Shown here: in pieces, positions 1 to 63,454 of the stretch
Numbering within the stretch: the stretch's first letter is position 1
Layout of the letters: every line of letters starts with the position of its first letter
Assembly: GCA_900088475.1 (NCBI GenBank)
Contig: FLMG01000373.1
Coordinates: forward strand, 1 to 63,454
Direction of reading: 5' to 3'
DNA from: Hyphochytrium catenoides
Lineage: Eukaryota > Protista > Hyphochytriomycota
DNA length: 63,454 nucleotides
The notes under the pieces: generated by a model
Seen by the model: only the letters and a program-made list of their open reading frames with translations
The model's database searches: none
What the model was told of the DNA's origin: nothing
Translations under genes and position numbers: made by a program

Positions 1-881
1 TGTCCGAAAGCAATGTCAAGAGTCTGTTGACGTCACTAGAAGTGTAAGCAAGAGGCCCATCTTTGCTGGCTACGAAATACGTCTGTCTTTGGCCATCGTA
101 CTGAGCATCCTGGCTCAAAGCGGGATGATACTCTTCCAAGGATCTTCTGCTTGGATGGCTTTATTCTTTGTCACAAGCTGCATCCCACAAGTAATTCTGC
201 TATTTAGAGCCCATCCGACACTGCTGTACAGCGTGGTAACGTCATTTGAGTTTGCAATGCTGATCCTGTGCTTGACAGAGTTCATCATTTGCAGCGGTAT
301 TCTAAGGAACTTCGATGGAAGGTAAGTACGCTCCAGCGTTATCTTCGTCACAATCATCCTTGATGGCCGCACGTCGCTAACAGTACGCGTCACTGGCTTC
401 CTTGTCTTTAACGTGTAGGAGCATTCTCATGTCGGGCACCTTGGCGTCGACCATTCTCTCTGCAGTTGTCATTCAGGAGGCAGTGCTCATAGCCAAAGCG
501 AAGGCGTCTCGCTGGGTTGTGTGGCAACTGTCCTCCGTATTGATCTTCCAGATATGCAGTGCGCTGTACTTTCTCACCCTCTCTCAAGATGAACGGAGCG
601 GTACAACAGGAGGAGGGGATGCAGTAGAGGTCGCTTCTGGCGGTATACTTGGCCGCTCGCCTTTGAGCTTCGCTTTGGATGCCCTCTGGAATCTCACGAT
701 CCAAACGTCTCGCAACCTTTATAGCGCAGTGAGAACACCGCACCATCTAGTCTGCGTCATGTCTGACATTCAGTATGACATCACGGTAATAGAAACTAAG
801 GCGACAGCGGTAGGAGGAGGAGCGGCGCAGCGCCACCACCATCCGAAACAGCAACCAACGCATGTAGCATACCACCAGTAG
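1..881 (+). CDS. T1: multi-TM family paralogue, 3' part only (exon 3 <1-321, exon 4 419-881)
   Basis: Frame is open from position 2. Family motifs GYE..L, RAHPTLL, SFEF, LTEF, FDGR|; phase-2 intron AG|GTAAGT(322)..TAG(418); exon 4 has IQE and RSPLSFALDAL. Confidence 0.85.
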
Positions 882-2286
882 CAGCCGTTAAGTCGCCCAC
901 AACCACTCAGGATAACAACTGCCGGAGAATCAACTCTTTCAGATCTCCGGAAACAGACTTGAGATTAGGAGTTGGCGGCAGAAGAAGAAGAGTAGTGGAC
1001 GAGGCCAGGCCAGGGAGGAGTGGGAATGCTATAATGATGAGAAGGACCTACTACTAGTTATAATAAGCAACAGGCTGGTGAGATAGTGTCATGAGCTTCT
1101 TTGCTCAAGAGTTGGATCTAAAGGACGATGGGCAGCTTGTACACTGAAGCTGCTGCTTCTTCTTGTTGGCCGCCGCGCCAGAGAGAGAGAGACAGCCCTG
1201 CCATCAGATACTGTGACCTACTCATTCAGAGCTTCTCCTGGAGTGGATCATAACAATAGCTTCCTAATCCTCACGTTAGATATACGTAATAGAGATATAT
1301 TATGCCCGCTTTATTTTCGATCAAGAACATCCTGAACAGGCGTTACAAAAAGACCGTTGTATCGTCCAGCAGGAAGTGCACTACTTGTATGGGGCGCAGT
1401 GTGCAAACCATCACCAGGCAGCGTAGCCAGAGGCTGGCGGCTGCTGTACGCCTGACACCAACAGCTCCTTCTTCCCAAGAAGATTCAGTGTGGCGGTGCC
1501 GTTCCGCCCATTGCAGGACGACATCGTCGACCCTTACGCTGCTTCTTATTATGGTGAGGCCCTGTCCTCCGTCCTCTGCTTGCCGACTCATCTCATTCAG
1601 TGGTGGCACCACTGATAACGGCGTCCGTTACGTCGCCAACCGGGCGTTCATATTGAGTGAGAGCAGCTAGGCGATAACGAGTAAGAGTAGCGAGGGCCGA
1701 TCTCAGAGTCTAGGCTGCTGCCGTACTTACTTCCTTGTTGCTCTTACAAATTTGTACCAACTCCTTCCCTGCTGTCAGCTTATAATAGAAGACAGGCCCT
1801 TACCGCAGCAGCGGGGCCATTGACCTTCCTCGTAAACGGCTTCTTCCGCCCGTCATGCTGCCAGATGTCTCTTTCATCCCTTAGCCTTCTCTTTCATTCG
1901 TCTCCTCCTCTCCTTGAGAATACTAGTTGAAGCTGCTCATCAGCCGTGTGCTTATGACACCCTACTGTGACACTCGCGACTTCGTCGGGCGGCAGTGAGT
2001 TGGTCATCAGGAACATACCCGCGTACCCTGGACGGTCCTTCTTTCGATTCACCGAGGAGGCATTCCATTGTTAGTATGGCATTGGTCAGACGCTCTGCTG
2101 TTATAAGTAGGAGAAGTTTAGGGCGTTTAAACGCATTGACGCTGATGAGAACTAGTGAAAGACGTGCTTCATGAAAAGGGTTCCTCCAGTTCGCAAGAGG
2201 AGCTCATTGTTGGCCTTGTCCGCTTGAGCAGGATTTGAGGCAATAGGCCTCTCGCCCACACAGGACACGACGCTTCCTCTCAGATA

Positions 2287-4795
2287 ATGACGCGGTATTG
2301 GACGCTAAAGCCAGTCCCAAGCTATTTCCCGGAGTACCTTCAATCCCATGAGACGGTTGGCGTGGCACTGCTTCCAGCTAGGGCGATGGACGCCTATCTT
2401 TCAATTCGTCGAAAAGCTCTCTACACGGTCTCGGTGGCTCTTGCCTTCACCTTCGGAATGGCTGCCTTTGCCTTTATAATCCTTTTTGAAGCACATCAGC
2501 CGCCTAGTCTGCGATCTACGGCTGTCGGGATCATGGCTACCGTTTGTCTGTTCTACTTTGCTGCAGCCCAAATACCGGACCTTCATTTGCAACTCTTCAA
2601 GCGCCTCTTCATGCAATGGGAAAGCTGGTTCTTCCTCGTTCAGTCAATGCCTCCAATCTTCCTCCTGGGATATTTCTTTGGCAATCGTGGTCAGATTGCT
2701 TTCGCCTCCACATGTGTGCTAGAATTTCTGGGCGGAATCATCAGCATCTTCTCGGTAGATCTAACGCCACAATTGGAAGGGTCTCAAGTGACTATTTTCA
2801 TCGTCATTAGCGGGACCACTGTCGCTGCACTGTTCTGGCTCTGGTAGGTCTCCCGCGATGCCTGAAGCTCAAATCGACTTCGACATAGCGCTAGCTCTGT
2901 CATTACCTATAACCCTCTTGTTAAGCCTCCCCTCCACCTTTCTAGATGTAGCCATAGTTGGGTCAGCAATGGGCTCTCCCCTTGCCTGCTCAGCGATGGC
3001 TTGAGAATCTAGGAATGCTGATGATTATTGAGAAGTCCCAAGTGGTGACTAATTCATCCTCATTCCCGTTATTCCGTCCTTATCAGGCTTGCGTGGATCT
3101 TATACTTTGACACCTACGAGGGACTGGAAGCGACTAGCATCACCGTGCTAAAGATACCGCTCCATCCTTGGCTGGTAGCTGCTGATTCTCTCGTGCTGAT
3201 GGCCCTGCTGTTACTGCGGCACCTCAGGAAGTACATTTCCATGGTCCGTAGCAGAAAGACTAGAGGCGGCCGGCTCCTGTTCACGATCGTGAAGTGGCCG
3301 ATCATGTTTGAGAGAAAGAATGACGAAGAAAGGAGCGATGAAAAGTCTCTGACGTTCAAGGGCGGGGGACCTTCGCTAACTCTTGCGGATTCTGGCAGCG
3401 TGGTCCTTTGGCCCCGATCTAGCGCTGGCACCAGTTCTCTATCTAAAATCAAAGTCCGGAGCCATCGAGGAAGAAGGTAACGTAAGACGACGTACTAAGA
3501 GAGTTAGCCAAAGCAGCCATGGCAAAGAGTAAGACGCCTAGGTGGATAGTGACACCTTCGTTGTTCCTCATGCTATGCGGTTATTAAGAGAGCTAGAAGA
3601 AAAAGGCATAGATCAAGCTGGTGGCTGGGCGACTTTAACGCCTCCTGCGTTCTGCTGCTGTCCGCAGGAAGCAGGAGGGAGCCGTTAAAGTCTACAGGAT
3701 CCGGCCAGTAGCACCAGAGGTTACTATCAGTGACCACAGTGACCTCTTTCAAGCATTAGATATGCTTCTCAGGAGGTGGAAGAGGCGTTTCCAGAGTATG
3801 GACGTAGGAGCTTTTCCGACGATACCGCAAGCGAAGGAGCAGAACGTAGCGGTTGAGAACCATGGCTCTGCGATTACCTCTATGCTGAACGGGAAAGAGA
3901 TTCTATTGTCAACGCTCTCCATGATGGCGCTCATCTTAGAGGTCACTACGCTAGCGTTAAATGGCTCAACCGCCGTGCTGATTCTATCCGCTCTCCTATT
4001 CTTCTCTTCCACTATATTACTTATGGGGCTTTCTCAACGACCGCTGGTTGGCAAGCTACTGAAGTCCTTCGACTTCTGTGCAATGGCGCTCGTACTGTTG
4101 GAGCTCCTTATCTTCAGTGGACATTTGCTTCAGTGGGACAGAAGGTAAGCACCATGATGTTTCTCTTTGCGCTGGAGGGTCTCGACCTGAGAAGTTTTCT
4201 CCTTCTGCTAATGTGACATAGGTTTGTCTTCATTCTATCGGTGGCTCTGGCGAGCATAACCTCCATGGTCATCCAAGATGCAACCCTCATACCAGGGCCT
4301 AGGAGACAGCAATGGATATCCCTGCACCTGTTAACTCTACTTGGCATAGAAATCGCTGGCATCTTCTACCTTGTAATGAACTCTGGCGGGCCTACTCCAG
4401 CGCCTACACCTACCACAGAGGGAGATCAGAACCATCCACTTGCAATGAGCAAGCTTGGACGTCCTCCGCTAAGCTTTGCACTTGACGCTCTCTGCACGAT
4501 GCTCATTCACACGTCAAGGTGTCTATTCTGCGCCATGTGCTACCCAAACTCTTTCGTGGCAATTCTTTCCGAAGTCGAGTACGAGACCGATTACATCGCT
4601 GCCGTTCAGAGCACAGCAGACTGCAGCGACAGCCTCACTCAAACAAGCAGCGACTTTGCTACAGCTGCTGCTGGTGAGCCACGAGGAGATGCGAAGACTA
4701 GCAGAAGGTTAAATCTAGCTTCGATGGGGAAAATGGTGGCTCCGCAACAAAATGAGAAGAATCTGCGGCCCGAAGCAACAGGTGTGGACTCTTAG
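2287..4795 (+). CDS. T2: multi-TM family paralogue, ~665 aa (exons 2287-2843, 3087-3476, 3668-4144, 4222-4795)
   Basis: Three GT-AG phase-2 introns give one continuous frame (1998 nt). Motifs RYWTLKP, PDLH..LF.QWE, YEG, PWLVAADSL, VKWP, KVYRIRP, GKE, SFDF, WDRR, QD, RPPLSFALDAL. Confidence 0.9.
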
Positions 4796-5030
4796 TATCC
4801 GCAATACCTATTATGCCCGCTTGCTATTCTGAGAGCACCAGCTATGCGATCAGCAGTCTCTTCTCCTACTACGAGAAGCAAGACAATGAGTTGGAGCTGT
4901 GTTAACGATGGGATAGAAGTCAGCCAAGAGCTGAGTCACTTAGTCCATTGCACTCATTTTTGGATATGAAAGTGAGACTAGACACCCATTAGCTTCTCAC
5001 AGACATAGACTTAACTAACGTCTGGTGTGC

Positions 5031-7455
5031 CTAGCCGGGGGCCGACGAGCAGAAATCTTTTGACCCATCCTCCGTGCTTGACAGTTCCTTGACTTGGCCT
5101 CCGGCGGGCTCCTCAAAGACGAGCTTCTGAGATGGGCCTTCTAAGAGCATCTGCCCTCCTTTACAGTCCTTCTTACACTTTGATCCTTCACTCTGCGGTC
5201 TTGTTGGGTCCGCTTGCTCTATTGCTTCTTTCTTTGCGTCAGGAGGGTCCTGTATGAAGTCTATCTCATAAGCTACATCAGACATTATAGAGACGAGAAG
5301 ATGTGGCGATTGAACCATGCTAAGCAGGCTCCGGACGGTGTGCATGATGACAGTTGCAAGCGCATCTAGCGCCAAACTTAGAGGAGATCGGGTGACGCCA
5401 GAGAGGAAGTTGGCAGTGTGTCCCAGCAACGAGGAAGAGTCGTCGTGGGGTGTGAGAAAGACCAGGTAGACCCCACACGTGAGCTCCACGAGAAGAAGCA
5501 CAACGAAGTGAAAGACAAGCCATCGCTTCCTTCTCTGCAGAGGCATTATGACAGTATCTTGCATGATTAAAGAGGAAATGACAGTCAGGGCGACAGATGT
5601 CACGCTGAAGCACCTAAGCAACGAGAAGCAGAGTTAGAAAACCGGAGTTACCAGTGGAAGCATTTGTAAGGCATCGAAAAGAGACAACTCTACCTGGTGT
5701 CCCAGCTCAGTAGGAAGCACGCAAAGACAAAGACTTCCAACAATGAGAAGAGCATGACGGCAAAGTCAAAGGATTTCGTGAGCTTCAACAGAAGAACTGG
5801 GTGTGCTCGACCGACTAGCAAAACGTTGGCGCTGAAGCCGACGAAAAAGAACAGCACCGTGAAGGCCAACGGTCCGTCAACTTCGACCAGTGCCGCCTGA
5901 ATGATGGTCGCGGCGGCAGCAAGGGCAGACAGAGTCGGCTCTTGTCCGACAAACCTCGACACACTGGGAGCAAAAGTTGAATCTCTAGATGACGAGGAAG
6001 ATGCCGGCTGATCACGAGAACAGGGCGTCGTCGTCAAGGACGAAGCTCCGCGGCTTCTTTCTCCACGATCAGGCCGCTCCGGTAAGGTCTTGTTGCTCTT
6101 CCTCATAGGGCCTAATCTGCGCCATCTGTGGTTGACGACCCAGCAGATGTACTGCAACGTGTCGCTGAAGTTGTCTAAGGAAAATGGTTCTTGGACAGGG
6201 CGCACCTTGTACACCTTGCGTCCGCCCTTCATCCTGTTATTTTAGCAATAAAGGAGCAGGGAGAAAGTAAGGATCCGCTCTCTTTTCAGCTGTCATATCG
6301 CCGCAACCCCCGACGTCTGTCACTCTTTAGCGATACCTTTGTCTCTTCTTGTTCTTAGGAGTGTCTGGGACGGATTGGGCTTGTCTTGGCGGCTCTGTGG
6401 TGGGTAGCACTGCTCCCTCATCTTCTTCTAACGGCCCAGGGGCTGCAGCTTGAAGAGAAGATAACCTTTCCAGCCGCCTCTTGGAGGACACATCTTCTTC
6501 AATGGTTAGCGGCCACTTGATCGTCGTGAAGCGCAGGCTGCCGCCCTTAGCCTTTCTTCTCCTGGCTGCCATGATATACCTAAACAAGAACTGGGCATGA
6601 AGCACAGCAATGACGACCAGAGAATCTGCAGCAATCAGCCAAGGCCGAATTGGAATCTTGAAGATAACGAGCTCGGTCTCTTCCATCCCTTCATATCGGC
6701 TAAAGTAAAGCTTCCCAGCCATTCTGAAGGTAACAAACAAGAGACACATCGTTAGCAGCAGCGACGACTAACAAAGACCAAACAGCAAAAAGATAGCGAG
6801 GGTCAGCATAAGTTGGGTCTCTTCAATAGCTGTTGACTTACAATAGCATCGCCAGGGCCGCCACTAATGTGCCTTCGATGACTAACAGAATGGTCATGGT
6901 AGAGCCACCTAGATGCGGCATAGAGTCCAGCAAGAATGGTGCTAAAGCCGTAGCTATGATGCCAAGGACAAAGCCGCATGCCCGTGCATTCTGACCTCTC
7001 ACTCTGTTGATGTAAGAAAAGAGAAATACGGGCGGGATGCACTGAAAGACCGAGAGCCACCCTTCGAATTGACTGAATAGCCGACGCAGAAGTTGCAGCT
7101 GCAGCTCGGGGACAACTGCCAGTGTGTAGAAGGCATAACAGGCGGCGGACAAAGCCCCAAAGGCAGTTAGATCAATGTCCGTCGGCTCCCCACTGTGTAG
7201 AAAGGTAGTGTAGAAGCCGACGTGTCCTAGACTTAGAGCGGCCGCAAGGCTTAGGTTGTACAGCGGAGACCTGCGTAACACTGTCGAATAGAACCTTCCA
7301 ACACGAGGCGGGAAGATTATCTTAGCACCGTTATCTCTGGAGTCCAGGAGAGGCGGGAGGTAACCATCATCCGGCCTTAAGGTCCAGTATCGAGGCATCA
7401 TGCTCTCCACGCTCTTCTCAAGAGGAGAGGAAGGAGCCTCTCTCCTCGCGGCCAT
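5031..7455 (-). CDS. T3: multi-TM family paralogue, ~707 aa (exons 7455-6842, 6723-6337, 6233-5694, 5613-5031)
   Basis: Spliced frame of 2124 nt with the same motifs (RYWTLRP, QFEGW, PWLIAADSLVV, IKWPL, KVYKVRP, RAHP, SFDF, WDTR, QD, RSPLSLALDAL). Convergent with T2. Confidence 0.9.
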
Positions 7456-8031
7456 CGTGCTGCACTTCGTTCTTTAGCCTCAAGAGCTTAGCATGTCCGG
7501 ACACTCGAGCGAATGTTGAACCCGAAGAGTGCTCATAACTCCGACATCATCTCTCAACAACAACCTACGAAATGTTTGGAAGCAAGTCATACTCTAGGAA
7601 ATGGAAGCTTTTCATCTTAACCAATTCTTGAGAAGACTCTTGGTCCTCAAGGTAGACTCTTGACCAGCGAGAAGAGGAGCAACGCTGCTCTGTCAGCCTC
7701 ATGGTGACTGACTCCCATCGGACCAGCGCCCAGCTACTAATACATGTCAACGGCCAACATGCCAGAGCAAGAGAAGGACCTTCAAATACGTGCCGTACAG
7801 AGAAAGATGGGCAGGGATAGGGCCGGGGAAAGGCAAAAGAAAGCGTTGGACAGTGAAGAGAGGGAGGGAGATATGGAAAATAGGAGGGAGAGATAGCGGA
7901 GCAGAGAGAGAGAGAGAGTAGGAGAAAGAAGGGCTCAGATAGCAGGACGGAAAGGAGACGACGCTGCTGACAAAGAACTAGAGGAACGACGGAGAGAAGA
8001 GAGAGACACGAGAGAGAGACACGAGAGAGAG

Positions 8032-8034
<3 letters not shown>

Positions 8035-8080
<46 letters not shown>
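8035..8080. repeat. (GA)n microsatellite
   Basis: Pure GA dinucleotide run. One of many; others lie at ~10660-10770, 14930-15180, 20870-21030, 52430-52525, 54825-54900, 55777-55850 and 57068-57135. Confidence 0.95.
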
Positions 8081-8085
<5 letters not shown>

Positions 8086-8417
8086 CGACCAGGACAAAAG
8101 AGAAAGGATCAACAAGAGGAGGGCCGAGGCATTCTTGAGAAGAGTATGCAACCACTTTCACACCTGATTGGTGAAAATGATGTCAATATAGCAGTAAGCT
8201 GTCAAATAAGCATGTGAGGGCCTTTCAGAAAGCCTGTCATTTAGAGCAGTGCTGGCTCTGTGAATTCGCGATAGTTGGACCATCCTGTCGTCAATCTTGA
8301 CAGAATATCAAAAGCACGGCCGTTATGGAGTCAAGTATGGTAAACGCTTGGTCGTCTAGGGACAGAGGGGTCAAAGTCTGTCTCTCCGTCTCAACCACCA
8401 TCACCAGCCTGCAAGTG

Positions 8418-8680
8418 CACTCTCCAAGCGCTACTGAACTCTAAGTCGCGGCACCAGTAAGGAGAACGAATAGCAAGTCATCTTGGAGAGAGCAGGAAGG
8501 ATAGAACAACCCGCCACCTAAGCTTGTGAGAACAACCAAGAAGAAGAAGGGAAGAGAGAGCGATAGAAAGAGCAAAGTGTCAGTGGCTCCTCCTGTCGCC
8601 CTCTTCTTACCGTCGTACGTGGTGAGCGCTGCTTCTACTTACTGAACGGCCCGCAGCACTGTACCATCATGAGAGGACGC
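8418..8680 (+). repeat. Diverged ~260-bp dispersed direct repeat, copy 1
   Basis: Shares colinear blocks with 10833-11093 (gtcgcggca, caagtcatcttgg, gatagaac, tgtgagaacaaccaagaag, ctgcttctacttactg, accatcat). Confidence 0.85.
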
Positions 8681-10832
8681 TATGCTGTTTGCGTATTATA
8701 GTGTCTACGGCATCCTCCCAGCCAGCATCATAGCATGAATTCTTAGACCTAACTCATGGGAAGGTGGACGGAGACACAACGGTAGTAGCATTAGGGCAAA
8801 GGAAGGGCGGCACGGAAGTAATGATGGTAGTGCCTCTGCATCTGTCTTGCTCTTGGGTCACCCTATCCTAATTGTCGACTTTATGCGGTGCTGATGGTGG
8901 TCTGATGAGGACAGCATGAATCATAGCTCCGCCGAAGCCTCGACTATGACTCTATGACCATCAAACAACCATGTATCAGTTCCGCTCATTTCATTCCCAG
9001 TGAACAGTCTCGTTGACTGCCGTCTTCGAGTTCCTCTAACACTGCTACGTAGAATACTTTTGGGTCGGCCTTATTAGAAATGAGGATGGAGGCAACAATG
9101 AAACAGAGGTTTCTCAAGAGGAAGACATCGTCCTAACTGGGGTTGGCTCATCTCTTTCCATCCACCAAGAGTGTGATTTCACACGGTAAACGGTATCGCC
9201 ACGGCCGGCGAGCGGGTCGCTCTACCAAGTTGCAGCCTCATCAGGCAGGACAGTCCTTACTCTAGCAAAAAATGACGCCGATGTTCTCAAGACCTGCAAT
9301 GAGGAGGCCTTCCATCAGCCTAAGAGACCCTCGTTGCAGACGGAGCAAGCAGCCACCAATCATTATGGGGCCCTTCCTCAAAACAAAGGATTCTCCAAGA
9401 CCCAACAATTTGCGTGCCATCCAGAAAGGCTCGTAAAGGGCTGGACTAGCTGTTGGACGATGCTCGCAGAAGGCAGATGATAAAGGTGGTTCCACTTTTA
9501 TGCTTTTAGCCACTGTGGTCGATTCTTTGACTGACGTCACGGGATCCAGTTTTGACAGATCAGAAGTGAGCTGCACAGCCATGGATATTTGAGATGATTG
9601 GCTGGCGTGCTTCGGGATGACTGAGGACGTCTATTAGGGGCCCTGTTTATTTGATCGTTGCAATAGAGGAACTTGTCTTCAGCATTCTGAGTAGGGATGG
9701 CTAGCTTACATTATCAGTTCAAGAAGGGAAGAGGACTCCCAGTAGATCTACCACTGAGAAGAAATCATCCGCGGGAGCTAGTAGGAGCTTAAATAAGAGC
9801 CGTGCTTTTGTCTGTCAATCAACATTCTGCGTAGTAGAACTAGTAGCTAATCCTCCATCTCGTACCTCTCATAATATTTTATATGAACAACTGACGGATG
9901 GTGCTGACGAAGTTACGTTATCCTTACGCAGCACGGAAACCAGTTAGCGGGTTATCACTAATAGAGGAACCTCATCCATGACATCTGAACGCATCTTGGT
10001 GGGGTTGTTAGAGACCGGGCCGGGCAGCCTAGCAAGACCTCTCGGCCGAGCGAGGTCGTCCTACTTCTACGAGTTCCTCGTTATCAGGTAGCCCACACGT
10101 CGTGCAAGGGATCTCCTTCCAAGGTCATTATTAGTGCAGACGCTTCACCAGCCACAATAGAAGCCCGCCCTTCTTGCAACAAAAGGATCGCCACCATAGC
10201 CGACAGCCCGTCCGTAACAGCAGTGAAGGCTCGCAATTGGCTGGATACGGTGAGGTTCGCAGATGCGGATCTGGTGGTCTTTGAGTTTGGCTGTTCATTA
10301 CCATCAGAAGTGTGTGGTCGCTTCTTGTCACTGACGTCACGGCCTCGAGCTTACCGGATCGATACGGTCATGGATTGATGCCCAAAATTGCGAGTGCTGG
10401 ATCAGGAAGTAGAAGAGCAAAGTGTTTAGTTGAATTTCTCTGTCTGTTCCAGTTGAACTTCTCTCTGCGCCTTGGGACAAGTTATACTCTTATCAAAAAA
10501 AAAGGCCTATGATAAAGGAGGAGCATCAACTACCAAGAGTCTTCCAGCACCACTGAAGATACGAGAGAGAGTACGAGAAACAGTGGCATGGCTACTACTA
10601 GCAGGCTAGCGGGAGGGACAGGAGAGAGGAGAGGAGGACGAAGACAAAAAGATGAGGTACAAGAGAGAGAGAGAGAGAGAGAGAGAAAGGGAGAAGAGAG
10701 AGAGGGAAACCAGAGAGAGAGAGAGGAGGAAAAAAGAAAGAAGAGAGAGATCAGAGAGAGAGAGAGACAGGGACAAAGAGAAGTATATATAGAGAGTTAT
10801 GGGAAGTATATATCACCAGCTGCCCGGAAGTT

Positions 10833-11093
10833 CACTCTCTCAAGCCCTACTGCACTCTAGTCGCGGCATCGGCAATGAGAAAGAATATGACAAGTCATCT
10901 TGGCGAGAAGGGGAAAAGATAGAACGATCCGCCATCTAAGCTTTGCTGTGAGAACAACCAAGAAGCGAGGGAGAGAGAAAGAAAGCGGTAGAAAGGAGCA
11001 AGCGTCGGCTGTACTGTTGCCCTCTTCCAACCTTCGATTTGGTCTCTGCTTCTACTTACTGGACGGCTCGTACTGGACCATCATTGACGGACG
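10833..11093 (+). repeat. Diverged ~260-bp dispersed direct repeat, copy 2
   Basis: Colinear with 8418-8680. Confidence 0.85.
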
Positions 11094-12280
11094 ATATGTT
11101 GCTTGTCCTGGTCGTTGTTATTATCCGGTCCATTTCCTCCTCATCCCCTTGGCGCTGCCGATACTAGTGCCCTCCCACAGCTTCATAAGGTTATCCCTTC
11201 TTGACGTAACATTTCTTTCTGTAGGCTATTCTTCACTCTCAACACTTGTCTTCTCCCTTTCGCTCTTTCACTCTTGCTTCTCTCTCCACGCTCCACTCTC
11301 TTCCGTCCTCTGTTTAGCTCTCGTCTTTCAACTCTTCTCCCCATTCCTCCCACCTCCTCTCCAATCACCCCTTTCTCCTTGTCTCCTCTCTGCCTTCCTA
11401 TTACTCTTCTTTCTCGCTTTCCCTCTCTCTTTCTCTAAGACTACGTCCACCTCCCTTCCTCATCAACTGAATAGTCCGGGTTTGCTTATGGCTATAATTC
11501 CCGTTAAAGCTCTAATCGCCATTAACCGCCGCATAACAGTCGGCCTCTGTTGAATCCCATAAATCCTATGCACGCCGCTCAGACGAACGTGATGGTGGAA
11601 GTAGTCGAAGAATATGAATGGTAACACATTATCCAGAAGGCGCTATCTCAGACATCTATTTCCTGGGCGTTTGTATCTAATGAAGAATCAACTAATCTAC
11701 TCACTGGTGGATAAACGCCACTCGTTCCTCACTTGTCCACTTGCCCTCTAGCTTGTGCTCACCGTCTGCAGGCGGCAGAGATCAGAGTGTAGGGACTATA
11801 CTTTACCGATCTGACCTATAGACTTATAAAAACTCTAGGTCCCCTGCGAAAGACCCGGTAGGGTTCTCTCTCTCTAACTCTCTGGATCTTAGAGTCAGGC
11901 CCAGTGTCCAGGTCTCTTTTCCTCTCAACTGTGCCCTCTCTCTCTCTCTCTCTCTCTAACATTATCTATCAGAGCGCTTTTTGTCTCACGAGGAAGATCA
12001 CAATGTGAGCCGTCACGGTCGATCCCTACCAGGCACAACAAGCCCAGCGACAGAGAGAACGACCGAAGAGACAACAAACAACAGTGGGCAAGGGCTCTCT
12101 GAAAAGCGTGAAGCCTCCTGAAGAAGAAGTACTATTATTATTGTTAACAGTTAAAAAGGTGGAAAGAGCACGGAGGACAAGGACGTTGAGGAGACTGACG
12201 ATGAGTATTTAGGAGACTGACGACGGAGTATTTAGCGTGTGATCTAGTGCACAGAATAAGTGCTGACGACAGTCCAAACC

Positions 12281-13772
12281 TCAGACTGCTGGCGAACGGA
12301 GTTGAGCTTCTAGTTCTTCTGCTTGGCTGAACATGACTCGACTAAAGCTGATGCGGTTCTGAGGTGTGAAGTGATAAATAAGGCAGGCGGGTGTCGTCCA
12401 ACGGCACAGCTCTATATGCGCCGCTGGCTCAAGCTCGACTGCTGCCCTCAAAGAGTGGTCCTCTCTTTCAAACTGAGATGATGCGCGCGGGGTAGATGGA
12501 CCTCGAAGTATAGCCTCGAAGTTGCAGAAGATTGCGACTCGTTCACCCGAAATGTCTAGAGGCTTCACCCTGAGATTGCTCCATCTGATCCAACTAAAAG
12601 CCTCTGTGTACTTGTCCCTATTACAAAGTATCAAAGGCCAGAGCGAGGCGGCAGGAGCGAGGGAAGTATCCACAAATATCATTATGACCAGTGCCAAGAG
12701 AAAGCGCAAGAGCACGGAACTTACCAGATGCCGCCTGGGCTGCCTTCAACAGGAGGACAGAGAAGCTCTTGCGCCCCTCGTCCGGGCTCTTGGCCAACAA
12801 AAGGCAGCGGGTCCTGAAGCACGAAGCAGCCGTCATGGAAGGCGCTAAGGGCAAGATCTGCCTGGCCTTGACCCTGGCTCCTGTTGATCTCTATCATGAC
12901 GGAAGTGGCGGTTTGCACTCTGCACCGCTGTGCGGCTTGTACACTTTTTAGCTGGGTCGCATCCAGCTCCGCGGCGACTGGCAAGGAGTTTAGTCTCAAG
13001 CGGCGCTGCAGTGATCGATGTCGCTGCTCTGCAAGTAAGATTTGCCTTTCTAAGAGCTCGAAGTTCTCAGAAGAGAGGAAGAAATGACTTCTTTTGTGCT
13101 TCGTGGCGGTTGTGTCTTTGGCAGTCCTTTGTTTTTTGCCGTGGGGCGGCTGTTGCTGCCTTCCTTTCCTATGCCTCCGATTATGGAATCCAGCGCCTCT
13201 GCTAATATGGCGTTAGATGCTAACAAGAGAACTATGGCCCGAGTCTATACGCTCCTTCCGTAGTATCTAACTCTCGCTTGTCGTGTCGTGCCTCTCCTTC
13301 TTTATCGCCGCTGCTTATTTTTTTCTCTCTCTGTCTGTCTGCCTCTCTCTGTCTCTCTCCTCTGTCTCTCCTCTCTCCTCTCTTGCACACTGTGTCTCAC
13401 TCCATACCCCACTTAATCTCCCAGAATCTTTATACCATGTCACACCAATGCATCAACTCTAGGTCGGAACTACCTGCTCCGTTCTTCCCGGTCAGCAGTT
13501 TTGCTGCCCTCGCATCGCTGCTTCTCTGAGGGCATCGCAAAAATCGGGCTTGCAAGCGTCGTCGAGTCGTCTCCAATAGTGCCAGACAGCTGGCCATTAT
13601 TGCAGGACGCCATGAAGTTCTTCTGATCTGCACCGCTGCTAGAACATTGACTGTGAGAAAGACACTCTCCCTTCTTACAGTCCACAGCTGCACAATCTTG
13701 GCCCTTCCCTTCGCTTCGCTGAGTTGCAGAAGGAGACAAATCATCTGAACTCCATCCGAAGAGCGGCTCCAT
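12281..13772 (-). CDS. bZIP-like coiled-coil + probable NTF2/SnoaL-like domain protein, paralogue A, ~370 aa (exons 13772-13474, 13201-12725, 12617-12281)
   Basis: Two phase-2 GT-AG introns restore a 1113-nt frame, with a CTAAC branch site before the 13202 acceptor. LERQILLAEQRHRSLQRRLRLNSLP and LIYHFTPQNRISFSRVMF align with paralogue B. Exon 1 is less certain; domain names are inferred. Confidence 0.7.
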
Positions 13773-15087
13773 ATCTCTCTGACTGGGGTTAGGGCTTTAT
13801 TTCTCTGAGGTTGACAGGCAAGCGTACAGTCTTCAGCTAACTGCGGGCGACACCAGAGCTCAAAGCCAAGAGCCCAGGCCTGCGGTATCTCTTGATTATG
13901 AAAGGTGACGGACGAGTGGCGATACCATCGGCGCCGGCGGCAGCGGTTGAATTCTATTTGAAAGATGATGAACGAGCCCTGAACGGAGCTGCCCACACCT
14001 GGAAGAGAAGACAAGCCGGAGAGTCTTCCCTCCTTTCCAGATGCCTTTACCAGCAGGGAAGAGAGAAAGTTGCCTCTCAAGGGGAGAAGCGAGGAGGACA
14101 ACTAACTGAAGAGAAAAGGAGCGATAGGAAGGAGAGAGGGGAAAAAACCAAAGCCCCGTCGTTGCTTGGTCATTCTAGAGTCAGCAGCCCACAACGACCA
14201 TTAATGCACGCAGGCAGTGGTGGTTAAACCACCGTCACAGCAGCATTAATCGGCCCTCTCCTCCTTCCTTCCTTGCACCCATGGCTCCTCTTCAAGCAAG
14301 CGTATGAATGATGCCTCTTGTTCTTCGCTGATGATGATCATCAGCACACAGAGAAGAGGCCACGGCTCGTTCCCCTTGGTCCGTTGGCTGTTCCTGAGGC
14401 GTAGGAACTAGTAGGACCAGCCGCACCGCCACCAGAAAGAACTAGAGCAGGACCGGAACAAGAGCAGGACCGGCAGCCAGGTTCATCACCTGCAGCCAAC
14501 CTTTGTCTTGAGGGAGTACACGTGGACTGCGGGTTGGATGACGCTGATAACAGGGAGGTGACGGGGGCGGCTGCTGGGCCACGAGGTATTCTTGGCTTGG
14601 CTCGCAGATGAAGTGTCAACTTCTTCCTCGTTATCTCTCTTTCCTTTCTCTCTCCTGCCAGGCTGGCCGGTCATGCTGTGCCAGCGCCTTCTAATGCGGG
14701 GTGGGAGGAGTTTCTCTCACACTCTGTCTCCCTCCTGCCAACCTGCCCGCTCTTCTTTGGACGCCGTGCATGTCCTTTCTGTCTCTCTCTCTCTCTCTCT
14801 CTCCCAACCTGTTCCTTGTCTCTTAGACTCCGCATTATTCCGCTTTCGTTTTTGTGCCACATTCTCCTCCTTTCCACTGGTCGTCCCTCCTTCGCGGTCT
14901 CTCTCAATCAAAAACTTCTGCCCCTCTCTCTCTCTCTCTCTTTCTATTCCTAGTTCTCTTCACCCTCTCATTTCTCCCTCTCTCTCTCTCTCTCTCACAC
15001 TCAACTCTCTCTCTCTCTTTTTCTCGCTCTCTCTTCACTCTCTTCTCTCTCTCTTTTTTCTCTCTCTCTCTCTTCTCCCTCTCTCTC

Positions 15088-15091
15088 NNNN
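15088..15091. other. Assembly gap (N) within a CT-rich low-complexity tract
   Basis: nnnn in the sequence. Confidence 0.95.
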
Positions 15092-15106
15092 NTCTCTTCA
15101 CTCTCT

Positions 15107-15140
<34 letters not shown>

Positions 15141-16720
15141 CTTCACTCTCGTCTCTCTCTCTCTCTCTTTCTTCTCTCGTTTGCTTGTTGTACTGTGTCT
15201 TGCTCGGGGGGGGCCACCTGCTCCGCCTTTACTGTATTCTGGGAATTCTCAGATGGTACTGTAGCCAAAAGCTTCTTGGTTGCTAAAGTGAGGTGCGGTA
15301 GGGCGAGGTAAAAGAAATATCAGTACTTGGGAAAAGCACCTACCAGGCATTCGGAGCGCACAAAATCTCTGCATATGGTAGATAAATTGATCTTTAGGAC
15401 CCCCGAAAGGGTGGGGATTTTTACAAGAGCTAGTGCGGTACTGGTGAGAGGAGAAACCCCCAAGAACTATATCGCTGACTTAACTGGAGACAGTGCGCAC
15501 CGGACAGAAGAAAAAAGAGGTACCGCTCTTCTTTCTTCCAATCAGGTGTTTCCTCTTTGCAACACGAAGATTTCCCCGACGGATTTAACATTAAATTCGA
15601 TGCTGCTTACAATGTTAACAGGAACTTTTGGAAAGATATCATGAAATTTACATTGGAATGGGTGGGGGCTTGCCTTTATTCTTGCTTGATGTCCTGCAAC
15701 GTCTTTGCGCTCATCTCTTAGCCCCCAATAAATCATCTCTATCCGCTCTGTCTCTCAATGTACTAGCACTACTATCCGCAAAAGAGGGTCTCTCTCACAT
15801 CTACTTGGCTCTCCTTCTTATTCTGTCTGTCCGAGTGTCAGGTGAAGCTTCGTTCTTATGAAGAAGATCTTCAAAATCTTTCTCTGCCTCTGATCTCAGT
15901 TCCCATCATAAAGACAGGGAAGCGGCGGCGTGTCTCTCTTTCAACATTCGCAGCGCCGTCTTTTTTCTGGCGCACGGTCATGTGATTCCGGAGACAGAGC
16001 GCTGCGCGCTTGCTGCTCGGTGGCTGCTGTTGCTGCTTCTACTGCTCCTACTGCTCCGGCTAGCCTCCTAGTAAGCATCAACCCTTGTCGGTGTTCTAAG
16101 CGGCGGCGGCGGCAGACCACCCGGGCCTTGGATTATTGATCACTCGCTTTCCTCCCTCGTCTCGGCCATCTTCTTCTTTCGCCGCCGTTGTTCGCGCGTC
16201 TGTGCATACCGTTGCTCCATTAGACTCCAGAACCAATTCCATGGAGGAGTTCTATTGCATCCTTGCTATTACCCCCAGCAGGTCCATCGCGGAGAAGCAT
16301 TCACAAACAGCTGATGTAGAAGAAGGAGATTCGACGCTCTTCGCCCTATAAAGAAGACGGCACACTGAACCCACCAGAACATGAGGTTTTGGTCAAAAGC
16401 GCTGACAAGGAGCTAAACAAATCGGCGCGGCGGACATTAACATGAGCTTCTCAGCTCAGCCAGAGGCATCAACACAAAAAAAGTCCGGCTTGTATGATGC
16501 CTTCCTTCTTCCTATAGAGCAACCTAAAAACCTCTCTCGTTGGGGTGCTTTCATCTCGCACATTCTTCCCTATCGACCCGGCGCTAGCTGCTGCTATACC
16601 AGCGAACGTCTCATCCTGGCCTCGAATCATTGTGTCACACAGAGCTAGGTCTCGGCCTCTCCAATAAGAGGTCTATAGGAACCAAGAGACGCCGCCGGAG
16701 AAAGCTTTACCTGTAGTACT

Positions 16721-18203
16721 ATGACCAGCAAGAGCACTGCCCCTATCTCTGAAGGAGGCCACGGAAGAACATCAACGATTGCTGCTGAGGCTTTGCCGAC
16801 AAGGCCGACTGGCGAATTTTATGCGGCACTAGGTTGGCCAGAGTCAAGGGACTGGCAACAAGAAGAGCCCCTGCAGGAGGAGAGATGGGGAGCCATAAGT
16901 GACATCCCAATTCTCCAAACTTTGTTGACAGAAGCAGACCGGCAGCGAGAGAATCCTCTTCTGCGGTGCAGTGAGCAGTCCGAGGACGACAAGGGCACAT
17001 CTGCATCGAAAGAGAGTCTACATCGACACGAAGAGGATACCTCTATATTTCGAAGCAGTCAATCAATCTCTTCAAGCGCAAGGCGGAGAGAGTATCGCCC
17101 TTACTACTCTTCTACAGCTGTTCACCTCCACAACAGGCACTTACAAAACGAGCGGGCGGAGGAGGACAGTGGGGGTGACATTACAAAGGGCCAACACGTC
17201 CACCGCCAAAGACCGAAGAAGGCTAGAAAGGACAAAGAAGGGGTAGAAGGAGAAGCTGCAACGGGTCAGTGGCCTCGTCGCTCCACACTGCTACTTAGCG
17301 CTGACAGTTCTCCTTTGATGCTAGGTACTTTTCAATCAATGGCTCGCTCTGTTAGAGACAAAGAAGACGATGAAGGACTGCAAACCCCGCCGTCCTCTTC
17401 TGTTCTCGACGAGGGCGATGATCCATCGCTAGAAGAAGTTCGGCTTGATACGTTGCAATCGTTGAAAAGCATCAAGAACCAGCCAGTAAGGCGAAGACGG
17501 ATCCGATTAGAGCATCGGCTGAAGCCCCTAGAAGAAAAGCTCATGGCAGCTGAAGCGCGGCATCGAAGTTTGCAACGGCGACTGGCGCTGAATTCTTGCC
17601 CGACAGAAGAACCAGAGCGGCCTATATGCACGGACATAAGCCTTGAGAGAATTCGAACGCTTAGACTGTTCCAGCTGATGGAAGTGATGCGCAACGCTAA
17701 CGAGGGAAAGTATCATGAGGGGCTAAGCATCTATCACGAGAACTGTCTGGTCGTCCAGACCGAGATGCCCCGCATTCGAGGAAGTACTGACCACTTTTGC
17801 ATAGAGCACGAGTATAGAGGAGCCTCTGGCGTTGTGGAGCACTTGTAAGTGGTTTATGTTTGAGAAGTTCACATGCTCGCTATCAACATAACGTGTCTTC
17901 CACTATTTCAGGCTTAACTACCAGCGGACTTATGCCTATTCTCGATGGGACGATACCAAGAGGGGCATAAAGGTCTTGGATCCTCGAGCAGACAGGACTA
18001 TAGTCTATGGCGTACTGGAAGCCTCGCCGCGCGGGACTGACGAGGAGCTGATGCCAAGAGTAACCATTCCGATGGTCACAATCTTTGTCTTCTCCTCTGA
18101 GAATCGCATCTCCCACGTCCGAGCGCTGTTCAAGACTCCAGAGGCACCGGCTGCAGGCATCCAAGTTCCCTTAGCTGGTGGAATGTTTGATTTGCTGGGT
18201 TAG
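16721..18203 (+). CDS. bZIP-like coiled-coil + probable NTF2/SnoaL-like domain protein, paralogue B, ~471 aa (exons 16721-17844, 17912-18203)
   Basis: A 375-codon ORF is joined by a 67-nt phase-2 intron (TT|GTAAGT..TTCAG|G) to the 17976 ORF frame. Basic stretch KNQPVRRRRIR, then heptad leucines LEHRLKPLEEKLMAAEARHRSLQRRL; C-terminal TIFVFSSENRISHVRALF resembles an NTF2-type beta-hairpin. Confidence 0.8.
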
Positions 18204-18728
18204 TAGGAAGCTACTGGTCGGTAGAGTGACTGCACAGCTTGAGTCCTTATCCCTCCTTCTCCAGGTTTTACTCTGCCTTTGCCTGTGATATTATATCTAC
18301 AACTAGGAAGCCCTCTGTCTAAGAAAATAGATCTCGTTAACTCTCAATAGAAATGGGAGAGATTGTCGTCTTCCTCTTCCTAACAAAGATACGTCTTCAT
18401 TGTTATCTGTGACTAGTGCTCTGGCCCTGGACAGCTTCTCTTTTAGCAATAAGAAAAAAAAGGCAAAAGAAGCTTCTCAAGTCAAACTTGGCAGCTGGTC
18501 TGCAGTCATGAGAGAAATAGCAACAGACCTTTGTCGTCCTAGAGGGCCAACTATCGGCAGCCAACATCAAAACTACGCTTATCAGCTTATCAGTCTTTCT
18601 TACCATAAGGGAGGATGTAAGGGAAGATCGCCTGCCACACTCCGTCCCGTCTAACTAGCTTGAGACGCTTACTAGGCTGGTTTTTCCCCTCTCCTCCACG
18701 CTGTCCTATCGTTTCAGCTTTTGTCCTA

Positions 18729-20910
18729 CTAGATTCTGCCTGCTTTCTTAGCGGCGAGAGATGCTTCTTCTTCTGGCGGCGTAGCTATGACTCGACCTCC
18801 TTCTGCTTTTTCTCTTCCTTCCTTCCCTTTCATATCCTCTTTCTTCTCTTGTCTATCAATCATTCGGAACTCGACGTCCGATACGACTGACAAGAGCAAG
18901 TGTGGAGCTCTATAAAGGCGCAGCAAGCTCCTCACAGTGTACATCGCGATTGTCCCCAAGCCATCCAGCGCAAGACTTAGCGGCGACCGGAGTGCGGGGA
19001 TGGCTAGACTGGGTAGCCAGGGCTTTACAGCGTCTTCTGTCGGGCTGAGAAAGATAAGGTACAGACCAACACTGCCTTCCAAGAGCAGAAGAGCAACGAG
19101 GTGCGGCACAAGCCAGCGCTGCCTGCGCCTCACAGTAATGATCAGAGTGTCCTGGATAGCCATGGAAGAGAGGACAGCCACAGCCAACGAGGCCAGAACC
19201 CAGCATCTGTAGAGGTAAAATGTTAGTCTCGCTATTCTGACACGCATGGACAGCAGAGCAATCATCATGTCCGCGTGCAGAAAAGAACGGGTGCAGATGT
19301 CAGCAGCGCTAAGCGCGATCAATAATAAAGCCTCCTACCCATAATCAGGAGGATATGAAGAAAGTAAGCGCAAATAAGTAGCAGAGAGCACACTGATGAA
19401 GACAAGAACAAGAAAGAGGTGGTCGCAGGGTGACGGAGCTGTAACAGGTGGCTCGTGCAACGAGGACAGCCTCCGTATTGCTCCTTATTAGATTTCTTGC
19501 ATCATACCTGACATCCCAGTTTAATAGATGGCAGGCGAACAGAGAGAACTCTAAAAGAGAGATAACCATGACCACAAAGTCAAAGGACTGCACCAGCCTC
19601 AACAATAGAGTCGGGTGCGCCCTTGACAGTAGGAGGAGGTGCAGGCAGGAGATGAAGAAGAAGCAGAGGCCAATAACAGCGGAGACGGGCGGGTTGGCAG
19701 CTGCAGCCGCGCATTGAATACCAAGACCCAGCAGCGCGGCTCCTGCAAGCCAGTGCTCTCTCCCTGCAATCATGACAGTCCAACTCTGTTGCTCCTTTTC
19801 TCTTCTTTTTATCGCTAAATGTCTTGATGGAGAGGTTATGGTGGTCTCCGACCCTACCTGAGCACCTCTTTGACTTGCAGCCGCAGGACCCACGCCTGTC
19901 CAGCGGCAGCAGCAGAAGATGCGACTCCTAGTGATGACCCACCGCCGCCAAAGATGGTCCGCGGCGTCCAGACAGCAGGGTGCCTGCACTGGGTAGACAG
20001 CGAACTTGATCTTCCTTCTTGGCCTGGGGGACCTTGTATCTCTAAGACGTAATGGCGGGATGTGACATTAGACCTATGTCTTCAAACCCGAGCGCTTTAG
20101 CCCACGAACCTCGTCCCTGCCATCACTTCTCTCCCTGTGGCACACGGAACCGCCCTTGAGTCTTCACTTGCAGACGGAATGACGTTCTTTCCTGAATCCT
20201 GTTCGCTCTTGCGCTTTGGTCCTTCCTTAACGTCGTCCCTGCTGCTGCTGCTGGTGTTGTTGTCCATGATAGTGGCTGCCACATTGGGCTTCACCGCTGC
20301 TGTTGTCGGTACCTCTAATGAGAAGTGAGTCTCCTCTAGGACTTCAAGTGGCCAACGGATGCTAATGCCGGGTAGAACTCCGTCCTTCCGTCCGAGGCGC
20401 CTAAGGATAGTGAAGTTTCGCCAGAGCTGTTGAAGGTGAAGAAGAGAGAGAACGACGAGAGAGTCTGCGGCGATCAGCCATGGGCGGATGGGAACCTTTA
20501 TGAGGGTGAGCTCCGTTCTGTACATTCCTTGATATGAGCTGTCAAAGTACAGCTGCGCTGCTATCCTAAGGAAAGATAAGAGCCATGAAGGGTTAGCAGT
20601 CGAAGGATAGTAGGTGGTGTCAACCAGCATTGGTTCTTCCGGCCTCGTAGGAGAAGGATTTGTCATAAGACAAAGAGATAAGGAGAAACAGAAAGAGGCA
20701 CCACCAGGATGACAGACAAAAGGAAAGACACCAGCTAGACTGGTGATAGTAGGGAGCTAAGGTAAGAGGATGAGAGCAGGAATGATGATGTCTGACAGAG
20801 GACGAGAACGAGAGAAAGCAGAGAGGAAGTTAAAGAGAGAGAAGGACAGAGAAGACGACAGACAGACAGACAGACAGAGAGAGAAGAGGAAAAGAGAGAA
20901 AGAGAGAGAG

Positions 20911-20975
<65 letters not shown>

Positions 20976-21745
20976 GAGAGAGAGAAAGACAAAGAGAGAG
21001 ACAGAGAGAGAGAGAGAGAGAAAGGGAAGAAGGAAAGAAAATATAGGAGAAGGATTGAACGAAGCAGATAATAGGGATGGCCTCACCACATCATGGACGC
21101 CGACGTCACTAGCATTGCACCGATGCCAGTCCCTGTAACAACCTTCTCAGCTCCCAGGTGCGGCACTGACTCGCATATTAAAGGCCCGCATGCCATGACC
21201 ATAAGACCCACCACCAGCCCAGCCCCGCGTCCATAGGACCCGCTCTGTACATTCGAGTAGGCAAGCAAGGCAGCAGCTGGCAGGCACTGCAACAGGAAGA
21301 ACCAGCCTTCGAACTGGCTCAATAGGCGCCTTAGGATGGCCATCTGGAACTCCATAAATATTGCCGTGGCATAGAGAACGAAGCAGACGGCACAGAGCCA
21401 ACCGAGAGCGCTGGACTGCAGATGCGCTGTCTCATTCTTATCAAGCAGGTTCACGAAGAAACTAACGACAGCACCGAGCTCTATCACAGCGATAGACGCG
21501 ATGTATATAGGAGACCTCCTTACCCTACACATATAGAGCTTTGAAAGTTGAGGAGGCAGGAGTGTGTTTGCCGCGATGCCATCAATAGAAAGCTCCGCCG
21601 GCAGATAGTCCGGTGTTGGTCTCAGTGTCCAAGAGAAAGAAGCGTCTTTAGGGCAGGGTTTGGGGGCTCTTCCGATTGTTTCTTCCACGTCCACGCGGGA
21701 GAGCCTGGGCCCATGATGAGAGAAGGACGCCCACGCTTCCAACAT
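18729..21745 (-). CDS. T4: multi-TM family paralogue, ~708 aa (exons 21745-21087, 20565-20110, 20041-19508, 19206-18729)
   Basis: Spliced frame of 2127 nt. Motifs SWTLRPTPDY, QFEGWFF, PWLIAADSLVV, IRWPL, GRE, RAHP, SFDF, WDVR, QD, RSPLSLALDGL. Start codon inferred. Confidence 0.88.
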
Positions 21746-22932
21746 GCCTCCACAATATGTAAGAAGAGGGATAGGTGTACAGAATGGGAAGGAAGAAGAG
21801 AGATGATGGTCAAGTTTCTGTGGTGGCAAAGTGCATCCGTCAGTCTGCTGGGCTGGGACTTTCCTTGAGAGGAGCAAGAGAGGCGATAAGGGCGTGTGAC
21901 CTACCGCCTAGCAGCAAAGCGTGCGTCACGAGTTTGTTACCTCATCATTCATCTCTGCTTAGGCAGAAGGGAAGAAGTAGCATCAGAGACGAGAACCAGA
22001 AGGCGGTCAGCAGCAGCAAAGAGCTCAGGGCAGGTGTTTGTCGTATAGGATGAGGATCAAACAACATGCGCGTAGGTAGCATACTCATCCGCGGCCTGTG
22101 GTCCTGCCCACATTGGTTAATACCTTGTAAAATCCTGCACCAGGACAGCCTCCATCTCACCTCTATACGTCTTGATCATCTCTGCTGCTTCGTCCGTCCT
22201 CTATAGCCCAATCCAGGCTTTCTTCTTTCTTCTCAGGCGCGGTTCTTCAATCAGACAGAGTCTTCTGGGATCTGATCTGTTGGTTACTACTTCTTAGGGA
22301 TGTGGAGAGGGCCGTCCCTGTAACCGCCCTGGCCTAGTAGGGAGGGAAGTGGTAACAGCCAGAGCAGCAGCCTCTCACTCATGATCTTTGCTTCTCTCCT
22401 CCGTCTCCCTCGTTGATGGTAATTTGCTTTCTCTCCTGCTTACTAACCCATTGTCCCTTGTCAGTCTCCTCCTACCGGTGGTTGCTGCCTCCTCTCTCCT
22501 GTATGTAGGTAGGTGTTATCTTTCTCCTTTCCCTGCTAGTCCGTCGGTCGCTGTAAGAGACAGATTTTATCATTGTTATCATTGTTAATACAGGCAGAAC
22601 TGACGATATATAAGATGCGTTGCGAGCGCACTGATGAACGCTGTGACTGCTCAAGAGCTGGTCTACGGCGTCGAAGTGCCAAAATAGAGATGGACAGTGT
22701 AAAGAACTATGAACAGCAGCGGCGTGAGCTTGAACAGAAGTGGACAAGAGACATCTCTAGAAGATACGACCGCAGCTTCTTGGCGCGTCGTGCCGTCCAG
22801 TAGAAGTAGCAGATACAGTGAGTCTGAGCATGATCATATAGTAGGGAGCTGGTCTGTTATGCGTTCAGAAAGTGATAATCGCCAAGCGGCAGATGGAACA
22901 GAAGCAAGTGTCAGCTCACCGGCTGACAAGTA

Positions 22933-23283
22933 ACTGTGCACGTTCCAACGCTATTTAACGGGGACACCTAATGGGGGGGCCTCAGAAGACGATCGGCAAC
23001 AGTTTCCGCCGACGCCATGCCATGAGACAGCTGTCCCTACTCATCTGCGCTGTGAGGGTCTCTCTTTTTCCAATCTCCGCTGACGCCATACCATGAGACA
23101 GCTGTCCCTACTTATCTGCGCTGTGAGAGTCTCTTTTTTTTTTTTGCTGATGTGCCAACAACTAGCTCAAGCTGTCAAGCGTATCACTCATTAGTAGAGA
23201 AGGAGCTCGTGTCCTGAAGGTCACGGACCTTAGAAAAAGGCTTTGACTTATGCTATCGAGGGTTAATAAGGGCAGTGCACAGT
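22933..23283. mobile_element. MITE-like element with ACTGTGCAC terminal inverted repeats and flanking TA
   Basis: TA-ACTGTGCAC (22931-22941) ... GTGCACAGT-TA (23275-23285). Non-coding, ~350 bp, with an internal tandem duplication of ~71-bp period (copies start at 23011 and 23082). Confidence 0.45.
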
Positions 23284-23425
23284 TAATATATGTAACAGGT
23301 ATCGCCAGTCGAGGAGAGATTGGCGCATGTGCGCATTGTAGCCGCATCACTCAGGGCAGTCGCGTCTCTATGTAATCCTCCACTACACCCTCTCTGTCTA
23401 TTGTGGCTTCTGCGGGGAGAACAGG

Positions 23426-25689
23426 TCATCCAGACTCTCGTTCCCGACAAGCTCTAGGAGGAGGAGGTGGGATGCCACCTTCTACTGGGCGAAAGTGCAG
23501 TTGGAAATCTACGTCTGAGAGCAGGGAGACCATCCGATTCGGCCATTTGATGGAGCCCAACAAACTCCTTGCCGCGTAAATGATGATGGTCGTCAGTCCA
23601 TCCAGAGCCAGGCTTAACGGGGAGCGGCTTATGATACTCGTACCGCTGCTGGTGCTGACTGCTGATACCGGATGACCTCCATGAGGGTTAAGAAAGACTA
23701 GACTTAGACCACAGGCAACCTCTAGAAGCAATAGGATTGAGAAATGTATCCACAGCCAACGTTTGCGACGCTCCATGGCCATCACGATAGTGTCTTGCAT
23801 AACCATGGAAGTCAGGGTAGTCAACGCTAGGGCTGCAATGGCAAAACACCTGGTGGAGGTGAGCAATCGGAACAGCAGAAAATTGTTGGCACAAGCATAA
23901 CAGGGTCCCGTCTCCAGTTCGGATTCTTTTTTACCTGGAGTCCCAATGGAGCAGTTGTCCTGCAAAGACGAAGAACTCCAGGAGAGAGAGAAACATCACT
24001 ATGAAATCAAAGGACCGGACCAACATACTGACCAGCATCGGATGGGCACGTAAGAGAAGCATGAGATTGGCGCTCACAGTCAGGATGAAAGAGATTATAG
24101 CCACAATGAAAGGCCCGTGAAAGGCTTCCACACCGGCCTGGACGGCCACCCCAAGGCTTGCAGCCAAGCAAAGATGATGTTCTCTTCCCACTGTAAAGAA
24201 ACGCAGTGCACCTGGCGCTGTCAACGATGATGTTGTTGATTCCATAGCTAGTTCTGGCACAACCGATGGTCCGGCCCTTCCTCCTGTTCCTCTCAAAGAA
24301 GCGACGGCCCGTTTTACGCGCTGGTATTCGTTCAGGAAAGCTGTCCTCAGCAGCGCCAGTGTGTCATCGAAACCATCTACGGCGACGGGCGGTCGAACTG
24401 GGAAGCACCGGTAGCTGAGCATTCTCGGCGCACGTCTTTTGACATGTATGAAGACAAAGAGGGCGTGGCGTTAGAAGGGTATAGATAGCTTTTAGTCCAG
24501 AGTAGGTTCCAATATTGGCGCTTCAACTGCCAGTGGACTTTTCAACCGTTTACAATGAAGAAAAGTTCTTACCTCTCTTTGCTAGAAGTTGGCCTCGCCG
24601 GGGAACCGTTGTCTTGCCCCTCCTGCATCTGAGGGGTGAGGCCTCTTGGCCCGGAGCTTCTGCGGAGCTCTGATGGCGACATTTCCCCGATGTCGTCTGC
24701 ACCCTCCTCCCTAAGGCCAGACCCTCCTCCAGCAGGAATCTCTAGCGCTTCTCCGCAATCCTCAGCCGCCATAGGCCACTTAATGTTGGCAAACCTAAGA
24801 GTCCGCACAGGACCATGGCCTCTAGGTCTTTGGAGGAGCCTCACTGTTCTCCTTAGCTGTTTGAGGTGTAACAGAGTTATCACTACCAAGGAGTCTGCAG
24901 CAATGAGCCAAGGATGAATGGGCACATCAAACAGTGTGATCTCTGTCTCCTCGATGCCCTCAATATCCTTCACATAGAGCAGTCCTGCCATCCTGACAGA
25001 GGAAGCGTCAGTGTGGGCAAGAGGACAACGACTAATAAGACGGGCTTTGCCACCATCTCAGGCATGGTACAACAATAGTCATCAATGAAGAGAGGGAATT
25101 GGACCTCAAACTGCAAATGTACGTACCACAGCATTGACGCTGATGTCAGCAGAAGTCCCTCGATGCCAAAGATCAATGCCAACTTGAAAGCAGCAAGATG
25201 CGGAATGCAGTCTCCTACCAGAGGAACGCCTGCCATCATTCCAAGTCCCATTGCCATACCAGCCGCTCGGCCATATCGCCCTTTAGTTCCGTCCAAATAG
25301 CCGAATAGTGCAATGGGCGCCACGCATTGACCGAGGAAGAACCAACCCTCAAATTGGACAAAGAGACGCTTCAGTATCTCGATATGGAACTCCAATAGCA
25401 GAGCTGCTCCGTAGAGAGCGAAGCAGGTTATGCAAATCCAACCGGCGATCGAAGCTCTCCACTCTGTCGTTCCATCTCTTCTATCCAAGAAGATGAAGTA
25501 GAAGCTAACAAGCCCCACGGTCACAGTCAGGCCTAGGAAGCACATATAGTACGCTTTCCACTTGCGTACCGTTCCATTGTAGAAGGCTTTGGCTTGGGGA
25601 GGAAGTACAACCTCTGCGACAGTCTTTGTAGAGTCCAACTCTGAAGGAAGGTAACCTGGCACGGGCTTCACGACCCAATACCGAGCCAT
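23426..25689 (-). CDS. T5: multi-TM family paralogue, ~635 aa (exons 25689-25127, 24992-24573, 24435-23935, 23849-23426)
   Basis: Spliced frame of 1908 nt. Motifs RYWVVKP, QFEGWFF, PWLIAADSLVV, IKWP, GRE, RAHP, SFDF, WDSR, QD, RSPLSLALDGL. Confidence 0.9.
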
Positions 25690-27074
25690 GCTTACCTCCC
25701 TTGTACGGCGCAGCAGCTCAGACGTTTAATTTTCGCCTTGAGAATACGTTCCACATTCACAAAATGAACAGGGAAAACTCTGCGTCTACTCCCAGGGGCG
25801 TAGTAAACCTGCTGGTGCATGGGAAGGCCCCTCCTCCTGTAAGCTGCGTGAAGTGAGAGGGCAAGCACTTAATGACCTTGTTCTCTTCACCAGAGTTCAA
25901 ACACCGTTACCTTCCAAGGACCAATCTCATCAGTACAACAAACAAGTGGCTCGTTAAGCAGAGAAAGGAGTGGGAGCCCCCGATAGTAAACCGCAGTCCT
26001 TTCTTATCAGTGACCATGTGAGTAAGGGCAAGGAAAGGACCATGGAACTATCACATCAACACCCAGCGGGAAAGAAGAAAGGGAGAAGAAGACGCAGCAG
26101 AGGTGAGTCCATGGTCGCAATTTGAGACAACAATCTTCTGAAGAAGGTAGACTCTTAAGAGGCTCCGAGCATGCGCTTCACCCCTTGTATGCCACCAGCA
26201 GCACAGCCAGGGCCGGCCTATAAATAATAAGACGGAAAGCCGTTCTTTCTTTGTCTGCTAATGCGACGGTTGGTGGCTGGCCGAAGTAGGTGGGAGGAAA
26301 GGAGGAAAACAGGGAAGGAAGGGCGATTGGCCTGTTACGAGCCCGAAGTGCACTGGGTTGTTTGATTGATGATGTGTTGCTGTAACGGACATGTGAAGAG
26401 GCCGTTAACGGCTTTATTGGACCACTTTGGTCGTTACAAGTCCACGCCCCTCTCTCAGTTGCCCCTTGCCCCACCTTCTATGCGGACCATCGTTACTTTC
26501 GGTCAGACCATGCGGGATCTGCGATAATGAATGACAAGCTGTATCTGATTCTGACCTTTTAGTCCATAATATTTCTAATAACGCTGGGTTACGCAAACTT
26601 TTTGGTCGCATGATTATCTTTGGACAAGCGATCTTTTGTACCAGAGACCGCTCCGTATCTTTCCCATCACCGTGACCACCACCACCATCGTATCACTCAC
26701 ACTCTCAGAAGAAAGGCCATCATCCTCTATCCTCAACCTGATGTCCACACCTTTTATTAGAAGCAGGGCAACAGCCACAGACCCACATCTCTCGTCTTCG
26801 TCGTCATGATGGGTCAGCGTGCATGGTAAGGACAGCCAAGGGTGGTGGTAGTCTCAAAGACTTCCAGGAGCAAGTAGGAGGAGGAGAGTTTAGTCTGCAG
26901 GCCCTCTTTCACCACTTGCACCGGCTGTCTTCTATGAATAAAGAAGTTAGTGATTTTATACAAACAATAAAGGAATCGATAGCATGATGAGGAGGTGCAC
27001 GACGAAAGCTCTCGACCACTTCAGAAGTAGCGCAGGAAACACCAGAAAGCATCCGTGACTCATCGCTAGGTAGA

Positions 27075-29298
27075 ATGGCTTCCTCGATAGTGGAGCAGCT
27101 CCAGCTGGAGAGCGATAGCTTCTCGGCTGTCAAGCTTCTCTCTTCTCTTCTTCTCGTGGGAACAGTTGCATCTCTTTGGCACCACCTGCAGGGAGGTTCC
27201 CTTCCCCTCGAAAGCGATGCTGCTATTCGCATCAAAGCCAGAGCACGCTCTGTGGCGCCTACCGTACCTTCTTGGCTACCTTTCCTTGGCTCTGCTCCAG
27301 ACTTTCGGCGTGACCCTGCGGCCTTTTTGAAGGCTTGTCGTGGGCGCTTTGGCTCCACTTTCCGCTTGAACCTTGGCGGCCGTTCTTTTACATTTCTTAC
27401 GGACCCACGAGACTTTCAGGGGCTTATCCGATCCCCCGACTTTTCTCTTGATCCGATCAACGCAGAGCTGAACCGCAGTGCTGTTGGCGTGGACGCAGAT
27501 GTTGTCAAACATATCGGGGCAGGGTCCGAAATAGATGCAACCATACACTCTCAATACATTAAGTACCTGGCGTCAGGAGAGGGGCTCAAAGAGCTTTCTG
27601 ACAGGACGGTGAAGCAAGTCCAGAAGATATTGAGGCGAGACTTTTCTTCTCAATCTGGCTCCCCATCACCACCTCCTGTTCATTCAGTGCAGCTCTATGA
27701 CTGGGTTAAGCGTGTGATGTTTGAAGCTGGCATCGTCTCTTTGTACGGGGAGGAGTTCTACGAGTCTGAGAGGGTGCTGGAGGAGTTCAAGCTCTACGAC
27801 AAGGCTTTCCCAGCTCTGGCCTCGAACATTCCGGGCTCTAACTGGCTCTTCAGAAGAGGAATCAGAGAAGGACGGGACAAGCTAGTGAGTCTTCTTTCCA
27901 TGTGTTTATATTACCTTAGTTTTCTAGCCACATTACTGTGCTCCAGCTACGCTTTCTTAAGATCTGGCTCCTTGCAACTCGCAGGATAGTACCTTCTGCC
28001 GCCCCTTCTGTAATACTGACTCTACCACTCTTGCATCTGTGTGCCGCCTGCATCCCTTACTCAGACGAGCCGATTAAGAGAAGCAGCGGGAGAGGGAAGC
28101 GCCTTAGCCTCAACCTTTATAAAGGCCAGGGATGAGCTATTTGCCTCAAAGAGGCAGGTGCTAACGGCGGCTACCGGGAGGGACAACGGACCTGCTGTGC
28201 AGCTCGGAGTTCTCTGGGCTTCGCAAGCGAACGCTATTCCAGCCACGTTCTGGACCCTGTTTTTCCTTCTAGCTGACGATAAAGGAGCGTGGGAGGAGGT
28301 TGAAGCGGAAGTAAAAGAACATCTGGCTCGTAGAGATACTGAGGAGAAGACGACAAAGGACTCAACGGTGTGGGAAGAAGATGGAGGACGACAGAAGATG
28401 GGTGATGATACGGTTAAGGCTGCAACTGAGCCTGATGATGGGGGTTTTTACGACTGGTCGACAGAACAGCTAGCACGGTGTGTGAAGTTGGAGTCCGCCA
28501 TCAATGAGACACTGCGTCTCACTAACGGTGCCATGGTAATGAGAGAGGCTATGCGAGACACCTTTCTCCATCTACCAAGTTACGCAGACGAGGATGACGT
28601 CGGAGAAGGAGACAGAGGGATTCATGTCAAGAAAGGCGAGCACGTGGCGCTCCTGGTCACTCTCAATCACATGGACGAGAAGCTATTTCCTGAGCCTGAG
28701 ACCTTCAAGTAAGACTTGTAGCTCTGGGTCGATGTAGAGCCTGATGCCGCCCGCCCGTCTCATCAGTCAGTCATATCATTAGCACTTTCTCAATATTTGC
28801 CGCACTTGACACGCCTGTTGTCCTCATACGAGCAGAGCATGAGGACCTAGTTGCTGACCGTTCTCCTTTTCCTTCTTTATCCCAACCACAGTTCTCTCAC
28901 CACTTTTGGAGTTCCTTCTACTTTCTAATGCGTCGCCCTCCCTCATTTTTATTAGATTTGACCGCTTCTTGCAAGAGAAGCAGCGACCCCATGAAGCATT
29001 GAAGCTGTCCTTTTTGCCGTTTGGAGCGGGTCGCTCACTGTGTCCAGGAAGGCACTGGGCGAAGAATGAAATTAAGGCTTTCATTGCCGCCTTGATGCTC
29101 TCGCTTCAGCAGAAGCCGCAGCTGCGGTCCTCAGAGACAGTAGAACAACTAAATGATACCACCAGTAACCCGATGTCAGCCGAAAACCTTCACCTCAGAG
29201 GGCGGCACTGCTGGCCTGCCTTCGACGTGGAGAGAGTGGGCTTCGGCATCTTCCCACCCAAGACGGATGTCGAAGTCCGTCTTCAGTTCTCCGCATAA
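27075..29298 (+). CDS. Cytochrome P450, CYP7-clan-like (CYP-A), ~598 aa (exons 27075-27884, 28065-28708, 28956-29298)
   Basis: N-terminal membrane anchor, PSWLPFLGSA proline region, I-helix VLWASQANAIPATFW, K-helix ETLR, PEPETFK|FDRF, heme motif PFGAGRSLCPGR. Introns (phase 0 and phase 2) give a 1797-nt frame. Confidence 0.93.
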
Positions 29299-30090
29299 TA
29301 AAGTCTTTTTACTAGACCGTAGGACGACGACCACTTGTCGCTCCACCAGGCCAGCCGGTCAACTTATGGTGAATGCCTTATTAGAGGCAATTTTGCTAGC
29401 AATCTCAAAAAGAAACGGAAGAAAGGACTTGCGTCGATTGCAACCCTTTATTGTCCTCCACGTTCTCCAGGTAGGCGGAGCTGGTGGAGCCTCTGGAGCG
29501 GTGACGACAGTGCAAAGGTTATCTTGATTATTGACGTCGACGCGTGCCTCTGCAACCGCAGGCTCAGCAAACCTTCTTCTTGCATTTGCTCTTCTAGAGT
29601 ATATCTCTAACTTCTTTTGGGGCGAAGCAACGATCGAGCTGTACTTTCTATCAGAGAGATTGGTTGCCGGCAGCTTCTTGACCGTCGGCTCCATCATTCG
29701 TGGTGTCCACGCGACGGAGCCTCAGCCTCTGCCTGCAGAGACATGAGGAGAGTTCATTGCAAAGAAGAGCTTCTCTCGTTTGCAGCAGCTTTTTTTGAAC
29801 TCTTGATGTCGGCAGCCTGCGTTCCGATCCTTGATAAATGACTCAAATAAATCTGGATACCCAAATCAGTGCCTCACTCATCCTGAATATCTGGCTCGTC
29901 GCCACTCATGAGAGGGGGGACCAGCCAGGAAAGGATTTTTTTACTTTTGCTGTGAATCTTTCTTTCTGAGCAGCAGCGGCGCTTGGTTGCCTGCAGGTGG
30001 TGGCGCGGCTTTTGGACATCATCATCTCAAGCCACTTGTGTCCTACTCTTTTGAAGGGCTACGGTCTAGTCGACAGAGTCTCCAGCCACA

Positions 30091-30141
30091 GTGGAGAGTA
30101 GAACCATCTGTCGACTGGAGAGTAGAACCATCTGTCGACTG
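30091..30141 (+). repeat. 24-bp tandem duplication
   Basis: tggagagtagaaccatctgtcgac occurs twice in tandem. Confidence 0.85.
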
Positions 30142-30619
30142 CGATGCAAGTGAAGAGGAAGAGCAAACCCTTGCCTCCCGGCTAGGGTGTCGTCGTCGAC
30201 AATAAAGAACTACGGGCAGGATGAGGGAGAGAAGGAGCAACAGCCAGCTGCAGCGCTTCTCTTTCTTCTTGCTTCTGTGAAGAGTCATAGCCACATCAAT
30301 CTCAACAGGTAGAAAGAATTGCCACTCTTCCGGAAGAACTATATCAGGATCTACTACTCTACCAAGGGTAGAAGAGACCTCCTGGACGACGAGCAAACGA
30401 CTGATGGTGAGAGAGCGATCATCAGAAGAAGGTTAAGAGAAGAGAGAGACCGAGCTTGTCATCGACTGATAGTGCCAGCCTCCGCAGCCCATGTCGATAA
30501 TTCAAGAAGCAGCAAGATAAAGAGCCCCCAACGCATTATTTGTTTAGCCTTTACTAGCTGAACACCTTAGCGCTCCCACGACTACAAGGTTGCTTCGCTT
30601 CTTACTCTCCTGGGCCACT

Positions 30620-32879
30620 ATGGATCCAAGGGACTTTTTAGAACAGGAAGAGGCGAGTCAGGGAGGTTATCATCCGCTAACGAGGGCGCTACTGCTACCA
30701 GCTCTTCTATTGAGCACGGCAGCCTTCACTTTCGTGCTCTGGCACCTTCTCTCCAGCTTCTCTCCTCTGCAAAGTGATGCCGCTATTGTGCGGAGGGCAA
30801 GAGCTAAAAGTGTTGCTCCAGCAGTGCCCTCGTGGATCCCCTTCTTAGGTTCTGCGCTGGACTTCCGACGGGATCCCGCAGCATTTTTGATAGGCTGCCG
30901 TAAGCGTTTTGGCTCGGCCTTCAGGCTAAATCTTGGCGGCCGCTCGTTGACCTTCGTGACGGACCCACGAGACTTCCATGCGCTGATTCGGTCCCAGGAT
31001 TTCTCCTTTGACCCTGTGGCCTCAGAGTTCACCCGCACTGCACTTGGCGTTGATGCTGAGGTTGCTCACGGGGTTGGGCCAGGATCTGGTGTGGACAACG
31101 TCATCCACTCACAGTACGTCAAGTACTTGGCATCAGGAGAGGGTCTAAAGGAGCTGTCAGACCGGAGCGTCAAGATGGTCCAAAAGATCATTAAGCGGGA
31201 TTTCTCTTCTGGTTCACCTACGAGTCAATCTTCTAGTAGTGGCAGTGCTCCTACCTCTACATCTTCTGGTCCTCCTGCTGTTCACGCTGTGCAGCTCTAC
31301 GACTGGGTAAAGAGGGTGATGTTTGAAGCTGGCATTGTCTCGCTGTATGGCCAAGACTTCTATGACTCTGACTCTGAACAGCTACTGAAAGAGTTCAACG
31401 CTTATGACAGTGTGTTTCCTTCTCTTGCTTCCAATATTCCGGGTGCCGAGTGGCTCTTTAGGGAGGGAATCAAAGAAGGAAGAGATAAGCTGGTAAGTCC
31501 TTTATCTCTCGCTGGTGTCTCCCTTTGGTTTCTCTTTCTATGATCAATCAGATAGGTTCCCTACTAGTTCTGCTTCTTTTCTCTTATTCTTCCCTAAGGA
31601 AATTTTTTTATATAGGACACCGCTTAGCTAAGCTTCGGCTCTGCTCCTTTTTGTTTTTGCAATAGGAGCACCGACTGAGGCAAGCTGCTGCCAGTGAAGG
31701 AGGAAGTCCGTCCTCATTTATCCAGGCACGGAATGATCTGTTCGCGGCTAAGAAGGCTGTCCTTCGAGGCGCGTCAGGGAGGGACAATGGACCAGCTATC
31801 CAGCTAGGGGTCCTCTGGGCGTCACAAGCCAACACTATCCCTGCCACTTTCTGGACTCTATTTTTCCTTCTCGCAGATGAGAAGGGTGCATACGAGGAGA
31901 TTCTGGCAGAGGTGCAAGAACATCTGGGTCGTCGTGCGGTATCAAAGATTCAACATGACAAGAATGAGGAGGTTGGGCCTCAGTCAGAGGCGGCTGCTAC
32001 AACTCATCCTCAGAATGCCAGGAAGGGACTGGCGACGGCTGAAGAGGCGAACGAGGAGTATTATGACTGGAGTACAGAACAGCTCGCGCGCTGCGTAAAG
32101 CTTGATTCTGCTATCAGCGAGACTATTCGCCTAACTAGTGGCTCCTTCATGATGAGGGAGGCCGTACGGGATACCTTCCTCAGGCTTCCAAGCTACGCTG
32201 CTGATGATGAAAAAAGTGGCACGGGATCGGAACTGAAGGGCATCAATGTGAAGAAAGGAGAGCGTGTTCTGCTCCTTGTCAGCCTCACTCACATGGATGA
32301 GAAGCTCTTTCCTGAGCCTAACGCCTTCAAGTAAGTATTGCACACGGCATAAAGTCTCGTTGAGGTTTTTCCTCCTCTCCTTTTGCTTTTTTTCCGCCAA
32401 GAATTTACTGCTAAGCCTCTCCAAGGGCCTCATCTCCTTTACGCTACACCGTTGATATGCTCCGGTTGTGCTTGTAGATATCGCTCAGTTTATGCCATCT
32501 TTCAGGAGCTAGCACTGCCACGCGCTTACCTGTTTTCCTCTTGTTGCGCAGATTTGACCGCTTCATCCAAGAGAAGCCGCTGCCACATGAGGCAGTGAAG
32601 ATGTCATACCTGCCCTTTGGAGCAGGCCGTTCTTTGTGTCCTGGGCGGCATTGGGCGAGATATGAGATCAAAGCTCTCTTGGCGGCTTTGATCCTCTCCC
32701 TCTCACAAAAGCCTCAGCTTCGTCTGCCACCCAGTGCGGGAGGACAACATGACGCCAGCCATGAAGGGAAGAAGCAAACAGCAAGTTCGTGTCAACTCCA
32801 ATTTCAAACAGACAGAATGGGGTTTGGCATTCTGCCACCCCGGACGGATGTGGAGGTACTGTTGCAATTTTCAGCCTGA
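30620..32879 (+). CDS. Cytochrome P450, CYP7-clan-like (CYP-B), ~621 aa (exons 30620-31492, 31666-32330, 32552-32879)
   Basis: Tandem paralogue of CYP-A with identical intron positions. I-helix VLWASQANTIPATFW, ETIR, PEPNAFK|FDRF, PFGAGRSLCPGR; 1866-nt frame. Confidence 0.93.
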
Positions 32880-35711
32880 AAGAGAGATTGGGACTACCAT
32901 CATGCTGATGAGGGTGTTCGGAGGCGTAAGCAATGCGGACGGAAGCCATCCAGTTATCTTCTAAAGCGACTGAGGTGATGGGCACCGCGCTGCTAGAAGC
33001 GATGATTAAGGTAGCGGAACTGCTTTAAGATTGTAAGGAGAAGAAACAGGAGCGAACGGTCTCAGATGGGAGAAGATTACCTTGTTGCTTGCCTGTTAGT
33101 TGACACTTGCAACCACAAAGAGGAGGTGATAGAATAGACCAAAGATCCGTTCAAGCGTCGCCGTAAGAAGAGCTTCTGCTGAGTAAGTACTTCAGCCAGA
33201 GAGACTTTGGAGACGATATGCAGGCAGAGGACTACCTTGAGGAGCTATGGTGTCGAAATTCAATGAAGGTCAAGAGGTGAATGAAGAGGTGATATTAAGT
33301 CTCTCTTAGCAGCTTCACTCCTATGAAGAAAGCACTTTGACCCTTATGCTTGCGCCGTTGTCTTGGAGGTTTCCGGACCGAGGTCCATCCAGATGCAACT
33401 TCCTCATACCGCTGGCGGTGGTGGTAGAAGTGAGCATATTGATATTAAGGTGCTCCCCTGTCTGCTGGCTGCTTCTTGTTCCTTCATGATATTTAAGACA
33501 GAGTCACCCCTCTACCTCCTACTACTAGGTGTAGGGACTACTACGGTCATCATCGCCCTTGGCATCCCGGGTCTGCTGCCTGCTACTCCTGCTGCTACCT
33601 CTTATAATGTCGCCTCCGGGGTCACCGGGGCGAGCAGCGGCGGTAGGAGAAGAAGAGTATATAAGTGATGGCACACCTGGCGAAGGACAGTATCATTATT
33701 AAAGATAGCCGCAGGAAGGAAGACAGACGGAAAGCGGGAACGGTGGGGTCTCAGAGGGCGAGGATGGGAGGAGGAACGATGCACAAGGCTTGTGTCATCC
33801 TCTCAGCTTAAGACTCATCACATGCCCTTTCTTCCTCCTCCTTCCTCTTCCTTCTCTGTCTTCTTTCTTTACTCTCAGTGCTTTCACGCTTATCTTCTCT
33901 CTATCTCTAATGTGCCAACCTTTGATTCTGACCCATCCCTCTCTGCCCTGAGCCCTCAGCTCCATGGGTCTCCGAAGATGTTCTGATGGGTTCCTTTCCA
34001 CTGCTCAAAACATAAAGACAGCGGCAACAGCGGATAGTGGAGACACAGCTGCCTAGACCTCTGCACTGCTGCAGAACAGTCAATCGCCCGTCCGCTCGCC
34101 CATAGCCGGGTTGGACCCCTGCTAGAAATAGACAATCAATACTTATGATTTTATCCCGTTAGAAGCGACAATACCGTCTGCCAAAGTGGGAAGGATCATG
34201 CACTCTACCGCTATTCCTTCGCGAGCTAGTGAGTTAGGACACGACTATTATAGGGCAAGTGCTCCCTTCCACGTGATCCAGCAGGCGGGAAGGAAAACTC
34301 ACAGGCTAGTAGTGTCAAGCTTCACCTTGATCTCCAGCTAGCCAGAGGCTTGTACATCTTGTTGGTTGGTGCTCTTGTCACCATTCGGATGAGCAGAAGA
34401 ATGCCTCAGTCAGGAACTGAGATGAATTATGATCTTCAGGCGATTATTATAGCCAAACACTAGCGCCTGTCTCTTCATGGCATTCTCCCTTCGGTCTGGG
34501 CTTTATCCGGATGGCGCGCTCTCTTAGTTCAGCCTTGGCCATTTGTGTCAAGCGCCTTGCGCGTCTTCGTTTCTATGCATTTCTTCAAGCCACTCTTCTC
34601 TTCCCACTCCTCTATTTCCTATCTCCCTTTCTTCTCCTCTTCTTTTTTTTTATTCTATCGTTTCCACTTCTTCTTTGCTTTTGCTTCTTCTTCATGACGC
34701 ACACTCTCTCTCCTCCTTTATTCTTTCTCTCGCACCTTCTTTTCTCCTGTCACTATCATATTCTCTGTTCCCTGCTTCTAGACTGGCATACATTCTCTAC
34801 TTCTATCCTTATAAGTGATGGAGCACACTGCCATCATAATCTACTGGGGTTCCGATCCGCTGCCGGCTCGTGGCCGTTGACTCTATTATTGTCGTCGTGG
34901 CGCTGCTTCACTGTCCTCTCTTGCAGCTACTAAGATGCTCTTAGGAGCGAACCTTGTGCTCCTTCCCTCTGAAGACATGCTGGTGTCTTATTCCTTCTCC
35001 CTTAGTCTCCACGTGGACGCGCTTCTGCTATTGACTTTGATGCTCCAAATCTGACTGAAAAGTCTGTTGTGTCCATCGCCAGGCAGCTGCACCAGCTCGT
35101 AGTGTTGGCTCTCTCCTTCAGATAGACGACAAATTCGCCAGTTTGGCGCCTCCTTCTTCTCTCGTCGGTTTCCCCGCTGCTGCTTCTCTCTCTTCACCAA
35201 GCAAGAAGGAAGATAAGACCCAAACTGCAGGGAAGAAGAGGGCTGCTGCTCAAGACAGACCACACTTGAGAAAAGATTGGAGTTAGAAGAGAATGGTGCC
35301 CAGCCCGCTAAGCGCACGGACCGTCCTTCTCAGTAGCCTCCCTTTCCTTCTCAGTAGCACTTGATTCTTGGTCATTCTCTTTCTTAGTCTCCTCCTCCCT
35401 CGACGCTGCCCCCACGCAGGGTTCCTGCTTCTTCTTCTGTATAATGAGTATATACCTTTCTCTAAAACCGCTGCCCTTTCATCACCAGGGAACATCTGCA
35501 TGAGCAGGATAAGAGCATGGGACCTCTCCCCTTGTGGCAGTATTCTGCCTCTTATTATGCAGAGGAAAGCTTGGGGCAGCAGCGAACGTCATTCCGTTCT
35601 CAGTAGCTTGTCGCTTGCTTTTTCTTTCTTCTTTTTCACCTCTTTGCTAGTGCCAAGCCCAATATTCTCTTTCTCTCTCTCCCTCTTTCCTCCCACCCTA
35701 AGACTAAGCGG

Positions 35712-38664
35712 TCAACTTGCCTCGCCTCCGTCCTTCTTCTTTGCCGCTTTGCGGTTTTCTAGTTCAGCCATGAGCTCCTCTGCCGTTAGGTTGATAACCT
35801 GGCACTCTATGCGTGAGAGGCCGGCGACAAGCATGTCCGGGTTGTAAGCAATGCTAAACAGGCTCCGGACAGAGTAGACAAAGATGGTAAACAGCCCGTC
35901 TAGAGCGATAGAGAGAGGTGACCTAGAAAAGATAGATTTAGCTGCTTCCCCTAATCGTAGATCGTTGTTGACGTCCTCCAACGGGCGGAAGACGAGATAA
36001 ATGGCACAGCAGACTTCGCCAATGAGTAGGACTGAGAAATGAGGGATAAGCCATCTGCGGCGCTTCTGAGGAGGCATCATGATCGCGTCCTGCATGATGA
36101 GAGAACTGACGACAGTCACACAGGTAGAGCCAACTACGAGCGTCCTGGTGGTGCACAGCAGGCCATGGGCAGAGAGCAAGCGGTGGAGTGGGCAGGAAAG
36201 AAGGAGAGAGTTAGAGGCAGGCGTTGAGTTGAGAAAGAGAGAGAGCAGGAAAGAGAGACCGATGACAATGCGAAAAGAGAGAAAAGAAGAGAGAGAGAGA
36301 CAGCGAGAGAGAGCGAGAGAGAGCATAAGAGACGGCGGTTAGAGAGTAGGAGGACGAGAATACCCTCGACCTCATAAAGTATAGCAAGAGAGGATGATTC
36401 AACGCAAAGAGAAGAAAGATGGAGTGAGAGCTTGTTTTACCTTTCGTCCCAGCGGAAGAGCAGGCAGGAGAAGACAAAGAACTGCAGGACGGAGAAGAAA
36501 ATAAGGGCAAAGTCGAAGGACCGCAGCAGTTTCTTGACGAGCATCGGGTGACAGCGACATAACAGCAGCGTGTTTGTCAAGCAGGTGAAGGCACAGAGCA
36601 CAACTTCGGCGGAGGGAGAGACGCCGAGCTCTATCATTAGCATCTGCAGCAGGGTCCCGGTCAGTGGTGCCAGAGAGAGAAGAGGCTCTTTCCCTACAAG
36701 CACATTGTGAAATTTCTTCTCCTCCTTCTCCTCTTCTTCTCGCCTTTGCTCATGAGCCGCATCTGCTAAGCGAAAAGGCCGTGATGGCAGGATTCTCAGC
36801 TTCCTTACGCCGTCTCTCTTGTCCTCTCCGCTGAGAAAGGCTTGGAACTTCTTGAGCCCAGACTGAAGGCAATCCTCGTGTGAATCGATGAGGATGGGCT
36901 TCTGCACAGCTCGTAGCTTGTATATTCGCACTGTTTTTTGGCTACTAATAGAGACCTTTCGGTTAGCCAGTAGAATTTACTAGGCATATTGAACAGCTAA
37001 GAAGACACTGCCTCTTCGTCTGCTCTCTGCTCCCTCTCCTCTCTCTGCTATCTTCTCTCACTTCTTCTTGTCTGTCCCTCTGTCTCCTAACCTCTCTCTT
37101 GCTCTCTCTCTCTCTTTCAGTGCTGGTGGATAACCTGATGTTAGTACCTGGAACCGTCTTGAGGTTTCCTTGGCTGAATATTACTAGTGAAGTGGTCGCC
37201 CTCCCTGGCCTGGCAAAGTTCAAGCGCTCTCTGCTGCCCATCTTTCCTCCTGTCAGCGGCGGCTGATGGCACATCCTCTGCCCTCTTCGGGCCCGTTGTT
37301 TCTTCGGCAACCACAATCCTCTGGCTAGCCTCTCCTCTCACCGGCGATGAAGTGGTAATTGTTGCTGTCTCCTTGCCCGTCACACTTTCTGTACCATCTA
37401 TTGCACTGAGGAGTGAGGAGGCTGTGGGTGGCAAGAAAGAGACAGACTCTATAACTAGCGGGCATCTGATGTTTAGAAAGTCACTGGTCCCCTTCAGGCT
37501 CTTGGACTGCCTCGTCTTGGCCAGAAGCTTATTCAGCTGCTGCAGACAGAGAAGCACGACAACCACCAAGGAATCTGCAGCGATAAGCCAGGGCCGGACC
37601 GGGACCTGAGAGACGATAATTTCCATCGCTTCTATGCCCTCGTAAGGCTGGAAATAGAATATCCACGTGATTCTGAGGAGACGCAAGGACGAAGTGAGAG
37701 GAAGCCAGTCATCATCATCATTGCGGACGCCCAAGATGAGTACAATTGTGGCCCAAGAAGACTCTGGAGCGTGGGGAGGGAGGTAAAGGACAGTAAGAAG
37801 AGGAGCTACTAGGAGAAGGGAACAGGAACTGATAAGTGCCCCGCCGGATTCAAAAGGTAGGAGAAGGTGATTAGAAATCGTCTCCAAAGAGGAGGAGAGG
37901 TCAGGTCTATAATGCGAGGATGGTTAGAAGGGGACTGACCGGGAAAGCATTGCCACGCAGAGGGAGATACCGACGATCGTAAAGCGGGTCGTGGTCTTTG
38001 ACAGGCCTACGGCTACGGTGTCAACGATCATTGGGACCAGGACAATCAACTGCAAGGCCAGAACAGATGCAGAAGCTCTGGACAGCTGTCCAGTGACAGA
38101 GAAGTGGAACGCACAGACACCAAGCGCAGGCAGCGTCTGTAAGATATAGAAGCCCAGCTCAAACTGACGACACAGCAGTTTTAGCAGTTCTGCATGGATT
38201 TCTGGGATCAGCGTGGAGGCGTAGACGACGGACACGACGGTCACGGCGTATCCAACCGACGAAGAGGTCTCATCCCCGTGCTTGCTTCTAACTTCTAAGA
38301 GATAGAGGAACCCGATGGCCATGGTAACCATAGTCACGCCGCAGCAGAGGATGACATAAAGAACGTTACGGCGAAGATGGTAGTAGAATTCTTGCATCGC
38401 GGAGGGAAACAAAACGCGAGACAGAGTGATTCTGGAATCCATAAGTTCTGGGATGTAGTCAGGCTGAGGCTTGACGACCCAGTACCGGCCAGCTTCTAGG
38501 ACATCATGCGGAGGAACAGGAAAAGAAGCGGAAGGGCACGCTGTGCTAGCAGCAGAGCCGTGGAGGTTGAAAGCAGGAGGAGAAGACGCGGAAGAACGGG
38601 AAGCGCTGGCAGCTCCCGTTTGGTCTTCTGCTTCGACCATCGGCCCAACTCTTGGCATTTCCAT
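35712..38664 (-). CDS. T6: multi-TM family paralogue, ~728 aa (exons 38664-37940, 37672-37148, 36944/36941-36441, 36144-35712)
   Basis: Three phase-2 introns (NAGNAG ambiguity at acceptor 2). Motifs RYWVVKPQPDY, QFE, PWLIAADSLVV, RIYKLRAV, GKE, RCHP, SFDF, WDER, QD, RSPLSIALDGL. Near-identical inverted copy of T8. Confidence 0.9.
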
Positions 38665-39629
38665 GGTATCTTCTCAGAATCGGGAGTCAACATGAGAACG
38701 GGGTAGTCCGACCTCGTCAAGGGATAGAGAAACGCATATTCTTACGGCTGAATGCAGCAGAAGAAGAGGCAGGTGGAGTGGAAAGCGATGATGCTACCAG
38801 TCTCTAACAGTTGTTGTTCACAACTCCTAGCACTGCCAAGATGACGGGCTAATGACTCCGCCGCTTACTGGAGATCGATCCTCGGCCCTGCCAGGTGAAC
38901 ATTTGGGAAGAAATCTGGAGAACGCGTGAGCTGGGTGCATTGGTCTCGCGCTATAAGATTTTGCACGACAATGACTCATCGCCCATAATGGGACCTAAAG
39001 GATATAATCTTTTAAGCCGCAGCACCGTCAGCCAAGATGACTAATCTTATGCATGTATTGTGCGCACAGATGATGAGTCATGAAGTTGTTGTCTTGTGTA
39101 CGAGACGCGTGTTAGAAAGCGCCTAGGCAGCCCAGGCACTGCGTAATATCCCGACAGAAAGAAGACGATGGAAGAGGCAGGGCCGACCTAGACTTCTGGT
39201 CCTAGCTGCTGCAAATCTCTCCTCTCCTCGCCTCTCTTCTCTCTCTCCTTCCTTTCCCCCCATCTTTCTCTCTCCCTTGTCGCCCCCAGATCGCAGTCAT
39301 CCCAACATGGTCCTCTCTGTTAACCTCAGCCCGACCCTTCTTTAACCTGCGGCTGACTGCCCTACGTGGACAGTGGGCACATAAATGACACTCCTCTGAT
39401 AGAGAGAGAGAGAGCAGCAATGGAAGACAAGTGTCTTGGTACTCTCTCTCTCTCTCTTCGCTCATTGTTTGCTCGGCTTCTCTTTCCAATTCTTGACGAC
39501 AACTTTAGAGGCACCACCGCGGTAACGGACAGACACGACACTGAAACGGCTCACACTGACACAGCCCGACTAAAGCGAATAAATTTGGATCCTATAGGAT
39601 GATGCCCCCAGTGTAACTAATGAGATGAT

Positions 39630-40430
39630 CTTGGCATGGGTAGCAAGCAGGTGTCAAATTAGTCTTAGACCAATATCCTTCAGTGACGACAATTGTCAGC
39701 AGCACCATTCTGCTCTGTTACCTTTGGGGTGAGGGTCAAAACCCGGAGGGTATTATGACTGGATTGTATAACAGCGAGGCCTAACTCACTCGTGGCTGCT
39801 TCCATGATGAGGGAAGCCAGGGTGTAGAGGAGACCTTCCTCATTCAATGATGAGGCTTCCAAGCCACGCTGTCTGTCAACCTCAGCCATACGGATGAGAA
39901 GCTCTTTCCTGAGACTGACAACTACTTCAAGAAGTAAGTCTTGCTAAACCATTGATGATGAGCTCTGTGGGTGCCGGTTGAGGAGTTTGTGCATAATATT
40001 GTGTCAATGTAGTCGCTTGAGGTAGCACCAGCGATGCCGCTTATTCAAGCCTATTGTTGCTCTTGTCAAGCCTGTCCTTGTCATTTTACTATTGTGCGCA
40101 GTTGAATTCCCGCTTCATAAAGAGAAGAAGCCACCGTGAAGATGCTATACCTGCCCTTTGGAACAGGTCCTTCTCTGTTTCTTGGGTGGCATTGGAAGAG
40201 ATATGAAGAGATATGAAATAGAAACTTCTTGGCGGCTTTGATCCTATCTCTCGCATCATGAAAGCCTCAGCTTCCTCTGGCAACCACGCTGGAAGGACAA
40301 CATGAAGGGAGATGAGGGGAGGAAGGAGCCGACAGCAAGTCCGTGGCAGCCCGGCTTGATAGAGATCGGGTTTGGCATTCTGCCAGGCCGCACGGATGTG
40401 GAAGTCCTATTACAACTCTCAGTCTGTGAG
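39630..40430 (+). pseudogene. Decayed 3' remnant of a CYP-B-like P450 (part of exon 2, intron 2, exon 3)
   Basis: Blocks colinear with CYP-B: tattatgactgg, catgatgaggga, aggcttccaagc, ggatgagaagctctttcctgag, aagtaagt donor, tacctgccctttgga, tcttggcggctttgatcct, aaagcctcagcttc, gggtttggcattctgcca, cggatgtgga. Many indels; the heme motif reads PFGTGPSLFLGWHW, with no Cys. Confidence 0.88.
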
Positions 40431-41762
40431 TACAGCCGATGAAAAGGATGTTAGGAGACCTAAACAAGGAGGACGGTAGCAGCAACCTATGCAAGGAGGA
40501 CGGATGCAACTACTTATTATCCTATAAAACGACTGAGCTCCGCGCTAGAGGCGATTAAGACAGCGAAGACGCGCCAACATTAAGGAGGAGGACAATCAGG
40601 AGCAAGTGGTTTCCGATGGACGGAGATATTATCAGACCAACCGTCTTTCCAAACGTTCGACGTCAGAAGAAACCGATTATGCTGCGAACTAGTTCAAGCC
40701 CTTTATTCAGTGCTACTGGGAGCTATGATGTCGTAGCTATCGGAAATGCAGAGGAGGAAACAGATATATCTAGCAGCTTCACTTCCACTTGTTGGCCATG
40801 CATTATGCTTTTTATTTGGATCTCTCTGTCCCCCGCTCCATAATGATGTCAAGGTCCTCGTCTGGCCACTTCTTCCTCCTCTGTTGTTACTACGTTATGC
40901 CATTGCTTTCCTTTCCTAGGGAGGAGGTAGATATAATGCTCATCAGCAGCATCGTGGGCCCTGCTTCCTGAGTTCCTACCCTTCGTCTGTTTTCCCTTTC
41001 CATTCTTGATTTCTCTTCTTCTTTTGCTTGTGCTGACGGGGATGATGAGGGCGATGATGGTGATACTAAAAGTGCATCCGTTCTTTCTCTTCGCTGTGAG
41101 GAGCCTTCAAACGCCAGAGTGCTAATCGAGCGGCCCCTCACGAGCGAGGACGAAGCACCAGCAGCTGGAGCTTGAAGAGTAATCTGCATTGACACTCAAC
41201 GAAGATTGACGAGGAATTATCATAAATTTCCTTTTGTAGGTGACTGGTGCTTCTATTCTATGGGTGGTGCGGCGGCCTCCTGGGAGGTTGCCTTGACACC
41301 GCCCCCTTGGGCAGTCCTGCCCCTTCGAAATATATAAATAAAACAGACGGCAGGAGCACGCAGGAAGCACTACTACTAACCAAGAGGGACGGGAAAGGTG
41401 ACAAAGGGTGTTGGGGGGAAAGGAGGGGGGGACTCCAGAAGGCGGGAGGGGTAGGGAGAGGTTATTCACCTTGCAGTACCGTTTTGCACAGACACCCAGG
41501 AGGTATGCAAGAGAACTGTGGTAATCTTATCTCTAGTTATCAAAGATTGTATGGCGAGATAATCGATGGCGGTCATGAGATGGGAGAAGTCGTTACAGAG
41601 TCATCTCTCTAAACGGCTGAGCGGCTGGTTGTTGCTGGTGGGAACAAGATGGTCTCGTTCATCCCGCTCCGTTGTTGCATACCCTGCTGCCTCTGATGAT
41701 TCCTGGTGTCTAGCTCCGCCTCTCCCTTCCCCGCTCTTCACCAGCTGCCATCGTGTGTTCCC

Positions 41763-41794
<32 letters not shown>

Positions 41795-42679
41795 ATGTCT
41801 CTCTCTCCTCTCTCTCTCTTTCTTTTTCTCCCTCCATCTCTCTCTCTATATCTGTGTCTGTCCTTCTCGCTCTCATCAGTCTCTTCTGTCTTGCGTTATT
41901 ATTCTCTTCCCATCACCATTCACCAAAGTGTCTCTATCACTCCTTCTTGATTGAGGCCAGTAGGCGGCTCCCACCCCTGTTCCGACAGAGCCGTTCTCTT
42001 CTCTGTCCTCCTGCCAATGGTTTGCATACCTCTTCACCATCCTGTCCAGCGTCAACTTTTTATCTTTGCTCTTCTCTCTCCTTCTTCTTCGCTCTGGCGG
42101 CTCCTTGTATAATTCATCGTTCTTTCATCCTTCCCATTTATGATTTGAAGACGGATACCGCCGTAGGGCTAGCAACGCCAGAAGAGAATAGGTTCCTTGT
42201 ACCCCCTCTTCATCTTGTCTCGTCAGAAGCCCAACATTGCAGAACATCTTTCCTTGACAGATAATAAACTCTACATCGCTCCCACTAACGATGTAGAGAC
42301 AGTTGCTACCTGTTAAGTCCTTGTTGGTGGTGAAAAGAAGTAGTCTTCATGGACCGGCCTTCCTCTTGCTCTACAGGTTCCAATGGTCAACATGTGACAA
42401 CATCATCGTTGTTTGCCCCTTAGACCGGGAGCAGCTAAGCTGGCGAGTGAGCTACATCCTCTAGAAGGAAGGAGGAGATGGATATCTGCGCGGAGATGAA
42501 GGAAGTGTATAAAGGGTTAACGTCAGCACACTAGCTGCCTCCAAACCAACCGGCAGTAAAAGACGCGATGCAACGGAAAGCTGTGTAGTAACATTTCGAT
42601 AGTAGATAGCCCGTGTTTGCCTTATAGCTAGTCCTGCTGGGTGGTTCCAACGGAATAGTGAGGTCCAACGAGAGAAGCC

Positions 42680-44930
42680 ATGAAGGGTCGGTATTGGAAG
42701 CTGACCCCAACTCCTGATTACCTTCCCGAAGTGCTCCTTTCCTGGGAGACAATGATCACCACCTGCTTTCCGTCGAAAGTCACTAAGCTGTACTTGAGGA
42801 GGTTAAGGGGAACTATAGCTTGTGGTGTGACAATCAACCTTTCCCTGATTGTGGGAATGATTGGACTTGGGTGGACCATGGCCGACTCTGGTGCAGCTAA
42901 AAGCGATGTCACTTCGACGGTGTTTGCATGCATTGGTGCCATTGCTCTCTGCTTAAACACTTTAAGTTTCATCCCAGAGCTTCATGTTCAACTATTTCGA
43001 AAGCTGTTCACTCAGTTTGAGGGATGGTACTTCCTATATCAGTGTGCTCCCGCAATAGCACTCTTGGGGTATGTCAATATTCAGCGAGGCCAATATGCTA
43101 GGGCACTAGCATTCGCTGCTGGTCTAGTGGATGCTGGATTATCTCCTCTCTTCTGGGAAACCATGCCTCAAATTGGAGGTTGGAAAAGCCTTCTCACTCT
43201 TCCTCTTCTGTTTAGCGGGTGCCTGATGGGTTTCGTTACGATGCTGTGGTGAGTCAATGTCCCTTCTTACGCCGACGCTCTCTAGCTCATCTGACCAGAT
43301 TCTCTTATTATTACCCATGTCAGTATGGCATGGATGCTTTACTCAGAGGCGTACGAGGGCCTGCAAGACACGGAGATAACGTTCTTTCAGGTTCCCATTC
43401 GGCCCTGGCTCGTGGCCGCCGACTCCTTGGTTGTCCTGGCTGTGCTTCACATTCAGATCTTTGTAAGGCAAGCAATGGCCAAGTCCAGGCGGAGAGCTCG
43501 TGATGGACAGTTACGCTTCTGCAGCATAAAGTGGCCCTTGCTTCTTGAAGAGGATGAACATCAGAGCATCTTTAAAGAAGAGCAGGCTGCTGTTGGACTT
43601 CGCCCAGGCAATGTTGTCCCAGTTCATCCGCAGTTAGCAGCCAATGGGAAGGGCTTACTAGGAGGAGGACTCATTCAGGTGAAACAAACCAAAGCAAAGA
43701 CCAAAGAACAGAGGTCAGTCTTCTCCTTTTCAGAACCGCATGTGAGTGAGTTTTGGCTGCTCACAGCAGTGGTGCGGGGGGGAACGCGCCTCACATATGG
43801 GGAAGGTGATTGATCATCAACCTCTACCCTCCCTGACGGTTGATTTGTCCTGATTCTTCCTTTCACAGCAACCAAAGAGTTAAAGGAGCGCGCAAGGTGT
43901 ACCTGGTCTACCCTGCACACACCTTGGTCTATCTTGACGCTTATGAAGACGTCCTTCACCGCTTGACGCGAGTTCTCTGGCGAACTCTGGGAAAGTCGCT
44001 CACCTACATCCAGTGGCCCGTAATAAGGAAAGCTCCTGGTGTCGTAAGTGACCGTCCTGAAGAAGGTAAGGATGAGGCACGAGCCCCAGCAGGTGTGCCA
44101 CGGCTCCTAGGGCTGGAGCCCGCGCTAGCAGGAGTAGCGTTGCTATGTATTGTTATTCAAGCTTTATGCGCGGGCATACAAGGACCAGACAGCCCTGGGA
44201 TAAGCTTGTCTTTCACGGTCAGCTGCGCATCCAACCTGCTCTTGATCTCTAGAGCACATCCTGGCCTACTATTCAAGCTGCTAAAGTCCTTCGACTTTAT
44301 TGTCCTGGTCTTCTCCCTCTTAGAATACGTGTTCTTCTCAGCTCTACTGTTTGAAGCAGATAACAGGTCAGTATGGCTGCTAGATGATGGATCGGAGCCT
44401 TTTGAGTCTTTACAGCCGTTGTTCTGACAGTTTGGAATCCTCCTCCTCCGTCTAGGACGCTGATCGTGCTCTCCTTGGCCTTGACCATAACATCATCCTT
44501 CATCCTGCAAGACGCTGTCCTGGTCCACATAGTTGGAAAAAGACGCCAGTATTGGCTGGGAATCCAGCTCCTGTTGCTGTTGTTGCTCCAGACACTATGT
44601 GGCTTCTATCTCTTGTTCTTCGTCCCGAAAGAAGAGTCAGCTTCTACTACGCACCAGAATTCTACCACGCAAAGCATACTCTCGCTCATGACAAGATCTC
44701 CTCTTAGCTTGGTTCTCGATGCGCTGGTAACCATCGCCATATACACGGGAAGGAGCCTCTTCACTCTATTACGGCAGCCCAACCAGCTCGTAGCTATTTG
44801 CTCACCTATCGCCTACGAGTTCCAGTTCATCCCTCCGAATGAGGTCTCGGCGCTAATGGACAAGCTAAGAGTTAGCGCCCCTAGTAAAGACCAACACCGC
44901 AAGATTGTGGTCCAAGCGCAGTCATTATAA
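42680..44930 (+). CDS. T7: multi-TM family paralogue, ~643 aa (exons 42680-43248, 43324-43713, 43869-44366, 44456-44930)
   Basis: Spliced frame of 1932 nt. Motifs RYWKLTPTPDY, PELH, QFEGWYF, PWLVAADSLVV, IKWPL, KVYLVYP, GLE, RAHP, SFDF, DNR, QD, RSPLSLVLDAL. Confidence 0.9.
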
Positions 44931-46802
44931 TGATTGTGTTTGCCTTGTTGCCCGCCATTAGGGTGATATAAGAGGTCCATGGTGTCTGATGCCCTGAGGA
45001 CTTCAGCGTAGTAGTACCTCCTAACAGTCACTGTCATGGGACAATGAGGACAAATCCTATTTGTGCCTAGAGAATAGAGAAGCGGGGAAATGCATATGCT
45101 ACTAGGAAGAATGTCCCTTCTTCCCTATATGTTGAAAGGGAACAAAGATGACCGGCACGAAGTGTAGAAGAAGAGGTGCGAAGTAGTCGTGCGATCGCTG
45201 ACGATAAATGGAGGCGTTTCCCACCAGAAGCCCTTACATCAGGTCTCACAGGCTTTCGCGCTTCTTATGAAAAGACAGATTCAGCCTAAGCTGCTGCGGT
45301 CGGCGCTACTTCTAATATCATTGCAACTAGCTTCGGAGATCCTCTCCCCCTCCCAAGATCTCTACTACCATCTCTTCATTGGAAGAGAGTAAGGGGAGCA
45401 GCGGTCCCATCAGAAGATAATCCTGCCTTTCCCAAGAGAGAAGATGTCACTTCTTCGTATTCAGAGACTTCGTCGTCATTCGTTTCCATCGGTTAGGTCG
45501 GACACCACCCTTCGGTGATGGCGCGGCTCTCCTAATCGGGGAGGGAATCACTGTTGCTCGTCCTTTTCACGTCCGCGCTGCTGCTTCACCTTGTTCCGAT
45601 GGCTAAGTAGTTCTATTTGAAGTCTACTACTCGGACTTCATGATGAGAGCGGTCGAAGCAGGTCTGGCGAATAGGACAGCACCACCGATGACAAACGATA
45701 AATCCTGAGCTGGTTTCTAGAGTCCCTCCTTCTCACACACTAATTATCCGGTCATTTCCATCGAACTGTGTTCGGACATCATCATGATGGGCCCAGTAAA
45801 AGTAAAGCTCTCATCATCGGCATAGTCCAGCGGTGAGACTGGCTCTTCGAACGACATGCTAGACGAAGAAAGGAGGGATCCTTAGTAGTGGTAGAGACTC
45901 TTCGTAAGGCAGGAGGGGAGCTGATGATAATTTTATGCGCATCGTCGACGCTGAATAAAATATCCTCTCTACTATGGATCTCAAGGTCCGGCCGGCGTAA
46001 GAAGACGAAGAAGATAGAGACGTCCACCGCCAAACCTCTGCAGTGAAGAAGGAGAAGACAGAGCTTCATCTTGTACTATTCATGGCGTGAAGCGTTCTAC
46101 TAGACGGCTGCGAAGAGCTCTGCATTCTAGCCCCATCCTTCCATCGACTCCTCCCTGCTACTGATCCCTGGTCCCCGCGCGCCGAGCGCATTATTGTCTG
46201 GTAATAAAATCACCGAAGAGAGGTTCGTCATCTTGCTCTGAAGTTATCATTCAAGGTCCTTAGTATCTCCTTCCATCGTAAAGAAAGCGCCTCGCTATCG
46301 TGATGTCACCGCTCTCTCCTCTCCTCTCCTGCATCGTCGTGGATCTTTGCGGTGGAGATCAGCTGCACCAGCAGATCTACCACAAACCATTGAAAAAGAG
46401 ACTTTCCTAGAGTTGTACGAAAGAACTTTTGCGCCTGAATGAGACAGGGCTGCCTATTCTTGTCGTATAATTCAAGGCAAGAGGTGTTTACTACGGTATT
46501 ACTTTAGGTAGCCCCAAATCCTAGCTGTAATCCCTAACCTTTACCTCAGTTGCCAGACTGTTAATAACCTACTATAGTCGCTTTACTGACGGCGCAGTGA
46601 CAGGTGATGAGAACAAGCCGTTTCATGAGCTGAAAGAAAAACGAAGGTGCGACTTCCTTTGTCTCCTGCTTGTCCGTTACCGAGGTTCCCTCTCCATGAT
46701 AGCACTCAAGGAAACGATGAGAAAAGAGGAGAGAAAGAGCCCAGATCCTCCTTCTTCCAGCTTTCTGCTGGAGCAAACAGGAAACAACAACGGGGCCTTG
46801 TT

Positions 46803-46834
<32 letters not shown>

Positions 46835-46948
46835 TCTCGCCCTCTCTCTCTTTCTCTCTCTCTCTCCTTAGCGTTGTCATCATAGTCCCGCCTGCCAGCT
46901 GTCCGTCTGAGAGAGGCAGCCGCAGAGGGAAGGAGTCAAACAGGAAGT

Positions 46949-47252
46949 GAAGGGCTAAAGGTGATCTGAGGAATAGAAGAGAGAGAAAGGAAAAAGAGGA
47001 AAAGAGAGGGGAGGAAAGAGACCTGCAGCTAGGTCCAGAAGTCGAAGCTTGCCCTTCCTCTCCCTTTTTCTCCTTCCTTCTGTCGCAGAGAGGAGGAGGA
47101 CGAGTCAAAAAGGAAGGGAAGGGCTAAAGGTGATCTGAGGAATAGAAGAGAGAGAAAGGAAAAGAGGAAAAGAGAGGGGAGGAGAGAGACCTGCAGCTAG
47201 GTCCAGAAGTCAAGTTTGCCCTTCCTCTCCCTTTTTCTCCTTCCTTCTGTCG
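46949..47252 (+). repeat. ~135-bp near-perfect direct duplication upstream of T8 (46949-47085, 47118-47252)
   Basis: gaagggctaaaggtgatctgagg...ttccttctgtcg occurs twice. A single diverged inverted homologue lies at ~39150-39270, upstream of T6. Confidence 0.9.
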
Positions 47253-47730
47253 ACATAATAGAACAATGCTGACACTCCGCTCCTGACTCTCTTTGTGCTT
47301 GTGACGGTTAGACCCTTCTTCCTGCCAACACTGCTGGTGCTGCTAAATGTACTAAAGACAGTCTAATAATGTAACACCATCATCATTAGCCTGGCTGGAA
47401 GTGCCGCTATCCCTTGCGCCCGTCGCTTATGTATTAGTCACAAGCAGTTAGCGGGGACCAAGGCAGTCCATTCACTACTTTTTTGAGCTTCTCCTCTGTT
47501 ATCCTCCATTCGTTCTGCTCCCTTTCTTCTGTCGTGGCTGGCTTAGGAGGGCCGGTGGTATAAGGCGAGACTAACTCTTCTTAGAAGAGAGAAGAGAGAG
47601 CAAAGAGAGCAACTACTATAGGCCACTTGTCTCTTCTTCGGCCGGCCTAGCAGCATTGCCCTTCTCTTTTCCTTGATGAGCTCGAACAGTGACGTCCTTG
47701 GTTGTTTGACTTCACAGATCGCTGGATACG

Positions 47731-50663
47731 ATGATGGAAGGACCACGGGGGAGTTTGCTGATCAGGGAGGAACAGACGGGATCTACCAGTGCTTCATCTT
47801 CCCCTCCTTCGCCGTCTCCCCCTGCTGTTGATCTTCACGGCTCTCCTGCTAGCACCACAGCTTGTCGTCCCTCTTCTGACCCTGCTGCGCCTCATAATGT
47901 CCTAGAGCCTGGTCGGTACTGGGTCATCAAGCCTCAGCCTGACTACATCCCAGATATTTTGGACTCCAGAATCACTCTGTCGCGCGTCTTGTTTCCCTCA
48001 GCGATGCAGAAGTTTTACTATCGACTTCGCCGTAACGTCCTCTATCTCATCCTCTGCTGTGGCGTGACTATGCTTACCACCGCCATCGGGTTCCTCTATC
48101 TCTTAGAAGTTAGAAGTAAGCATGGGGATGAACCCTCTTCGTCGGTAGGATACGCCGTGACCGTCGTGTCCGTAGTCTACGGCTCCACGCTGATCCCAGA
48201 AATCCATGCAGAGCTGCTTAAAGCGCTGTGTCGTCAGTTTGAGCTCGGTTTCTATATCCTGCAGACGTTGCCTGCGCTTGGTGTCTGTGCGTTCCACTTC
48301 TCTTTCACTGGACAGCAGTCCAGAGCTTCTGCCACGGTTCTCGGCTTGCAGTTGATTGTCCTGGTCCCAATGATCATTGACACCTTAGTCCTCGGAGGCC
48401 TCTCGAAGTCCATGACGCGCTATACATTTGTCGGTATCTCGCTCTGCGTGGCAATGCTCTCCCGGTCAGTGCCTTCCTAGGAGTCCTCTCATCACAGGCT
48501 TATCTCTTCTACCTTATCTCTCCTTCTTCTTCTTGGAGAAGATGTCCTGTCAAAACTCCTGTTATCTTTGTGATACCCTATCCTTGCGGTTTTCCCCCCT
48601 TCTCCAGCTCTTCAAGGTCTCCCTTCCGTAAGATCGTACTAAATCCTTGTTGGCCATATACAGCGTCTTAACCTTGTCAACATTGACTTGGCCTTCTTCG
48701 TCCTTCTCTCCTTAGAATAGTCTGGATATTCTATTTCCAGCCTTACGAGGGGATAGAAGCGATGGAGATTGTTATATCTCAGGTTCCCGTCCGGCCATGG
48801 CTCATCGCGGCAGACTCTTTGGTGGTCGTCGTGCTTCTCTGTCTGCAGCAGCTGAATAAGCTTCTGGCCAAGCTGAGGCGCCCCAAGAGCCTGAAAGGGA
48901 CCAGTGACTTTCTAAACATCAAATGCCCGCTAGTTATAGAGTCTGTCTCTTCATTGCTGCCCACAGCCTCTTCACTCTTCAGTGCAATCGATGGTGCAGA
49001 AAGCTTGGCAAAAAAGGAGGAGACAGCAACAAGCACTTCGTCACCCGTGAAGAGAGAAGCTAGCCAGAGGAAGGTGACCGACCAAGGGACAATGCAACCA
49101 GCTAAGGCGGAGAATGTGCCCTCAGCCGCTGCTGACAGGAGGGAGGAGAAGCAGCAGAGGGCTCTGGACCTTAGCCATGCTAGGGAAGGTGCTCACCTTA
49201 TCGATACGCTGAAGAAGGCGCAAGACGGTCCCAGGTACTAACTGCAAGCTATCCGACAGAAAGTGCAAGAGGAGGTCAGGAAAGAAAAGGAGAGAAAAGC
49301 AGTGAGAGAAGATAGCAGACAGAATCAATGAACGACGCAGTGTCTTCTTAGCTCTTAGATATGCCTAGTACGTCTGATTGGCTTACTGGTTCGTCTCCCC
49401 GACGAGCAGGAAGAAAACAGTGCGAGTGTACAAGCTACGAGCTGTGCAGAAGCCCATCCTCATCGATTCACACGAGGATTGCCTTCATCTTGGGCTCAAG
49501 AAGCTTCACGCCTTTCTCAGTGGGGAGGACAACAGGAAAGGCGGCGTAAGGAAGCTGAGAATCCGGCCATCACGGCCTTTTCTCTTAGCAGATGCGGCTC
49601 ATGAGCAAAGGCGAGAAGAAGAGGAGAAGAAAAAGAAGAGAGCTCACAATGTGCTTGTAGGCAAAGAGCCTCTTCTCTCTCTGGCACCACTGACCGGGAT
49701 CCTGCTGCAGATGCTAATGATAGAGCTCGGCGTCTCTCCCACTTCCGAAGTTGTGCTCTGTGCCTTCACCTGCTTGACAAACACGCTTCTGTTATGTCGC
49801 TGTCACCCGATGCTCGTCAGGAAACTGCTGCGGTCTTTCGACTTTGCCCTTATTTTCTTCTCCATCCTGCAGTTCTTTGTCTTCTCCTGCCTGCTCTTCC
49901 GCTGGGACGAAAGGTAAAACAAGCTTTCACTCCTTCTTTCTCTTTGCGCTGGCCCATAGGTGGGGTGGGATAGAGTTCTCCATGAAAGTTCTTTCTACTG
50001 ATATAGCTCTTTGAGGTCTAGGCTACTATCTTCCTACTTTTACTTCTAACATCGTCTCTTATGATCTCATTCTGTCTCTTTCTCCTTTCTCTCTCTCTTT
50101 CTTTCTTTTCTCTCTCTTTGGTCTGTCATCGGCCTCTCCGTCGTATCTATAAACTCACGCCTGTCTCACATTCTTCTTCTTCTCTCCCGCATTTACGTGC
50201 TCTCTTCCATGACCTGCTGTGCACAACCACCAGGACGCTCGTAGTTGGCTCTACCTGTGTCACCGTCGTCAGTTCTCTCATCATGCAGGACGCGATCATG
50301 ATGACTCCTCAGAAGCGCCGCCAATGGCTAATCCCTCACTTCTCAATCTTACTCTTTGGTGAAGTCTGCTGTGCAGTTTACTTAGTCTTCCGCCCGTTGG
50401 AGGACGTCAGCAGCGATCTACTATTAGGAGAAGCAGCTAAATCTTTCTTCACTCGGTCACCTCTCTCTATGGCTTTAGACGGTCTTGCCACCATCGTAGT
50501 CTACACTGTCCGGAGCCTCTCTAGCATTGCTTATAACGCGGACATGCTTGTCGCCGGCCTCTCACGCATAGAGTGTCAGGTTATCAACCTAACGGCAGAG
50601 GAGCTCATGGCTGAACTAGAAAACCGCAAAGCAGCAAAAAAGAAGGACCTTGGGGCTAGTTGA
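47731..50663 (+). CDS. T8: multi-TM family paralogue, ~728 aa (exons 47731-48464, 48716-49234, 49410-49913, 50234-50663)
   Basis: Spliced frame of 2187 nt; closely similar to T6 throughout (e.g. IECQVINLTAEELMAELENRKAAKKKD is identical). Confidence 0.9.
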
Positions 50664-51136
50664 CTGCTCAGTCCCAGAACGAGGAGAAGAGACAACTAAG
50701 GGAGAGAAAAGCGAGAGGAGCTGTTTGACAAGGGGATCCACATCCTCTGCTGCCTCAAGGTTTCATGTGCAAAATACGAGGGCAGAAGACGACCCAGAAA
50801 GAGGAAAGAAAGTCCACGTTGCCATGATGACTCATGCTGCTCTTTGCTTATAAATAGCATGAGAAGAAGAAGGAACCCTCTGTTGGGTCAGCTGTGGGAA
50901 GGGGAGGAAGAATAAGAAAGAGAACGACGAAGAATGGAGTGGTGCTGGGGACTAAGGCTAGTGAAAGAAGGGAAGACGAGAAGGGGACTCCTCCTTTGCA
51001 TCCCGCTCCCTCTTCTTCTCTTCGGCATCCTATTCCAAAAAAGTAGATCACTGTGGCTGGGCTAACCCTGCCCTTCTCACTGTCCGATTAGCGGGCTGTG
51101 CATCTCATATCCTCTAAGTCATCAGCTGTTTCTCAA

Positions 51137-52474
51137 CTATTGCGTTGAACTCCCGTCTTCCCAAGGATGTGGACTCTTCTTCTTCATTGTCGGTGGAGAG
51201 AGAGACGAAGCAGGGAGATTGAGAGAGGGAGGAGGCTCCAGGGTTTCGACCTTGTACTCTATCCGAGAGAGAGTCATCACCAGTAGGTGCGGCTGCCTGG
51301 CGATAGATAACAGACTTCTCAATGTATAGACCATCACAGTCAGAAGCGCGTCCAGCGCGAGACTAAGGGGAGAACGATTAAGGACAGACAGAGTACCACC
51401 GAAGAGGATCACTCCTTCGGAGGGAAGGAGCACGAGGTACACGCCTAAGAGCACCTGGGTAAGAACAAGAGAGGAGAGAACCGGGACAAGACAGCGACGT
51501 CGTCTGCTTGGCGGCATGAGCATGGAGTCTTGAGGGAGAAGCACCGCCAGCACCGTCATGGCCAGTGAAAGGGGCACCAAAATCCTGAGAGAAAAGAGAC
51601 GAGAGAGAAGAGAGAGCTTCACAATTCAGAAGAGCAGAAGATGGTGCGGATCCCGCGAAGAGAGACGAAGAGGAAGAGGAAGAGGAGAGACGGGAGGGTG
51701 CAAATGGCAAAGAGAGAGACCGAGTAGAGGGAGAAAATAGGGAAACCAAGGGACGAGACCCGAGAGGCATAACTATAGAGAGAAACGACCGGCTCACTCT
51801 TTCCTCAGGTTGGCCTCTTACCTAAGATCCCACTCCAAGAGGACGCAAGAGAAGAGAAGAAACTCCATAAGGTTGAACAGAAGAAGGGCAAAGTCAAAGG
51901 TTCCGAGAACTTTCATCAGGAGAGCAGGCTGGCAGCGGAGGAGGAGAAGACAGCTTGGACAGAAAGAGAAGAAGAAGAGGAAAGCCAAGAGATAGCCCAG
52001 AAGTTGCTCTTCTTCTTTCCCTCTCGTTCCCGCTCCTCCGTCAACCTTGTCAACCACCAACATGAGCAGGATCTGTGCGACAAGACCCAGGAGAGAGAAG
52101 AGAAAGAGAACTGACTCTTTTCCAACGACACAAGCAACCCACCAGCTTCTCTCTCCTTCCTCTCTTTTCCTGGCAGGATAACCCGCCATGTAGCATGGTT
52201 CAAGGGGATGAGAGAGAGAAGGCGAGATGAGAACCTTCTTGAATGCTGAGAAGCGGAAGAGGAAGTGCTCGAAGAGGAAAGAGAGAGAGAGAAAGACGTC
52301 CTCATGTGTATCAATATAGAAAGGCTCCTGCAGGGGTCTCAGCCGGTAAATCCTGTTATCTCTGTTGCGTCTGCTATAGTATTAGAGGAGAAGAAAATTT
52401 CATCGTCAGACTTCGTGCAGCTTGTCTTTTTCTCTCTCTCTCTCACTCTCTCTCTGTCTCTCTCTGTCTCTCTC

Positions 52475-52523
<49 letters not shown>

Positions 52524-53501
52524 CTCTGTATGTCTGTCTGCCAGTACTCTTATCATAGCTCTCTACTTTCTCTCTCTCTATCGCTTGCTCTCTTCATGCT
52601 CTCGGTCTGATCTTTTCGACCATGTTTCACCTTTCCCGTCTTTCTATCTTCTCGCTATTATCCTGGTTGGCTCTGCCCTATTCTCTCTTTTCTCCGTCAC
52701 TCTTTCTCCATGAACTGACTTGATTGTCGCGTGTTTCAGGGCTTACCTTGTCACTCGTATCCCTCGCTGGGTAGACTTGTTCTTCTTGTCCATAATAGCG
52801 CTCTTCAGTGTCTCCACATCTCCGTCTTCTTCTTCCTTTGCTGCCTCTTTGTATGCGTCTTTGCAGGTTGTTTGTTCTTCCCTGAGGGACTCAGAACTGG
52901 CAGGAACTCCGTTCTTTCCTCTTTCCTCATCGTTTCCTGCTCTGACAGGAGAGAAGCACGAGAAGAGCTGACGCGTTTCTCTGTTTCCTCTCGCTTGTTG
53001 CGCTCTGATCGTCTCACTTTTCTCTATCTTACTTTCTGGAGATACCTTACCAAGAGGAGAAGGAGAAGTCTTGATGTCTTCTCTCTTTCCGTCCTCTGCT
53101 CCTCGCTCGTCCTTCTTCCCTCCTGACAATAACATTTTCCGTGGTTCCCCTCCCTTCCGGGTCTTCTGTTCTCTCGCGTCGTCTTCTTCTCTCCATCTCT
53201 CTATCGCCAGCGGACACGTAATGTTCACAAAGTCAGAGGTCCCTCTGGCTGCCGTCCTCGAGAGTTTGCTGATGTATCTATGCAGCTGCTGGAAGTTGAG
53301 CAGCACCACGACGACGATAGAGTCAGCCGCCACGAGCCAGGGACGGATTGGGACCCGGTAGATTGTGATGGCAGTGTGCTCCATCCCTGGATAAGGATAC
53401 AGGTAGAGAATGTAGGCCACTCTATGAACCGAGCAAGACACGACGAGTGATAGACCAAGAGGGAAAGAGAGAGGGAGACAGATAGAGGAAGAAAGCGTGT
53501 G

Positions 53502-53546
<45 letters not shown>

Positions 53547-54649
53547 GGGTTGCGAACAGCATAGCAAAGGTTAGGCAATATCAACTTCTGACTTGGAAAA
53601 ACCGAATGTGCAGAAAAACGAGAAAGCCAGCAGCCAATACGTGGACACCTCTAGCCCGCAAGAAGTGGGAAAGGATCTCAGACGAGAGACAGAGAGACCC
53701 GACGCTGAGAAGAGGAGCAGCATGGGAGAAGATGGCCAAAGCCCCTTAAGAAGTGCGAAGACTGACAAACTCACCGTGCAAGCACCAGGATGACGAGAGA
53801 GATTCCTGCTATGACAAAGCGGGTAAGACTCCTGGAGAGACCTCCGTGTGGCATGGAGTCAAGCATCACAGGAGTTATCACACAGCCACCCAAGCCAAAG
53901 AGAGAGAGAAGGACCCTGGCCCAGTCTCCCTGAGCGGAGAAGTGGTAGGCAAAGAGAGAGAGAGGCGGAAGGCTCTGGAAGACGTAAAAGTAGACTTCCC
54001 ACTCACAGAAGAGAAGGGCAAGAAGGTCTCGATGGAGCTCTAGCAGAACGGAAGATAGATAGATGAGTAGAGAAAGAGCGGCACAATAGCCAAGGATAAC
54101 CGAGGAGAGAGACAGTGACAATCCTCCCCTAGGGTCATCCTCCTCTCTCTCTCTTTCTCCTAGAAGAAGAATGACAAAGCCTGCGGAGCCCAGCGTCAGG
54201 CTTCCACCAACCCAGAGGAGAAGATAAATTGGACTTCTCCTGAGAGAGAGATAAAAATTTCTCAGCGGAGCAGGAAGCATCTGTCTTGCAACGGTTCCTT
54301 TGGCGTCGATGTAAGGCTTGAGATAGTTAGACAGAGGCTTCACAACCCAGTATCGGTCAGGATAAAGGGAAGAAGATGAAGATATAGGCGGAGAGCGAGG
54401 GAGAGTGTGCGAGGAGGAAGGAGACAGAGAGAGAAGAGGGAAAGGGGAGCTATGGCATCCGGGTACTGGGATGGCAGGAGCTGTTAAGAAGGGAAGAGTC
54501 AAGGGAGGAGAGGAAGAGAAAGAGTGAGAGAGAGGAGAGAAACTGTTTTCTTGGAGCTTCTTCGCCTCTTCAGGAGGCATCTCTATGGGCGTCACAGCGG
54601 ATGAGGAAGACCATAGATTGGACCGCGACATACTCTTATCTTCCATCAT
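51137..54649 (-). CDS. T9: multi-TM family paralogue, ~849 aa (exons 54649-53775, 53421-52747, 52373-51822, 51584-51137)
   Basis: Spliced frame of 2550 nt. Exon 3 begins NRIYRLRPLQEPFYIDTHED upstream of the 52189 ORF. Motifs RYWVVKP, PWLVAADSIVV, GKE, RCQP, TFDF, WDLR, QD, RSPLSLALDAL. Confidence 0.88.
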
Positions 54650-54819
54650 GTTTGAGAGATCATCAACATAGAGGACAGTGGGCTGCCGCAGCCTCTCCCT
54701 CTTGTCACTTCTTCATCTCTCGTTCCTTTCTTTTTTCCAGCACCTACTTTCTATTTGGTGCGTTCGCAAAGCTTTTGATCCCTACTTCTGACCGTGGAAC
54801 CGAGAAAAGAAGAATAAGA

Positions 54820-54900
<81 letters not shown>

Positions 54901-55800
54901 CGGCCGAGAGTGAGGACAGAAGAGAAAGGAAATAGAGGAGGAGCGGCAAATGGAAGAGTGGATCCAAGAGATAAAATAGAAGGGGAGAAAAGAGCAAGCC
55001 CTTGACAGACATATACAGCCGGCAGTAAGAAAAGAGAGAGAATCCTGGTCCACTGATAGTGAAGAGCGGTGAGAAGGTAACAGGATCCGAGCCGCGAGAG
55101 TTACTGCCTTGATGTGAGGAGAACGCGTTGTTGCTGGGGCAATAACACTACCGAAAGGAACAAGAGCTACTCTCATTTGCTGATTGAGGAGAGAAGAAAC
55201 AACCGAGAAGAGCAGACTGCAGGACCACTGCATTTGCGCAGGATGATGCACCTTCTTCTTCTGAGACCCATGGAGTTGAGGGCTCTAGGTAGGGGAGAGA
55301 TAGAGGGATGGGCGCGCTCAAGGATTGGCACAGTAGAGGTAGAGAGAATAATAAGAAGACAAGCATCTACTGAGAGGAGGAGGAGACTGAGAGGGCTGTG
55401 AGGATGAAAGAGAAGAGAAAGGCGGGGAGAAGGAATGAGGAAAGAGGAGAGAGGCTCTGATGACGCGTGGGAATGGAAATAAAAGACGAGTCTTGTGCGT
55501 CGCTCCTTCAGCAGCAGAAGGAAACGAGAGGGGCAGAAGAGGCTAGCGAAAATAGAGTAGCGAAGTGATTGCTCTAGTGGCAGCGCCACCGAGAGAGAGA
55601 CGAGAGACAGAGAGAAAGAAGGATTGGGGAGAGCTAACATGGAAGAAGGAAGACGTGGAACAATATGCCAAAGAGATGCGAAACGACTGAGGCTTGATGA
55701 TGTGCGAGAGGTGGAGCTGAGGGGGAGATTGGGATGAGCACGACGCCTAGGGAGTGATTGAGTGAGCGAGACGATAGAGAGAGAGAGAGAGAGAGAGAGA

Positions 55801-55832
55801 NNNNNNNNNNNNNNNNNNNNNNNNNNNNNNNN
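55801..55832. other. Assembly gap (N run) inside a (GA)n tract
   Basis: N run flanked by GA repeats. Confidence 0.95.
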
Positions 55833-55890
55833 GAGAGAGAGAGAGAGAGGAATGAGAAATAAGAAAAGACTCTTTTGATAATCTATAAGT

Positions 55891-57031
55891 TGTAACGGTT
55901 AATTGTCTGATTACCGCTAACGGCCAACTGACCCCAACATTTTCTGACAGAAGGGCCGTCAGCTCTCCACCTCACGCTTGTTTATTCGTCTAAGAGTAAA
56001 GGTCCGCATCAGCAGGTTTCCAGGGGAAGAAGACTGTGATGCTGTGGCTGGTGCTGCATCATCGCTCCTTCCTCGCCGCTCTCTACCTCCTGCTGCTCCA
56101 CGGCGTGCACTGCTTCAACAACAACCGGACGGTCCGCCTTCTGATTGAGCCAACAATCCCCCCGTTCTCCCAACAACAGAAGGGAGAGACCACTGCAGAG
56201 GAGGCCGGCCGACACCATTATTATTAGCTTACCAGTCCTTCCTGATTGTTATTTATTGATGATCTGTTCTTTTAGGTAAGGACAGTAGGTAGTAGGTGGA
56301 GGGCCGACTGTCAACAATCCTTTGTGGCATGAGCAGGGGATACTGCTGCGTTGCAGTGCTGTAGGTTGCCCGGAGTGGCGATTTAACAGTGTTGCCTTTG
56401 TTAGCCGTACGTCCCTTCTGTGTAAGGAAAAGCTGAGATTATGCGTGACCATTGTACTCCACACAGAAAAGTAAACAAATGTGAGACATTACAACTTGTT
56501 TGCGCAGGTATCATAGTCGCCTGGTCCTTGACTCAACGCTTGCTGCCGCCAGTATTATATAGTGGCTATTCTACCTTCATTTTTCTCTGCTGATAGGCAG
56601 CCGATACCTGCCTTCGTCCGCAATGGTGTCATCGCCATCGTAGTCGTCCTTCTCCCTTCTCTTCTTACAACTGATCCTCATAGTAGGGAGGAGCGCCTCA
56701 GTAGTGATGGGAATCTGTTGCTCTGCATCTTTCTCTCAATCTGCATCTCTCTATCTCCACCGCCAGACCAGTGTCCTTGGTCTTCTCAATACTAAAAAAG
56801 TGACCCGCTGGAGGGAAGGAAGCACTTCAAACCTCTCACCATTGACAAATATACAACTATATGTCAATTTTACTTTTTTTGCAACTGAGTGGGTTTGGTT
56901 GTGTTTTCTGCACTTTATCGGCAGCAAATGTCAAAGTTGCACAATCATGCGTTAAGGTGTGTCAGAAATGTAAAGTAATTTGTCTATAATCTTGTCAAAA
57001 TAGCGAAAAGGTAGGCGTGCAGGCCGTTACA
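55891..57031. mobile_element. Possible non-autonomous element or solo-LTR-like segment with TGTAACGG...CCGTTACA termini
   Basis: 8-bp terminal inverted repeat plus a subterminal inverted match (acattttctgaca ~55937, tgtcagaaatgt ~56960). No target-site duplication and no transposase seen. Confidence 0.3.
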
Positions 57032-57064
57032 GTTCTTGTGGAGAGGCTGAAAAGAGAAGTGTGT

Positions 57065-57126
<62 letters not shown>

Positions 57127-57920
57127 GAGGGAAAGAGAGAGAAGGGACAGAGAGAGAAGGGACAGAGAAGAGAAGAAGAGAGGGAGAAGGAAGAGAGAGC
57201 GAGCCTCTTTAACCTTTCCCTAGAATAACTATAGGAAAAAGGAATGAGTGAACTCTTGAGAATAGCAGTTACGGCGTCAGGGAAGGAAGGAAACCTAAGA
57301 GAAGGAAGGGAACCGATGGGGCCCGAGAGATTAACTTTTGACCGACAGATAGAAGAGCAACAGAGGAGGGGGAAGAGGTATGGGACGAATGGCCATGCCT
57401 TCCACCCCGTCTAGCGGAGAGCCACTGAGGGAGACGAGCCCTTAAAATAGAAGGACAACGTCAGCTGGTAGGGACTCGAAAGGGAAAAGCTAGGGACCAG
57501 TGCATAGAAACTCACACACAGAGCGGTAGAAGAAGAGAGTTGGTTAGCAGGAGTCAGAGAGAGGAAAATAAGGAGAGACGAGGAGCGAGGAGCATGCAAG
57601 CTTGTCCAAAGAAGGGCAAAAGCTCAGGATTATTCAGTGATCAGCAGGGCGAGACGCTGGTCAACCCATCATCAAGCTTTAATATATTGCTGTATGGAGA
57701 AGGCTGCGACATGGTGGCGTTGCTATATCAATCTATCTGACGATACGACGGTCTCCTCATAGTGAAGGCTAAGAAGCTACACATCTCAGTAGTCATCATA
57801 GCGTTGAAGATATCGGAAGACTCATGGCAAATCTTCGTCGTCGATCATTGACAGAGTCATGAGAGGGCTTACGAAGACTAGAATAAGGAGCCGAGTACGG
57901 AGGTGAGAGAGAATGACAGG

Positions 57921-60900
57921 ATGTCACCCGTTAGCCCAACGGCCGACGAAGAGAAGAGAACGGAGCAACCTTTGTCAGCCCCATCTTCTCTTCTCTCTTG
58001 CTCTTCTTCGTCGGCGAGACCGTCTTCACCTTCTGCGGCGCCTAGATTCTGGACGATCCGGCCCTCTCCTGGCTACTATGGCGCAGAGGCCGTGGTCCGC
58101 TCTGACCGGATGGTGGCTAATCTTATGCCGCGGTGTATAGAGAGGCCCTACCTCCGCGTGCTGAGAAAATCTATGGTTTACCTCTTTCTATGGGTCACTG
58201 TGCATGAGCTGCTCGGGCTCGTAGGCTTTTTCTACCTCGTGGAAGACCGGAGCAAGGAGGGAGAGACCGTATCGATGGCTCTAGGATACACTGCGGCCGT
58301 GTGCATCACCATATATATCTGTTGCCTATCGCTAGAGGTACACACAGAGCTTCTAACCGCTCTGTTTCGTCAGTGGGAGGTATGGTTCTACTTCTTGCAG
58401 AGTCTTCCTCCTATCATTCTCTACGGCTATCACTTCGGACTGATCGGACAGTACGTGCGAGCTCTGGCGTTCATTGTAGGCTTCGTCGTTATCACGCTCA
58501 TCCCTATTCTTCTTGACTCCCTGCCGCACTTTGGCCTTGCTCCCGCTACCTTGGGGCTTGAGGTGTTTGGCGTGGCTGCGTGCACGCTTGTGCTGCTGAG
58601 GTAGGCGTCGTTTCTCTTCCCTCGCCTGGTCTCTTCTTGGTCTCTTTCTAGTGATCATACTTCTTCTACTGGTGCTTCTCCGCTTCTTCCCTAGATTGCT
58701 TTTCCTTATCACTTGCCTATAGGCTCATCATGGCCGCTGCTGCTGTCTCTATCACTTGTGCTTTTGTCTCTTAGGATCAACATCAAGAAGCTTTACTACT
58801 TGATCTCTGCCAGGTCTTATCTCTCTCCTGTTTGCTCCTCGCTTCTTCGCTCTTCTTCTCACCATTCTTGTGTCCTTTATACTTCTCTCTTTCTATATCT
58901 CTTCACTGCAGAATGTCCCTGATCCTCTATCTCTATCCTTACGATGGCATGGAGAGAACGGAGTTCAAGCTCTACACTGTCCCAGTTCGTCCCTGGTTGA
59001 TCGCTGGTGACTGTCTGGTTGTGCTGTCACTGCTACACTTGCAGCAGTTTGCCAAGAACTTGGAGAAGCTGAGCGCAAGAGGAAGAATGTCAAAAGGAAC
59101 AGCATCATTTGTTAACATTAAGTGGCCTCTTGTCATGGAGGAGGCGGCGGTAGATGCAGGTGAGGTGAGGCAGAACAGAAGACGGAGTTCTATGGAAGAG
59201 AAGAAGAACAGGATCGCGAAAAAGAAGGTGAAGAAGCTAAACGAGGTGGAAAGGGCTCTCTCTGCCGGGCCGCTTCTCTCTCTTTCTCAACCTAGCAGTG
59301 CTGGAGCTATCGCGGTGAAGGTTGAGAGAGACTCAAAGCTTGCTAGGCCCCCAAACGTGGAAGAAGACAAAGCAGCAGTCTCAGAGGAGAAAGAGAAAGC
59401 ACTCAGGTAGGTTGCCACTGATCGTTTATGAGAGTTATGTCCCAGGAAGCAGGTCTATGACGAGAAAGGGAGCAAGAGAGAGCGCGATAGCAAAAGAGAG
59501 AGAGAGAGAGAGAGAGACAGCAGAGACACAAAGAGAGAAAGAGAGACAGAGACAGCGAGAGGGAGAAGTGTGCGCGTTGGGGCGCAGGGAACATGTGAAA
59601 GAAGTCGGATAAATGGAAGCAAGAAAGACAGACAGAAGTAGATGGAGGAAGAGAGGAGAAAAAGTATCCCAAAAGATGCAAAGACCTCAAGGCTGCTTGC
59701 TACCCTTCCTTCCTCTCTCTCCTTCTCAGCAGCCCGGGCAGGAAAAGAGGCGGCGGACGGCGAATATACCGCATCCTTCCCTCAAAAGCGAGAGACAGAA
59801 AGATTGACGGGCACCAAGACACTTTCTCTCTCCTGCTACGGCTGCTGGGAAAGCATAAAGTTTTTCTTCCCATTATCTCTTTCTTCCTAGGAGAGAGAAC
59901 GCGACCTGTCTCTTCTCCTCCTTTTATGGTCTCTCCGGCAGCAACAACAGAAAGGACGGCTTCTCCTTATCCGAGGAAAGAGAGAAGCCCGATCCGCATC
60001 CCTTTCTTATGGAGACGCTTACGCGGTCAAGAGCACATGCTCTCTCTCTTTGCCTTTCTAGCCACGGCCATACAGGCACTACTGACTGGCTATGGCGCAC
60101 CAAGGGGTTTCTCTTGGCTCTTCTTTCTCTCTTGTCTTTCTGTCAACCTCCTTCTCCTCCTCCGATCTCAACCGTCTCTCCTCTTTCAGCTGTGGCAGTC
60201 CTTCGATTTCCTTCTTCTCGCCTTCTCGCTCTTGGAGTTCTTGGTCATGGGAATTTTGATGTTAGACAATGATGAGAGGTAAGGAGAAACGGAGCAATGA
60301 TCTCTTTCCGTCACTCGCTCTCTCTCTTTCTCTCCTTCGCGCTCTCCCTTTCTCTCTCTCCCTCTCTCTTTCTGTCTCTTTCTCTGTGTCTCCGTCTGTG
60401 TTTCTCTCTCTTTTCCTATCTATCTCCTCACGCTCTCCTCTCTGTCTATGTCTGTCTCTCTTTCTTCCCCTCTTTTACACTCTCTCTCTTCTCCCTTTGT
60501 CCTTGTGGTCGACTATGTTACCGCATGTTCCCTCACATATTTTAACCTATGCGGACAAAGAGCAACCACTGCAGTCTTCTTCTCTCTCTTCTTGATCCGT
60601 TAACCCTTCTCTGATTACCGCTCCGTCTCCTTACTACAGGTGTCTCCCGTTTGTCTCTCTCTTCGTCACAATGGCTACGTCTCTCATGGTGCAGGACACA
60701 CTTCTTTTCCGTCCTCAAGAGAGAAGGCTCTACTATATTCCGCAGATGTCTCTTCTCTTCCTTGCACAAGTCTGCTGTGGCCTCTACTTCGCGTCTCTCC
60801 AACAACAGACAGAGAATCTCTCGTCGCTCATCGGCCCTTTAGCTAACATTGCAGCGTTCCGACGCACTCCGATCAGCATAGCGCTGGACTCTCTCTTCAC

Positions 60901-61108
60901 TATTATCATCCATACACTGAGAAGCCTACTCACCATCGCCAGCAGACCGGAGAGAATGGTGTGGATCCAGAGCCGCGTGGTCTATAGGGTCGAGTATGTG
61001 CCATCATCCACAGACAGAAAATCAAAGAGAGAGAAACAGACAAAGATCATTGATATATCAGAACGAGCGCGAGGGCAACCAAGAGCAGACGCAAGTGGCG
61101 AAAGATGA
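57921..61108 (+). CDS. T10: multi-TM family paralogue, ~730 aa (exons 57921-58600, 58912-59406, 59730-60278, 60640-61108)
   Basis: Spliced frame of 2193 nt. Motifs RFWTIRP, QWEVWFYFLQ, PWLIAGDCLVV, IKWPL, RIYRILP, GQE, RSQP, SFDF, NDER, QD, RTPISIALDSL. Confidence 0.9.
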
Positions 61109-61877
61109 CGATCAGCAGGCAGAAGAGGGGGATGGACTAGTTCAACTCTAAAAGGCCAACTCTATTCTTTCCATGGTCATCCAAGACGAAGACGCTTGCA
61201 GATGCAAGAAAAGACTGGGACAAAGCATTCATAGATTTATACAGGCAGGAAAGGGAAAGACAGAGGTGACCATGGTTACTCTCTAACATGCCATGTGTGG
61301 GGCCTGTCGGTGGGCCCCCTGGCCATCCAATAGATTGCTGCCCTTGCTGACAGACAAACGACCTCCCACCATAATAGTAGAAGTAAGAACAGAAGAAGAC
61401 ATAAGATGTAGTGACAAGGGCTACTGGATGAAGAAAGAGAACGCTCGGACGAAAGACCCCAGACGACGCGGCTCGGGGGATAGATAACAAAGGAACATCT
61501 CTTCCAACTGAATTATGAGGAACAAGATACATCGTCCTGCTCCCTGCGGTCCCTAATCTTCTGTGTCTAGCCGATCTCTTTCTCTATCTCTTTCTCTGCT
61601 TGTTCAACTCTCCCTCTCTCAGCCCACAGAAAACCCGTAATTTATCTTTTTCTCGATCCTTCTCAATCTCCACCTGCTCATCCAGTCTACACTTTCGGCC
61701 TACCCTTTCGTTCTTCTCTAGTTGGTTCCTTCTCTTTTTCTTCTATTTCTCTCCCTCTCATCCCCAGTGTCCCATCTACTTCCTTGGCTCTCCCCAGTAT
61801 TATCGCTTCCCACCCATGTTGTCCTGATGAGGTTTTCCATTTCTCACACGAACGGCAAGAGCTGCTATTTATTTATT

Positions 61878-63454
61878 TTAGCGATGGCTTGAAGAGGAAG
61901 GTGCCATGGAAGACTCTCGTCTCTCTTCCGCGATGTACTCTACTCTATACGCCGCCTTACTCTGTGCTGCGACCAGGAGCTCAGGGCTGCTGTAGAGAGA
62001 GACACAGCTCCTCAATGTGTGCAGCATGACGGTGAAGAGAGAATCAAGCGCCATACTTAGAGGAGAACGGCCAAACATCGCTAGCTTCGCTAGAGGCCCA
62101 AGCAGTCCCGACAGATCCCGACTTGGAAGGGCAGCCACGTAAAAGCCTATAGACATCTCTGCCGCCAGAAGCATGGACATGTGTGGGAAGAGCCAGCTCT
62201 TTCTCCGGAAGGGAGAGAGAACCACCGTGTCTTGCACAATAAGAGAGATAGTGATTGTGGCGACCAAGGAAGTAATGGGCATGCACCTTTGGTCAAAGTC
62301 CACGACAACGCAGCCCATTAAGCCAAACTCCACCAGAGAGAAGAAGCTTAGGACGAGCTCGAAAGAGCGTACCAGCCTTCCCAGGAGCGTTGGATGGCTC
62401 CGGAGGAGGAGTAAGAGGTTCGTACACATCGAGAGGGTGAAGAAGAGGAAGCAGAAAGCTGGTGGGAAACTTAGTGCTGCCATAAGCACCTGTAGAGCGA
62501 TGCCTAGCAGGGAGAGAGAGGACAGCCATGACTCTCTTCCTCGAAGTCTTTGCCATAAGGGGTGAAGGGCAATTTCGTGGTCTTCGTACATGTCCAACGG
62601 AACTGTGGAGAAAAACCTTGACCCAATGCTTGTTGTCGGTTGTCTCCTCCTAGAGCGTGGACGGCTGACGAAGTGTCGGCGATAGAGTTTCAATAGGACA
62701 AGGAAGACGTCGTAGTAGCTGTCAACCTCCAGGGGGCCACCCATGGGGAAGATGCGATAGTACCGGCGCTGCTGTATGTTTCTATAGAGGAGCGGGAGGA
62801 GAGACGTTAGCAAGCGAAGCTAAGGTTGACTGGGCAGACAGAGCAGCAATAGAGGGAATCAGGCGTTGAGATGAGCGTCAGCATAACATGATAAGCAGGC
62901 CAAGTACCCTGAGGAGGAAAGAGGACGGGCACCAGCGGCGCAAGGAGAGAGAGCTATAGCGACAATACGACAAACAACATACAAAGGAAGGGTATCGAAG
63001 TATAAGGGAAGAACATTCGTTATGCGGCTCCAGCAGGCAGAAGTATTCGGAGGTGGCCTACCTGTTGTCAGTGGTGGTCCCAGGACCAGTCTCTCTCCCG
63101 GTGGTTGACCCTGTGTCTCTACGGCTGCTCCCGTCCTCAGCTTTCACGTCGCTGCCTCTCTCTTTAGCAGAAAAATAATGCGTTCTTGACACTGTGCTTT
63201 CAGAGTGCGGAGTGTGCGCCGTATGCTCGCTGTGAGACGTAGATTGTTGCTCTGCGTGGAGGGTGATCGTGGGGCCATTGAATGGCGCCGCCTTCACTTT
63301 CTGTGTCCTAAATTTCTTTCCGTCCATCCTCGTGCTGGGCTCTAGCACGAGCGGCCACTTGATGTTGATAAAGTAAGACGTCCCATCCACCATGCGCTGC
63401 CGCAGCCGTCGGATGTTCTTCACGAACTGTTGGAAGTGCAAAAAAGAGAGTACT
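61878..63454 (-). CDS. T11: multi-TM family paralogue, 3' part (exon 2 >63454-63062; fused exon 3+4 62781-61878)
   Basis: HFQQF..GTSYFINIKWPL, phase-2 intron 63061-62782, then an uninterrupted RYYRIFP..GRE..RSHP..SFE..DFDQRCMP..QD..RSPLSMALDSL. Confidence 0.88.

Follow-up and report, generated by a model that had tools for sequence, protein, structure and literature searches.

A 63,454-nucleotide stretch of Hyphochytrium catenoides DNA (contig FLMG01000373.1; the whole stretch analyzed is called the window here) carries a tandem array of at least 11 genes and one relic, distributed over both strands, for an orphan polytopic membrane protein. These genes are old copies that have diverged but remain intact. 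Their product is built of two homologous six-helix modules (6+6 transmembrane helices), an internal duplication with a long, fast-evolving charged linker between the halves. Profile comparisons place the family as a probable distant sister of a Pfam-less family of about 600 amino acids in Phytophthora and Pythium. We infer that the protein most likely works as an ion channel or (ion-coupled) transporter. The best explanation of all results taken together, an intact 6+6 orphan family with oomycete kin and a channel or transporter function, is held with slightly less than even confidence.

Content and layout of the array

Clustering of stop-free frames bearing family motifs identified 11 loci on both strands. 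With three copies as tblastn queries, pieces of exons 1 to 4 (e1-e2-e3-e4) were recovered in order at each locus. Exon HMMs searched against the six-frame translation of the window matched e1 nine times, e2 ten times plus one relic, and e3 and e4 eleven times each, with no further exon-HMM match at E<0.01 throughout that translation. Nine paralogues are complete (Table 1). Two more are truncated by the window ends, the left copy retaining e3 and e4 only and the right copy a partial e2 with e3 and e4, and the array continues past both edges. Motif-bearing frames, tblastn, exon HMMs and intact spliced ORFs all bear out a preliminary description of this DNA, which had reported at least 11 paralogues with a common exon plan running off both edges. 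A twelfth, decayed copy, consisting of an exon-2 fragment (tblastn E 2e-4; e2 HMM 7e-5), comes in addition to that count.

Other genes lie between the paralogues, two P450s at about 27.0-33.0 kb among them, and an 11-kb stretch (7.5-18.7 kb) is without a family member. Scanning the window for Rfam families and for tRNAs gave no match.

Table 1. Family members, relic and one assembly gap in the window (positions in nucleotides; exons in order of transcription)
Feature	Position	Strand	Details
Paralogue 1, truncated by left edge	2..881	+	exon 3 2-322, exon 4 381-878 in frame
G02, complete, 665 aa	2287..4795	+	exons 2287-2843, 3087-3476, 3668-4144, 4222-4795
G05, complete, 707 aa	5031..7455	-	exons 7455-6842, 6723-6337, 6233-5694, 5613-5031
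G18, complete, 708 aa	18729..21745	-	exons 21745-21087, 20565-20110, 20041-19508, 19206-18729
G23, complete, 635 aa	23426..25689	-	exons 25689-25127, 24992-24573, 24435-23935, 23849-23426
Decayed exon-2 relic (pseudogene fragment)	34780..34941	+	two in-frame stops in translation
G35, complete, 728 aa	35712..38664	-	exons 38664-37940, 37672-37148, 36944-36441, 36144-35712
G42, complete, 643 aa	42680..44930	+	exons 42680-43248, 43324-43713, 43869-44366, 44456-44930
G47, complete, 729 aa	47731..50663	+	exons 47731-48464, 48716-49234, 49407-49913, 50234-50663
G51, complete, 849 aa	51137..54649	-	exons 54649-53775, 53421-52747, 52373-51822, 51584-51137
Assembly gap in (GA)n microsatellite	55801..55832		between G51 (model end 54649) and G58 (start 57921)
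G58, complete, 730 aa	57921..61108	+	exons 57921-58600, 58912-59406, 59730-60278, 60640-61108
Paralogue 11, truncated by right edge	61878..63454	-	partial exon 2 63061-63453; fused exons 3+4 61881-62819

Gene structure and coding integrity

The complete genes have four exons and three introns at fixed positions (9/9). In these predicted models, all introns (27/27) are GT-AG, in phase 2 and 68-521 nt long, and the nine spliced ORFs, of 636-850 aa, run from a start ATG to one terminal stop with no internal stop. A spliced intact ORF, GT-AG phase-2 introns and matches to all four exon HMMs formed the basis of each complete model. Junction 1 was confirmed by alignment with the intronless relative P0004, which is colinear without an indel, and junction 3 by paralogue 11, which is intron-free there. 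An intron at the junction-3 position is also conserved in L001 and L003. The boundaries of intron 2 are predicted from sequence; its acceptors in G23 and G47 are the least certain, that of G23 because it is weak.

The edge-truncated copies were identified on the same profiles. In paralogue 1 the e3 and e4 HMMs scored 4.9e-20 and 4.9e-31, and tblastn found the copy as well. In paralogue 11 both HMMs matched one ORF, at residues 16-176 and 179-304, and the translation is unbroken across the junction (...DFDQ-R-CMPITSL...). Because exons 3 and 4 are fused in a single ORF, this copy is without intron 3. The common exon plan thus holds for the nine complete copies and fails in copy 11. The R(Y/F)W motif reported earlier likewise stands for the family, one copy (G18) having SFSW in its place.

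Decaying pseudogenes, chance ORFs or an assembly artefact could in principle produce such a pattern; one true relic does lie in the array, and the scaffold has two gaps. We regard this origin as largely refuted and extremely improbable. The gap in Table 1 and the other, at 15088-15092, each sit within a (GA)n/(CT)n microsatellite that extends on both sides; both are intergenic and crossed by no paralogue, so that no reading frame relies on them. The nine stop-free spliced ORFs also speak against decay. Pairwise identity among the nine complete proteins is just 27-41%, indicating that the copies are not collapsed or duplicated reads. The exception is a young pair, G35/G47, at 82%; its dN/dS is 0.31 and its introns are just 51-76% identical, diverging faster than the exons. 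Moreover, intron positions are kept across species, and 59-72% of the sampled words of one gene were present in independent DNA runs.

Two homologous six-helix modules

A family-averaged hydropathy profile contains 12 hydrophobic segments. An AlphaFold2 model of a Phytophthora relative, not of a window protein, shows two repeats (pLDDT 74.9, pTM 0.73). In each repeat, strands at the N-terminus precede six long helices; a hairpin separates helix 5 from helix 6, and helix 6 is followed by a further strand. The earlier prediction of about 12 transmembrane segments is therefore upheld, in a 6+6 arrangement. Corresponding motifs occur in the two modules: 1) a module-start strand, RYWxxKPxPxY..LD in the first and RKVYxxRPVQ..ID in the second; 2) a helix 2-3 signature, E.H..LL..L..QFE and HP.LL.KL..SFDF, respectively; and 3) a module-final helix with a conserved Asp, PWLIAADSL and SPLSLALDAL. 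Direct comparison of the N-half with the C-half of the window proteins was not significant (E 0.2-0.34). The two halves of the oomycete family matched each other at E 0.01 in a profile-profile comparison, and both window halves matched the oomycete C-half, the N-half with a probability of 93% (E 3e-7, 192 columns) and the C-half at E 2e-4 (228 columns).

Alignment and hydropathy place conserved acidic and Gln residues within predicted helices. By column, identity is 40% in helices versus 31% elsewhere. Variability is greatest in the two terminal tails and the central linker, all cytosolic by the positive-inside rule, and the single well-defined outer loop, YEGxExTE, is conserved.

A distant oomycete family

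Searching 1.84 billion (1.84e9) proteins with an exon-1 profile gave five matches: four environmental contigs and a Phytophthora-wide family of about 600 aa named "hypothetical transmembrane protein". In hhalign comparisons the link to this oomycete family had a probability of 89-93%, with 93% for the exon-1 profile alone. A full-length colinear alignment spanned 599 columns (E 6e-4, probability 28%). Exon 4 matched the oomycete C-terminal region at E 0.003, and the exon 2 region had no match in the oomycete family by profile-profile comparison. Direct identity between the two families is about 13-17%. The resemblance to oomycete proteins that the preliminary description had suggested is real but distant, and the sole named relative is the Phytophthora/Nothophytophthora family with YEFWF and WNFDV.

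Every Phytophthora genome sampled has members of the oomycete family, as do Nothophytophthora and Pythium (examples are RLN97787.1, PITG_17780 and PHYSODRAFT_516429), and it belongs to no Pfam family. Its genes are tandemly duplicated, as judged by adjacent locus tags, and one protein is a head-to-tail fusion. Two six-helix modules, a central linker and tandem gene copies are common to both families. The module-start strands read LYELQLA..P.VD and QQLRLA....VD in oomycetes versus RYWxxKP..LD and RKVYxxRP..ID in the window, the helix 2-3 motifs YEFWF and RDLLRLLxWNFDVLFSTFQ versus QFExWF and SFDF, and the C-terminal motif P.QLLFI.R.VEY versus P..LV..LS.VEY. By contrast, each oomycete gene reads as one ORF and the window genes carry three introns, and the PWLIAAD and RSPLSxALD helices of the window proteins have no close oomycete counterpart except WLLxLDALTPS.

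Exon 2 found no relative in JGI metagenome contigs, and a homologue search with P0004 returned P0004 itself only. We found no paper for the locus tags of the oomycete relatives, and the family is not mentioned in the Hyphochytrium genome paper.

Comparison with known families and folds

No recurrent Pfam match was obtained with the exon pieces, P0004 or 21 oomycete relatives, searched singly and by alignment (E up to 1-10); MFS, Ion_trans, Otopetrin, GPCR and ABC families gave no match. PDB sequence searches with four profiles returned nothing at E<0.1, the single match having E 0.36. Foldseek searches with models of an oomycete relative and of its C-half found no solved structure at E<0.1 (TM-scores <=0.35). 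Searches of the ESM Atlas gave chance-level scores of 0.72-0.75 by features (Ion_trans, TMEM117, TMEM39) and TM-scores <=0.3 by shape. These Pfam and PDB sequence results agree with the earlier view of an unannotated family that is not MFS, GPCR or ABC. The insect OR/GR-like and plant DUF3537 folds, proposed earlier for comparison, found no counterpart: neither was among the PDB, AlphaFold DB and atlas matches listed, and neither gave a Pfam match.

Proteins of the MFS likewise have 6+6 helices and a cytosolic loop in the middle. Membership was rejected, as there is no MFS Pfam match and the alignment lacks the MFS signature motifs; superposition of MFS structures on the model gave TM-scores of 0.12-0.17 with an rmsd above 15 A. 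A 7TM fold does not fit the predicted helices, of which there are twelve, not seven.

A candidate channel or transporter

In a channel or transporter, the conducting or transport path would be lined, in both modules, by the conserved Glu, Asp and Gln within the membrane, with the acidic outer loop YEGxExTE at its mouth, and the variable cytosolic linker might serve as a regulatory element. Weak signals resembling voltage-gated channels recurred across searches, and we counted them toward this assignment.

Tandem expansion had previously been taken to suggest a receptor repertoire. Paralogues of a diversified receptor or chemosensory set would each bind a ligand of their own and use the cytosolic linker for signaling; this linker is long and variable and might be a signaling platform. 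An array of old paralogues, all intact at 27-41% identity, is consistent with such a repertoire, and so is the tandem duplication of the Phytophthora family. However, variation sits in the cytosolic tails and linker rather than in the outer loops or helices, the main outer loop being conserved, and neither a 7TM fold nor an OR/GR-like match nor a recognizable signaling domain was found. Twelve helices in two symmetric modules are, moreover, typical of transport proteins. A receptor is therefore improbable in our view, and a channel or transporter is predicted to be the likelier class than a chemoreceptor.

We give similarly little weight to the idea that the protein offers no transport pathway but acts in the membrane as a polytopic enzyme, in lipid handling or as a structural component. 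Enzymes embedded in membranes, too, typically have conserved His, Glu and Asp within the membrane, as seen here (E.H, HP, D), and two P450 genes adjoin the array, but this neighborhood occurs at one locus only and no enzyme family was matched at any threshold. The conserved polar residues recur symmetrically in both modules, which is easier to reconcile with a pseudo-symmetric pathway than with one active site.

Two leads to the fold of the candidate channel or transporter emerged, one to otopetrins and one to voltage sensors; both are weak and they are mutually inconsistent. The nearest three-dimensional analogue appears to be the architecture of otopetrin proton channels, with two six-helix bundles per chain, although we claim no membership. 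Otopetrins (Otop1/Otop3/CeOtop8; PF03189) similarly have twelve helices in two homologous six-helix domains of one chain, and conserved polar and acidic residues inside helices. Unlike the proteins described here, with their predicted cytosolic strands and helix 5-6 hairpin, otopetrins are not known to have such elements, and they are known mainly as an animal family. The otopetrin signature PF03189 was not matched by window exons, P0004 or oomycete relatives at E<=10, and there was no PDB sequence match.

According to the second lead, the protein would be a highly diverged voltage-gated-like channel with two 6-TM repeats of the two-pore type, dimerizing into a four-domain pore. Two-pore channels (PF00520) also have two 6-TM repeats and a cytosolic linker. 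Further resemblances to the voltage-gated-like superfamily are an S2-S3-like F-[DE] where the third helix begins, and Foldseek local-structure matches to CNG, Slo1, SthK and TPC2. The sole PDB match of the exon-3 profile (E 0.36) was a Nav voltage-sensor chimera, in whose terms helix 7 would be S1, helix 8 S2, and HP.LL.KL..SFDF with helix 9 the S2-S3 linker and S3 (LFDFFVVTLSLVEL). With the half-model, the best Foldseek match was CNGA1 (probability 0.82, E 0.1), and CNG, Slo1, SthK and TRPV4 recurred; CNGA1 and TPC2 were also among the matches of the full model. One AlphaFold DB cluster that matched in structure bears the automatic name "Ion transport domain-containing protein". Ion_trans, SK_channel and Ion_trans_2 occur among the language-model neighbors of P0010, although their atlas score of 0.72 is no better than chance. 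Against such a channel, no member matched PF00520 even at E 10, and helices 4 and 10 contain at most one basic residue, so that there is no basic ladder. The helix 5-6 loop, of ~20 residues, is a predicted beta-hairpin without a pore helix and filter, and nothing similar in 3D to a bundle of voltage-sensor helices with pore helices was found. This origin of the channel or transporter is accordingly considered unlikely.

A broader proposal, which we rate as possible though doubtful, is that the window and oomycete families together form an undescribed superfamily found only in Pseudofungi (hyphochytrids and oomycetes), with a pseudo-symmetric 6+6 fold absent from solved structures, a new tandem-expanded class of channel or transporter and possibly a giant-virus copy. 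If true, an orphan superfamily of membrane proteins would here receive its founding description, complete with gene models, architecture, characteristic motifs and taxonomic setting. Basic interest would lie in what may be a new fold for channels, and a channel or transporter restricted to the oomycete lineage would be a possible pathogen-specific membrane target. Orphan membrane families of this host merit electrical testing, since its lineage has already been the source of kalium channelrhodopsins, which are unusual ion channels.

Copy Number, Exon Plan and Intactness of the Array

Across the 63,454 bases of the window (G+C about 50%), stop-free frames carrying the motifs listed in the preliminary description fall into ordered sets of four on both strands. 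Using exon pieces of three copies as tblastn queries, we found eleven loci with an identical order of exons 1 to 4. HMMs derived from the four exon alignments matched the six-frame translation of the window nine times for exon 1, ten times plus one weak fragment for exon 2, and eleven times each for exons 3 and 4, with no further match at E<0.01. These counts correspond to nine full gene copies, two copies truncated by the left and right window edges respectively, and a relic, so that the early claim of an array of at least 11 paralogues running off both edges is borne out. The claim that all genes follow one exon plan holds for the nine complete copies (named G02 to G58 by approximate position in kb) but not for the eleventh, cut by the right edge, where exons 3 and 4 are fused in a single ORF. 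The relic is isolated, with no other family exon nearby, and by eye is closest to exon 2 of G51.

Features located in the window
Feature	Position	Strand	Remarks
N run	15088-15092		Intergenic; within (GA)n/(CT)n microsatellite continuing on both sides
Open frame	16679-17845	+	389 codons (375-aa ATG ORF)
Cytochrome P450 gene, first	26991-29300	+	Several exons
Cytochrome P450 gene, second	30548-32880	+	Several exons
Exon-2 relic	34780-34941	+	Two in-frame stops; tblastn, exon-2 HMM, translation
N run	55801-55832		Intergenic; within (GA)n/(CT)n microsatellite continuing on both sides
Eleventh copy, exons 3 and 4 as one ORF	61881-62819	-	Exon HMMs, translation

Exon ends were initially taken from junction sequences in three copies, after which phase-2 GT...AG pairs adjoining conserved blocks were enumerated in all nine. 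Every predicted spliced model (9/9) contains an uninterrupted ORF of 636-850 aa with its ATG start in exon 1, and the predicted introns (27/27), 68-521 nt in length, are all phase-2 introns with GT-AG ends. In every copy, introns 1 and 3 interrupt a codon for Trp, Leu, Cys or Arg at an identical alignment column. Junction 1 receives independent support from an 800-aa environmental relative (P0004) with exons 1-3 in a single ORF, which is colinear with all nine models without insertion or deletion. Likewise, the single ORF of the eleventh copy reads ...DFDQ-R-CMPITSL..., the splice product predicted for the other copies, and thus independently supports junction 3. Because this site is occupied in all other copies and in two relatives (an intron in locus L001 and a 66-nt in-frame insert in L003), the eleventh copy looks like a recent loss of intron 3 inside the array. 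Intron 2, situated in the variable linker, has good donors but some weak acceptors (G23, G47), which makes its exact boundaries provisional.

Pairwise protein identity among copies is 27-41%, the exception being the youngest pair, G35 and G47 (82%). This pair gave a dN of 0.105, a dS of 0.336 and a dN/dS of 0.31, and its introns are merely 51-76% identical, with many gaps. Open frames kept in all old duplicates, together with purifying selection in G35/G47, argue against pseudogenes, and we consider it extremely improbable that the array is an artefact or a set of pseudogenes. Both N runs are intergenic, so no paralogue reading frame depends on either. The second is flanked by the starts of G51 (54649, minus strand) and G58 (57921) and separates G58 and the eleventh copy from the other nine, with which they may be physically contiguous.

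Intergenic regions often contain long (CT)n/(GA)n microsatellites (e.g. 15000-15180 and 55780-55850), whose translations are runs of SLSL or ERER. Two tandem P450 genes lie within the array. They match Pfam p450 at 5e-6 to 8e-9; a word-indexed protein search with the first exon returned no match at E<=1e-5, indicating that these genes are very divergent. A further open frame, with no Pfam match, lies inside an 11-kb stretch without a family member.

Two Six-Helix Modules

The family-averaged hydropathy profile contains twelve hydrophobic segments, six on either side of a charged, low-complexity linker of 150-250 residues, and both halves of the window proteins carry their motifs in the same order.

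Corresponding motifs in the two halves of the window proteins
Element	First half	Second half
Leading strand	RYWxxKPxPxY..LD	RKVYxxRPVQ.P..ID
Helix 2/helix 3 junction	E.H..LL..L..QFE	HP.LL.KL..SFDF
Last helix	PWLIAADSLVV	SPLSLALDAL.T

When the profiles of the window halves were compared, the alignment was colinear but not significant (E 0.2-0.34). Each window half matches the oomycete relatives in their C-terminal half (E 3e-7 and 2e-4), profile comparison between the oomycete halves themselves gives E 0.01, and the predicted structure of an oomycete relative contains two repeats with identical secondary-structure order. An internal duplication of the family is supported by these profiles and this model.

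By the positive-inside rule, both termini and the linker would be cytosolic, and the acidic, conserved YEGxExTE loop that connects helices 5 and 6 would face outward. In this pseudo-symmetric 6+6 helix protein, helices of the two modules alike hold conserved Glu, Asp and Gln. Positive evidence for a diversified receptor repertoire is lacking, since the parts that vary would be cytosolic while the main outer loop is conserved, and we think this reading improbable.

Relatives and Distribution

No Pfam family was matched by the exon pieces, in agreement with the earlier description of the family as unannotated. The exon-1 profile found five matches among 1.84 billion representative proteins. Four of them, one an ORF of 800 aa and the others ORFs of exon size, come from as many different public sequencing runs and form single-member clusters without names. 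The fifth is a Nothophytophthora hypothetical protein (P0005, RLN97787.1) with 24 predicted helices, in which one complete 6+6 unit is followed head-to-tail by a second, their C-terminal parts being near-identical. The fusion may be genuine, or two tandem genes may have been joined in the gene model. P0005 led to a family of about 600 aa in many Phytophthora species, annotated only as hypothetical or transmembrane and carrying no Pfam domain, whose often neighbouring locus tags suggest tandem copies. Profile-profile comparison linked the window proteins to this family with 89-93% probability over one module, and colinearly but more weakly over the full length (E 6e-4), bearing out, as a remote kinship, the resemblance to oomycete TM proteins suggested in the preliminary description.

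A pattern scan of JGI metagenome contigs gave no additional relative, and public data hold few members of the family. We found no paper on the Phytophthora relatives, only uncharacterised database entries, and the Hyphochytrium genome paper does not mention the family. If the host is Hyphochytrium catenoides, the family is common to both branches of Pseudofungi. Cumulatively, the family is confirmed to be real, intact, internally duplicated and unnamed.

Predicted Fold and Putative Function

The fold was taken from a Phytophthora relative (P0010), not a window protein, with 21 sequences in the alignment. The full model reached a pLDDT of 74.9 and a pTM of 0.73, and the C-terminal module alone 71.3 and 0.69. 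Foldseek searches of PDB with these models returned nothing with E below 0.1; the best TM-score was 0.35, to zebrafish Otop1, and CNGA1, TPC2, Slo1 and SthK recurred with low TM-scores. Against PDB sequences the exon-3 profile gave a single match, a Nav voltage-sensor chimera (E 0.36), aligning helix 7 with S1, helix 8 with S2 and SFDF with the start of S3. By these models and profiles there is no confident structural relative, and the two weak leads disagree with each other. A two-pore-type derivative of voltage-gated-like channels is, in our judgement, unlikely.

Conserved intrahelical Glu, Asp and Gln in both modules, the symmetry of the two modules, the acidity of the outer loop and a helix arrangement likened to that of otopetrins make an ion channel or ion-coupled transporter the best fit, with a probability somewhat short of even. 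A role outside transport, as a membrane enzyme for example, is given little weight. That the family represents both a novel fold and a novel class of channel is conceivable, if doubtful. The family stands as a well-founded orphan, with a putative function that can be tested.

AlphaFold DB matches at E<1e-3 comprise only about a dozen clusters of single- and double-module proteins with uninformative names. One cluster, A0A6C0C1K0 (357 aa), matches one module (E 8e-6 to 1e-5, TM-score 0.43-0.53); its accession series is presumably of viral metagenome origin, and it is possibly a single-module giant-virus copy.
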